DNA from: Callorhinchus milii
Lineage: Eukaryota
DNA length: 64,000 nt
Direction of reading: 5' to 3'
Assembly: GCF_018977255.1 (NCBI RefSeq)
Contig: NW_024704742.1
Coordinates: forward strand, 138,386,001 to 138,450,000
Position 1 is the stretch's first letter. Every line of letters starts with the position of its first letter. A program made the position numbers and the translations under genes. Under the pieces are notes generated by a model. That model was not told the origin of the DNA, made no database searches, and saw only the letters and a program-made list of their open reading frames with translations. This document shows, one piece after another, positions 1-64,000 of this stretch.

Positions 1-1495
1 ACCAACAAAATATACAGTCAATTCACTTTATAGTATATTCTGTGAAGCGCTTTGAGAAGTTTTGAAGACATGATAAGGCAATATATCAAATGCAAGGATT
101 GTTATATTATTATTATCCCTGTGTTATCCAGTGTCCCCTAAAGGGCTAGGAAAGATTTCAGCCAAGTGTGATTCTCTCTGTCAGCGCAGTAAAGCAGAGA
201 CGGGGACCGCAAATAGTTTTAGCTTTTAATCGACAGATACTTTGGTTTTAAAACACTCTCCTCCTTCTAATCGCTGTTCTGATGATTTGATCTCACATTT
301 AATGCAGAACTGAGCTAAGCCTGATCATTAGGTAGGTGTGGCCTTCAGCACCCAGACCTCTCCTTCAGTTTCCTTAAACAACCATGTTGATCCTCAAAGT
401 AATTTAAGAAATGAAAAATGTGGCCAGGCTGGTCTTGGGAATAAAGGCAGATTTATTCGCAGATTATTGTTTTTGTAAGAGAAAGCTCCAGGGCAAGCTT
501 CCAAAACAACTGGCACTTCCTACCACCTTTCACATAGGGGGGGAACATCTCAAAGCGCTTTACAGACACAGTGGACGCCTATCAGAGCGGAGGTCTTATT
601 AAAGAATTCAGGAGCCTATAAGCTTTATCGTGGAGTTCCTGTAGAATTTTGATTAGAGCGAACGAGAGAATCCGGTTTCGATTCCCAGGCAGGATGAACC
701 CGTAGGCAAGTTTCCTTACTCCGCACACCTCTGTTTACCAGCAGTAAACAGGGGTAATAATTTTTCACTTTTTTTAAAAATAATACTAATTTAGTCATTG
801 AATCCACAACTGTTTGTGGGACACCTCTGTGCACAATTGGCTGCCACATTTCACCAACAAAATATACAGTCAACTCACTTTACAGTATACTCTGTGAAGT
901 GCTTTGAGATGTCTTGAAGACGTGATAAGCCGCTATATCAAATGTAAGGATTATTATATATTATACAATTACTATAGAAGTACTATGTAAATGCAAATTG
1001 TGAAATGTACAGAAAACCAATTTCAAAATTAAGGCTGTATTAAAGAATTTGCCAAATTGTGTTTGTGTTTAAGGGGATTTTTATTCTTAGGAGATTTTAA
1101 ACCGAGACCTCATGCGTGTCTTTTCAGGTGTATGTTAAAGATCCCACAACACTATTGGAAAAGAGAAGGATATTTCTCCCTTAGCTGGCAATCCTCCACA
1201 TGAAATGATCACTAACTTCATAGCTGTCTGCAAATTTGCTGACACGCTTGCTTACAAATACACAAGCGACTGCACTTGACAGTAATAGCCTATGAAATGC
1301 TTTGAGACAGTTTAACATTGCGGACAGTGTAATTACACATGCAGTCAAGCAACAACAGCAACAACTTCGATTAATATAGCGCCCTCCACGCCGGACGGCG
1401 TCTCGGAGCTTCATGTCTGGTTGTTCAGTGTTATTTCACAGTCCATTGAGAACCTTGATCTACAGATTAATCTGTCATCAGATTATGTCATTTAT

Positions 1496-1811
1496 GGAGT
1501 CCTGTAGCTCAGTGGTTAGAGCACTCGCTTTGCAAGTGAGAGACCTGAGTTCAATGCCAGGCAGAGGGCGAAACCTTGGGCAAGTTTCCTTACTCCACAC
1601 GTCTAATAATAATCCCTCCAAAAACAATAATAAATTGGTCATTTTCAATCTACGACTGTTTGTGGGACATTGCTGTGCGCAATTGGCTGCCGCGTTCGCC
1701 CACAAATATACAGTCAATTCACTTTACAGTGTGTTCTGTGAAGCGCTTTAGGACGTCCTCTCGACGTGAAAAGCGCTATATCAAATGCAAGGATTATTAT
1801 TATTATTATTA
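1496..1811 (+). mobile_element. tRNA-derived SINE, short young subfamily (sister copy 22813-23139)
   Basis: tRNA-like head with A box (tagctcagtgg) and B box (gttcaa), Deu-like core (ctgtttgtgggac...aattggctgccgcg), L2-type tail and (ATT)n. Confidence 0.9.
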
Positions 1812-3022
1812 TCAATTCTGGTTCCAATGGACCATTACTTCTCATGTGTCTGCATAACAACTTTTTCTTTCTATCAGTACTGGATCCTATTTTTAGATCC
1901 TTATTTGTCTAATTTATGGAGTCAGACACATGTTTGAAAGGAAGGCCTGTCTTAGGACCGAGCCTTCGGTCACCTTCCTACCCCAAATAATAATAACCCT
2001 TGCATTTGATATAGCGCCTTATCACATCTTCGAGACTTTTCACAGAATATACAGAAAATACTGTGAATTGACTGTATATTTTGTGACCGAAATGCGGCAG
2101 ACAATTGTGCACAGCAGTGTCCCACAAACAGTCGTGGATTGAGTGAACAAATTATTATTTTTTTCAAGGGATTATTACCCCGGGAAAAGCGATGCACCTT
2201 TTTACTAACAATCGAGTTCTGACTTGCTGCTGGTAAACAGAGGCGTGTGGCGTAAGGGAATGCCTAACGTCTTGCCCTGCCTGGAAAATGAACCCAGGTG
2301 CTGTCACTGGTGAGGCGAGTGCTCTAACCACTACGCTGCAGGACTCCTACCCTCCACCGCTCCTGATCCCAACCCCGGCTCGGGTCCAAATTGTTGACTG
2401 TCCAGAGCCTTGGGACGTCCCCCCACCGAGAAAGGTGCTGTGTAATGTGTTGTTATTATGTGCTCAGTTTCTTAAGCATTCATGATTTGTAAGCTTGCAT
2501 GTGTGCGCGTGTGCACTTGTTGCACAAGTGTATATCTTTAGGAGGGGCTAATTTTGTGGTCCAGTTGGTTTAAATCCCCATGTTGAGGGCTTTGAGCCCA
2601 CAGTCCAAGCTGATACTCCAGGGAAGCGCTGTGTTGCTGGAGGTACCAACCTTCTCATGAGGGGTTAAACCAGTCCAGTTCTGATGAAGGGTCGTGGACC
2701 CGAAACGTTGACTCACTTTCCTTTCTAAGCAACCTGTCCTCATAATTTAACCCTTTTATCCGTGGCATTATTCTGGTGAACTCACCCCATTGTGAGCAAA
2801 ATGGCTTGTCTACACCATATAGTTGCTGCATTTGAACATTTATGTAAAAAAAATTAATAGTGGAAAAAATCTTTTTGTTTCAGTGAATTCCATGGTGAAG
2901 GATTCTGTCGTTTATTTCCTCTGGAACCGATCGACAGCAACAACAACAAGTTGCATTTATATAGCGCCTTTCAAGTCAGAAAGATGTCCCAAAGCACTGG
3001 AACAACGACCGAGGGTGGAACA

Positions 3023-3089
3023 ATGAAGTTGTTTGTGTTTTTAGTACTTTTTTTATTTGAGTCACATTTGGCAAGTGGACAGAATGGAG
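3023..3089 (+). CDS. Receptor coding exon 1: signal peptide [22 protein letters not shown]
   Basis: ATG with A at -3, hydrophobic core, strong donor G|GTAAGT at 3090, phase 1 joins GAT (D) with the next exon. Likely acceptor ttgtttcag at 2883. Confidence 0.85.
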
Positions 3090-6000
3090 GTAAGTATAAT
3101 AATAATAATCTTTGCATTTGACATCTCAAAGCACTTCACAGAATACACTGTAAAGTGAATTGACTATGTATTTTGTGGGTGAAACACGACACCCAGTTGT
3201 GAATGGCAGTGTCCCACAAACAGTCGTGGATTGAATGACTAAATTATTAGTTCATGAATTATCCAAAATTACACCCCATCTTAAAATTTAATACCTTGAT
3301 CTTAAGCCACAGAATACTAAATAATAATCCTTTTTTTGATATAGAGCCTATAATGCCAAAACATTTCCAAATGAGTCACAGGTCATTGCTCTAAGGCATA
3401 GTGATATTTTGTTTATAGGAAGGTCAGCCAATTTATGCACAGAAACTTCCCCCAATCATGATGTGGATGATTGATTTATCTGGAGGATCGTTGGGCATGA
3501 TACCAGGAGAAACATGTCTTTTCCAATTGTGTTGCCAGATCTGTAAAGTTGCCCTGAACAGCTCACTTCACTCCTCCCAACACAGCATCCCTTCCCTCAT
3601 TACCGCATTGGAGGGTCAGGCCTGGCTGGGTTGTGAGCTCAAGTCCTCACATGGGCCTTCACAATCTTCATAATAATAACAGTAATAATCCTTGCATTTG
3701 ATATAGCCCCTTATCATGTCTTTGAGACGTCTTAAAGGGCTTTACAGAATATAGTGTAAAGTAAATTGGCTGTGTATTCTGTGGGCCAAACGCAGCAGTC
3801 AATTGCCCACAGCAGTGTCCCACAAACAGTCGTGGATTGAGTGACCAAATTTTTTTAAAATTATAATTTTTGAAAAGATTAGTATCCCTGGAATGGTGAT
3901 CTACTAATCAACTAACAACTGGGTTCCTACTCACTGCTGGTAAACAGAGGCATGTGGAATAAGGAAACTTGCCCAGTGTTTTGCCCTACTGGGAATCGAA
4001 CCCAGATCCTCTCGCTTGTGAGGCGAGCGCTCTAACCACTGAGCTACAGGACTCCACTGCATTGAGGACAGATGCCTAGGAATTTGCAGTTGGTGGAATA
4101 GTTGGTTTGTCAACAAACACACATTTCTGACAGTAAAATACAGACTATTGTTTCCATGTGTTAAGTGTGGAGAAAGCAAAATAAACTGTTTTCATAACCA
4201 ATCAGTCCACCCAAGTCAGTTTGAAGCCTGCTAAGCCAGGCTATAAGGCTATAATACGTACGGGATAGATTGTCTTTGTATCTTTGCAGCCTGTGTCCTC
4301 TCCCACACAGGCTCTGTAGCCTGACATCACACACATCCTCACTCAGATCCATTGGCTCCCCAACCCACAGCGGATCAAGTTCAAGATCCTCTTTCGCACC
4401 TTATAAATCCCTTCAATGTCTCACCCCACAGTATATAGTCTGGGATGTGACATGTGCAACCTCCTTCAACCCTACCAACCTGGCCACTCCCTTCGCTCAG
4501 CGAACACCAACCTGCTGCACCAGGATCTGGCCTGCTTCACGTCCCCTGCCTCACTCGCCCCACTATCAATGGGCAGGCCTTCCGCCACTCTGCACCTATC
4601 CTCTGGAACTCCATCCCACAGTCCCTCCGTCTCGCCTCCTCCCTCGCCACCTTCAAGACCCACCTCGAGACCCTCCTCTTCGACCGTGCTTTCGATCTAT
4701 CTGCGCCACCCCTAGCCCCCTCCCCTTCCCCATCCCGACCCTCAGCTCGGTTCCGTAACTCTGTCTGTCCAGGGCCTTGGGACGTCCTTCCAACGTGAAA
4801 GGTGCTATACACATGTAATTTTGTTGTTGTTGTTGCTGCATGCCTTCTACCCTCCCTGCCCACATTGGCTGGGAGTCATTCTGCCTCCACTCTCTGGAAT
4901 TGCATCCCAAAGACCCTCCAACTCGCTCCCTCGTCTCTTTCAAGACACACCTCAAAACCTACATCTTTGACCGTGCTTTCGGTCACCGTGTTGCATTTGG
5001 AACAGGAAAAGAGCTGGGACATGTAACAGCCAATCTGACACCTGAGGCAGGACGCTGTGACTTTCCAAATTGTTTCTACCCAAGCAGCTTGTATTTCAAG
5101 CTGGGATGTCTTTCTGGCGGGATGGATGTGTCATTTGTTGTGGTTGTTGTTGTACTGGCCTGAACTTATTAATTGCACCAGAGATAGAACCACATTGCTT
5201 TCTGTCCACCTTGGCTTTTCAAGTCACTAACCAGTAGATCACTAGCTCACTGTCCAGCGCTTTGGGACGTCCTCCCGACTTGAAAGGCGCTCTATAAATG
5301 GAATCTTGTTGTTGTTGTTGTAGAGCGATTGGCCCATTGGGAGGACATCTCAAAGTGCTTAAATATCAATGAGATATGTAGGGGGAGAAATAATTAATAA
5401 TAATAATCCCTGTATTTGATACAGCGCTTTATCATGTCGCCAAGACGTCCCCAAGGGCTTCACAGGATATATACTATAAGTGGATTCACTTTGTATTTTG
5501 TGGGCAAAACTCGGCAGCTATGTTACAAACAGCCATGGAGTGAGCGAACAATTTTATTTGGAGAGAGAAACTCCTTCTCTTTTTAAATCTTGCCGCGGGA
5601 TCTTTAACATCCACCTGAACAGGTGGACGGGATCTCGGTTTAACGTCTTGTCCAAAGGACGGCAAACCCACAATTCAATTCCCCCCCACCCCACCCAGCA
5701 CTGCATTGGAGCATCAGCATAGACTGTAATTCAAGTCCAGACGTGGGGCTTGAGCCAACAACCTTCTGACTCAGAGGCGATAGAGAGAGCGTTACCACTG
5801 AGCCAGACTGATGCAGCTTCAAGTTATTGAATAGAAGAGGCTTTGAGTTTATTGCAAGTATAAACAGGACTTTGGCTCCTATCACAAATCATAGTTGATT
5901 TATTTTAGGTGATTTACTTGGCACCAGAATAGCACAATAGAGTGGTGTGGTGGTTTCCATAGTGCAATGTGTAAGCCAGGTCATTGCTGAGTATTCCAGG

Positions 6001-9000
6001 GCTCTGCTGGTGATGGACCAGCCAGCCTGGTTCATCGGCAGGACCTGGAGAGGTAGACTCAGCTCTTGTCAATACTGTGAGTCAAAGCCCTAACGGGGAG
6101 GGTGGTCCTAGCTGGACAAGCAACGGGAAGCCAGGCAGTGCTCTCAATGGCCAAGCTGTGTGGGTTTAGCTGGTTAGACTCCAGCAGTTATCCCAACACG
6201 CACTCTGGGCACTCTGGGCTCCCCCAAGCCTTAGCTTTCACCAACCTGCGCCTAGTACTCTCCAGACTTAGATAAGCAGGATGTGTCTCTCCAGAGAGAA
6301 AGTGCGCATTCCATTCCAGACACAGAGAAATTTCATGCGTAGGTGGGAAACATATGTAGAATTCTCATGTTTGGCATTGGATACTTGTCACCATGATGAA
6401 GGGTTCCTATATACCCACACCTGGAATGTAATAATAATCCTTGCATTTGATATAGCGCTTTTCATGTCTTCGAGACGTCCCAAAGCGCTTCACAGAATAT
6501 ACTGTAAAGTGAATTGACTGTATATTTGTGGGCGAACGCAGCAGCCAATTGTGCACAGCAGCGTCCCACAAACAGTCATGAATTGAAAATGACCAATTTA
6601 TTATTGTTTTGTTGTTTTGGAGGGATTATTATTAGGCTCTGTGTGGAATAAGTGGGACACTGTTGTGCGCAATTGGCTCCCACATTCCGTCCACAAAATG
6701 TGCAATTTTACAGCATCCAATTCACTTTACAGGATAATCTGTGAAGCACTTTGAGACGTCTCAACGACGATGTAATGCGCTGTATCAAATGCAAGGATTC
6801 AGTCAATTCACCTTACAATATATATGCCAAGAGAAAGCAAGTTACGTCAAGACAAGTAACCATTTCTGGAGGCTGATGCTTTATGTATTTAGCGCCGTCT
6901 ACTGTCAGATTGATATAATGCATAAGAAGGGCACACAGACAGAGGCTCGTAATGCCACCTTGTGCAGAATAGTGGAAAATTCTTAGTCAGGAACTGGGAG
7001 CTGCTGTGAAATTTCAGGCCTTGGGCATCAAACATCCCTTAACAACAGCAGCAGCAAAATTACATTTATATAATCCTGTAATCCTGTAATTTAGTGGTTA
7101 GAGCACTCGCGAGCGAGGGGACCTGGGTTCGATACGTTGGGCAAGTTTCCTTACTCCACACACCTCTGGTTATCTAGCAGCAGTAAGTAGGAACCCGGTT
7201 GTTAGTCGATTGGCAGATCACTTTCTGGGGGTAATAATCCCTTCAAAAAAATAATAAATTGGTCACTCAATTTATGACTGTTTGTGGTACACTGCTGTAT
7301 GCAATTGGCTGCCGCGTTTCACCCACAAAATACACAAAGTCAATTCACTTTACGGTGTATCCTGTGAAACGCTTTGAGACATCTCAACGACATGACTAAC
7401 AATCAGATTCCTACTTACTGCTAAGTATCCAGAGGAGTGTGGAGTAAGGAAACTTGCCCAACATTTCGACCTGCCTGGGAATCAAACCCAGGTCCTTTCT
7501 CTTGCGATACACATTACAATGCATTACTGTTGTATTATTGTACTAACTGTGTGTTTCTGTAGATCCTCCAGAAGCACCTACTGATCTACGTTGCCTATCC
7601 CAGAGCCTCGCCACTATCGTCTGTTCATGGAACCCAAACACAAGCCTCGATACCACCTACACTGTCTGCCAGGAGTGAGTCTTTATTACTTTCCAATGGG
7701 GCAGTTCGGAAGCCCTCGAACAACAAACATGTGCCTCTTACCATCCGCTCACTGCTGGGAAGAACAGCCCATGACTTCTCTCAATTCATTGTGAAAGCGC
7801 CAATTCGATTTCAAGATCCTCATCTTTGCCTTCAAATCCCTTCATGTCCTGGCACCTCCCTATCTCTCCGACCTGCTTGTTCCCCAACCCACTATCCGCT
7901 TCCTCCCCTTGACTGGCTCAGGCCTCCTGCATGTCCCTTGTCCCCTCCGTTGCACCATTGTTAGCAGCGCTTTCAGCCACTAAGCCCAGAAACTTTGGAA
8001 CACTCTTCCCCTATCCCTCCGCCTTGCCCTCTCCTCCCCCATCTTCAGATCACGCCTGAAGACCTTCCCTCGACCGTGCCTAAGGTCATTTCCCCTCCCC
8101 CTGGCTTGGTGTCAAGCTCTAGGACGCTGCCCTGTGTGAGGGGCGCTGTGTAAATGCAAGTTATTGTTGTCGTTTTCTTTTGGCGTGTGTGTTTCTCAGA
8201 CTATAGCATTCAAGTAATTATCAAAAAAAAGATCAAAATAGCCTCTCTGCCCCCACCCTTTGAAACTTCATCCCACAGTCTCTTTGCCTCGCCTTCTTCT
8301 CCTTCAGGCATGTCTCAAGACCCTCCTCTTCGACCGCGCCTTCAGCCACCCTCCTACCCCTCCCCTCCCTCCCCTCCACACCTCCTTCGAGGTTGTCCAG
8401 CATCTTGGGACGTCCTCCCAATGTGAAAGGCTCCGTGTAAATGTAATGTGTTGTTGTTGAATGAGATATGTTTAGTGTTTACAAGCTGTATTGTGTTTTA
8501 CTCTTCGTAGCAGTTCAAGAAAATGCACCTCAGTGGGAAGAAACACCTCTGTTGAATTACAGTTTTCTCTGTTCAAGACTTTGCAAATAAGAATCATTGC
8601 TAATAATTCCCTGGGCACACAGGAGTCGGATATATTTACAGTGAACGAAAGCAATATCGGTAAGTATTCTTAGTCTCTAAGAAACCAGTCGAAGTCTGAA
8701 GGGATGTGTGGAAAGTGGGATCCTGTAGTGTAGTGGTTAGCGTGCTCATCTCGCAAGAGGGAGGACCAGCGTTCAATTCCCAGGGCAGGGCAAGACCTTA
8801 GGCAACTCCCTTGGCTCGGCCTCGGGCTCCGCCACTGTTAATCGCTCCGAGACGCCTTCCAGCATGAAGGGCGCTATGTAAATGCGAGTTGTTGTTGTTG
8901 TAACTTGCTTGGCTGTTTATCTTGGATCTTGTGTTTCAGTGTTTCAGCCTCACACACCGCGTATGGTCAGGGTGTTCAGAGAGGAATCAGACCTGGAGCT

Positions 9001-12000
9001 GCTGGTGGAGTGGAGCGATGGTGCTGATATGTACAGCTTTGATTTAAATCTCCTGTTCCAGATCCAGGTCATCCAAACACAGAGCCTGAAGGAGGTCGGG
9101 ACAGTAAGTCACATTACACCTCAAGAAAATTTAAGCACGACTTTCATCGTCCATGTTTATTAGCAAATATTATTGTAGTCCTGTAGCTCAGTGGTTAGAG
9201 CACGTGCCTCGCAAGCGAGAGGACCCGGGTTCGATTCCGGGGCAGCGTGAAATGTTCGGCAAGTTTCCTTACTCCACACAACTCTGTTTACCAGCAGTGA
9301 GTAGGAAGCCAATTGATTTGTGGGGGTAATAATCCCTCCAAAAATATAAAAATAAAAAAAACATGTGGCCACTTAACTCACAATCTGCTTAATCTTATGA
9401 AATGGTGAATCACTTCATGGGCCAAATGGTCTCCTCCGTTCTATTCCGATATTACGATTGTGTTTCCGTGGGATAAAACGCAGTATGTAGTTTGGGACAC
9501 GGCATGTCAAACAACTGCAGGATGGTGGAAGGCGAACTGCATGAACCTTGGTCTTCTTTTGCCAATAAAATTCTTAAGTTCTGCCCCAAAAGGCTGTGGA
9601 TTATGGCTGGATCCATTCACATTGTCCAGAATGAGGTGGAGAGATGTTTGTTAGGTCAGGGATCCAGGGATATGGGCAAGGGCGGGTAATTGGAGATGAG
9701 GTACAGATCAGCCATGGTCTTATCAAATGGTGGAACAGGCTCGAAGGGCTGAATGGCCTCCTCCTGTTCTTATATATATATGCATCCAGTTCCTGTTTGG
9801 ATTTTAGGGACTTCTGATAAAAAAAAGTCTGAGAGCATTTGTCAATAGCCTCTAGTGTACAGAGGCTGCTGCCTTGAGAATTGAATCACCAGTTCCTGGG
9901 TTTGTTACTGCAGTTTCCAACAGCTTTGGTTGGTTCTTGCAGGGGAATCGCAGTGTGACTCTGAACCCTGGACATAACCGAATACTGCAGTGGAGCTGGC
10001 TGACAGAGATGCGTTACAATGCACGTCTCACTCTGTGAGAGTCCGCTGTATCAGCAATGAACCTCAGTACCTGTTTGCTGGGATCAAAGCTTGGAGTGAC
10101 TGGAGCCCGTGGTCAACATTGGATGGTAAACTGCTCATTCACCTTCATCTCCATCTCTATCCTGCGGACTGGGGGGTGGGAGGGGTGGAAATGGGCTGTG
10201 GAATCTTGTAGTCAGTGGTTAGAGCACTTGCTCGCAAGTAAGAGGACCTTGGTTCGATTCCGGGCAGGGCAAAACGTTAGGCAAGTTTCCTTACTTCGCA
10301 AGCCTCTGTTTACCTAACAGTAAATAGGAACCCTGTGTTAGTCGATTGGCAGATCGCTTTCCGGGAGTAATAGTCCCTTCAAAAAAAAAAGAATAATTTG
10401 GTCACTCAATCCACGACTGTCTGTGGGACGCTGCTGTGCACAATTGGCTGCCGGCGTTTCGCCCCACAATATATACAGTCAATTCAGGTTACAGTATACC
10501 CTGTGAAGCGCTTTGAGACGTCTCAAAGACATGATAAGGCGCAATATCAAATGCAAGGATTATTATTATTAATCGTGAGTCCATAGAAATAGAGAGGGGT
10601 GGGGGGGGAAGGGGGAGGGGAGATTATAGAGTTGACACCGTTGTTGTTATTCTTTCTGCAGGAGAGGATGTGTCCAATCAAACCAGTAACCATATCTACC
10701 CTAAAGACGCGATCGTCCTGGAAGCAGGAACCAATATGACATTTTGCTGCATCGCTGGTGTGGGAAGTTTTGTTAAAAGACTCACTTATCAAACTATCTG
10801 ATACCACTGATTAAACTGAGCAACAGGAGCACTGCCATCGAAGTGAAGAATCTGACATTCCTCTTAGAAGCCGGAGGCAATGTGTTTTGTGAGCTATCTT
10901 CAGATATCACGGGAGCAGTTATATTTGTTGAAGTACGTATGTCAGTGAGGGGCCTGAACTTATAGAAACTCTCAGAAAGCCACTCAGGGCTTGAGTAGAA
11001 TCATAGAGTCTTATAACACAGAAAAAGGCTGTTTGGCCCATTGTGGCTGTGTTGGCTCTTTGAAAGAGCTACCATCTAGTCCCACTCCCCCGCTCTTACC
11101 CCATCTAGTCCCATTCCCCCACTCTTACCCCATCTAGTCCCACTCCCCCGCTCTTACCCCATCTAGTCCCACTCCCCCGCTCTTACCCCATCTAGTCTCA
11201 CTCCCCCGCGTCTTACCCCATCTAGTCCCACTCCCCCGTCTTACCCCATCTAGTCCCACTCCCCCGCTCTTACCCCATCTAGTCCCCACTCCCCCGCTCT
11301 TACCCAAGTGGTCCCACTCCCCCGCTCTTACCCCATCTAGTCCCACTCCCCCCGCTCTTACCCCATCTAGTCCCACTCCCCCGCTCTTACCCCATCTAGT
11401 CCCACTCCCCTGCTCTTACCCCAACTAGTCCTACTCCCCCGCTCTTACCCCACAGCCCTGCACATGAGATGGCAGAAGGTAGTTTCCTCCAATGTTCTGG
11501 CCAATAATCCCTCAGATACATTGGTCACTTTGGGGCTGATGGTGGGAAATTGCTCTGTGCAAAATCTCGCAACATGAAAGACGCAATACTAATGTGATTT
11601 GTTGTTGTCGTTAAGTGTAGTGACTGTAATTTGTAGGTAATTTGGGTGGAGAGCTCCAGTGTAAAAAGAGCAGGGAATGGAGCTAACTCCAGATAGAGAG
11701 CCTGCGATGACTGTCAAACCCCAGTGATTGTAGGGGAAGAAGACCTGACAAGCCTCTCATTGCAATTGCTCACACACACAGCTCTGTCCCCTTTGTGGAC
11801 TATTTCCCCTTTTCTAAACCACACGTACCAGGCCCGTCTCAAACTTGCCAACTTACTTTCATCTCCAAAGTCCTGGAATGTATTGTTGCCAACCAACTTT
11901 GCTCACACTTTGCTCCAGTGCCTACTCGAGCCCTTCCTGTCTGGTGTCCACCCTGTCCACTGTACGGAGACAGTGATTTTGTCAAAATCACACCCACAAC

Positions 12001-15000
12001 CACACTAACACAGCTGAAACCCTTATCCATGCAGTTGTCACCTCACTCCCCGATTTTTCCCCTCCTTCCTCACCAATCTCTCCAGCTCCACCATTTAATG
12101 CAAAATTCCGACATCCAGCAAACTACAGCAAACTCCATCCCCCCATCATCCCAATCCTTGTCAGGCTCCACTGGCTCCCTATTGCAGAATGGATCGATTT
12201 GATCCTCACACTTGCATATAAATCACTAGATGCCCTGCCACCTCCCTAACTCTCTGGTCTGCTTACTCACCAACCCACTACCCGCCCCCCTCTGCCTTAA
12301 TCCCTCTGCATGGTCCGACTACAGATCGCCTCTGAAGACCTTCCTCTTTGGCCGTGCTTATGGGCAGCTCACCTCTCTCCCAAGCTCAATGTCAGGCTCT
12401 TCCACTGTTAAGCCCTCCAACACACTACCCCTCATGAAGGTAGCTATATAAAACCAAGTTGTTTGTTCCAGGGTCAGTAAAGTTCCCCTCCTCGTTTTAT
12501 CAAATTGTCCGCTCCCTCCACTCAACAGGCTCCAGCCTGCTCCATGTCCCCCTCCTGGCTCGCCCCACCATCGGCGGTCAGGCTTTCAATCTCTCTGCCC
12601 CCACCCTCTGGAACTCCATCCCCCATTCCCTATGCCTCGCTCCCTCCCTCGCCTCCTTCAAGACCCTCCTCTTCGACCGTGCCTTTGGCCACCCTCCTAC
12701 CCTCTCTGCCTTCCACCCTCCTGATCTCCTCAACCCCCAGCTCAGGTCCTAATCCCTGACTGTTCAGCACCTTGGGACATCCTCCCGACATGATACGCGC
12801 TTTAAAAATATAATTCTGTATTGTACTGTGTCTGAGTTTGTGTCTAGAGGGAGAGGGACAAGAGTAGAGACAAACTGGTTGTTGGCTGGTTAAAGACACA
12901 CTTTAATCTTAAAGCAAAATACTGCAGTTTGGAAATCTGAACTAAAAACAGAAATCGCTGGGAACACTCAGCAGGTCAGGCAGCATCTATGGAAAGTTCT
13001 GACAAAAGGTCAACAACCTGAAAACGTTACCTCACTTTCCTCTCTCCATAGATGCTGCCTGACCTGCTGAGTATTCTCAGCAACTTCTATTTTTATTACA
13101 CTTTAACGTTAACTGGCCGAAGGGAAAAAGCACAGTCATTGATGGCAAATATTCTCTTCCACAGGTCACCCCGACGTCCCACAGAATCTGACCTGTGAAA
13201 CACGGGACTTGAAGACTCTGAATTGTACCTGGGACCCGGGAAGATTTACGGGACTGACTGCAGAACGCAATACAATCTACACTCTCAGTCACGGGTATGA
13301 TTCTCTCTCAGCATCTTCTTCAGCTTTCCATTTTCTCCTCTCCCCTCTCGTCCCTGAGGTTTGAGCTAACTTTCTTCAGTTGAACGTCAACAAGACCGAG
13401 GCTCCTGATTGTCTCCGGTCAGCGCCTTCTCACCTCAGGCGCTGACAGCATCACTATCCATGGGGCTCACTCCCCCTCACTGAGCCAGTCCAGGAACCTT
13501 GGGGTCTTGTTTGATCCTCAACTATCCTTTCTACCCCACATCTGCACCATGACCCGCTCTGCCTTCCCCACCTCCGCAACATCCCCCGGCTCCCCCACTG
13601 TCTCACACCGCAGCCCCAGAGACCCTCACACACGCCTTCATTACATCTAGGCTCCACTATGAAAACTCCTCCCTCCACAGGCTGCAAATCATCCAGAACT
13701 AACTCTGCAGCCCGTGTCCTCACCCCCACCAGCTCCGTGATCCCATCACACTCATCCTCAACCCCACCAGGCTCCGTGACCCCATCACCCCCATCCTCGC
13801 CCGACTCCACTGGCTTCCCATCACACAGAGGATACAGTTCAAGATCCTGGTCCTCACCTTCAAAGCCCTCCATGGTCTTGCTCCTCCCTACCTCCAACTT
13901 CCTAAACCCCTACCATCCTGCTCGTTCTTTCTGGACAGTTTCACTTCCCCCGCCTCGCCCACCCCACCATTGGCGGGAGGGCCTTCCGCCACTCTGCCCC
14001 CGGCCTTTGGAACGCCATCACGCAGTCCCTTCACCTTGCCCCCTCCCTCGCCACCTTCAAGACCCATCTCAAGACCCTCTTCTTCGACCGTGCTTTTGAT
14101 CACCCTCCTTCCCCCCCTGCCCTCCACACTCCCCCAACCCGATCCCCAGCTCGGGTCCGAAACACTGACTGTCCAGTACCTTGGGACGTCCTCCTGACTT
14201 GAAACATGCTTTACAAATGTAACTTTATTGTTGTTTACAAAAAAAATAAATAATTTGGTCATTTAATCCACGACTGTTTGTGGGACGCTGTTCTGCGCAA
14301 TTGGCTACCGCATTTCGCCCACAAAATATACGACCGATTCACTTTACAGTATATTCTACGAAGCCCTTTGAGATGTCTCAGTGACATGTTAAGGTACTAT
14401 ATCAAATGCAAGGATTATTATTAGTAGTTATTTAAGGACTCTTCTCTAAAATAATTTGTGGCTCTGCTTCTACTGCGGTTTGTGGCTGAGAAATGTGTCT
14501 TGTCACTACCAGCCTCCTACACAGCGCTCCCGTTTCTAACGTACGTCTCTCATTCCTCAGATCAACATCTCTCACGTGTGATAAAGCTTCGCAGACCTCA
14601 GCATATTACTGGTGTGCTTATACACTCTCCAATACAAGTCAATATAATATCTCACTGACTGCTGAAAACCCACTGGGGAAAACACAAGCCAGCATCTCAG
14701 TCAATGTCACCCGAGTAGGTGAGTGCAAAAAGACGGGTTGAAATAAAACCTATAACAATTATTAAAAGGGAATTAGAAAATATTTTAAACTTAAAGGGCA
14801 AGAGTAGTGGCCTGAAAAGATCGCTGTTTCAGAGTACCAGCACAGGCACGATGGGCTGAACGGCCTCTGTCTGTGCTGTAAACCTCTATGATTCTTGGAT
14901 CAATTCAATGATTGAAATCTCTAACCTGTGTTTTTTTACTCTTCCTAGTTCACCCCTTTGCTCCTGATAATCTAAGGCAAGGACTCGTCACTGCAGACAC

Positions 15001-18000
15001 AATCACTCTGTTGTGGTTGGACCCAGTGAATTACAAAGGCATTTGGCTGATGTGTGAGATTGTGATCAGCGAAGAGGGGGGTAAAAGCACGTTGGTAAGT
15101 TACCATCCACAGGGTAGATACTGTAACCTTTAAATAATAATAATACTTGCATTTGATATATTTAAGCACTTTTACACATTAGGACAATATTTCCAGGTAT
15201 GATATAAAATGCTTGGATGAATGTTTAATACCGATATAAAATCAGCTTTTAAATTAAGACAATTCAAGACTGTTTTCCTAAATTTCGTACAACCTGACAG
15301 TTTTAAATGGGGTTCAGGAGCAGAGAGACCTGGGGGTTCACCTACACAGGTGTTTGAAGGTGGCAGAACAGGTTGATCGAGCTGTTAAAAACATATGGGA
15401 TCCTTGGCTTTATAAATAGAGGCATCGAATACAAAAGCAAGAAAGTTCTGCTAAACCTTTACAAGTCACTGGTTAAGCCTCAGCTGGAATATTGTGTCCA
15501 ATTCTGGGCATCGCACTGTAGGAAGGATATCAAGGCCTTGGAGAGGGTGCAGAGGAGATTTACCAGAATGGTTCCAGGGATGACGGACTTCAGTTATATG
15601 GAGAGACTTGAGAAGCTGAGATTGTTCTCCTTAGAGCAGAGAAGGTTAAGGAGAGATTCAATACAGGTGTTCAAAATTATGAAGGGTTTTGAATAGGGAG
15701 AAACTGTTTCCACTGGCGGTAACCAGAGGACACAGATTTAAGATTATTGGCAAAAGAACCAGGGGAGGGACTAGTTGGGGTAAGAGCGGGGGAGTGGGAC
15801 TAGATGGGAAAAGAGCGGGGGAGTGGGACTAGTTGGGGTAAGAGCGGGGGAGTGGGACTAGATGGGAAAAGAGCGGGGGAGTGGGACTAGTTGGCAACTC
15901 TTCCAAAGAGCCGGCACAGGCTCGATGGGCTAAATGGCCTCCTTCTATGTTGTAAAATTCTGTGATTCTATGACCTTAAATTTTCAAGCCTGAGAGCCTG
16001 AGAAACATTGGGGCCTTTGTGCCCTAACTGTTGGCTAACATAGCACTGTCAGTTATCAGTTTGTAATAACGTTACGTTTCAGCTCAACTACTCGGTACGT
16101 GGAGAATCGCCGTATAAAAGCCACGTGGTACAGATAGACCGATTGCGAGCCAACACATTGTACACCATCAGAGCCCGCTACACGTCTCAGCACTTCTGGA
16201 AGTGGAGTGAATGGAGTAACACAGTGACTGTGCGAACCCAGCAAGCTGGTGAGTGACGAGCGGTCGCTAAACATGTCAGCATTCTCCCACAGAGGGTCCG
16301 CAGGACGAGGGTGAGAGAGGCTTGAGAAAGGTGAGAGGACGCTGGGATTATGGGGTCCTGTAGCTCAGTGGTTAGAGCCCTCGCCTCGCAAGCGAGAGGA
16401 CCCGGGTTTGATTCCCGGGCAGGAGGCGAAACATTGGGCAAGTTTCCTTACTCCACACGCCTCTGTTTACCAGCAGTGAGTAGGATCCTGGTCGTTAGTC
16501 AATTAGTGGATCGCTTTCTGTGGGGTAATAATCCCTTCAAAATAAAATTGTTCACTCAATCCACGACTGTTTGTGGGCCGCTGCTGTGTGTAATTGGCTT
16601 CCACGTTTCGCCCACAAAATATACGGTTAATCCACTTTACAGTATATTCTGTGAAGCGTTGTCTCAACGACGTGATGAGACGCTGTATCAAATGCGAGGA
16701 TTATTATTATTATTAGATTGACGCTTGTCAAAGAGGAAGAAGAAGGGGAGGGAGAAGGATGAGCTTAGGTCAAAAACTAACAGCTTCTCTGCTCCAGCCA
16801 AAAAAGCCCTGACTTCTGCCGTCTCTCTTCTCATTGTGACTGAATCTTTGCGTGAGATTCTACCCGAAGGACATTGTGTAAACCGTGTTGTTGTTTCAAT
16901 CCTAGCTCCATCAGTGGGTGTGGACGTCTGGAGAGACATTAGTGTGAATGGTTCCAGACGGATGGTCACGCTTTTCTGGAAGGTAAGGATTATACTACAG
17001 GGTGTCCACAAAGTTCCTGTTGTCCTTTGTTTTGTTTTTGCCTAACAGTGCACTGAGCAACAACTGAAATATAATAATAATAATCCTTGCATTTGATATA
17101 GCGCCTTATCACATTAAGACTTCTTAAAGGGCTTCACAGGATATACTATAAAATGTAGTGACTGTATATTTTGTGGGTGAAACGCTGCAGCCAATTGCGC
17201 ACAGCAGTGTCCCACATTATTGTAGCTTCTCAATTTTTCAGCACTAGTATTTCTCGGTGGCCGTGCCTTCGGTCCCTACACTCCGAAACTCTGGAACTCT
17301 CTCCCTCAATCCCTCCGCCTTGCTCCCCTCCCTCCCTCCTCACCTCCAAATCGTGCTTAAAGACGTTCCTTTTTGATCGTGCTGACGGTCACCTCCTCCT
17401 TGCCTCTCCCCCTGGCTCAGGGTCAGACCCCCCCCCCCACCGTCGAGCACCCCAGGACGCTAGCCTGTGTGAAAGGCTCTACATAAATGCAAGTTGCTGT
17501 CGTCGTTCTCTTGAGGCTAAGGCCATGAGGAATCTGCTGCTCTAACCCTCTGTGTCCTGCTCACAGTCCCTGTCAGACGCTGAGGCTAATGGGCCAATCG
17601 AGTCCTACACAGTGACATGGAAGAAGGTGGGAGATGGTGCTGTGAGCAGTGAGGAGGCCGTGAGCACCAGCACAGAGCTGGAGCTGGACACAGCTGCCTA
17701 CAGCGTCAGTGTGGTCGCCAGGAACAGTGCTGGACTCTCTCCTCGCTCCACTATCACCATCCCTCCTCACAGAGGTAAGTGGGTCACTTCGGGGCTCAGC
17801 TGCCTCCAAAGTGTCCAACGTGTAATAATAATAATCCTGGCATTTCACACAGCGGCTTTTTAAGGACGGAGAGAGAGAGAGAGATACGCACACACTCATG
17901 GAAACAGAGAGATACACACACACACACACACACACACAGGGAAACAGAGAGACACACACACTCATGGAAACAGACACACACACACACACTCATGGAAAAA

Positions 18001-21000
18001 GAGAGACACACACTCATGGAAACAGAGAGAGGGACACACACACACACACATTCAGGGACAGAGAGAGAGAGAGACACACACACAGGGAAACAGACACACA
18101 CACACTCAGAGACAGAGAGAGAGACACATATACACAGGGAAACAGAGAGAGACACACACACACACACAATCAGAGACAGACAGAGAGAGATACACACACT
18201 CACACACACTCAGAGACAGAGAGACACACACACACTCGGACATAGAGAGAAAGACACACTCAGGGACAGAGACAGACACACACACATACTCAGAGACAGA
18301 GAGAGACACATACACACAGGGAAACAGAGAGACACACACACCCACACTCGGACATAGAGATAAAGACACACTCAGGGACAGAGAGAGAGAGACACACACA
18401 CACACAATCAGAGACAGACAGAGAGAGATACACACACACACACACACAGGGGAACAGAGAGAGACACACATACACTCACACTCGGACATAGAGAGAAAGA
18501 CACATTCAGGGACAGAGAGAGACACACACACACAATCAGAGACAGACAGAGATACACACACACACACACACAGGGAAACAGAGAGACACACATACACCCA
18601 CACTCGGACATAGAGAGAAAGACACATTCAGGGACAGAGAGAGAGAGAGACACACATACACTCAGAGACAGAGAAAAAGAGACACACACACACAGGGAAA
18701 CAGAGAGAGAGAGAGACACACACCCATACAGATACACAGGGAAATAGAGAGACACACATACACACACACTCAGGGAAACAGAGAGAGAGAGACACCCACA
18801 CATGCAGTTAGAGAGATACACAGAGACAGACAGACAGAGACAGACAGACAGAGAAGCGTAGGAGAGACACAGAGAGTATGCTGTTTCCATGACCACACCT
18901 CTGCCGGTTTCTCTGCTTCTCCAGGTGATGTAGCTGTGGAGGTGGAGAGAGTGACTGGTTCGGAAGGTGGATTCAACTTAAGTTGGGAGAGCAGACACCA
19001 CAGGAGCTGTGGCTACACTGTGCAGTGGTGCAGACCCCCTGACTGCCAGCCAGAGTGGCTCAAATTACCCTCCAACCTCCGGCACGCCGTCATCCGATCA
19101 GGTAAAGTGTTTGGAGCATTTTTTGGCATTTAAAAATGCGGTCACTCAATCCACGGCTATTTGTGGGGACGCTGCTGTGCACAATTGGCTGCCGAGTTTC
19201 ACTCACAAAATATAGTCAATTCACTTTACAATATATCCTGTGAAGCGCTTTGAGACGTCTCGAAGACGTGATAAGGCGCTATATCAAATGCAAGGAATAT
19301 TATTATTTTCTGCCCGTCTCTGGCATCTGTTACCACACGTTCGACAACAACAACCACTGTGCCCGTCACACAGGCAGCGTCCCAGAGCGCTTGACAGTGG
19401 AGGAGCACGACACAGAGCCGGGGGAGGGGGGAGGTGACCATAGGCACGGTTGAAGCGGAAGCGCGACCTGAAGATGGGGAAGGAGGCGGAGGGAGGGACA
19501 GAGGGAGAGTGTTCCAGAGTTAAAGCCAGTGACAAAGATTAGTTTGATCTCAGTAGAGCGTTTAGCTCACAGATGGTTTGGATGTAGAGGGTAATCTGCT
19601 CTATTTGATCTCATGTCTCCCAACTGGCCTCCCGCCTTCCCATCAAAGTATCGAGCTGTTTTGCAATGAACCTAGAGCCTTTCACGTCAGGAAGATGTCT
19701 CAAAGCGCTTCACAGGATATACTGTAAAATGTAGTGACTGTGTATTTCATAGTGAGCAAATGTTTGCACAGCGACAACCTGCAAACAGCCAGGAAGTTAA
19801 TAATAATAAGACCAATTTTATCTGGGGAATTGTTGGCCAGGACAACGAGAGAGAAAGAGAAAGAGAGAAAGATTAACTCTCTTTTCGAATAGTATCGCAA
19901 GATCTTTAATGTCCACCTGAACAGATAACGACACCTTGCATTTATATAGCATCCCTCACATGAGTAATGTCTAGGAGCGTGGTATAGCAGTGTGGGTTGT
20001 TGCTCAGCTGGATAAAGAGAGGAGGTGACTGAAGGCACGGTCGAAGAGGAAACACTTTAAACACTTTGAGACGACCACTCAGATGTCCTTGGTTTTATGT
20101 CTCAGGGCTCCTCCCAGCTCTGTCAACCTGGACTGTGAGCTCAAACGCCCAACCCACAACCTCCTGACTCAGGTGAGAGTTTCACCACCTGAGCCAGGCT
20201 GACATAAAGGCATGATATAAATGTAAGTTGTTGTTGATGCATGTTAAGCTGCCCCCCCCCCCCCCCCAGGGCTTGTTGTAATCTGCTCTGCGCAGGACAG
20301 TTTTCATTTGATTTTCTTATTCTCCCACAGATGTCTTTAAACCTGGAGTGCGCTACAACTTCTCAGTGTATGAGTGCAGGCCGGACGGTGATTACTTACT
20401 GGAGGAACAGGTTGGCTACACAAAAGAACTAGGTGAGCATCAGGTACATGGGACTGAGGGAGACTGAGGCAGAGATTGAGACAGACAGAGAGAGACTGAG
20501 ACAGACAGAGACTGAGACAGACAGAGACTTAGAGAGACTGAGACAGAGAGAGACTGAGACAGAGAGACTGAGACAGAAACAGGCAGAGAGAGAGACTGAG
20601 ACAGAGAGAGAGTGAAACAGAGAGAGACTGAGACAGAAAGAGAGACTGGGGCAGAGAGAAACTGTGAGAGAATGTCTGACAGAGAGTATGTTTGAAACAG
20701 ACAGGCAGACAGAAACTGTATTTGTGAGAGAGAAAGATAGAGTGACAGAGACTGAGAGAGAGAGAGTTTATGAGAGAGATTGAGACTGTGTGGGACAGAT
20801 AGACAGAGTGTGTGAGCTGGAGAGAGACAGAGCTACCAGTAAAAGTCTCTTCATTGTCTGGTGGTGTTTAGCGCCCACTGATGGGCCTGAGGTGACAGTG
20901 AGGGAGACGGCGGGGGATTGGATTTGGCTGCAGTGGGAGGACATCCCCCAGGACAAGCTACGAGGGTTTATTGAGGGATTTAACATCTATTATATCAAGA

Positions 21001-21864
21001 GCAACGCCTCGTCCCCAGCCTGGCTCAGCCAGCCCGCAAGTACGTCTGGTCTCTGTTATCTTAGCTTAGTAACACAGCATGTGTGAGATACACACACACC
21101 CATGCGCACACACACACGTGCACACACACACACATGCACTCACGCGCACGCAAGGGGGGTGGGGGGGGAGGGTGGTCATTTCAAATAGATGGCAGGGAGG
21201 GTGGGTATCTGGAGGGAAGAAGAGGGTGATGAGGGTGTCTGGAGGTGATGTGAAGATGCTGTATGCCCCTTCAGCGTTCCCACATTTCTGACTATCCTTT
21301 CTCTTTCCTCTTCACCCGTTACCCCAGAGACGATACGAGCCTCGGAGAAGAAGATCTTTAAGATCAATGGCCTGAATCCTGGCACAACGTACAACATCGC
21401 TGTGAGCGCCTTCACTGGAGGAGGGGAGGGTCCGGTCAAACTGACCATGGTCACTACCCTGAACAGCCGTGAGTTACCCAGCACCCTTCCCCCACTCCCC
21501 CACTAGCCTTCAGTTACCCTCACACTACCCCCTCCCCCTCAGTTACCCCACTGCCCCCCCCAGCCCTCAGTTCCCCCACACATTGTCCCCCAGGTAGTCT
21601 GGTTCCTGAGCCAGTTCAGTGTGCAGTATTCCAGGGCACTGCTGATGACAGCACAGCTCAGCCTCGCTCAACGGGGAGAGTGGTCCTCGCTGGACAAGTA
21701 GCAGGAAAGCTTGTCAGACAGAGATATCAATGACCAACTGGTTTAACTGGTTGGACTCCAGCAGTTACCCCAACACACTCTCTGGGCTCCCCCCAAGCCT
21801 TGGCTCTTGCCAACCTGTGCCTAATACTCTCCGGAATTAGGTAAACAGGATGCCTCCCTCCAGG

Positions 21865-21895
<31 letters not shown>

Positions 21896-24800
21896 CGCAT
21901 TCCATCCCAACAATCTATCTCTGGGATTCCCATGTGTAGGTGGAAGGCAGGGAATTCTCAGTTTGGTTTAGAGACTCTTAAGCAACAGTGATGGGTTTGT
22001 GTGTGTGTCAGATACCCGGCTGGGCAAAAAAAAAGCTCCCGGCTTTGCTTAGTCACATGCACTCTCACCACGGGATCAGGAGGATGTGGATTCAAGCCCC
22101 CCCCCCCACCCCTTACATCAGGGTCTCTGAGCTCACAGTCCAGGCTGACGTTCCAGCACAGCGATGGGGGGGGGAACGAGAGGGAGATGCATTTTCAGAG
22201 ACTCCGTCCTTTGGATGAGACATTAAACCAAGTCTGTGTGTACTCATGTGGAGTCCTATAGCTTAGTGGTTAGACACTGGGGTTTAATAATCCCTTCAAA
22301 AAGAGAAGGCAGTTTCTCTCTCCTGATGACCTGGCAGCTTGGGAATCAAACCCGTGACCTCTCACTTGCGAAGGAATCTAACCACGGAACTACAGGACTC
22401 CACTGTGTTGTGTGGTGTGGATCAGTGTCTGACTGTACTGACTGTTCTCTCCTCTCCCCTCAGCCCTCACCCTGATCCTGGGCATCACTGTACCTCTCCT
22501 CCTGGCCCTAATACTGGGACTGATGCTCAGTGTCTTCTGCTATCGCAAACAGGAATGGTAAGTTCCTCTCCACCTTCCCTTCCCCCCCCCCCCGCTCCCC
22601 CCCCACCGCCTCTCTCTGTCCCCTTCACCAGATATGTCCACAGGTCTGAAATACCTCCTAGTTTTATCCTCCAACACCATATTGTCCCACTCGTCGTCAC
22701 ACTCTTCTACAAATCCCTTCACGTCCTGGCACCTCCCGACCTCTCTGACCTACTTACTCCCCAACCCACAACCCGCTGCCTCCACTCGACTGGCTCCGGC
22801 CTCTCTCTTTGTGGAGTCCTGTAGCTCAGTGGTTAGAGCACTCGCTTTGCCAGTGAGAGACCTGAGTTCAATTCCAGGCAGAGGGCGAAACCTTGGGCAA
22901 GTTTCCTTACTCCACACAGAGCCTAATAATAATCCCTCCAAAACCAAAAACAATAATAAATTGGTCATTTTCAATCTACGACTGTTTGTGGGACATTGCT
23001 GTGCGCAATTGGCTGCCGCGTTCGCCCACAAATATACAGTCAATTCACTTTACAGTGTGTTCTGTGAAGCGCTTTGGGACGTCCTCCCGACATGAAAAGC
23101 GCTATATCAAATGCAAGGATTATTATTATTATTATTATTGTGCTCGTCCCCTCTGTTCCACCATTGGTGGCTGCGCTTTCAGCCACTACGCCCGGAAACT
23201 CCCTCTATCCCTCCCTCCGGCTTGTCGCCTCCTTCCCCATCTCAGATCGCGCCTGACCATCTTCCTCTTCGACCGTGCCTACCATGACCTCCCCCTCCCC
23301 CGGCTCGGTGTCGTGCTCCACCGCTGTCAGGCTCTGGGACGGTGCCCTGCGTGGGGGACGCTGTGTAAACGCAAATTGTTGTCTTGAAATGTAAGTAACG
23401 GCGAGGTGTTTGTGTGATGTAGTGTGTAGTGTGTGTGTAGAGTGACTGCCTGTGCGCAGTTCGCTTCTGTGACCCTCTGATCACTGAACAACACTTTCTG
23501 TCTTATCCCCGTCTGCTTATAGGATCAAAGAGAGCTTTTATCCTGACATTCCCGACCCCAATAACAGCAAAGTTCTGCAGGATGGAAATTTCTTTCAGGT
23601 ATGGCCCATTTTGCATGTATGTGCATACGTGTGTCTGAGTGTGTGTGTGTGTGCCTGTGTGCGCACATGTGCATATCTGTGTGTATGTGCGCGTGTGCCT
23701 TTGTGTGCATCGTGTGTGTGTGCATGTGTGCCTGTGTTCGCACATGTGCGTCTGTGCGTGTGCCTGTGTGTGTGTGTGCGTGTGTATGTGTGCGCGTGTG
23801 TGTATGTTCGCATATGTGCATGTGTGTGTGCGTGTGTGTGTGAAACCTACCTATCTGCAAAATGGATTGCAATGGCAGAATTTGGAGTCCTGTGGTGTAC
23901 TGGTTCGAGAGAGCGAGAGGACCCGGGTTTGATTCCCGGGCAGAGCAAAACACTGAGCAAGTTTCCTTACTCCACACACCTCTGATTACCAGCAGTGAGT
24001 AGGGACCCGGTTGTTAGTCAATTGGCAGATCACTTTCCAGGGTAATAATCCCTTCAAGAAAATAATAATAATAATTTGGTCACTTCAATCCACGACTGTT
24101 TGTGGGGACACTGCTGTGTACAATTGGCTGCCGCGTTTCACCCGCAAAATACACAGTCATTACACTTTACAGTATATTCTGTGAAGCGCTTTGAGACGTC
24201 TCGAAGATGTGATGAGGCGCTTTATCAAATGCAAGGATTATTGTTATTATTACACTACTTACTGGCTGCTTTGTTCTCCCACAAAATACAGTCATTACAC
24301 TTGATAACAAGTAGCTGAAGGGCTGTGAGACACATTGACCTGATGGCTGCTGTATGGAGCGTGAGGATGATGGCATTGGGGCCCTTACTTGTCCTGTTGT
24401 TGGTTTGTTCCCTCCAGGGAGTCACCACCTGCAGTACGCTGGAGCCCAGGGACTGCATCCCCAACGAGGTGCAGGTGGTGGAGGGCAGACAGCTGGCGAT
24501 GGAGGGCAGGAAGGGCAGCCTGTACGAGTCAATCCCTGACGACACATCCAACCAGGAGAGCCAGAGCCAAGGCGTGCTGTCCTACACCCCACAGCGGGTA
24601 TCAACCGATACCAACCTGCCCTCCAACACCTCGGGCCGCACAAACCTAGCCTTCGACGTCTCCTCTCTGCCGCCCTCGCCTCCGTGCCCGAGCCAGGTCA
24701 CCTACTCCACTATCCAGAGCTCTGGGTACCAGCGGCAGGGCAGGCCGGGGCCCGAGCAACCACAGGCGCAGACAGATATCGTTGTGAAGTCTGGTTACCA

Positions 24801-25065
24801 GCCCCAGATCCACTCCCACACCCCCCCAAGTGCTGCCCCTCAGGACCTCTCCTCCCCAGAGGTATCCCTGCCCACACACTGCGGGTACAAGCCCCAGATG
24901 CAGCCTGACAGCCTGGGCATCGCTGACCAGCAGCCCCCCATCACCACCCCCATCGGCAGCCCCACATCCGTCAATTCCCAAACATTCCTGCTCGCAGAGC
25001 AAGAGAGCGCTGAGCTCCCAGCCGGGAACAGGAGCTGGCCTCTCTCCTCCTTCTTCAACACATGA
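3023..25065 (+). CDS. OSMR: LIFR/OSMR-family (gp130-type) cytokine receptor, 19 coding exons, about 1080 aa. OSMR by synteny, LIFR-like by architecture. Two apparent -1 frameshifts.
   Basis: Join 3023-3089,7563-7674,8511-8659,8940-9103,9943-10125,10662-10936,13165-13294,14561-14718,14949-15094,16083-16248,16906-16982,17567-17774,18925-19101,20331-20432,20872-21039,21328-21468,22464-22557,23523-23598,24418-25065. All introns are GT-AG and phases match once 1 nt is restored in exons 5 and 6. Signal peptide, two WSxWS motifs (WSDWS, WSEWS), Ig domain, three FnIII, TM, Box1 PDIPDP and YxxQ motifs are present. The family is certain; the OSMR versus LIFR orthology rests on synteny. Confidence 0.7.
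3683..4055 (-). mobile_element. tRNA-derived SINE, full length. Other full or partial copies at about 1-117+, 636-965+, 1987-2347-, 3096-3250-, 6429-6650-, 7082-7395+, 7396-7506-, 9176-9375+
   Basis: Same head/core/tail consensus, about 350-370 bp. Confidence 0.9.
4320..4835 (+). mobile_element. L2-clade LINE 3' fragment. Similar fragments at about 7790-8460, 11730-12820, 17250-17505, 37610-37880, 39170-39600, 42670-43125, 46265-46650, 62640-62920, 63650-64000 (+) and 29165-29510, 41256-41640, 59600-59860 (-)
   Basis: Encodes the L2 ORF2 C-terminus (RPTIGGxAF...APxLWNSIP...[14 protein letters not shown]), with stem-loop tail and (TTG)n. Confidence 0.88.
5555..5805 (-). mobile_element. Older Deu-domain SINE (SacSINE1/AmnSINE1-like). 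Related fragments at about 2560-2675, 19740-19925, 20075-20205, 22075-22235, 29690-29940, 37130-37510, 46850-47010, 50130-50320, 52040-52280
   Basis: tggctcagtggt...ctctgagtcagaagg...gacgttaaaccgag...caggtggatgttaaagatccc Deu-type motifs. Confidence 0.7.
7563..7674 (+). CDS. Receptor exon 2 (D1 first half) [25 protein letters not shown]...YTVCQ
   Basis: AG/GTGAGT boundaries. The C-x9-C-x-W pattern resembles LIFR APHDLKC...WNCSW. Confidence 0.9.
8511..8659 (+). CDS. Receptor exon 3 (D1 second half) SSRKCTSVG...[20 protein letters not shown]
   Basis: TAGCAG (NAGNAG) acceptor, GTAAGT donor, phase 2 to 1. Resembles LIFR ...SKFTLNEQNV. Confidence 0.9.
8940..9103 (+). CDS. Receptor exon 4 (D2) VFQPHTP...LLVEWSDG...FQIQVI
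   Basis: AG/GTAAGT, phase 1 to 0, FnIII pattern. Confidence 0.9.
9943..10125 (+). CDS. Receptor exon 5 (D2, WSDWS), with a 1-nt deletion at about 10012
   Basis: QWSWLTEM[P][12 protein letters not shown]...WSDWSPW matches LIFR HWSWASDMPLEC...WSDWSP only if one C is restored after ATG 10009-10011. Confidence 0.85.
10199..10572 (+). mobile_element. tRNA-derived SINE, full length
   Basis: Head ggaatcttgtagtcagtggttagagc through tail aaatgcaagga(tta)n. Confidence 0.9.
10662..10936 (+). CDS. Receptor exon 6 (Ig-like D3), with a 1-nt deletion at about 10791-10793
   Basis: [19 protein letters not shown]... continues as [18 protein letters not shown]...GNVFCE...GAVIFV in a shifted frame. Donor C|GTATGT chosen for phase 1. 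Confidence 0.8.
11071..11455 (+). repeat. Minisatellite, about 30-bp unit (ccatctagtcccactcccccgctcttacc) x about 13
   Basis: Direct tandem copies inside a CR1 3' tail. The reverse-complement array is at about 15765-15893. Confidence 0.95.
12905..13095. mobile_element. Palindromic Penelope-like terminal remnant. A half copy at 47283-47395 and a core fragment at 2676-2722
   Basis: Arms ctcagcaggtcaggcagcatctatgga / tccatagatgctgcctgacctgctgag enclose ctgacaa...gaaaacgtt. The family assignment is from memory of shark Penelope-derived repeats. Confidence 0.6.
13165..13294 (+). CDS. Receptor exon 7 (D4) [26 protein letters not shown]...YTL
   Basis: Typical CETxDLKxxxCxWxPG of LIFR/OSMR, with AG/GT boundaries. 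Confidence 0.93.
13360..14235 (+). mobile_element. L2-clade LINE 3' fragment (about 0.9 kb)
   Basis: Degenerate ORF2 (LNVNKTE...RNLGVLFD...LHWLPI...FKILVLTFK) plus tail. Confidence 0.88.
14561..14718 (+). CDS. Receptor exon 8 (D4) ...[25 protein letters not shown]
   Basis: YNxxLxAxNPLG motif, AG/GTGAGT. Confidence 0.93.
14949..15094 (+). CDS. Receptor exon 9 (D5) VHPFAPDNL...ITLLW...LMCEI
   Basis: FnIII pattern, AG/GTAAGT. Confidence 0.92.
15300..15975 (+). mobile_element. CR1 LINE 3' fragment with tail. Other CR1 pieces at about 9600-9775, 11000-11465, 14750-14895, 43130-43480, 47555-47985, 53175-53320, 59070-59330
   Basis: [12 protein letters not shown]...[10 protein letters not shown]...[14 protein letters not shown] and the CR1 3'UTR (gatgggc.aatggcctccttct...ttctatga). 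Confidence 0.9.
16083..16248 (+). CDS. Receptor exon 10 (D5, WSEWS) ...[19 protein letters not shown]
   Basis: HFWKWSEWS as in OSMR, AG/GTGAGT. Confidence 0.95.
16352..16716 (+). mobile_element. tRNA-derived SINE, full length. Further + copies at about 14238-14425, 19130-19306, 23884-24252, 30175-30540
   Basis: Consensus match, tRNA-Ala-like head. Confidence 0.9.
16906..16982 (+). CDS. Receptor exon 11 (D6) [10 protein letters not shown]...VTLFWK
   Basis: DVWR...VTLFWK as in OSMR, AG/GTAAGG. Confidence 0.93.
17567..17774 (+). CDS. Receptor exon 12 (D6) [18 protein letters not shown]...[11 protein letters not shown]
   Basis: EANGxIxxY and VxAxNSxGxSP motifs, AG/GTAAGT. Confidence 0.95.
17868..18880. 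repeat. Compound (AG)n/(AC)n simple repeat. Others at about 20455-20830, 23610-23845, 32530-32950, 43483-43905, 53340-53680, 56680-56980, 57160-57450
   Basis: Direct inspection. Confidence 0.95.
18925..19101 (+). CDS. Receptor exon 13 (D7) ...[14 protein letters not shown]...GYTVQWC...EWLKLP
   Basis: EGGFxLSW (OSMR-like) and YxVxWC. Confidence 0.95.
20331..20432 (+). CDS. Receptor exon 14 [16 protein letters not shown]...GYTKEL
   Basis: FxPGVRYxF and GYxxEL motifs. Confidence 0.95.
   Translation: MSLNLECATTSQCMSAGRTVITYWRNRLATQKN
20872..21039 (+). CDS. Receptor exon 15 (D8) APTDGPEV...[22 protein letters not shown]
   Basis: WEDIPxxxLRGF as in LIFR. Donor A|GTACGT. Confidence 0.9.
21328..21468 (+). 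CDS. Receptor exon 16 (D8) ...[23 protein letters not shown]...VTTLNS
   Basis: AFTxGGEGP motif, AG/GTGAGT. Confidence 0.93.
22464..22557 (+). CDS. Receptor exon 17 (transmembrane) [31 protein letters not shown]
   Basis: Hydrophobic helix followed by CYRKxEW (LIFR-like), AG/GTAAGT. Confidence 0.95.
22813..23139 (+). mobile_element. tRNA-derived SINE (short subfamily) inserted into an L2 3' fragment (about 22650-23385)
   Basis: Near-identical to 1496-1811. L2 sequence resumes on both sides. Confidence 0.9.
23523..23598 (+). CDS. Receptor exon 18 (Box1) [19 protein letters not shown]
   Basis: JAK-binding Box1 PxxPxP. Confidence 0.95.
24418..25065 (+). CDS. Receptor terminal exon 19 (cytoplasmic tail: Box2, YSTI, YQRQ, YQPQ, YKPQ)
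   Basis: Acceptor cctccag at 24417. [16 protein letters not shown] resembles LIFR TLEMNPCTPNNVEVLE. Stop TGA at 25063-25065. Confidence 0.93.
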   Translation, partial: GVTTCSTLEPRDCIPNEVQVVEGRQLAMEGRKGSLYESIPDDTSNQESQSQGVLSYTPQRVSTDTNLPSNTSGRTNLAFDVSSLPPSPPCPSQVTYSTIQSSGYQRQGRPGPEQPQAQTDIVVKSGYQPQIHSHTPPSAAPQDLSSPEVSLPTHCGYKPQMQPDSLGIADQQPPITTPIGSPTSVNSQTFLLAEQESAELPAGNRSWPLSSFFNT

Positions 25066-25499
25066 ACAGCTCCAAGTCCTTCTTGCAGCTCCTCCCTCCC
25101 TCCCCCCACCCCCGAACTGTCACTGGAAGCCAGGGGCAGAGGCCAGGATTATACCCTGAGGGGAGCCCAGGCCAAACCTTCCTGGTCCTCTCAGCTCTCC
25201 TGTGTGTCCTCAGCGTAAAAATCCCACAACACGATCGCAACACAGAAGGACGTTTCTCCCGGTGTCTAGGCCGACAATTCCGCACATAAACCGTCCGTTC
25301 ACGTCCTGGCCGGCAGCTTTGGGACCTCACTGTGTGTATTGGCTGCTGCTTCTCCCTGTCTGACAGTCAGTCTGACAGTCAGTCTGATAGTCTGATAGTC
25401 TGCACCCGACAGGGATTGTGTTCTTTGAGATGTTCCCACGTGACCCAAGTGCTGCATAAACACAAGTTCTTTCTTTTTATACCAGTTAATATATTCCTC

Positions 25500-25935
25500 C
25501 CCACCCCCCCCAACCACCACCCCCCCCCCCAACCACCATCCCCCCCCAACCACCATCCCCCCCCAACCACCATCCCCCCCAACCACCATCCTCCCCCACC
25601 CCCCTCAACCACCATCCTCCCCACACCCCCTCAACCACTATTCCCCCCCTCAACCACCATTCCCCCCTCAACCACCATTCCCCCCCTCAACCACCATTCC
25701 CCCCCTCAACCACCATTCCCCCCCCTCAACCACCACCCCCCCAACCACCATCCTCCCCCCACCCCCCTCAACCACCACCCCCCTCAACCACCACCTCCCC
25801 GCTTAACCACCATCCTCCCCCCACCCCCTTCAACCACCATTCCCCCCCTCAACCACCATCACCCCCTCAACCATCATCCTCCCTCCCCTCAACCACCATC
25901 TCCCGCCCTCCACCACCATCCCCTCCCCTCAACCT
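25500..25935 (+). repeat. C-rich degenerate minisatellite (ccccctcaaccaccatt-like, 17-20 bp)
   Basis: Tandem units in the receptor 3'UTR region. Confidence 0.9.
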
Positions 25936-27631
25936 TGACCTCCATCAGCTCATGTCAGGCTGACAATACCCAAATTCCGTTCAGTTACAGGCATTGTCTC
26001 ACTGCGGGAGGGCGGGGGAGGAGGAGAGGACGTTTGGTGTGTTGGAGTGGGAGCTGGTTTGTTATCGATGTGTTCCTCGTCCCTCACTCTCCCCCTCATT
26101 CCACTGGTGGCTGAGCTTTGAGTCCCTGCTCTTGAGGCCCTTTGCTTTGCGCCCACTCTTCCTGCTTTGGGATGTGTGTATGTGTGAACTTGTGCTGTGA
26201 GGGTTTCAGTTAGTGGCAGAGCGAGTGTTTGAGGCTAATGAGCTGCCCTTGTCCTGGGCCCCAGGGTCACCATTCCACAGCCCTAGAGCCCTACAGCCTC
26301 AGCATCTCCATTATTGTTCCATCTATTTATTCCAACTTAATTCATCTTAAAACTCATTTAATCAGCAGCACGACACTGTGTACAGGGCCCACAGAGCTGG
26401 AGATTAGAGACCTTTCCCCAATCATCAGTAATCCACCACCTAAATTGGTCATTCACCTCAGGCTGGACACCAACGGATGCAGTTTTTGCCCAAAAGACAC
26501 TGTCAGGAATCAGCTGTGAAGCTTTGAGGTGTTTTGATAAGATGATACAAAGAGAAAACTAATAATAATCCTTGCATTTGATATCGCGCCTTTGAGACGT
26601 CTCAAAGCGCTTCACAGAATATACTGTAAAGCGCTAAGAGACTGTATATTTTGTGGGCAAAATCAGGACCATCTGTGTCAGGCTCTGCAACCCTCAACTG
26701 AGTGAGATTACTGTCGACCTCATCCACCACAGGCAGTTCTACCCATTTATGGCAGTTCTTAATGTGATTCCATAAGAAATTTGTTCTCCATGTTGTAAAT
26801 CGCCACTGACTCCCTATCGCCAAATGAATTGATTTTAAGATCCTCATTTTCAAATCCCTTCACACCCTGACACCCCCCCACCTCTCCAACCTGCTTACTC
26901 CCCAACCCACCACCCATTGGGTTGCCTCCAGGTCGTGCCTGAAGGCCTTCCTCTTTGACCGTTCCTATGATCACCTCCCCCGCCCCCCGTGCTCTGCCAC
27001 TAACACGGACGCTGCCCGGTATGATGGCCGCTATGTAAATGTAATGCGTTCTGGTCTCCTGGTAAACCCTGAGCCTCCAGTGGGCAAATGGGTCCATTGA
27101 GCTGCTGGTGTTACTGGGATTTCAGTGGCCACCAATGAGCAGTCAATGGCACAAACCCTGAGCACTGGGAGCAGCACCGACACCCCCAGGACAAGTCCAG
27201 GTGTCATTATTTCATGGTCAAGAGGTTGATATCAGTGTTAATTAGCACATCACAAAGTCTCTCTGGTTGGATGTATCACGTTTACACTGAGAGAGTCTGA
27301 GTTACCTTCAGCCTCAGAAAACTTAACACACTTTGATGTATTTCCATTCTAAAGGAATTTGACCATTTCCCCAAAGGCAATGCCCCATTGATATTATACT
27401 GTACTGAGAGAAAGTGTATGTAATCATCTGCTTTATGTGTAACTATATATAGTCATTGTTACAAAACAATGTAAAGGGAATATCTGATGATGAAGCCTCT
27501 GATTGAACACAACCGGACAAACTCTGGGATCAAACCATCTGTAAAACACAACACTGTCCTTTGTGATCACAAGAGCAGTTCAGATGAAGAAATATATATT
27601 GAAAATTATGGCACAAAAGGAGAATATTCAG

Positions 27632-28352
27632 CCCATGGTGTCTGTGCTGGTGCTCACTCCCCCACTGGAGCTCTCTACTCTAACCCCATTCCCTGCTCTC
27701 TCCCCATCGTGTCTGTGCTGGTGCTCACTCCCCCACTGGAGCTCTGTACTCTAACCCCATTCCCTGCTCTCTCTCTCTCCCCATCGTGTCTGTGCTGGTG
27801 CTCACTCCCCCACTGGAGCTCTCTACTCTAACCCCATTCCCTGCTCTCTCTCTCCCCATGGTGTCTGTGCTGGTGCTCGCTCCCCCACTGGAGCTCTCTA
27901 CTCTAACCCCATTCCCTGCTCTCCCCCCATCGTGTCTGTGCTGGTGCTCACTCCCCCACTGGAGCTCTCTACTCTAACCCCATTCCCTGCTCTCTCTCTC
28001 CCCATGGTGTCTGTGCTGGTGCTCACTCCCCCACTGGAGCTCTCTACTCTAACCCCATTCCCTGCTCTCTCCCCATCGTGTCTGTGCTGGTGCTCGCTCC
28101 CCCACTGGAGCTCTCTACTCTAACCCCATTCCCTGCTCTCTCTCTCCCCATCGTGTCTGTGCTGGTGCTCACTCCCCCACTGGAGCTCTCTACTCTAACC
28201 CCATTCCCTGCTCTCTCTCTCCCCATGGTGTCTGTGCTGGTGCTCGCTCCCCCACTGGAGCTCTCTACTCTAACCCCATTCCCTGCTCTCCCCCCATCGT
28301 GTCTGTGCTGGTGCTCACTCCCCCACTGGAGCTCTCTACTCTAACCCCATTC
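27632..28352 (+). repeat. Minisatellite, 71/75-bp unit x about 10
   Basis: ccccatcgtgtctgtgctggtgctcactcccccactggagctctctactctaaccccattccctgctctct repeated. Confidence 0.95.
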
Positions 28353-29001
28353 TACTGAATGTCTGTGATTGTCCTGTTCCGTCACTGGAGCTCTGTATTC
28401 TAACCAAAAGGTGGTTGGAAGAGATGGGATAAATATTTGAGAGGAAAATAATTCCATTTATTCTTGTCCAATTCCAATTTTGATATTGGTTTCAGATTAC
28501 CCACCGAACATCTTCCCAGTGTCGTGGCTCCTCTCCCTGCCTCGTAACCTGTCCCAAAGATAACTGAAATGAGTAACCGTCTACATCTGCTCTCTGCTCC
28601 TTCCGCCTCTTTGCGTCCATCCTTTGGGATTCCATCCCAGTCCCTTCCCCTCGCTCCGTTGCCTCGTTTCAAGGCACGTCTCAGAATCCTCTTCAGTTCC
28701 GCCTTTGACCACCCCCCAACCTCTGCCCTCCACCCTCCCTGATCCCAACCCCCAGCTCACATACAAATCCCTGGGATGTCCTCCCGATGGGAAAGGCGCT
28801 GTTCAATTGTCATTTTGTATTGTATCCAAACCTCTTGTCAACAGAATGGTTTCTGCCTTTTAGCTGAACACGGTATGAAATCAAATGTCCAACACTACAC
28901 AGGTATTATACCACTACATAGGCTTCGCAGCAAAGAAATGTTTACTGCTGCATTTTGTTTTTGTAGATCTATAAATGTTGAATTAATGTCATTTTATTTT
29001 T

Positions 29002-29007
29002 AATAAA
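29002..29007 (+). terminator. Candidate polyadenylation signal (AATAAA) of the receptor gene
   Basis: AATAAA in an AU-rich non-repeat tract, followed by a GT-rich downstream element (ggtttctgttgtgttggt). Confidence 0.5.
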
Positions 29008-30840
29008 ACAAGTTACTCGAAGATTGGTTTCTGTTGTGTTGGTAGTTTACTTTGCAATGTTGGGATAATATATTTAAATCAAAAAATAATTTGGTCATTC
29101 AATCCATGACTGTCTGTTCGCTGCCGAGTTTCGCCCACAAAATAGTCAATTCACTTTACAGTATACAACAACAACAACATTCCACGTGTAAAGCCTTTCA
29201 CGTCGGGAGGACATCCCAGAGCCGAGTTACAGACCCGAGCTGCTGAGGGCGGGGGGGGGGGGGGAAGCACGGAGATCGAAAGCGCGGTCAAAGAGGAGGA
29301 TCTTGAGATGAATCTTGAAGGTGGCGAGGGAGGGGGTGAGGGAGGGGGTGAGGGAGGGGGGTGAGGGAGGGGGTGAGGGAGGGGGTGAGAGAGGGGGCGA
29401 GGGAGGGGGCGAGGGAGGGGGCGAGGGAGGGGGGTGAGGGAGGGGGGCGAGATGGAAGGACTGGTATGGAGGTCCAGAGGGTGGGGGCAGAGTGGTGGAA
29501 GGCTCACCCTTTGCAGGCAATTGAGGCAGTCAATTTGCACAGTATTAGTAATAATAATCCTTGCATATATTCTGTCTATCGTTGTGTATATTCTGTGAAG
29601 CTTTGAGATATCTCAAAGACATGATAAGGCGCAATAACAAATGCAAGAATTATTATTTATTTTCATTAAGTCTCAGTTGTACTGTTGTAGTTTCAGGATG
29701 TGGGTTTGAGCCACTGAGTCAGTACTGATGGCTGTAGTGATGCTCTGGTGCAGTGCTGAAGGGAAGCACTACAATATGAGCGGTGCTGAATATCCATCTT
29801 CCTGTTCAGGTGGATATTAATGATCCAATATTACTAATGCAGAAGGAGTTTTTCTCCCGGTGTTTTGGCCAAAATTCCCCACAAACAATTGCTCATTCAC
29901 TTTAATGGCTGTTTGTGGGACAATACAATATTTCACCTACAAAATATAGTCAATTCACTTTACAGTATATTCTGTGAAGCGCTTTGAGACGTCTCAGACC
30001 TGAGAGCTATATCCAATACAAGGATTATTATTATTACTGTGTGCAAATTGCCTGACTCATTTGCCTACAGTCACTTCACTTGACAATAATAATAACACCA
30101 TTCAGTTTCTCCTGTTGTGGGATGAGAGAAAGGCGAATACCCACATCATCACTTTCTTATTGTAAAATGATTGTGGAGTCCTGTAGTTTTGTAGTTACAG
30201 CATTCACCTCACAAGCGCGAGGACCCGGGTGTGATTCCTGGGCAGAGCGAAACATTGGGCAAGTTTCCTAACTCCACACGTCTGTTTACCTAACAATAAG
30301 CAGGAACCCGGGTGTTAGTCAATCAGGGGATTGCTTTTCTGGGAGGAAATAATGCCTTCAAAAATATTATAATCTGGTCACTCAATCCACGACTGTTTGT
30401 GGGGACACTGCTGTGCACAATTGGCTGTCGCATTTCACCCACAAAATTTAGTCAATTCACTTTACAGTATATTCTGTGAAGCGCTTTGATACGTCTCAAG
30501 GATTTGATAAGGAGATATATCAAATTCAAGGATTAATAACCTGTTACAGGCCCCGCCCACATACAGCCCCACTGTAGTTAATCTGTAATTAACACATAAA
30601 ATAAACCCTCTGACATGTTTTGATGGGGGATAATAATAATTGCTTCACAGAATATACTGTAAATTGACTCTATAACTTTGTGGACGAAACACAGGAGCCA
30701 ATTGCGCGCAGCAGTGTCCCACAAACAGTCGTGGAAATACGTACAAACAGATAAGGCAGTATATAACACACACGGATTATTATAATAACCAGACTGACAG
30801 TAAATAAGGACTGGACGCCAGGAAAGTGCGTTTCAGTACT

Positions 30841-30846
30841 TTTATT
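30841..30846 (-). terminator. Candidate polyadenylation signal of RICTOR (second candidate 30970-30975)
   Basis: TTTATT on + at the edge of unique AU-rich 3'UTR-like sequence (about 30840-33488). Confidence 0.5.
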
Positions 30847-31321
30847 AACGCACCCCTTTGATCAGAGTGAATGTTCAGAAGAGAGATGCCCAGAAACACA
30901 AACTGTACACACTATACAGAGGAACCACAATTGGGCAAAAAAAACCCTGACACTGCCTTCGCTTTGCATTTTATTTAAATTATACACAGCTTCATGAAAT
31001 ATTCTCTTATGGAAAATATAAATAATTTCTTCTTTCTTCTGTTGAATTCTCTATGTTACAGGTATACAATATAAATCCCGTGTGGTGTTCAGTGACCTAT
31101 AAACACTGGACATCCGAGTAACGTAGCAGCTTATCAGAAAACAAACAGACAGATCCACAAATGCTGGGTCGATGGGTGTGAATGTGTTGGTCATTGCTGT
31201 CAGATTTCCCCCCCGTTTCTCTCTGTCCCCCACGTAACACAGCACAACGCTGGGTCAAACCTCTCACCTGTGAGCAAACCTTGGCCTATGTCTCCCTTCA
31301 TTTTCCAATCTAATTAGCCAG

Positions 31322-31353
<32 letters not shown>

Positions 31354-33488
31354 TCAGTGAGAGGAGAAAGGTAGAGAAGCGAGTTGGAGAGAAAGGAAGT
31401 GAGGGAAATGGGGGTAAGAGTCAACAGGGCTTTACCCTGAACAAATCAATGTGTATTGGGAACACTCTCGGTGATGTCTCCTAGTGGGAGGTCTGTGTGT
31501 CTGTGTGGGGGTAGGGCTGTGTGTGTGTTGGGGGGTGGGGGGGGTGTGGGGGCAGGGCCCCCGGCTGCCCTCAGTGTGGGCACCAGAGAGCACTAACCAC
31601 AGTGAGGCCTCGCGGTTGCCATTAGTGTTGTTGGATTGGGAATAAGAGAAAAGGGGAGTGAGAGGTGACTGTGGGGAGGGAGGGGTGACTATGGGGAGGG
31701 AGGGTGACCGGGGGAGGGAGGGGTGACCGGGGGGAGGGAGGGGTGACCGGGGGGAGGGAGGGAGTTCCCAGCAGTACCTGTGACAGAGGTAGACACACAG
31801 TGGGCCTGAGCACAGACACGGTTAGATGCCGTTTCCCATGGTTTTACACAACGTCTGATCTGGTTAATGTGACCACTGATATCTCAGCCCCCTGTGCCGC
31901 CTCTCATACACCCCTGGTCTCCATCACCCCCTCCCACCCCCACAGCTAAACACCCCCTCCTCTCCCCACAGCTCATCAGCCACAATCACAACAGCCCTGA
32001 ATTCTACCCCCCTCTCCTGTACGTGAGATCAGATCAGGGAAGGCACTGACACTGAAGCTGACACACACGGACCCCTCTCAGCTACACACACTCCCCACTG
32101 AAAGAGAAGCAGCTCAGCTCTGAACTGACCCCTTTGGCTCCTGTGGAGTCACTAACAGTCTTTATCGTGTAGTTTCCCGGCTCCTGTCAGCCGCTCGGTG
32201 CAGATACCGATCGCAGCCGAGGGGGCAGCAGAACAGGCTACAACTGGCCTCAGACCCCGGGGTTAGGGAGGGAGAGAGAAGGGGGTGGGTGGGGGCGAAG
32301 GGGAGAGGACAGGGAGAGAGGGAATAGGACAGGGAACCTCCAGCTCCTGAGACCTGAAATTCATCCAGTCTTTACCTGGAAGACCATTTTGATGTTAAAT
32401 TTAAGGTGGGGCAGAATCTCAGATCCGATTCCGGGTTTAAGTTTATTTTCCACAGAAGAAAACTTCTGTTTCCAAATTATCACTGGATTTGAGAATCGTA
32501 CACAAATCTTGCAAACCTCAAGACAGAGCAGTCTGTCTGTCTGTCTGTCAGGCTGGGTGGGTGTCTGTCTGTCTGTCAGGCTGGGTGGGTGTCTGTCTGT
32601 CAGGCAGGCTGGGTGGGTGTCTGTCTGTCTGTCAGGCTGGGTGGGTGTCTGTCTGTCTGTCAGGCTGGGTGGGTGGGTGGGTGGGGGCCTCTGGTTCCAT
32701 GGGTAGGTCAGGCCAAAGCTCACTCTCAACCTCCCAGCCTCTGCCCACAGCTTGTTGGCTGGCACGGGCTTGTGTCTGTGTGTGTCTCTAAGAGTGTGTG
32801 TATCTCTAAGAGTGTGTGTCTGTCTCTAAGAGTTTGGAGTGTGTGTGTCTGAGTGTGTGTCTCTAAGAGTGTGTCTGTGTGTGTCTCTAAAAGTGTGTCT
32901 GAGTGTGCGTGTCTGAGTCTGTCTGAGTGTATGTGTGTGTGTGTGTGTGACTCACAGCGCAGACACTGGCTGAGCCATGGGCTGGGCTGTGGGGGAAATT
33001 CTCCCGGCTCACACACATGGCTACTCTGGCTACAGTCCCTTGTGTCAGAGCAGCAAATGTTGCGCACAGACAGTGACCTGCAGCGAGGTTCCTCTGTGCT
33101 TGGCTCCTCACCAGGAAACCTGTGCCAGCACAGAGGAACCTCAATGCAGGTTATTGACCTACTGCTGCCCAGTTTCATGGCGTTGCTCTGTGCCTGTCTC
33201 CCTCACTGGCACAGGGGCGGGGAAGGGGAAAGGTTTGGGAAGGAAGGAGAAGGTTAGTGGCGTCAGGGCTGTGCTGTTTCACACCTGCTGTAGTGTTAAT
33301 CCCTCCAACTCCAGGACAGAGGGAGGGAGGGAGGAAGGGAAATAAATAAGTCAGACAGTGGGTGGGGTGAGGTGGTGCCTCCTGTCCCCGGGATGGAGGA
33401 AGCGAGAGAGGGAGGGAGGTGATGGGTGCGTTGGTACCAGATCCCGGGAGGATACACAGGCTCTCTCCGTGGCCACTCACACACCGGG

Positions 33489-33563
33489 TCAGGAGGCAGC
33501 GCTCAGCTCAGCTTCACCCGGCTTCACTGCCACCACCAGCACCGTGTCAGCCTCCTCGTACAG
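33489..33563 (-). CDS. RICTOR: RICTOR last coding exon [24 protein letters not shown]
   Basis: Resembles human MHEEAEAVL...SAES*. Polypyrimidine tract and cag acceptor, TGA at 33491-33489. Confidence 0.88.
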   Translation of the reverse strand: MYEEADTVLVVAVKPGEAELSAAS

Positions 33564-36500
33564 CTGCCGGGAGAGGAGAGGGACACTTATATAGAGCGAA
33601 CAGCACACCGACTGTGTCACACATAACATAACCCCCCTCACACACACACACACACACACACCATTACACTCAGCAATCCCCCTTCCTCTCTCTCACACAC
33701 AGACACACGCACAAGACACACAGATGAATAATGAATTCTGCATTAAGTTAGAGAGGGATATAGTTAAATCCGAGGCAGGTATTCTGAATTTAAATAGGGC
33801 TAATTTTGTAGGTATGAGGAAAGATTTAGGTAAAATAGACTGGAGAATAAGATTAAGAGGTGAAAATGTAGACCAACAGTGGCAAATATTTAAGGATGTA
33901 GTGCAAAATTCTCAGCGGTCGCATATTCCCTTGCGGAATAAGAGAACCACAGGGAAAGCAATTGATCCGTGGCTAACTAGAGCAGTAGGGAAAGCATCAA
34001 ATTAAAAGAAAAGGCTTATAAAACTGCCAAGAAAAGCAGTAAATCTGAAGATTGGGAGAGTTTTAGAAACCAGCAAAATAAAACTAAAAAACTCATTAAG
34101 ATCGAGAAAAAGGAGTATGAGGGTAAGCTCGCTGGGAACACTAAGTCTGGTTGTAAAAGTTTTTACAAATATATTAAGAGGAATAGGCTGTGAGAGTAAA
34201 TGTAGGTCCACTTCAGTCAGAGACGGGAGAAGTTTGTAATGGGGGACAAGGACACGGCAGAGTCCCTAAATGGGGACTTTGCATCTGTCTTCACCCTAGA
34301 AGACACAACAAGTCTGACATCTATAGAGATGCACCAAAGGGATAAGGACAGGGAGCAACTTAGGGAAATTTTCATCAGTAGAGAATTGGTGCTGTTAGCA
34401 CTAAAAAGTGACAAATCCCCGGTCCGGATGGTTTGCATCCCAGGGTTTTAAAAGAGGAGCTTATGAGATAGTGGAGGCCTTATGTCTGATCTTCCAAAAT
34501 TCCTTGGATTCTGGAACAGTCCCCATGGACTGGAAGATCGCAAATGTCACACCACTATTTATAAAAGGTGGAAAGGAACAGATGGGGAACTGTAGGCAGT
34601 TAGTCTCACATCAGCGATAGGAAACATTTTAGAATCATTGACTAAGGATGTGGTAGTGCAGTATTTAGGGCACAATATAATTAGGCCGAGTCAACACGGC
34701 TTTACAAAAGGGAGGTCATGTTTGACAAATCTCATAGAGTGTTTTGAGGACATTTCCAGTAAACTCGATAAGGGTGAATCAGTGGTCTATTTGGACTTCC
34801 AGAAGGCATTCGATAAAGTGCCACATAAAAGGTTAGTCCAAAAGATAAGGGCCCATGGAATTGGGGAGAGCGTATTAACATGGATTGGGGAATGGTTAAC
34901 GGGTAGGAAACAAAGAGTAGGGATAAACGGGTCCTTTTCAGATTGGCGGGATGTGACGAGTGGAGTGCCACAAGGATCAGTCCTCGGGCCTCAGCTATTT
35001 ACCACCTACATCAACGATCTTGATGAGGACATCGAAGTTAATATATTTAAATTCGGGGATGACACAAAACTAGGAGGAAGTGCCAACACAGAGGACCACA
35101 TTAAAAAAATGCAGTGAGACATAGATAGGTTTGGTGATCGGGCAGATAGGTGGCAGATGAAGTATAATGTAGGGAAGTGAGAAGTCATCCACCTCGGTAG
35201 CAAAAGCAGTAGAGCGGGTTATATTTTAGAAGGGGAGAGATTGGAAGGTGTTAGGGTCCAGAGGGACTTGGGTTCCTTGTACACCAATCACAGAAAGTTA
35301 GTCTGCAGCTGCAGCAGCAATTAGGAAGGGAAACGGTATGTTAGCATTCATTATGAAAGGATTAGAGTATAAGAGTAGGGAAGTTTTGCTGCAACTGTAT
35401 AGGGCCCTGTGAGACCACACTTGGAATATTGTGTGCAGTTTTGGTCTCCTTATTTAAGGAAGGATGTACTTGCCTTGGAGGGGGTGCAGCGGAGATTTAC
35501 TGGGTTAGTACCAGGGATGAGTTACGAGGAGAGGCTGACCAATTTGGGCCTATATTCTCCAGAATATAGAAGAATTAGAGGGGATCCCTCGCACACACAC
35601 AGATAGACACGCATATATACGTACACATAAATACACTCGCACACACACAGACAGACACGCACAGACACACACACAGAATCTGTCAGTCACTTACTGGCTG
35701 GAACTGCACGTCTTGGAAGAGTTCCTGGATGAACCTGCGTGAGGGCAGCCGGAAGGTGCAGTGAGCCAGCAAGTGGGACACCTCAGAGTACAGACAGATG
35801 TCATCAAACGCATGAGGGAACTTCTCCTTTATCCTGTCACACAGAAACCAGAGTTAGAGAGAGACAGTCATGTGTTCAGGGGCTACGCCAGGAGATGGGT
35901 ATCATAGAATATACAGCACAGAAGGAGGCCATTCGGCCCATCGTGTCTGTGTCGGCTCCTTGAGAAGAGCTTCCAAATCAACCCCACACCCCCGCGCACT
36001 CCCCGTAGCCCTGATCAACCCCACTCCCCCCACTCTCCCCATAACCCTGATCAACCCCACTCCCCCCCACTCTCCCCATAGCCCTGATCAACCCCACTCC
36101 CCCGCTCTCTCCCCTTTATTATAATCATATTTGCACCCTCTCCAATGCCTTGACATCCTTCCTAAAGTGTGGGGCCCAGCACTGAGCCCAGTCTCTCGCT
36201 GAGGCCCCACCAGTGATTTATATAAAGGGTCATCGTGACTTCCTGACTTGTGTATTCTATGCCCTATTTATAAAGCCTCGTGTCCGGATGCTTTATTAAC
36301 AGCTGTATCTACCTGTCCGGTCACCTTCAAAGATTTACTATATGACCCCCAGGTCTCTCTGTCCCTTCACCCCCTTTAAGATTGTACCATCAGCTTATAT
36401 GGCCTCTCCTCATTCTTCCTCACAAACTCCATCACTTTGCATTTCTCCACATTAAACGCCATCTGCCCCGTGTCGGCCCACGTTACCAGTCTGTCTATGG

Positions 36501-39500
36501 CCATTTACAGGCTGCGACTGTCCTCCTCACTGGTTACTACTTTCCCAGCTCAGTATCATCTGCAAACGTGGGAATTGTCCTCCCTCTCCCCAAGCCCAGG
36601 TCATTTATATAGATCACAAACAGCAGTGGCCCCAATACTGGCCCCCGGGGGACACCACTGCACACTTCCCTCCAGTCAGAGAAACAACCGTTCCCCACAC
36701 TCTCTGCTCTCTGTCTCCCAGTTCTGTATCTGCTGCCACTGTCCCTTTAATACCGGGGCTTCGATTCTGTTTACAAGTCTCTTATCAGTTTATCAAAAAC
36801 CTTTTGAAATCCATATAAACGACATCAGCTGCTCTCCCTTCATCCGCCCTTTCCATTACTGCATCAAAAAACTATCAGGTTTGTTAGACATGATTTGCCT
36901 TTAACAAACCCGTGTTGCCTGTCCTTTATTAACCCATATTTTTCTAAGAGAAAATTTATTTTGTCCCGGATTGTGAGGGGGAAAAAGCAACCAATTTCCT
37001 AGGGTACAGTCAGCACATCACACTTTGGGTCAGGGCACAAGCTGCATTAAGACATCCGTGAAACCGATGGGTTTCAAAGTGTGAAACTGCACCATGGAGC
37101 CCCAATTAGATGTTGTGTTGTGTCAGCCTGGCTTAGTTGGACGTCGACAGCTGTAGAAGATTGCAGGTTTGAGCCCCACATGTCGGGGTCTCTGAGCTCA
37201 CAGTCCAGGCTGACACTCCAGCGCAGCGCCGGGGAAAGAGAGAGCGAGAGAGAGAGATGCATTGTCAGAGACGACGTCCTTCAAGTGAGACGTTAAACCA
37301 AGTCACGTCTACCCTGTTCAGGTTGACGTTAAAGATCCTGTGAGACTTTTGGGAAAAGAGAAGGGAGTTTCTCTCTCCGTCCCTGTGTCCTGGCTGACAA
37401 TCCTCCAGATAAATATCATTCTATTCATGCCTGTTGGTGGGACGTTACTGTGTAGTTGCTGTGTTTCATGTACTTAACAGCAACTGCCTATGAAAGTGCT
37501 AAGAAACATTGCATTATTTCATTGCTGTGGCTGCAATGTGAGGTTAGTATTACCCAAAGTCTGATGCAGGCAGGAGGGAACCAGAGAGGGAACAACAGGT
37601 CATATCAACCTGTCCACTCCCTCCATTCAGCAGGCTCCAGCCCGGCCCACCCTGCCCCCACGCTCTGGAGCTCCATCCCACACTCCCTTCACCTCGTTCC
37701 CTACCTTGCCTCCTTCAAGGCCTGACTCAAGACCCTCCTCTTGACTGTACCTTCAGCCACTCTCTCACCCTCCCTGCCCTCTCCCACCCTCCACCCTCTG
37801 GATCCCAACCCCCAGCTCAGGTCCAAATCCCTGACTTGGGACGTTCTCCCGATGTGAAAAGTGCTGTGTAAATGTCAATTGTTGTCTTCACCCAAAACCC
37901 CGACCCCATCTACCAAGGTTCCAGAGAGAGTGATATAAAGCACACACCCTCCCCCCCACACACACAAAACCTGGGAGAGGAGAGAGCTCACGTCAGGAGG
38001 CCGGTCTCATGGCCTTTCGTGCCCACTGAGCTGCTCAGGTTGATGACCAGCCTCAGCACCTCCTTCCTCAGCAGCACACGGCAGGCAGGGGTGTCCTCCA
38101 TCACCGGCTTCACTCCTGCAACACACACAGCACAGGGTCAGTGCTGGGGCTCGCTCACCCACTGGAGCTCTCTCTCTACTCTAACCCCATTCCTTGCTCT
38201 CTCTCTTTCTCTTTCTCCCCCCATCGTGTCTGTGCTGGTGCTCGCTCCCCCACTGGAGCTCTCTACTCTAACCCCATTCCCTGCTCTCTCCCCATCGTGT
38301 CTGTGCTGGTGTTCGCTCCCCCACTGGAACTCTCTACTCTTAACCCCATTCCCTGCTCTCTCCCCATCGTGTCTGTGCTGGTGCTCGCTCCCCCACTGGA
38401 ACTCTCTACTCTAACCCCATTCCCTGCTCTCTCCCCATCGTGTCTGTGCTGGTGTTCGCTCCCCCACTGGAACTCTCTACTCTAACCACATTCCCTGCTC
38501 TCTCCCCATGGTGTCTGTGCTGGTGCTCACTCCCCCACTGGAGCTCTCTACTCTAACCCCATTCCCTGCTCTCTCCCCATCATGTCTGTGCTGGTGCTCG
38601 CTGTAATTGGAGGTCACACTGACCGATGACGATGTCCAGGCTCTTGACGCTGTTGGCTGAGCCCTGGGACACGGAGTCGCTGCAGCCTGAGATGCCGGAG
38701 ATCTTGGATCGAGGTGTGACCTCCAGGTGTGTGTGGATGGGGATCGCGGGGACACAGCAGTCAGAGTATGGAATGTCAGGAAAATCTGCAACACGTTTGT
38801 GGTGGTTAGAAAGGTTCTGGGTCCCGCTTGCGCTCTCACTCTTTGCCAGAAGGGTATGAGTTTGAGCCCCATGGGCAACGCTGCATTTTCAGAGGCACAG
38901 TCCCATTAAACTGAAGTGGACGTTGACAATGTTGTTATTGGGAAAAGACAAGGGAGTTTCTCCTGTTTTCTGGCTGAAAATCCAGATAATTTGCTCATTT
39001 ACCTCTTGGCTATGGTTGGATCCTGCTATAATAAAACACTACCTTGCCTACAGTCACTATATTTGACAGTAAAGCTGAGCGGTTGCAATGTGATGAGGCA
39101 TTATAAAAATTATCTATCTATCTATCCATCTATCCATCTATCTAACTAGGAATGCTGAAGGCCGAGCTCCCGGCCCATCGGTGGTCAGGCCTTCAGCCTC
39201 CCTGCCCCCACTCTCTGGAACTCCATCCCATAGATCCTTCGCCTCACTCCCTCCCTTGCAAATTTTGCTGGATCCATTCACATTGTCCAGACTGAGGTGG
39301 AGAGATGTTTGTCAGGTCAGGGAATCAGGGGATATGGAGCAAAGGTGGGTAATTGGAGTTGAGGTACAGATCAGCCATGATCTTACAGAATGGCGGAATA
39401 GACTTGAGGGGCTGAATAGACTCCTCCTGTTCCTATGTAAGGCCTGTCTCAAGACCCTCCTTTTCAACCATGTCTTCAGTCACTCTCCTATCCCCACCCT

Positions 39501-42500
39501 CCACCCCTCCTGATGTCGACCCCCAGCTTGGGTGCAAATCCCTCAATGTCCGGCGCCTTGGGATGTCCTCCCGACATGTGTATGTGTAATGTATTGTTGA
39601 TGTTGCTGGCACACACCTGCACGGCTCAGGCTGCACTGACTGCTGTGACAGCCCAGGACGTGGAGACAGGCACAGTACAGGCAGCCGGCCTCCGTGTGCT
39701 CCTGCAGCCCGGTGTCCTCTGCAGGATCGGAGGACGGGACACCCTCCGCAGCTTTCAGCATGGCCTCCGTGAAGCTGATCTGTGGCCTCAGCTCCTGGTA
39801 GGGACTCCGGGAGCCGGGGCACGAGGTGGGGCCTGCAATAGGAGCAACCCATGGCATTATCATAGAATCACAGAATCTTACAGCACAACAGGAGACTATT
39901 CGGCTCATTGTGCCTGTGTCGGCTCTTTGAAAGAGCTGCCAACTAGTCCTACTCCCCTGCTCTCACCCCATATCCCTGCACATTTTTCCTTTTTAATATC
40001 TACCCAATTTGCTTTGAAGCGCTTTGAGATGTCTCGAAGATGTGATGAGGCTCAATACCAAATGCAAGGATTATTATTAATTCCCTTTTGAAATCTAACC
40101 AGTTGATCCTAATATTTCAATGCTGGTTTGGGAAATATCATCTTAACTTGAGTTTAAACATCGAGTTAAACGAGTGCTTGCAATAATTCGACCTGATGTT
40201 TTAGTGGTTTCTACAGCATATTTCTTTACATATATATTCACACTGGGAGCTGTGACACAGTCGCTGGCCTGGTCTGGTCTGGGAGACTGGTGCACTCGCT
40301 CCGTCTCTAGCTGGCTGCTGAGGACTGAGCATGTTGGAGGGATGTGAGCCCCAGGTGTGGCTGAGCCAGGGAAGTGTGAGTGCCGCCGAGAACAACTGCC
40401 ATTTACCTTCTGTGACCGGTGTGTGGACTCGGAAGAACAGCTCGTCATCCGGGGGGCTGCACTTCTGCTGGAAATACGGGGTCTCCTTGACCTGGCGAGT
40501 GAGGGGGAGAGCGGCCATGTTAATCCATTGTTAGCCACAGGCTCAGTACTTTATAACAACAACAACATTTACATAGTGCCCCTCACCCAGCGTAGCCTCC
40601 CGTTATATAATAATAATAATCATCGCATTTGATGTATCGCCTTATCATGTCTTCGAGACGTCTCAAAGCGCTTCACAGCATATACTGTGAAGTGAATTGA
40701 CTGTATATTTTGTGGGCGAATCCCGGCAGCCAATTGAGCACAGCAGCGTCCACAAACAGTTGTGGATTGTGACCACATTATCATTACTTTATACACACGT
40801 ATTTATTTTTGAAGGGATTATTACCCCTGGAAAATCAACTAACAACTATGTTCCTACTTACTGCCAGGTAAACAGAGGCACATGGAGTAAGGAAACTTGC
40901 CCAACATTTTGCCCTGCCCGGGAATTGAAACCTGGTCCTCGTTTGTGAGGCGAGGGCTCTAACCACTAAACTACAGGAATTCATTTGAGAAGCAGTTTGA
41001 GATGTATCAACATTATGGGTTGTCCATCAATGAAAAGATATAACTGTGTTAGAACCATAGAAATTTACAGCACAGAAGAAGGCCATTCAGCCCTTCTGTC
41101 TGTGCTGGCTACCATTTACCTGCCCTTCAACCCCTATCCTCCTGTGTTGGTGGGCCTGGAGATGCGTAAGTATGAGCGCAGTTATTACACACCAGCATCC
41201 TGTGTCTCTGGTCAGACAGTTCCTAGAGCTGCCATCGAGGGCCAGTCAATGAGCATCAACGACAACTTGCATTTACACAGCACCCCTCATGCAAGGCGGT
41301 GTCCCAGAGTATGACAGTGGAGGAGCACGACATCAAGTCGTGGGGAGGGGGAGGTGACCGTAGGCACGGACGAAGAAGAAGGTCTTCAGTGGAGATCTGA
41401 AGATGGGGAAGGAAGGGGCAAGGCAGAGGGATAGAGGGAGAGTGTTCCAGCGTTTTGGGGCGTAGTGACTGAAAGTGCAGCCATCGATAGTGGAACGGAG
41501 GGTATGAGAGCCAAGCAGGAGGCCGGAGCCAGTCGAGCAAAGGCAGTGGGTTGTGGGTTACAACGTGATCAGGTCGGAGAGGGAGGGCGTTGCCAGGGTG
41601 TGAAGGGATTTGAAAACAAGTGTGAGGAATCTTGAAATTTAACAGACTAAGAGATGTATCACATATCACCAGAGAGGGAAATCCAATGCCCCAGAATGTC
41701 AGTAAGTTAGAGCTTCCTACCTGGAAGAGTTCGTTGATGTCTGTTGGCAGAGCCAGGCCGATGTAATCGTCCGTGCTGCCGTACGTGGCGTTGGAAACCA
41801 TGGAGCGGACTGAGGACGATCGCTGCAGCGTGGTCTGATTAATTGGACTTAATAAATCCTCCTTATCGAGCGAGGCGAAGCTGAGCGCTTTGATAAACCT
41901 GGGAGGGAGGGGAGGGAAAGAGGTAACTATAATAATAATAATCCTTGCATTTCATACAGTGCTTTATCATGTCTTCGAGACATCTCAAAGCGCTTCATAG
42001 AATATACTTTAAAGTGAATTGACTGTATATTTTGTGGGGAAAATGCGGCAGCCACTTGCGCACTGCAGTGTCCCACAAACAGTCTTGGATTGAGTGACCA
42101 AATTATTATTAACCTCGAGTCCAAAACAGTGGGGCATAATTATAAGCTATCCAGTAATAGATCTGATAAGAGATTTCAGGAGGAAATTCTTCACACAACA
42201 AAATCAATGTCCCGGAGACTTGAGGGTGTGAGAGTGGAATTCATTGCCGGGAGTTGTGTTTACATCAACATTAATCAATGTGTTTAATAGGAAATTTGAC
42301 GCAGACATGAGGGAGAAGGGAATAGAGGGGTGAAGGAGAGGGGAAAGAGAGGGATGTAGGAGAGGGAAACGAGGGGTGTGGGAAAGGGGAATAGAAGGGT
42401 TTGGGAGAGGGGAATAGAGGGGTATAGGAGAGGGGTAAAGAGGGATGTAGGAGAGGGAAACAGAGGAGTGTGGGAGAGGGGAATACAGGGTGTACAAAAC

Positions 42501-45500
42501 AGGAATAGAGGGGTATAGTGTGTGTATGTAAAATCATCGAATTATACAGCACAGAAGGAGGCCATTCAGCCCATCGTGTCTATGCCAGCTCTTCCCCGCT
42601 CTCTCCCCATAGCTCTGCAAGCTTGTCCTCCCCAAATAATTATCTACTTCTCTCTAAAAAGTTATCGAATCGGCTTCCCTTTGATTTCAAGATCCTCATC
42701 CTCACCTACAAGGCCATTCACGGCCTCGCTCCCTCCTACCTCTCCGACCTACTATCCCCCTACCTACCTGCCCGTACCCTCCGTTCCTCTGGCTCCGGTC
42801 TGCTCCACGTCCCCCGCCCCAACCGCCCTACCATCGGTGGTCGGGCCTTCAGCCTCTCAGCCCCCAGGCTCTGGAACTCCATCCCCCAGTGCCTTCGCCG
42901 CTTCCTCCCTTTCCTCCTTCAAGGCCGGTCTCAAAACCTTTCTCTTTGACCGAGCCTTCAGCTCCCCTCACCCTGACCATTTCCCCCCTCCTCGCTCCCT
43001 CCCTTCCCTCCCCTCACCCTGACCATTTCCCCCCTGCTCGGGTCATGACCCAACTGTGCAGCGCCTTGGGACGTCCTCCTGACGTGAAAGGCGCTCTATA
43101 AATGGAATCTTGTTGTTGTTGTTGTTGTTCCCTCAGCCTTTCAGGCAATGCATTCCAGATCCACAACTCACTGTGTGAAAACATTTCTCCTCCCCTCCCC
43201 TCTGTTTCTTTTAACAATTATTTTAAATCGGTGTCCTCGGGTTCCCGACCCACCGCCAGTGGGAATAGTCTCTCCTGTTCACCCTATTGAATCCCCTCAT
43301 AATGTTGAAAACTTGTCTATTAAGTCTCCTCTTAACCCTCTCTGCTCCCAGGAGAATAATCCCAGCGTCTCCGGCCTCTCCTGCTCACTGAAGTCCCTCA
43401 TTCCTGGTACCATTCTGGTCAATCTCCTTTGCACCCTCTCCAATGCCTTGACATCCTTCCTAAAGTGTGACATCCTTCCTAAAGTGTGTACCTGTGGTGT
43501 GTGTATGTGAGTGGGGTGTGTATGTATACGTGTGTAACTGTAGTGTGTGTATGTGTATACGTTTACCTGTGGTGTGTGTATGTGTATATATGTACATGTA
43601 GTATGTGTGTACTTGTGCTGTGTGTGTGTGTGTGGTGTGTCTATATGTATGCGTGTACCTATGGTATGTATGTATGGGGTGTGTGTATGTGTGTGGGGGG
43701 GGGGTGGGTGTGTATATGTGTACCTGTGGTGTGTGTGTGTGTGTATCTGTTGTGTGTGTATGTGTACTTGTGGTATGTGTTTGTGAGCGGTATGCGTGTT
43801 TATGTGTGTACCTGTGATGTCTGTGTGTACCTGTGGTATGTGTATGGGGTATATGTGTGTGTGTACGTGTGTACCTGTGGTGTGTGTGTACATGTGTATA
43901 TATACCTGCGGGGGGTCAGTCTGGAGTCCAGGCTGCCTGTTTTCATGGTGATGGTATCAGTGAAGAGCACGTCCTTGGCTGGTGAGGCCAGAGCCTCGGA
44001 GTGGGACAGGGACGAGTGCATGCGCTGCTGCTGGAGCCGCTTGAGGGTGGCGTAGCCAAAGGCGTCCCGCGGGCTGGTGTAGCTGAAGTTGCAGTCAGTC
44101 AGGCTCTTGATGGCAGCCACGGAAGGGGCTTTGAGTGACTGTGCGCGGCGGGGGAGAGTGTGTGAGGAGCCGGGTAGCACCAAAGAGACTGAGCTGGACT
44201 TGGCGAGGGGCAGGTGGTTGGTTTGTGGTGTGAGTGAGAGGCTGTTTTTCACTGTCCTGGCACTGACGATGGTGCTCAGACTCCCACAGTCGGTGTCCAC
44301 CTGCACGGTCTCCCCTGACGGGCTGGAGCTGACTGAGCTCATGGAGCTGATGCCGCTGGTTGTCGTGTCCGTGTTGAAGCTCTGGCTGCGGCTCTTGAAC
44401 TGGGTGCTGCCGTCGCCCGCCGAGCGCTCCCGGTGATTGTCTCCCACCAGTGCCCGCGGTCGCTTCAGGTCCGACTCGGAGATGCTGTGCGTGCTGCCGC
44501 GACTCCCTGGCTCCCGACTGCCTACGAACGAGGTCTCGAGGCTCAGCGTGTGGCTCTTGTGCATCCCGCGGCTGCCGTTGAAGACGTCGCCGGGCGGGTA
44601 GTCGGTGCTGTTGGCCGGCTCGGTCACCGTCCGCACGCGCCGGGGCAGCTGCTTACGCTCAGCGCCCGCCTTCCCGGTCTTGGACTCACTCCCACTCCGC
44701 AGCTTCTTGCTGGGCAGAGAGGTGAGGTTGTTGAAGAAACGTCGGGTGACAAAGCGAGAGGAGCTGAGGATGCTCAGAGCACTGCGGTCCTTGTCTTTGG
44801 GGGCTTTGGGTCTCTCTGGGACCCCAGGGTCCCCCTCCTCACTGATGTCCAGGAAGAAGGTGCTAGTGGTGCTGCTCCCATAACGTTCATCCTCCAGAAT
44901 AAACATGCCTGAAACAAACCCCAGCCCAGCATTATTATTATTATTATTATCATCCAGTTCCCTGCATTTTTGATATAGCGCCTTATCATGTCTTCAACAT
45001 GTCTCACAAAGCACTTCGCAGAATAAACCGTAAAGTGTAGTGACTGTGTGTTTTGTGAGCGAAACACAGCAGCTAATTGCACACAGCAGCATCCCATAAA
45101 CAGTCGTGGATTGAGTGACCAAATTATTATTATTATTTTTAAAAGTTTTGAAGAGATTATTACCCCCAGAAAGTGAACCACCAATTGGCTAACAATCAGG
45201 TTCCTACTTACTGCTGAGTAAACAGAGGCGTATGAGTAAGGAAACTTGCCCAGCATTTTGCCCTGAACAGGAATCAAACCCAGGTCCTCTCGCTTGTGAG
45301 GCGAGGGCTCTAACCACTGAGCTCCAATGTTTCACACAAGTGTTGTTGAAGTTCAAACCATAGGAAATCTATCTAATTTGTTCTTGAAACAAACTACACT
45401 TTCTGCTTCCACCATCTCCCTTGGCAGCCAGTTCCACACATTTACTACTCACTCACTGAAGTAGTTTGAAGTGGGGACAGTGTGGAGGGTTTTCTGGGGT

Positions 45501-48500
45501 GGAATAGTGGGAGTGGAGGGGAGGGAGGGTTGGAGAGAGGAGAGGAGGGGAGGGAGGGTTGGAGACTCTGGGGCACTCACTCTGGGGTAAGCATTCGCTC
45601 TCGCTGTTGTGCCGGGAGCTGGCACACTCCGAGTTGAGGCTGAGGGTGCTGGGCACTGAGCACAGCTCACTGTAAAGCTGCTCCATGTCATCGGGGGCCA
45701 CAGGCCAGGGGTGCCTGCGGCTGTGCCTCACGCAGTCCCAGGAGTGCTGCTTCAGCACATCACAGCCCGGCTTAGTCTTAGCCAGGAGACCCAGCACGTA
45801 CACACACGTCCTGCCAGAGAGAGAGAGAGAGAATGAGAAATACTTACATTTGGATGGTCACTCATCATGTCAAAAATCTCTCAAAGCACTTTCCAATAAT
45901 TACTGTCAACATCAACAACAAATGACATTTACACGGTGCCTTTCACGTCGGGAGGACGTCCCAAGGTGCTGGACAGTCAGGGATTTGGAACCGAGCTGGA
46001 GGGGTGGGGGTAGGAGGGTGACCAAAGTGTGGTTGAAGAGGAGAGTCTTGAGATGTACCTTGAAGGAGGCGAGGGAGGGAATGTAATGACCGTTATTTCA
46101 ACAACTTTCATTGATATAGCGCCCATCACGCTGGGCAGATTCCCAGAGTGCTTCACGGTGGTGGAGCATGATGCCAAGCCGGGGGGAGTTCGAAGAGGAA
46201 GATCTTCATACGCAACCTGAAGATGGGGAAGGAAGAGGAAGTGTTCCAGACTTTTTGGGGCGTGGTGGATTCAAGATCCTGGTCCTCACCTTCAAAGTCC
46301 TCAATAGCCTTGCTCCCCCCTACCTTTGTGATCTCCTAACCCACCATCCTGCCCGCACCTTGCTCTCAGTGGGATCTGGCCTGCTTCATGTTCCCCGCCT
46401 CGCCCTCCCCACCATTGGCGGGCGGGTGGGCCTTCTGGAACTCCATCCCGCAGTCCCTCCGCCTCATCCCGTCCCTTGCCTCCTTCAAGACCTGTCTCAG
46501 GACCCTCCTCTTTGACCCACCTTCCCCCCCTGCCCTCCACCCTCCCCAATCCCGACCACCAGCTCGGGTCTGAAACACTGACTATCCAGCACCTTGGGAT
46601 GTCCTCCCGACGTGAAAGGTGCTTTACACATCATTTTGTTGTTATTATTGTTGAAAGCACAGCCACCGATGGTGTAACAGAGGGAGTGAGGGGACATGCA
46701 GGAGGCCGGAGCCAGTCGAGCAGAGGCAGCAGGTAGTGGGAGTAAGCAGGTCGGCGAGGTAAGGAGGTGCCAGGGCGTGAAGGGATTTGAAAACAAATGT
46801 GAGGATCTTGAAATCAATCCTTTTGGTGGTAGGGAGCCAGTGAACAGACAGCAAGGTTCCACAAGCAGCCATGTCAACAGCCGTTTATCTGATTATTGGT
46901 TAGAACACCAGGACAAACTCCCTTCTCTTGTCCAACAGTGTTGTGGGATCATTAACGTCCTTCTGAACAGGCACTGATGGGAGGTCGGTTTAATGTCGGA
47001 AGACGTACTTCTCTGACCGCAACTCTCTGACCGCACCTGTCTTTCCCCTCCTCCTCCAACGCCAGAACTTTGGGAAGTGACATGAAAGGCGCTGTGTAAA
47101 TGTAAACATGTACTGTAATGTGTTGTAGGGAGAGTGTTGACAATGAGATGAGAGTGTGGGATTATTTCAAATGTGGTACATTACTTGAAGATGTAATAGA
47201 ATCGCAATGGGCTTTTCTGCTCCTGTAGACTCCTCTGTTCCCTCAGTCTCCTGCTTTGCTATGTATTGTATACACAGTGCACAGTTGACCTGAAACGTTA
47301 ACGCACTCCCCTCTCTCCATAGATGTTGCCTGACCTGCTGAGTGTTCCCAGCGACTTCTGTATTTATTTCAGATTCCCAGCAGTATTTTGCCTTTTGGAG
47401 TTGAGAATGGTTGACTTGTGTGTGTGGAGCAGGTTAAAGGTGAGGATTTTCAGTAGCACTGACTCTGGCTGGTGCTGTCTGTCCGTGTAGTGTGTGGTGG
47501 TGATGGGGAGGAAATGCCATGTTATTGCCTTGCTAGACTAGAGAAACTGGGATTAGAATAGAGAAACTGGGATTGTTCTCCTTAGAGCAGAGAAGATTAA
47601 GGGGAGATTTAGTACTGGTGTTCAAAATTCTAAGGGGTTTTGATAGAGTAGATAGGGAGAAACTGTTTCCTCTGGCAAGTGGGTTGGTAACCAGGTGACA
47701 TAGATCCAAGATAATTGACAAAAGAACCCGAAGGGAAACGGACACATTTTTTTTTTTACATAGAGTATTGTTACGGTCTGGAATGCACTGACTGACAGGG
47801 TGATGGAAGCAGATTCAATAACAACTTCCAAAAGGGAATTATATAGGTACTTGAAAAGGAAAATTCTACAAGGATATCGGGAAAGAGCAGGGGATTGGGA
47901 TCTGATTGGGCAGCTCTTCCAAAGAGCCGGTACAGGTACGATGGGCCGAATGGCCTCCTCCTGTGCTGTAATATTCTATGACTGTAGAACCTGTCAGAGC
48001 TACTTACCCCCTGACTGAGAGGATCTCACACTGCTGGGCCAGAGCTATCATATCAGGAACCACGTTCTCCTCCTGCAGCAGGTTCAGCCCCCAGTTAGAC
48101 GAGCCAATGTTCCCCTGTAACCCACACGACAACCACATTATACATGGCCTGCTCATACACTCATTTAATACCCTCCACACATACGCACCGCACCACACAC
48201 GGGGACTCAAACACACACGTCCACCCACACTTTTTATGCTCCACACTGTACGATTCTGTAAACACATTTAGAGACCAGAAATTCTTTACCCTGTGCGGAG
48301 TGTAATACTAATAAAAATAATCATAATAATCCTAGCATTTGATATAGCGCCTTTATCACGTAGTTCAGATGTTCAGCACGCTTAACCGGATATACTGTAA
48401 AGTGAATTGACTGGATATTTTGTGGGTGAAACGTGGCAGGCAATTGTGCACAGCAGTCTCCCACAAACAGTCATGGATTAAGTGACCAATTTATTTTAAT

Positions 48501-51500
48501 TTTTAGATTTTTTTAAAGTAATTATTACCTCTAGAAAAGCGACCCGCCAATCGACTTAACAACTGGGTTCCTTCCTACTTACTACTAGGTAAACAGGCCG
48601 GTGGAATAAGAAAACTTGCCTAAGACTTCCCCCCACCCTGAGATCAAACCCAGGTCCTCTCGCTTGTGAGGTGAGCACGATAACCACTAAGCTACAGGAC
48701 TCCACGAAAGTCAATAAATGACTCCCAGTTCATGAGATTATCTGTTGCATTTCCTGTTTTGACATAACAGTTAGGTGTGTGCTGTAAGGAGGGATGGTTG
48801 CACTGCACTGCGTGGTGCTGGAGGGCAGGGTACACTGCTGTAATGTTACCCACTAGAGCCGGCAGGATCCCTGTGTCCTGCCCTGAGCCTTACCAGAGCC
48901 CAGAGCGCTGCCTTCAGATGTTTGACTCCCTCCCATGTGTCGAGGCTTGGGGACCGCACGCTGTAACTCAGGTCTGGGACGATGCTCTAGGGCAGAGGGA
49001 GAAGCAAAGTTGGTCACATTCAGATAGAACCATGGACTAACACAGAGAAATTATCTCAAAATTAATAATAATCCTTGCATTTGATATTACCCCTTATCAT
49101 GTCATCAAGATGTCTCAAAGCGCTTCACAGAATATATTGCAAAGTGGATTGGCTGTGTGTTTTGTGGGCGAAACATTGCAGCCAATTCCGCACAGCAGTG
49201 TCCCACAAACAGTTGTGGGTTGAGTGACCAAATTATTATTAGTTTTCAAAAAGAATTTGAAGGGATTATTATCACCGGAGAACGATCCGCTAATCTACTA
49301 ACAAGCGGGTTCCTACTTACTGCTAGGTAAACAGAGGCATGTGGAGTAAGCAAACTTGCCTATGGTTTTACTCTGCCCGAGAATCGATCCCAGGTCCTCT
49401 CGCTTGCGAAGCGAGCTCGCTAATCATTACTCTACAGGACAACAACAACTTTTATCTATATATATATATAGAGAGAGAGAGAGCACCCTTCACGCCGGAA
49501 GGCATCTTGGAGCGCTTTTCACCAAAATGAGAGTAAAACAGGTCAGGCTGAGGTAATAAATAATTTCTTCTCACACAGTGGTAAGATTTTGGAACACACA
49601 GCGTCAGAAAGCCATGCGTATGGAGTGAAGTGAGAGAATTGATGAGACAGGATGACTATAACAGAAGAGTAGAGCAGTGCCCTCACCTGGGCCTCCAGTA
49701 AATTACAGCCGGTCTTGTGATGGACTAGTTGGCCATAGAGGTGAACAGGTAAGTAAACATAGGGCCTCTGTAACCTAGAGAGGGGGGAGAGAAGTCACAG
49801 CAACAAGGTAAATTACACAACAATAATCCTCACAGTGCATAGTCCCAAAGTGCTTCACTGCTCCACAACACAATCTACATTATACAGCACTTTCACGCCA
49901 GGAGGAAGTCTCGAAGAACCTCACAGAGCCGTCAGGGAGCCTCAGCCTAGGAGGAGGAGAGAGAGCAGAGGAGGATCTCCACAATGGAGCTCCATGCAGG
50001 TCGATGTGGTCAGAGCCTGAGGTGAGAAGGTGGTGATGAGGCAGGAGACACTTGGTCTCATTGACAATTCGCTGTAGAACATTATGGCTCACCCAGAATT
50101 TGATAGCAGACAATCGGCTTCACAGAGCAGTGCTGGCAAGTGTAGTGACTGTCTGTCTGTCTATATGTAGTCAAACACAACGGCTATTTTGTGTAGGGCA
50201 AGGTCCCACGCGCACAGCCATGAAATGAATGACTACCTTATCCGGAGGATTGTCGACCAGGACCCTGGGAAAGAAACTCCCTTCCCTTTTCTAACAGTGT
50301 CGCGGGGATCTTTAACGTGTAGTGTCACCCTATGGAACTCCATCCATAGGGTGACACTACACGTTAAAGATCCCCGCAGACCCTCCGCCTCAGCCTCTCC
50401 CTTGCCTCCTTCAAGACCCATCTCAAGACCCTTCTCTTCGACCGTGCTTTCGATCACCCTCTTCCCCCCTCCGCTCTCTACCCTCCCAATTCCGACCCCC
50501 AGCTTCGGCCCAGCACCTTGGGAGGTCCTCCCGACATGAGAGGCGCTATACAAATGTAATTTTGTGGTTGTTGTCATCTTGGACTGTGAGCTCAAGTCTT
50601 ACTTTACTTTTGTGAGTCTAAAAAGAGTAAAGGCACTGCTCTGAGTGCTGTGCTGTGTAGAGTGAACAGAACACCCCCACACCTCTGGTTACTGCGCCTC
50701 ACATAGTTCTCCCCGTCAGCTGGCTTGCGGTATGTGGTGAGAGCCTCGTTCAGCTGTTCTTCGATCAGGTCCACATATTTCAAGTTGTACTCCTGAGAAC
50801 AGGCGACAAGACCGTTAAACTGCGCCCCGTGTGGGAGAACAAATCCAGTCAAACACAGCCCTTCTTTACCTGACTGTACTGTAATAATAATCCTTGCATT
50901 TGATGCAGCACCTTATCACGTAGTCAAGATGTCTCAAAGCGTTTCAAGAATATACTGTAAAGTGAATTGACTGTATATTTGGGGCAAAATGCGGCAGCCA
51001 ATTGCTCCAGCAGTGTCCCACAGACAATCGTGGATTGAGTGACCAAATTGTTATTTTTTAAATTAATTATTTTTTTTGAAGAGATTATTACCCCCAGAAA
51101 AGTGATCCACCAATCAACTTAACAACCAGATTCCTACATACTGCTCTGTAAACAGAGGAGTGTGAAATAAGGAAACTTGCCCAAAGTTTAGCCTGCCTGG
51201 AACTGAACTCAGATCCTCTCGCTAGCTTGCCTCTCCCTGGGCACGTCTCAATGCTATGTAATGAAGACACTGACCTTTTGCCATTTTTCCAGCTGCTTGG
51301 TCACATAGCCTCTCTCGTTGAGGTAGGAAAAGCCCTTTGGAATGGACAGAAATCTGTAAAGAGAAGGCAGGATTTAGCACCTTAGCCACAGCAACAACTT
51401 GCATTTACACAGTGCCCCTCATGCAAGGTAGCATTCCAGAGCGCTTCACAATGACGGAGCATGATGCCGAGCCGGATGGAAGGGGAGGTGACCGTAGGCA

Positions 51501-54500
51501 CGGTTGAAGAGGAAGGTCTTCAGGCGTGATCTGAAAGTGGGGAAGGAAGGGGCAAGGCGGAGGGATAGAGGAAGAGTTTTCCAGAGTTTTGACCTGTTGT
51601 AAACATTAGCTCTGAGCCAGTTACACTGTAGTGCAATAATGCCAGCTCATAAAAGAGAAATACTCTTGATTCACAGAAAGGAAGATGATGCCATTCGGCT
51701 TATTGCATCCAAGCTGTTACTCGCTCCCCCACTGGAGCTCTCTCTCAACTCTAACCTGTTCTGCGCTGGTGCTAGCTCTCAATGGACCTTTTATTTCTTC
51801 CGCTTAAAATTCTTATTCAACCCCCTTTAGCTTGACCAGTCACTTGAGGCTACGCAAGCTATGCTCCAATAATAAGGAAAAGTTAGTTCTAACCTCTCTC
51901 TTGTATTGTTCCAGTTATTATAATAATTATCCTTGCATTTGATATTGCACCTTATCACCTTGTCAAAGCATCTAAAAGTGCTTCACACGATTTACTGTAA
52001 AGTGTATTGACTGTGTTTGTAGGTGAAGGTGGCAGACAAGTGGTACAGAAATTTGTCCCCAAACAGCCATGAGGTGAACAAGTGAGTTTATCTGGGGGAT
52101 TGTCAGTCAGGACACTGGCAGAAAAACTACATTCTCTTTTCCAACAGCTGCAAATTCTTTAACGTCCAAATGAACAGGCACAGACGGGAGCTCAGTTTAC
52201 CATCTCACCTGACAGATGGCACCTCCTGCTTCATAGCGCTCCCCCAGCACTGTATGAGCATCAGCATAGACAGTGAGATCTCTGCCCTTGTTGCCAATTT
52301 ACCAACCAGTGGGAATAATCTGTCACTATTTATTCTCTCAGAATAGTTTAGAGTTTGGAAGACGTCCATTGGATCCCCTTAACCTTCACTGTTCCAGTGA
52401 AAAGGGCCTGATTGTTTGATAATAATAATCTTTGCATCTAATATAGCACCTTATCACATCTTCGAGAGGTCTCACAGCGCTTCACATAATATATTGTAAA
52501 GTGAATTGATTGTGTATTTTTGGGGTGAAATGTGGCAGCTAATTGTGCACAGCAGCGTCCCACAAACTGTCGTGGATTGAGTGACCGCGTTATTATTATT
52601 TTTTTGAAAGGATTTTTATGCCCGGAAAGCGTTCCTCCAATTGACTAACAACCAACTTACTGCTAGGTAAACAGAGGCTTGTGGAGTAAGGAACTTGCCC
52701 AACTGTTCACCCTGACCGAGAATCAAACCCGGGTTCTCTCACTTGCGAGGTGAGTGCTCTTACCACTAAACTGAGGACTCCTGTAGGGCTAACAGTGTAT
52801 GTTGTGGGTGATTTTTTTTGTGTGTCTATTTTGGTAGCGAGAAAGGTACTAATTGTCTCCCCACCCGCCCTGTGTGTGGTGCTGAGTGTTAGTGAACTGC
52901 CAACCCGGTCTGGCTGACAGCCAGCTAGAGCAGGGTCCCTGGGTTATACTCACCGGAGCAGCAGCAGCAAGCCCTTGTCTCCCAGGTGGGACACAGCTGG
53001 CTTCATCTGGATCAGTGCATGAAGATTAGCCTGCAATAGCAAACCACACACAGCAAGCCTTTACTATCACACACTGTAGGAACGACAGAGAGAGCACTAG
53101 AAAAAGAAAGAAGCCAGACAGAAATCAAGAGAGGAGAGACAGACAAAGAATGGGAGACAGAGAAAGCAGGAGAGAAACCATAGAACCATAGAATTATACA
53201 GCACAGAAGGAGGCCATTCGGCCCATCGTGACTGTGTCGGCTCTTTGAAAAGAGCTTCCACATCAACCCCACTCCCCTGCTCTCTCCCCATAGCCCTGCA
53301 AACTTGTCCTCCCCAAATAATTATCTATAATTATAGATAATAGATAATTATAAACACGGAGAGACATAAGAGATAGAGACACATAGATAAGAGACAGGGA
53401 GAAAGCAGGTGACAGAGAGACAGAGACAGCGAGAACTAGAGACAGAGAGATAAAGACAGAGAGAGCAGGAGACAGAGAAACATATAGAGAGAGACAGAGA
53501 GAGAGAGCAGAAGATAGAGAGAGGGAGATTCAGACAGAGAGAGAGGGAGAGCAGGAGACAGCGAGAGATAGAGACAGCGAGAGATAGAGTCAGAGAACAG
53601 GAGTTAGAGACAGAGAGAGACAGAGTGAGATAGAGACAGAGAGAGAGACAGAGATAGACAGATAGAGATAGAGAGATAGCCTTCCCCCCTGATGGCTGCT
53701 CACCTTGTCCTCACAAGCCTCGTCGAGGATGTCCAGGGCCTCTGAGGAGATGCTCTTGTTCTTATCGTGCAGTTGGGTGACGAGGAGCTCGATCCCCCAG
53801 TTGCTGAAGAACTCCACATTGGCTCGCAGTAAAACCCGCAAGTGTTTGGTCGCATATAGCCTGCAGTTCTACACACAAACCAGTAGTTAGACCACATGGG
53901 GCCGAGCGACAGCACCTCGCCAATACCTATTGTGGCCCTCCCTGGTAGTGCTCACAGAATAGCACAGAAAAAGCAGTCGCAGTGATAGCAGCTGAGAGGC
54001 CCAGAGTTCAAGGGAAAAGTTCAGCATCTGGTCAGGACATTCTGCCATTGTGCCAGGCTGAAGGCTGCCTTTTCCCCCCCCTTTTGTTGCCCAGCCGGGT
54101 GTCTGACACTCGCGGAAACCCATCACTATGCTTGAGAGTTTCCAAACAAAAGTGAGAATTCCATGTACATATGGAACGTATCCCATCTACATATGTAACG
54201 TACGTATCCCATCTACATATGGAAATCCAGAGATAGATTGGAATGGAATGCGCTCTCTCTCTCCCTGCATTCCCTAATTCCGGGCAGTATTAGGCGCAGG
54301 TTGGCGAGAGCCAAGGCCTGGGGGGAGCCCAGAGTGTGTGTTGGGGTAACTGCTAGAGTCTAATCACACAACTTGGCCACTGCCTGGAAAGCTTTCCCGA
54401 TGCTTGTCCTGCTAGGACTGCCCTACCTGTTAGGGCTTTGGCTGTAGGGTTAACAGGAGCTGAATGGGAGGATTTCCTGCCCCCAGTGACTTCTCTGCCC

Positions 54501-57500
54501 TTCCAGGTCCTGCCGACGAGCCAGGCTGGGCTGGGCTGTCATCAGCAGTGAGTGCCCTGGGATACTGCGGCCCTCCTGGCTCACGATCCAGACTAGAGAC
54601 CGGCAGAGAGGGTTTGCTCAATTCCGACATTCCGTTGCCAAACAACTCACCTTGGGGCCAGTTCAGCTCCAAGAAGACTCCGCTAACCCCCTCCCCCACA
54701 AGGGGATGTTGTTTGACATCAGACAAGCGCAGGTTTTTCTCACTAGGGGAATGTTAGGTACCAGGAACTCCCTGTGAGCTTGCCGGCGGGCAATACACCT
54801 GAGCATGTGACTTGCGAGTCCCAGGAGCACTTACGTCAGTGGCTGCGGTGAGGGTCTTGGAGAGGATGACTCTGGCCAGCCCGTCACGGCTGTAGTCTAG
54901 TGTGGAGACCGTCAGCTTCAGCAGGTGGTCATAGTTCTTCAGGGAACAGAGGCTGAGCAGACTGTAGAGAGAGGGGCAAAGTCAGGCCATTCACCCCACT
55001 TGTCCTGGGTCCTCTCACTTGCGAGGCGAGTGCTCTAACCACTAAACTACAGAACTTTAAATGTTTAAGTTTGCTCAATTCAGAAGCTGTTTTTTTGTTT
55101 AAGGATTGTGGTGATCCCAGACTCTGAATTGACTGAATTGAAGAATTTTCCACAATTAATAATCTTTGTATTTTGAGGCAAAAATAATAACATATCCTCG
55201 CATTTGATATAGCGCTTTATCACGTCTTCGAGACATCTCAAAATGCTTCACAGAATATTCTGTAAAGTGTAGTAACTGTATATTTTGTGGGCGCTACTCG
55301 GCAGCCAATAGCGCACAACAGTGCTCGACAATCAAACCCAGGTCCTCTTACTTGGGAGCTGAGTGCTCTAACCACTACGCTACAGGACTCCGATATGGCC
55401 TCAACAACAACTTGCATTTATATAGAGCTCCTCACACAGGGTGGCGTCCCAGAGCGCTTTACAGCAGCAGAGCATGATGCCGAGCTGGGGGGAGGTGACC
55501 GTTGGTACGGTCGAAGAGGAAGATCTTCAGGCGCGATCTGAAGATGGAGAAGGAAGGGGCAAGGTGGAGGGATAGAGGGAAAGTGTTTCAGAGTCTCGGG
55601 GAGTAGTGGCTGAATGCGTGGTCAGGCTAAGACGAGGTAGAATTTCCTGGCCTCTGACCCTCTCGGTGCAGGTGGGTGGCCAGGGCTCAGATGCGGTTAC
55701 TCACCACTGGAACATGTTACATTTCTCCAGCATCTTGACTCCATGTGGGTGTGAGGAGAGGGTGCCGATCAGCAGGAAGTAGTGCTGGCTAAGAGTGTTG
55801 AGCAGCCCGTTGTTCTGCAGGCTTCGGTTAGGCTTCAGGCCTGAGGAGGAGGCCAGCCACTGCACAATGTCCTTCACCAGCTCCTCCAGGTACATCTGTC
55901 CATCCTGACCCACGAGAGGAGAGAACACATAATAATAACAAACCTTGCATTCGATATAGCGCCTTATCATGTTGTTGAGACATCTCAAAGTACTTCACAG
56001 AACATACTGTAAAGTGAATTGACTGTATGCGAAATGCGGTAGCCAACTGTGCAAAGCAGTGTCCCACAAACAGTCACGGATTGAGTGACCAGATTTTTTT
56101 TTAGGAGGGGTTATTACCCCCGGAAAAGTGATCCGTCAATCAACTAACAACTGGGTTCCCACTTGCTCCTGGGGAAACAGAGACACGTCGAGTAAGAACA
56201 CTTGCATAAGGTTTCGCCTTGTCCGGTAATTGAACCCCAGGTCCTCTCAGTTGTGAGGCAAGTGCTCTAATCACTAAGCTACAGGGCTCCGGAGAAGTCC
56301 AGAGTGTCCCACACACAGTATATGGGGCAAAGGTGAGTAAATGGAAGTGAGGTACAGAGCAGCCATGATCTAATAGAATGGCGGAACAGGCTTGAGCGGC
56401 TGAATGGCCTACTCCTGTTCCTATGTTTCTATCCCATCTGCTGCCTTCTCCCCACATTTCTCTTTCATATGCCTGTTTACTGTCTTTGTGAAAGCCACAC
56501 TGGACTGTGCTGAGGGAGTAGGGAGCTGCTCACCTCGTCAGACTCCAGCAGGAACTCGGTGAATTGGCAACCCACGACCGTCAGCTGCTTGCCCATGGCG
56601 TGCTCCAGCTCCATGTTAGCATACAGCTTGCTGCTCGGCTTGTAGAAGTACAGCAGGCGACGCACAAACCTGCATAGAGAGAACAGCAGCTCTCAGCAAC
56701 ACCACACACACACCAGGTCTCAGCAGCACCACACACACACACAGCAGCTCTCAGCAACACTACACAGACACACACACCAGCTCTCAGCAACACCACACAC
56801 ACGCACACACACAGACACAAGCAGCTCCCAGCAACACCACACATACAAATACACACATCAGCAGCTTTCAGCAGTACACACACACAGAACAGCTCTCAAC
56901 AACACTACACATACACACACAGCAGCTTTCAGAAACACCAGAGAACTGGCTGCTCAGGAACACACAGAAACATCAGACAACAACAACAACTTGCACTTAT
57001 ACGGCGCCCTTCACTTAGGGTAGCACCCCGCAGCGCTTGACAGTGGCGCAGCCTGACTCTGAGTCGGGGTGAGGGAGGGGGTGGGATCGTAAGCATGGTC
57101 AATGCAGAAAGTTTTCCGCCACCTGAAGATGGGCAAGGCGGAGGGATTGAGGGAGATTGCACAGAAACACAAGCATACACACAAACACAAAGAAACACAT
57201 GCACGCACAAAAACACATGCACCTTTTCAAACACACATAGAAACACAGTCAAACACAACAAATAAAAACACATGCACACAGACACATGGAAACACAGACA
57301 GACAAATGTATACATAAACACACACAGGTACACATAGTATCTGGTGAGCCCTCCACAAACACACACAAACCTTAGCTTACAGACGATACCTGCTACAACA
57401 CGTACGAGCACATATGCCGAACAATATTAACAAACACACAGACAGAGGGTACACGGCTTCTCCACCCTCCAAACAGCATCGCTCGCCCTAGCCATTACTC

Positions 57501-60500
57501 ACCTGTGTAACTGTTCATCTTTGTAATTCCTCAAGTTGACATTGGGCCACTGCAAGAGGACACACACAGGTCTTGTTAACATCAGTACTAATAAGACTCA
57601 GCTCAGTTACAGCAGAGCAAAATCAGCCAAGGTTCTCTGCTTCTGGGTGGGCAGTGAAGCAGTTTTACTGTATACCCAACACGTACTGTTGTTAACCCGG
57701 GATGGAAAGGTGTAGAAGCAGTTTTACTCCATATCTAACCAATCTATAATAATAATCCTGGCATTTGATACAACGCCTTATCACGTCTTCGAGACTTCTC
57801 AAAGTGCTTCACAGAATATACTGTAAAGTGAATTTACTGTATACTTTGTGGGCGAAACACGGCAGCCAATTGCACACAGCAGCATCCCATGAACAGTTGT
57901 GGATTGAGTGACCAAATTATTCTTTATTTTTTTTGGAAGGAACTGTTACCCCGAAAAAGCGATCTGTCAACCGACTAACAACTGGGTTCCTACTTACTGC
58001 TAGAAAAACGGAGGCATGTAGAGTAAGGAAACTTGGCCAACGTTTCGCCCTGCCCGGGAATCGAACCCAGGTCCTCTCGCTCGCGAAGCAAGTGCTCTAA
58101 ACACAACACTACAGGACTCCACTTACAACAGGGCAAAATCAGTCAGGGTTCCCTGCTTCTGTGTAGACAGTGAAGAAGGAGTTTTACTGTGTACCTAACA
58201 CATGCTATTGTTGACCTGGGATGGAAAAGTGTAGAAGCAGTTTTGCTTCATGTCCAACCCATGCAATTGGCCTCAACGTCAAGCAATTATGGGTTAGATG
58301 TGGAGTTAAGATATCTATCACTCACAAAACATGTCTAACCTTAAGCAGCTAAAATCAGCCTTGAGGCCATGATGCAGTGGTGATTAGCGGTCACTGCTCA
58401 CCTTGAGGATGGTAGATATTAAGTTCCAGTTCCAACGCAGATTGTCCTTGTTATTCAGCACGTCACTGTCGCGCAGGTTCTGCATTATCGCCTCCTCTGT
58501 GTCCTGCAAGAAAACAGTGTGATGAGGGGCCGAGGGGAGTCAGACTGAACATACAACAAGTCTCCCTATATTGTGTACACAGGTGCCCACATAATAATAA
58601 TAATCCTTGCATTTGATATACCGCCTTATCACACTTCGAGACATCTCAGTGCTTTCAAGAATATACTGTCAAGTGTAGTGACTGTATATTTTGTGGGTGA
58701 AACGCGGCAGCCAATTGCCCACAGCAGTGTCCCACAAAGAGTTATGGATTGAGTGACCACATTATTAATTAATTTATTTAATTGAAGAGATCATTACCCC
58801 CGGAAAAGCGATCCAACAATCGACTAACAACCGGGTTCCTACTTACTTCTAAGTAAACAGAGGTGTGTAGAGTAATTCAAACCCAGGCAAGTGCTCTAAC
58901 CACTGAGCTATTATTATTGATTGTGTGGATGGGGGAGGGCAGGTAGTGGGGGGGTCACAGACCAAGAAGTCTTTTCTTGTAACTTGGATAAACCTGGCTG
59001 CCGTACTCCCCTGAGCCCCTTGTGCATGCTTCTGCCCACACTGAGCTAAGGCAGGGTCCCTCCATGTACATGCTGCTGGGGAGGAACATGTGGAGGAGAC
59101 ACTACTTCAGTGCGGGAGCAGTAAACGTTTGGAACAGACACCCTAGGGAGACGGTGGAAGCAGAAAGTGTTGTTTCAAGAACAAATTTGATAGATTTCTG
59201 TTAGGAAATAATATCTGGGGATACAGTATATAGTTTGGGACACGACAGGTCAAGTGACTGCCACGATGGCGGAAGGCGAGCTGGATAACCCTGGTCCTCT
59301 TTCACCGAGCAAGTTCTTACGTTGGTATGCGTCAGGCCGGTATGTAATGAAGCCCTTGTGATCAGTCTCTCTCGTACCTTTAGGATGAAGATGTCTCTCT
59401 GGAAGCGCAGGTGATTGTCTCGCCTGTGGTGCAGGGCGCTGGCTTTGTGCACAATGAGGTCCAGGTACAGGCTGTAGGGTTTGGGGCCCCGCTTCTTCAT
59501 CTCGTGGAAGCGCTTCAGGCAGTTCACTGCTTCACTGGCTCGGCTGTCAATCACAACATCAACTCATGCTTACTGGCAATTCCACAAGCCCAGTCCAACA
59601 ATAACCGTTACATTTGCACAGCACCTTTCACGTCAGGAGGACCTCCCAAGGCACTGGACAGTCAGGAATTTGGACCCGAGCTGGGGATCGGGATCTGGAG
59701 TGGAGGAGGCCAGGGGAGGCTAGAGGTAGGAGAGTGACCGAAGGCGAGGTCAAAGAGGAGGGTCTTGAGACAGCCCTTGATGAAGGCGAGGGAGGGAGCC
59801 AGGTGGAGGGGATGGAGTTCCAAAGGGTGGGAACAGAGAGGCTGAAGGGTTTGGAAGGCCGAAAAGCAAGAAGTTAGCGTTGTCGAGCCTGGATGTGGGG
59901 GCCAGATAAATATAAAAGGCTCCACCAAACCACAAAAAAAAGGCCAAGACAGGCAGCTCCATTTAGAGGGCTTGTATCTCAGTATCAGCTGCTGTGAGCA
60001 GTACACCCGGGTAGCCCTTGGCTCTTGCCTGTGCAGTACTGCTCGCGTGTGTCTGTGTCACCAGCCACCTCCGCTCCCTTAAAGCCCAGGCGTGTTATGC
60101 TGAGCGCACTTGGCTTAAATCAAACCTAACTGTCCATCGGCAGATCTGGCTGGACCATGTCAAATCCTACCGCTCCACCCTCGCCTCCGCTAAATCATCG
60201 TTCTTCTCCAAGACAACCTTGGAGGCTAAGGACAACCCCAGGCTCCTCTTCTCCATCAGGAACCGGCTCTCCGCCCACCCTCTCACACCCCACCCATCTT
60301 CACCTCCAATGTCAACGGCGAGGCGATGCTGGACTTCCTCGAATCCAAAGTTGAGGGAATCCACTCAGTTGCCTCTGCCACTGCATCTGCTACACCCTCC
60401 CCATCTCCACCTGTCACCCCGGCCCCTACCCATCCCTCCCTCCACATCTTTGAACATGTCTCCTCCTCTCTCATCACCACCTTAACCCGTATGAAACCTA

Positions 60501-63423
60501 CCACCTGCTCCCTCAACCCCATCCCTACCGCCCCTCCTTACCTCCCAGCTCCATCTCTTTGCCCTACTACTCACTGACATCGTAAACCTCTCCCTGTCCT
60601 CTGGTACTGTTCCCACCCCATTAAAAACCGCCATCATCACTCCTATCCTTAAAAAACCCTCCCTGGATCATTCTCTATTCCCTAACTACCGCTCCATCTC
60701 CAACCTTCCCTTCCTCTCCTGGAACGAGTTGTTGCTTCTCAGCTTCGCTCCTTCCTCTCCCGCCACTCCCTTCTCAAACCCCTCCAATCGGGTTTCCGTG
60801 CCGCCCACAACACAGAAACAGCTCTGGTCAAAGTGACAAATGACATTCTGTCCATCTGCGACCAGGGCTCCCTCTGCCTCCTCGTCCTCCTTGACCTCTC
60901 TGCTGCTTTCGACATCGTCGACCACTCTATCTTCATCCACCGCCTCTCCTCTCACCTCAAGCTTCACGGCTCTGTCCTTGGTTGGTTCAGATCAAATCTT
61001 TCACACTGCCTGCACTTCATCTCCTCAAACGGTTTCTCCTCCAGCCCCCGCACCATCTTGTGTGGCATTCCTCAGGGATCTGTCCTTGGTTCCCTCCTCT
61101 TCAATATCTATATGTTCCCTCTTGGTGATATCATCCGCAGGCATGGGGTCAACTTCCATATGTATGCGGATGACACCCAACTCTACCTCTCTGCTTCCAC
61201 CTCCTCACCTCAGGCGCTGACAGAATCAACAACAGCAACAGTTTGGATTTATATAGCGCCCTCCACCCCGGACGGCGTCTCAGAGAGCTTCACAATAACG
61301 GATCCTGGGGCCGAGCCAGGGGGAGGGGGGAGAAGGTGACCAAAGGCGCAGTCGAAAAGAAAGGTCTTTAGCCGAGACCTGAAAGTAGGAAAAAAGGGGG
61401 CGAGGCGAAGGTCCCCTTTCTTCCTACTTCCCTTCGCCTCGCACCCTTTCTTCCTACTTTCAGGTCTCGGCTAAAAACCTTCTGGATGACCTGGATTTTA
61501 TGAATGGTAATGGAGGGGAGGCCGGCAAGGAGGGCATTTGAATAGTCCAACCGAGAGGTGACAAAGGCATGGACCAGGGTTTCGGCGGCTTTTGGGGTGA
61601 GGTATTGGCGGAGACAGGCGATGTGTTGGAGGTAGAAGAAAGCGGTGCTGGTGAGGGACTCGATGTGGGGGAGGAAGGATAATTGGGGGTTGAACCTGAC
61701 GCCTAGGTTGAGTACGGGTTCAGAGAGTTTTAGGGGCAGATCGGGTAGGTGGAAGAGGTGAGAAACTTCCATGGTTGCACACTCCACCTCACGAAGCCAG
61801 TCCGGAACCTTGGTGTCTTGTTTGACCCTCAACTATCCTTTCTACCCCACATATGCGTCATAATCTGCTCTGCCTTCCCCACCTCCGCAACATCGCCCGG
61901 CTCCCCCACTGTCTCACACCGCAGGCCCCCGAGACCCTCACACTTGCCTTCATTTCAGCCAAGCTCGACTATGCAAACTCCCTGCTTGTCGGCCCCCAAC
62001 TCCTCCCTCCACAGGCTGTAAATCATCCAGAACTCTGCAGCCTGTGTCCTCCCGCACCAGGCTCCGTGACCATATCACCCCCGACTTCACTAGTTTCCAT
62101 CACACAGAGGATACAGTTCAAGATCCTGGTCCTCACCTTCAAAACCTTCCATGGTCTTGCTCCCCTCTACCTCTGCGACTTGCTAACCCCCGACCATCCT
62201 GCCCGCTCCCTCCACTCAGCAGGCTCCGGCCTGCTTCACATCCCCTGCCTCGCTCGCCCCACTATTGGCGGGTGGGCCTTCCGCCACTCTGCCCCCACCC
62301 TCTGGAACTCCATCCCGCAGTTCTCCCTGTCTCACCCCCTCCCTCGCCACCTTCAAGACCCATCCCAAAACCCTCCTCTTCAACTGTGCTTTCGATCTCC
62401 CTGCTTCTGCCCCTGCCCTCCACCCTCCCCCACCCCTACCTCCAGCTCGGGTATATAACTTTGTCTGTCCAGCGCCTTGGGACGTCCTCCCGACGTGAAA
62501 GGCGCCTTACAAATGTGATTTTGTTGTTGTTGTTGGTGTCAGCTGCTATACTGCTCACACTGGATAACGGAATTCTTCATCATGTACCTCTCCGGTTAGC
62601 TGATAATAGTAATCCTTGCATTTGATATATACTTGCATTTCACACCCACCCGCCCCACCATTGGCAGGAGAGCCTTCAGCCACTCTGCCCCCAACCTCTG
62701 GAATTCCATCCCCCAGTCACTCCGCCTCGCCTCCTCTTTAGCCTCCTTCAAGTCCCGCCTCAAGACCCTCCTCTTCAACTATGCCATCAGCCATCCCTCT
62801 TCCCCTCCCCTCCCTTCTCCCCCGACCCCAGCTCGGGTCTAAAATACTGTACTCTGTCCAGCACCTTGGGACGTCCTCCCGACGTGAAAGATGCTATACA
62901 AATATAATCTTGTTGCTGTTGTTGATAATAGCACCTTATTATGTCTTCTAGACGTCTCAAAGTGCTTCACAGAATATACTGTAATGTGAATTGACTGTGT
63001 ACTTTGTGCGCAAAACACGTCAGCTAATTGCGCACAGCAGTGTCCTGCAAGCAGTCCCGGATTGAGTGACCAAATTATTATTTTAGTTACATTTTTTGAA
63101 GGGATTATTACCCTTCGGAAAAACGATTTGCCAGTCAACTAACAACTGGGTTCCTACTTACTGCTAGGTAAACAGGGGAGTAAGGAAATTTGCCAAACAT
63201 TTGACACTGCCTGGGAATGAAACCCAGGTCCTCTCGCTTGCGAGACGGGCGGTCTAACCACTGAGCTACCATTGACCAGCTCTGGTAACACAGTCCCTGG
63301 TAATAGGCAGAATAACACTTACAGACGTTTCTCTTGGGGAATATCGAAGGAGGCCGCCATGTTCATGAGGGTAGGTAAACAGTGCAAGTGGTGGCTGTAC
63401 GTGTACGGGAGGATTGTGTTCGC
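33489..63423 (-). CDS. RICTOR: Rapamycin-insensitive companion of mTOR (mTORC2 subunit), 5'-partial, 23 coding exons (1269 codons plus stop)
   Basis: Complement join 63323-63423,59378-59543,58402-58503,57503-57549,56534-56669,55705-55904,54835-54961,53704-53868,52954-53030,51275-51353,50683-50792,49687-49774,48894-48986,48008-48114,45581-45810,43906-44908,41721-41898,40407-40491,39617-39832,38624-38785,37992-38115,35695-35833,33489-33563. All GT-AG, in frame, no stops. Peptides closely match human RICTOR. Confidence 0.97.
33725..35586 (+). mobile_element. CR1-clade LINE ORF2 fragment (RT) in the last RICTOR intron
   Basis: [62 protein letters not shown], with multiple stops and frameshifts. 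Confidence 0.95.
35695..35833 (-). CDS. RICTOR: RICTOR exon [46 protein letters not shown]
   Basis: Peptide match and splice sites. Confidence 0.96.
36125..36975 (-). mobile_element. CR1 LINE fragment
   Basis: The reverse strand encodes degenerate SGVPxGxVLGP / FADDT-like motifs. Confidence 0.85.
37992..38115 (-). CDS. RICTOR: RICTOR exon [41 protein letters not shown]
   Basis: Peptide match and splice sites. Confidence 0.95.
38140..38600 (+). repeat. Second array of the same about 71-bp minisatellite x about 6
   Basis: Same unit as 27632-28352. It fills most of RICTOR intron 38116-38623. Confidence 0.95.
38624..38785 (-). CDS. RICTOR: RICTOR exon [10 protein letters not shown]...[15 protein letters not shown]
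   Basis: DIPYSD and SGISGCSD match human. Confidence 0.93.
39617..39832 (-). CDS. RICTOR: RICTOR exon ...[23 protein letters not shown]
   Basis: EDTGLQEH...CLYC zinc-binding motif. Confidence 0.93.
40242..40310 (-). CDS. RICTOR: Candidate RICTOR cassette exon (69 nt, phase 1-1) [23 protein letters not shown]
   Basis: ccag acceptor, weak T|GTGAAT donor, frame-preserving, non-repetitive. Confidence 0.45.
40407..40491 (-). CDS. RICTOR: RICTOR exon [28 protein letters not shown]
   Basis: Resembles human VKDIPYFQTKNIPPHDD, phase 0 to 1. Confidence 0.9.
40612..40980 (-). mobile_element. tRNA-derived SINE. Further - copies in RICTOR introns at about 41928-42110, 44930-45325, 48308-48704, 49062-49440, 50882-51225, 52418-52780, 55185-55390, 55929-56290, 57746-58120, 58590-58910, 62925-63268
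   Basis: Reverse complement of the same consensus. Confidence 0.9.
41721..41898 (-). CDS. RICTOR: RICTOR exon [21 protein letters not shown]...[17 protein letters not shown]
   Basis: Peptide match and splice sites. Confidence 0.95.
43906..44908 (-). CDS. RICTOR: RICTOR large exon (phosphorylation-rich region) [12 protein letters not shown]...SRLTPR
   Basis: 1003-nt open exon containing [29 protein letters not shown] and [18 protein letters not shown]. Confidence 0.97.
45581..45810 (-). CDS. RICTOR: RICTOR exon [20 protein letters not shown]...SRHNSESE
   Basis: Peptide match and splice sites. Confidence 0.95.
48008..48114 (-). CDS. RICTOR: RICTOR exon [21 protein letters not shown]...CEILSVR
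   Basis: Peptide match and splice sites. Confidence 0.95.
48894..48986 (-). CDS. RICTOR: RICTOR exon [31 protein letters not shown]
   Basis: LKAxLWAL motif and splice sites. Confidence 0.93.
49687..49774 (-). CDS. RICTOR: RICTOR exon [29 protein letters not shown]
   Basis: Peptide match and splice sites. Confidence 0.95.
50683..50792 (-). CDS. RICTOR: RICTOR exon [24 protein letters not shown]...YVRRSNQ
   Basis: Peptide match and splice sites. Confidence 0.95.
51275..51353 (-). CDS. RICTOR: RICTOR exon [26 protein letters not shown]
   Basis: Peptide match and splice sites. Confidence 0.95.
52954..53030 (-). CDS. RICTOR: RICTOR exon [25 protein letters not shown]
   Basis: Peptide match and splice sites. 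Confidence 0.95.
53704..53868 (-). CDS. RICTOR: RICTOR exon [21 protein letters not shown]...ILDEACEDK
   Basis: Peptide match and splice sites. Confidence 0.95.
54070..54570 (-). mobile_element. Unclassified interspersed repeat. Other copies at about 5990-6400 (+) and 21625-22045 (+)
   Basis: Shared blocks gtattccagggc..., ctccagcagttaccccaacacactctgggctcccccaagccttggct...ccaacctgcgcctaatact...gcgcattccat. Confidence 0.75.
54835..54961 (-). CDS. RICTOR: RICTOR exon [35 protein letters not shown]...ATD
   Basis: Peptide match and splice sites. Confidence 0.95.
55705..55904 (-). CDS. RICTOR: RICTOR exon [17 protein letters not shown]...[15 protein letters not shown]
   Basis: Peptide match and splice sites. 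Confidence 0.95.
56534..56669 (-). CDS. RICTOR: RICTOR exon [18 protein letters not shown]...EFLLESDE
   Basis: Peptide match and splice sites. Confidence 0.95.
57503..57549 (-). CDS. RICTOR: RICTOR exon [15 protein letters not shown]
   Basis: Peptide match and splice sites. Confidence 0.95.
58402..58503 (-). CDS. RICTOR: RICTOR exon [16 protein letters not shown]...[11 protein letters not shown]
   Basis: Peptide match and splice sites. Confidence 0.95.
59378..59543 (-). CDS. RICTOR: RICTOR exon [25 protein letters not shown]...DIFILK
   Basis: Peptide match and splice phases. Confidence 0.95.
60060..62535 (+). mobile_element. L2-clade LINE with RT domain, degenerate, interrupted by a nested inverted L2 (about 61228-61765)
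   Basis: [22 protein letters not shown] and [11 protein letters not shown] motifs, frameshifted, with 3' tail at about 62470-62535. Confidence 0.93.
63323..63423 (-). CDS. RICTOR: RICTOR exon [33 protein letters not shown]
   Basis: Near identity to human [29 protein letters not shown], with AG/GTAAGT. Confidence 0.95.
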
Positions 63424-64000
63424 CTGCAAAACAGGAAGTGGACAGAGTTAGTCTAAAGATCCTTAAACTCCTTATGCTGCAGACCAGGGCTAGACGGTGC
63501 AATGCCACCCAGTTACCTTGCCACTGTGTACACAGCTCCACAATGCTACCCAGCTCAGTGCAGTTATTCCTTGGCTCTCTGTACATAGCTCTACAATGTC
63601 ATCCAGTTACAGCCTGGCATTGTGTACAGTGCCAGGGCATAACCTCACTAAGCTTCGTGAGCCAATCACCCCCATCCTAACCCGCCTTCACTGGCTCCCC
63701 ACTGCCCAGAGGATCAACTTCAAGATCCTCGTCCTCATCTTCAAAGCCCTCCACAGTATTGCTCCTCCCTACCTCTGCAATCGATTAAAAGTTCACTAAC
63801 CTGTCCACTGTCTTCACCCTGCTCTGCATTCCCCACGCTGCCTGTTCCACTATCGGTGCTTGGACCTTCAGCCTTTCTGCCCCCTCCCTCTGGAACTCTA
63901 CCCCGGAGTCCCTCCGGCTCACTTCCTTCCTCACCTCCTATTCCACTGGGCCTTCGATCACCTTCCCTCCTCCACTTCCCTGCCCTTCATCCCTCTCCAA

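Follow-up and report, generated by a model that had tools for sequence, protein, structure and literature searches.

A single LIFR/OSMR receptor gene beside RICTOR in Callorhinchus milii, a likely unduplicated pro-orthologue of LIFR and OSMR

Is a receptor gene that sits in the position of OSMR and looks like LIFR one of these two genes, a mixture of them, or something that precedes both? The question is raised by a locus of the chimaera Callorhinchus milii, in a stretch of 64,000 nucleotides (contig NW_024704742.1, positions 138,386,001 to 138,450,000), which we will call the window. On the letters of the window alone, the gene had been predicted to be an OSMR orthologue, possibly a LIFR/OSMR mosaic, from the time before OSMR lost the first domain (D1) of its N-terminal cytokine-binding module. 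A simpler third option, absent from that original prediction, is an unduplicated co-orthologue of both genes. After comparing trees, neighbours and domains, we think it quite likely that the chimaera gene is the single, unduplicated LIFR/OSMR pro-orthologue of cartilaginous fishes, in the position and orientation of OSMR.

The gene and its assembly

The gene is real. Its 19 coding exons (Table 1) specify 1079 amino acids, and GT-AG borders are present at all 16 exon pairs of the window that are joined directly; a single frame of this length requires exons 5 and 6 to be taken from the upstream copy of a repeat described below. The UniRef protein that matches the gene, P0001, comes from a model that omits exon 17 and with it the transmembrane helix. 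It matches the Pfam domains LIFR_N, LIFR_D2, LIF-R_Ig-like, LIFR_D4 and fn3 above all their curated cut-offs, hence far beyond chance; the match to PF17971 (LIFR_D2) has an E-value of 2.3e-24, and D1 is detected by PF18207 with 49 bits against a cut-off of 24.1. The domains follow each other in the LIFR-type order D1-D8, then a transmembrane helix and Box 1, and the receptor set is complete: an Ig domain, a cytokine-binding module with WSXWS, three FN3 domains, a single transmembrane segment and Box 1. The tail encoded by exon 19 has a SHP2/SOCS3-type tyrosine site, four YxxQ sites and a GSP motif. Both predicted D1 exons are present, 261 nt in total with phase-1 introns on either side, and every string quoted in the original prediction is found in the window where it was placed. 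A second ATG, in frame with exon 1, lies upstream at 2984.

Table 1. Features of the window, in positions counted from its first letter
Feature	Position	Strand	Remark
Window part of downstream repeat copy	1..31319	+	
Exon 1	3023..3089	+	signal peptide, phase-1 donor; start of UniRef model P0001
Exon 2	7563..7674	+	D1 first half (LIFR_N), 112 nt
Exon 3	8511..8659	+	D1 second half, 149 nt
Exon 4	8940..9103	+	D2 first half
Exon 5	9943..10125	+	D2 second half, first WSXWS; 1 base missing behind 10011 in the assembly
Exon 6	10662..10932	+	Ig-like D3 (cytokine site III docking domain); 1 base missing behind 10791 and 1 behind 10929 in the assembly
Exon 7	13165..13294	+	D4 first half
Exon 8	14561..14718	+	D4 second half
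Exon 9	14949..15094	+	D5 first half
Exon 10	16083..16248	+	D5 second half, second WSXWS
Exon 11	16906..16982	+	FN3 D6 start
Exon 12	17567..17774	+	D6 remainder
Exon 13	18925..19101	+	D7 start
Exon 14	20331..20432	+	D7 remainder
Exon 15	20872..21039	+	D8 start
Exon 16	21328..21468	+	D8 remainder
Exon 17	22464..22557	+	transmembrane helix
Exon 18	23523..23598	+	Box 1 (JAK-binding proline motif)
Exon 19	24418..25065	+	cytoplasmic tail including Box 2 region and stop codon
RICTOR 3' coding exons	35686..44993	-	more exons further right; stop codon not located

As assembled, the window copy has a stop at codon 196 and is one base shorter than the upstream copy at each of the three sites marked in Table 1. 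A pseudogene reading of these frameshifts was rejected because all independent sequencing runs that cover the sites carry the missing base, and only the intact form was seen in them. The whole gene is present twice, in a 48.8-kb direct tandem repeat (G000:C1:138319369-138368142 upstream and 138368143-138417319 downstream) that is probably a false, haplotype duplication. Both copies lie on one 139-Mb contig and are joined without an N gap, as they would if the repeat were a real, very recent duplication leaving the chimaera with two LIFR-type copies. We consider this improbable. The copies are 98.2-99.5% identical, gap letters (307) outnumber substitutions (193), each copy has private frameshifts, and the independent runs mix letters of either copy, as alleles would; contigs drop variants, however, so that the evidence from the runs falls short of proof. 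Users of the assembly should expect frameshift errors at the locus and a duplication that is probably false.

Neighbours and copy number

RICTOR was identified by PF14665 at 43803-44993, with further exons reaching down to the left end of the span in Table 1. The strand order is EGFLAM forward, LIFR/OSMR gene forward and RICTOR reverse, i.e. the gene is convergent with RICTOR, tail-to-tail, and on the same strand as EGFLAM. Human OSMR lies tail-to-tail with RICTOR, and human LIFR is inverted relative to it and next to EGFLAM. The chimaera gene is without such a LIFR-type inversion, and the predicted OSMR position and orientation hold.

A divergently transcribed LIFR further upstream, which it had been suggested to look for, did not appear in 200 kb searched by tblastn with 83 proteins. 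Ten domain profiles run over the 464 kb from EGFLAM to RICTOR detected neither another gene of this kind nor remains of one, and no divergent LIFR turned up in another 100 kb downstream. Genome-wide, the two near-identical copies account for all four matches of LIFR_D2, which is common to LIFR and OSMR, and for 39 of the 41 matches of P0001. Six other weak loci were compared: four are gp130-, IL31RA- or CSF3R-like, one has no match, and the sixth has a weak FN3-type match with 42-45 bits to both groups. For other cartilaginous fishes a single copy was judged from protein databases: each of 11 elasmobranch species has one protein, and among 33 proteins found with a lungfish OSMR query the only named cartilaginous-fish protein is the product of the same single gene. 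LIFR and OSMR are both present in bichir, sturgeon, gar, bowfin, coelacanth and lungfish.

The gene is already annotated, as Callorhinchus LIFR-like. A preprint (10.1101/2022.04.21.489004) states for the great white shark that the LIFR/OSMR duplication did not occur and that LIFR lies beside RICTOR; for the human strand order it speaks of an 'opposite orientation'. Since the single copy beside RICTOR is thus in print for that shark, our main claim is not new.

Relationship to LIFR and OSMR

In the main tree (52 rows, 651 columns) the cartilaginous gene, LIFR and OSMR form one clade against gp130, CSF3R and IL12RB2 (support 100/100). Within it, cartilaginous fishes (100/99), OSMR (96/96) and LIFR (76/89) are separate groups. 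The chimaera gene groups with its orthologues from sharks and rays. It falls outside crown OSMR and, in the best tree, outside the bony LIFR clade; it is weakly sister to LIFR plus OSMR, the branch joining these two apart from cartilaginous fishes having a support of 65/53. This topology, that of a pro-orthologue, is best under three matrices and in four of five subset or mixture runs, the mixture model having been run on a 40-row subset. With the gene's own internal paralogue as root it obtains a RELL value of 0.81 versus 0.17 and 0.02, the last for the plain LIFR tree. D2 alone has no signal. An unconstrained tree of the three-domain module recovered neither LIFR nor OSMR as a clade; its root fell implausibly inside tetrapod LIFR, and it was discarded for rooting.

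A pro-orthologue would descend from an ancestor preceding the LIFR/OSMR duplication in the bony-vertebrate stem and would therefore be equally orthologous to LIFR and OSMR. The ancestral gene would have been located between EGFLAM and RICTOR, oriented as the chimaera gene is now. In bony vertebrates, tandem duplication with inversion may then have given rise to LIFR, which preserved the old structure, and the copy left in place would have become OSMR by losing D1 and much of the tail. The N-terminus of the ancestor would also have carried an additional Ig domain, lost independently in the chimaera gene.

If the gene were instead a true OSMR orthologue, as originally predicted, the duplication would predate the split of cartilaginous and bony vertebrates, D1 and the LIFR-type tail would have been kept, and an inverted LIFR would have been lost in all cartilaginous fishes. 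We find this unlikely. Position and orientation do match those of OSMR, but they are equally expected if OSMR simply remained where the ancestral gene had been, and an extra gene loss is required that left no trace in the 464 kb. On the whole core the tree joining cartilaginous fishes to OSMR is not rejected (p-AU 0.38; 0.32-0.39 across matrices and 0.48 under the mixture model), while D3-D5 with paralogue rooting reject it (p-AU 0.028). For D6-Box 1 it is the best tree, by 2.7 log units, a difference short of significance (p-AU 0.147 for the pro-orthologue). It is also the best tree with a hagfish 'LIFR-like' protein as sole outgroup, a rooting that we set aside because the hagfish protein is a long branch. 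At a 50% threshold, cartilaginous fishes share four consensus columns with OSMR only and 13 with LIFR only, and in 33 others LIFR and OSMR agree with each other and differ from cartilaginous fishes; none is polarised in favour of OSMR orthology. What stands of the predicted history is the retention of D1 and of a tail of LIFR type, both lost afterwards in OSMR.

The names given in databases, 'LIFR-like' or 'LIF receptor subunit alpha a', point to a plain LIFR orthologue. Such a gene would need an older duplication, the loss of OSMR in cartilaginous fishes and an inversion of LIFR into the place of OSMR, and we regard it as very unlikely. Apart from the names, it is favoured by the LIFR-type architecture and tail and by the top PDB match, LIFR with 499 bits against 351 for OSMR, to which D1 contributes a part. 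The shared features are, however, retained ancestral ones, and amphibian and alligator OSMR tails end in a decayed GSP motif. The original prediction had named an inverted plain LIFR as the case that would refute it; the corresponding tree is the worst of the three in all whole-core runs (p-AU 0.055-0.080 across matrices, 0.032-0.079 in the subset or mixture runs and 0.089 in a further whole-core test), with formal rejection only under the mixture model. Scarcely credible, finally, is a mosaic in which gene conversion or recombination combined domains of LIFR with domains of OSMR. The roots preferred by D3-D5 and D6-Box 1 do differ, but the latter preference is not significant, the genome contains no donor gene, and the mosaic claim fails because likelihood differences among topologies are below 3.5 log units in every domain and the motifs quoted in its favour are ancestral. 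Those called OSMR-like are indeed present, yet they are not specific to OSMR, since LIFR of fish or of reptiles, or gp130, also contains them.

Human LIFR (P0084; PDB 8D6A chain B) resembles the chimaera gene in D1-D2, Ig D3, D4-D5, three FN3 domains, transmembrane segment, Box 1, SHP2/SOCS3-type site, several YxxQ sites, GSP motif and C-terminal W-x-F (tail motifs as defined in PMC1963337), with 29-49% identity per domain. OSMR (PDB 8V2B chain C; lungfish P0088) shares genomic position, orientation and the D2 to D8 architecture, the lungfish protein with 30-43% identity per ectodomain domain. It differs in that D1, kept in the chimaera, is absent from all 16 OSMR-clade rows; a SHP2-type site is found in one of these 16 rows and an intact GSP motif in none, whereas the chimaera has both. 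The OSM-binding Trp of human and mouse, in the D4-equivalent loop, is absent in the chimaera, but it occurs in one of 16 aligned OSMR rows and is thus not a family-wide mark of OSMR. Nor can D1 loss serve as such a mark, since it is also absent from six of 16 LIFR-clade rows: LIFR of gar, bowfin and teleosts, including zebrafish (PMC1963337), is without it. The elasmobranch proteins named 'LIF receptor subunit alpha a' are direct orthologues (e.g. Heptranchias P0009, 43-75% identity per region).

An extra N-terminal domain and the ancestral receptor

The original description of the architecture as fully LIFR-like is correct in comparison with human LIFR. The shark, ray, lungfish and sturgeon relatives, however, have one more N-terminal Ig domain, which is gp130-like and which we call D0; the chimaera gene, lacking it, is not fully ancestral. 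D0 is present in ten of 11 elasmobranch proteins, the eleventh being a partial model, and gp130 D1 is the best match of the shark domain among solved structures (E 1.7e-4). No D0 exon was found in 464 kb of the chimaera, where the best profile match (i-E 0.23) was on the wrong strand and the profiles of D1-D8 found their exons. A search of the openly available literature found no published description of D0.

gp130/IL6ST, of the tall class I cytokine receptors, likewise combines an Ig domain, a cytokine-binding module (CBM) and three FN3 domains with a Box 1 that ends in the same D-P, but it contains one Ig-CBM module, while the LIFR/OSMR lineage has two, the first of them shortened in the chimaera. 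We lean towards a jawed-vertebrate LIFR/OSMR ancestor of nine domains, Ig-CBM-Ig-CBM-FN3x3, that arose by tandem duplication of a gp130-type Ig and cytokine-binding module. Sharks, rays, lungfish and sturgeons would have kept it complete, and elsewhere it would have been repeatedly trimmed from the N-terminus, with D0 lost in the chimaera, bichir and tetrapods, and D0 together with D1 lost in OSMR and, separately, in LIFR of gar, bowfin and teleosts. If the location of the chimaera gene is the original one, OSMR would be the copy that remained there and LIFR its inverted duplicate. D0 in shark, lungfish and sturgeon receptors would explain the origin of the double cytokine-binding module of LIFR, and a retained D0, resembling gp130 D1, might be a second dock for cytokine site III.

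Judging from its conserved parts, the chimaera receptor probably works like LIFR. Site III of a four-helix cytokine of the LIF/OSM/CNTF class would dock on Ig D3 and site II on gp130; the heterodimer with gp130 would bring Box 1-bound JAKs together, and tail tyrosines would recruit STAT3 (YxxQ) and SHP2/SOCS3. The site III core of human LIFR, N313, I322 and G324 (PMC11557873), corresponds to N299, I308 and G310 in the chimaera. Four of nine listed site III contacts of human LIFR are identical (V326 in addition to these three), and those at S310, H284, V315, T317 and V362 differ. A search for ligand genes with the profile PF01291 gave no match anywhere, even in its controls, and so says nothing about the ligand.

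Most likely, then, the gene shows the LIFR/OSMR pair in its state before the split and is not a hybrid of both, and the split itself dates most likely to the stem of bony vertebrates. For asking if LIF-type and OSM-type ligands both acted on the receptor before its division, the receptor of cartilaginous fishes is the natural reagent.

Gene model, locus and assembly

Exon-by-exon translation gave 19 coding exons and confirmed the gene of the original prediction, including its D1 exons, whose 112 and 149 nt make up the expected 261 nt between phase-1 introns. The gene is already annotated as LIFR-like. Its last exon (exon 19) is 100% identical to UniRef P0001, labelled Callorhinchus milii 'Leukemia inhibitory factor receptor-like', in which LIFR_N, LIFR_D2, the LIFR Ig domain, LIFR_D4 and fn3 pass the Pfam cut-offs.

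Features of the locus and carriers of D0 (G000:C1, whole contig; L030, a stretch of that region; bare positions, window, which is G000:C1:138386001-138450000)
Feature	Position or protein	Strand	Remark
Chimaera gene	3023-25065	+	
In-frame ATG upstream	2984 (in 2940-3022)		start of P0001; surrounding sequence like the end of short repeats dispersed across the window
Transmembrane exon	22464-22557		real exon; P0001 skips it, with intronic sequence in its place, and has no TM helix
RICTOR	from at least 35686	-	
EGFLAM (pikachurin)	138.02-138.05 Mb	+	FN3 exon and laminin G exons
Open frame inside EGFLAM	L030:6006-8195	+	730 codons, apparently large for an exon of EGFLAM; a single FN3 stretch that matches pikachurin, then a long stretch without Pfam match
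Missing base	behind 10011		present at full covering depth in 4/4 runs
Missing base	behind 10791		present at full covering depth in 3/3 covering runs
Missing base	behind 10929		present at full covering depth in 3/4 runs; fourth contig piece stops at 10930
Direct tandem repeat	G000:C1:138319369-138417319 (ends at 31319)		48.8 kb, 98.2-99.5% identical
Inverted repeat (L006-L014)	G000:C1:138224890-138254123 and 138267793-138297427		~29 kb, 97-99% identical, beside a 25-N gap
Repeats inside EGFLAM	beside N gaps at 138007293 and 138040227		2.5-3 kb
D0 carriers	P0003-P0007, P0009-P0013, P0015, P0017, P0018, P0085		~90 N-terminal residues after the signal peptide

The gene follows EGFLAM on the same strand and converges with RICTOR. 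In the spotted gar, rictorb is followed by osmr, lifra and egflam (PMC8042750, no strands stated), and an excerpt of 10.1101/2022.04.21.489004 describes human LIFR as oriented opposite to OSMR. The chimaera gene therefore occupies OSMR's seat and has OSMR's direction.

If the window copy is translated unmended, it stops at codon 196. The gene is present in full once more, 49 kb upstream and on that same strand; there exons 5 and 6 are intact and exon 19 has six one-base indels. Taking exons 5 and 6 from this upstream copy gives a single frame of 1079 aa. We compared 4 of the 24 listed sequencing runs, from two studies, over window 2800-11050. Because the covering runs show the missing bases, the three window frameshifts are assembly errors. 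Where the copies differ, the upstream copy's letter was seen at 7654 in one of four runs, at 8213 and 6850 in all three covering runs, and at 8111 in none listed. These mixed letters, together with 193 substitutions and 307 gap letters between the copies, suggest that two haplotypes were probably assembled one after the other as a false duplication, although the run contigs drop variants. The EGFLAM-gene region may contain several false duplications. In run X5, RNA by guess only, exonic places in exons 1, 2, 4, 5 and 6 have a depth of 151.4 and intronic ones about 8, and a contig of 1187 nt at that same depth contains exon 6. If the guess is right, this difference points to a spliced transcript.

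Relation to LIFR and OSMR

The chimaera has no second LIFR/OSMR gene. In genome searches all four matches of PF17971, common to LIFR and OSMR, and 39 of the 41 matches of P0001 fell in the two near-identical copies; among six other weak loci, four were gp130-, IL31RA- or CSF3R-like, one was a weak FN3-type match and one had no hit. Profiles of D1-D8 and the tail, made from bony LIFR and OSMR, found neither a further exon nor a remnant across 464 kb, and hence no sign there of the divergent upstream LIFR that the original prediction proposed to look for. Protein searches gave one orthologue per species in 11 elasmobranch species. A lungfish OSMR query returned 33 proteins, the named ones including no further gene of cartilaginous fishes, and a quick tree of full-library hits had no unnamed protein branching at the OSMR base. 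Both LIFR and OSMR were found in bichir, sturgeon, gar, bowfin, coelacanth and lungfish; we call the bichir, sturgeon, bowfin, tarpon and knifefish rows 'OSMR' by where they fall in the tree. In their sources they are LIFR or LIFR-like, and a record under the name oncostatin M receptor occurs in the gar cluster alone. The ray-finned OSMR orthologues P0089, P0100, P0103, P0106, P0121 and P0137, mostly LIFR or LIFR-like by database name, have short tails with no more than one YxxQ, and their Box 1 is altered.

A cartilaginous-fish sequence has been placed within an OSMR and LIFR clade (PMC6238376, in the text available). For the great white shark, the preprint 10.1101/2022.04.21.489004 says that the gene was not duplicated and that LIFR is the neighbour of RICTOR. 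The accessible parts of PMC8836542, PMC9601804 and PMC13203501 have no bearing on the question, and those of PMC12284397 name neither receptor. To the chimaera composite our trees added 51 of about 300 fetched proteins: 9 elasmobranchs, 16 LIFR, 16 OSMR and 10 outgroups. Isoforms, most teleosts and models that were only partial were omitted. The main tree, computed under LG+G4 from the 651 columns between D3 and Box 1, joins the chimaera to sharks and rays (100/99). OSMR forms a clade (96/96), LIFR a weak one (76/89), and the two join with cartilaginous fishes outside at only 65/53.

Cartilaginous fishes may stand outside LIFR and OSMR, beside OSMR as originally predicted, or beside LIFR. Fixed trees gave p-AU of 0.71-0.78, 0.32-0.39 and 0.055-0.080, respectively, and constrained searches 0.38 for the OSMR and 0.089 for the LIFR placement. 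The outside position was best in four of five further runs; with a hagfish protein as sole outgroup the OSMR placement was best. Under a C20 mixture with 40 rows, p-AU was 0.58, 0.48 and 0.032 in the same order. When each region was rooted by its nearest paralogue, D2 carried no signal, D3-D5 favoured the outside position (p-AU 0.955, against 0.028 for OSMR and 0.069 for LIFR), and D6-Box 1 put the OSMR placement ahead by 2.7 log units (outside position, p-AU 0.147); over all 749 columns RELL was 0.81 outside, 0.17 with OSMR and 0.02 with LIFR. On their own, these sequence trees are insufficient to settle the place of the gene. Parsimony bears on the choice as well, since an unduplicated co-orthologue of LIFR and OSMR needs one duplication and no loss, as opposed to one duplication and a traceless loss; trees and parsimony together favour the co-orthologue.

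We rejected the LIFR/OSMR mosaic. Per-domain likelihood differences are all below 3.5, and the motifs are not OSMR-specific: in the alignment HFWKW occurs in 4/16 LIFR and 10/16 OSMR rows, WSEWS in 2/16, 6/16 and 4/10 outgroup rows, DVWR in 3/16 and 4/16, VTLFWK in 1/16 and 2/16, FNLSW in 3/16 and 0/16, and exact NVFCE in none. The PDIPDP aspartate, found in 8/10 outgroups, 4/16 OSMR and 0/16 LIFR rows, is therefore the ancestral state. For the most part, what looks like OSMR here is due to changes in human LIFR. Nor does loss of D1 mark OSMR, as had been supposed: D1 is absent from all 16 OSMR-clade rows and also from six of 16 LIFR-clade rows (gar, bowfin, four teleosts), and zebrafish lifr.a and lifr.b likewise lack it according to a passage of PMC1963337. 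The original observation is thus confirmed and its interpretation partly supported. What stands of the latter is the OSMR position and direction and the presence of D1 and a LIFR-type tail; the mosaic is rejected, and strict OSMR orthology is not favoured by trees and parsimony. Most likely the gene is a LIFR-like, pre-duplication receptor in OSMR's position.

Signalling features

The chimaera protein has the LIFR-type domain layout, two WSXWS motifs, a TM helix, Box 1, a SHP2/SOCS3-type tyrosine site, four YxxQ sites and a GSP motif. By the established biology of the gp130 family it would pair with gp130 on a cytokine of the LIF/OSM/CNTF class, and the heterodimer would activate JAK and signal through STAT3 and SHP2. 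Of nine site III contacts in human LIFR it keeps four, among them the asparagine and the glycine by which the FXXK motif of the ligand is anchored (contacts and anchoring as described in an excerpt of PMC11557873). According to the available text of PMC6238376, cartilaginous fishes have three copies of gp130 as well as orthologues of OSM/LIF and of CNTF. Our own profile search with PF01291 gave no ligand gene, nor any hit in its controls.

An Ig domain ahead of D1

Ahead of D1, 14 of the 214 fetched proteins with D2 have a further Ig domain, D0: ten elasmobranchs, two sturgeons, one paddlefish copy and lungfish LIFR. The D0 of Heptranchias and lungfish passes the PF06328 cut-off, with sturgeon just under it (27.9 vs 28.8 bits). 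Its best PDB match is gp130 D1, and residues 31-116 are predicted with confidence to fold as an all-beta domain (block pLDDT 79-88). D0-D1-D2, D3-D4-D5 and a single-module hagfish protein form one clade against gp130 and its kin (97/90), a grouping that fits duplication of an Ig-CBM module within the gene. The hagfish protein, P0174 (Myxine 'LIFR-like', 732 aa), has a signal peptide, a single Ig-CBM module and a C-terminus that looks mis-modelled; no other outside sequence matches the D0 and the D3 profile as well as its Ig does, and its module groups with D3-D5 (97/88). It is a candidate single-module relative of LIFR.

A profile search of 464 kb found no D0 exon in the chimaera. The X5 contig has about 145 nt before exon 2, too short for exon 1 and an exon of about 270 nt, which would leave no room for D0 if one contig spans these exons. 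D0 is also missing from tetrapod and bichir LIFR models and from the second paddlefish model (P0016); the coelacanth LIFR model is truncated at the N-terminus. No report of D0 was found in the openly accessible main texts searched. The chimaera gene is not fully ancestral, and its chief interest lies in the nine-domain, probably ancestral layout present in its relatives.
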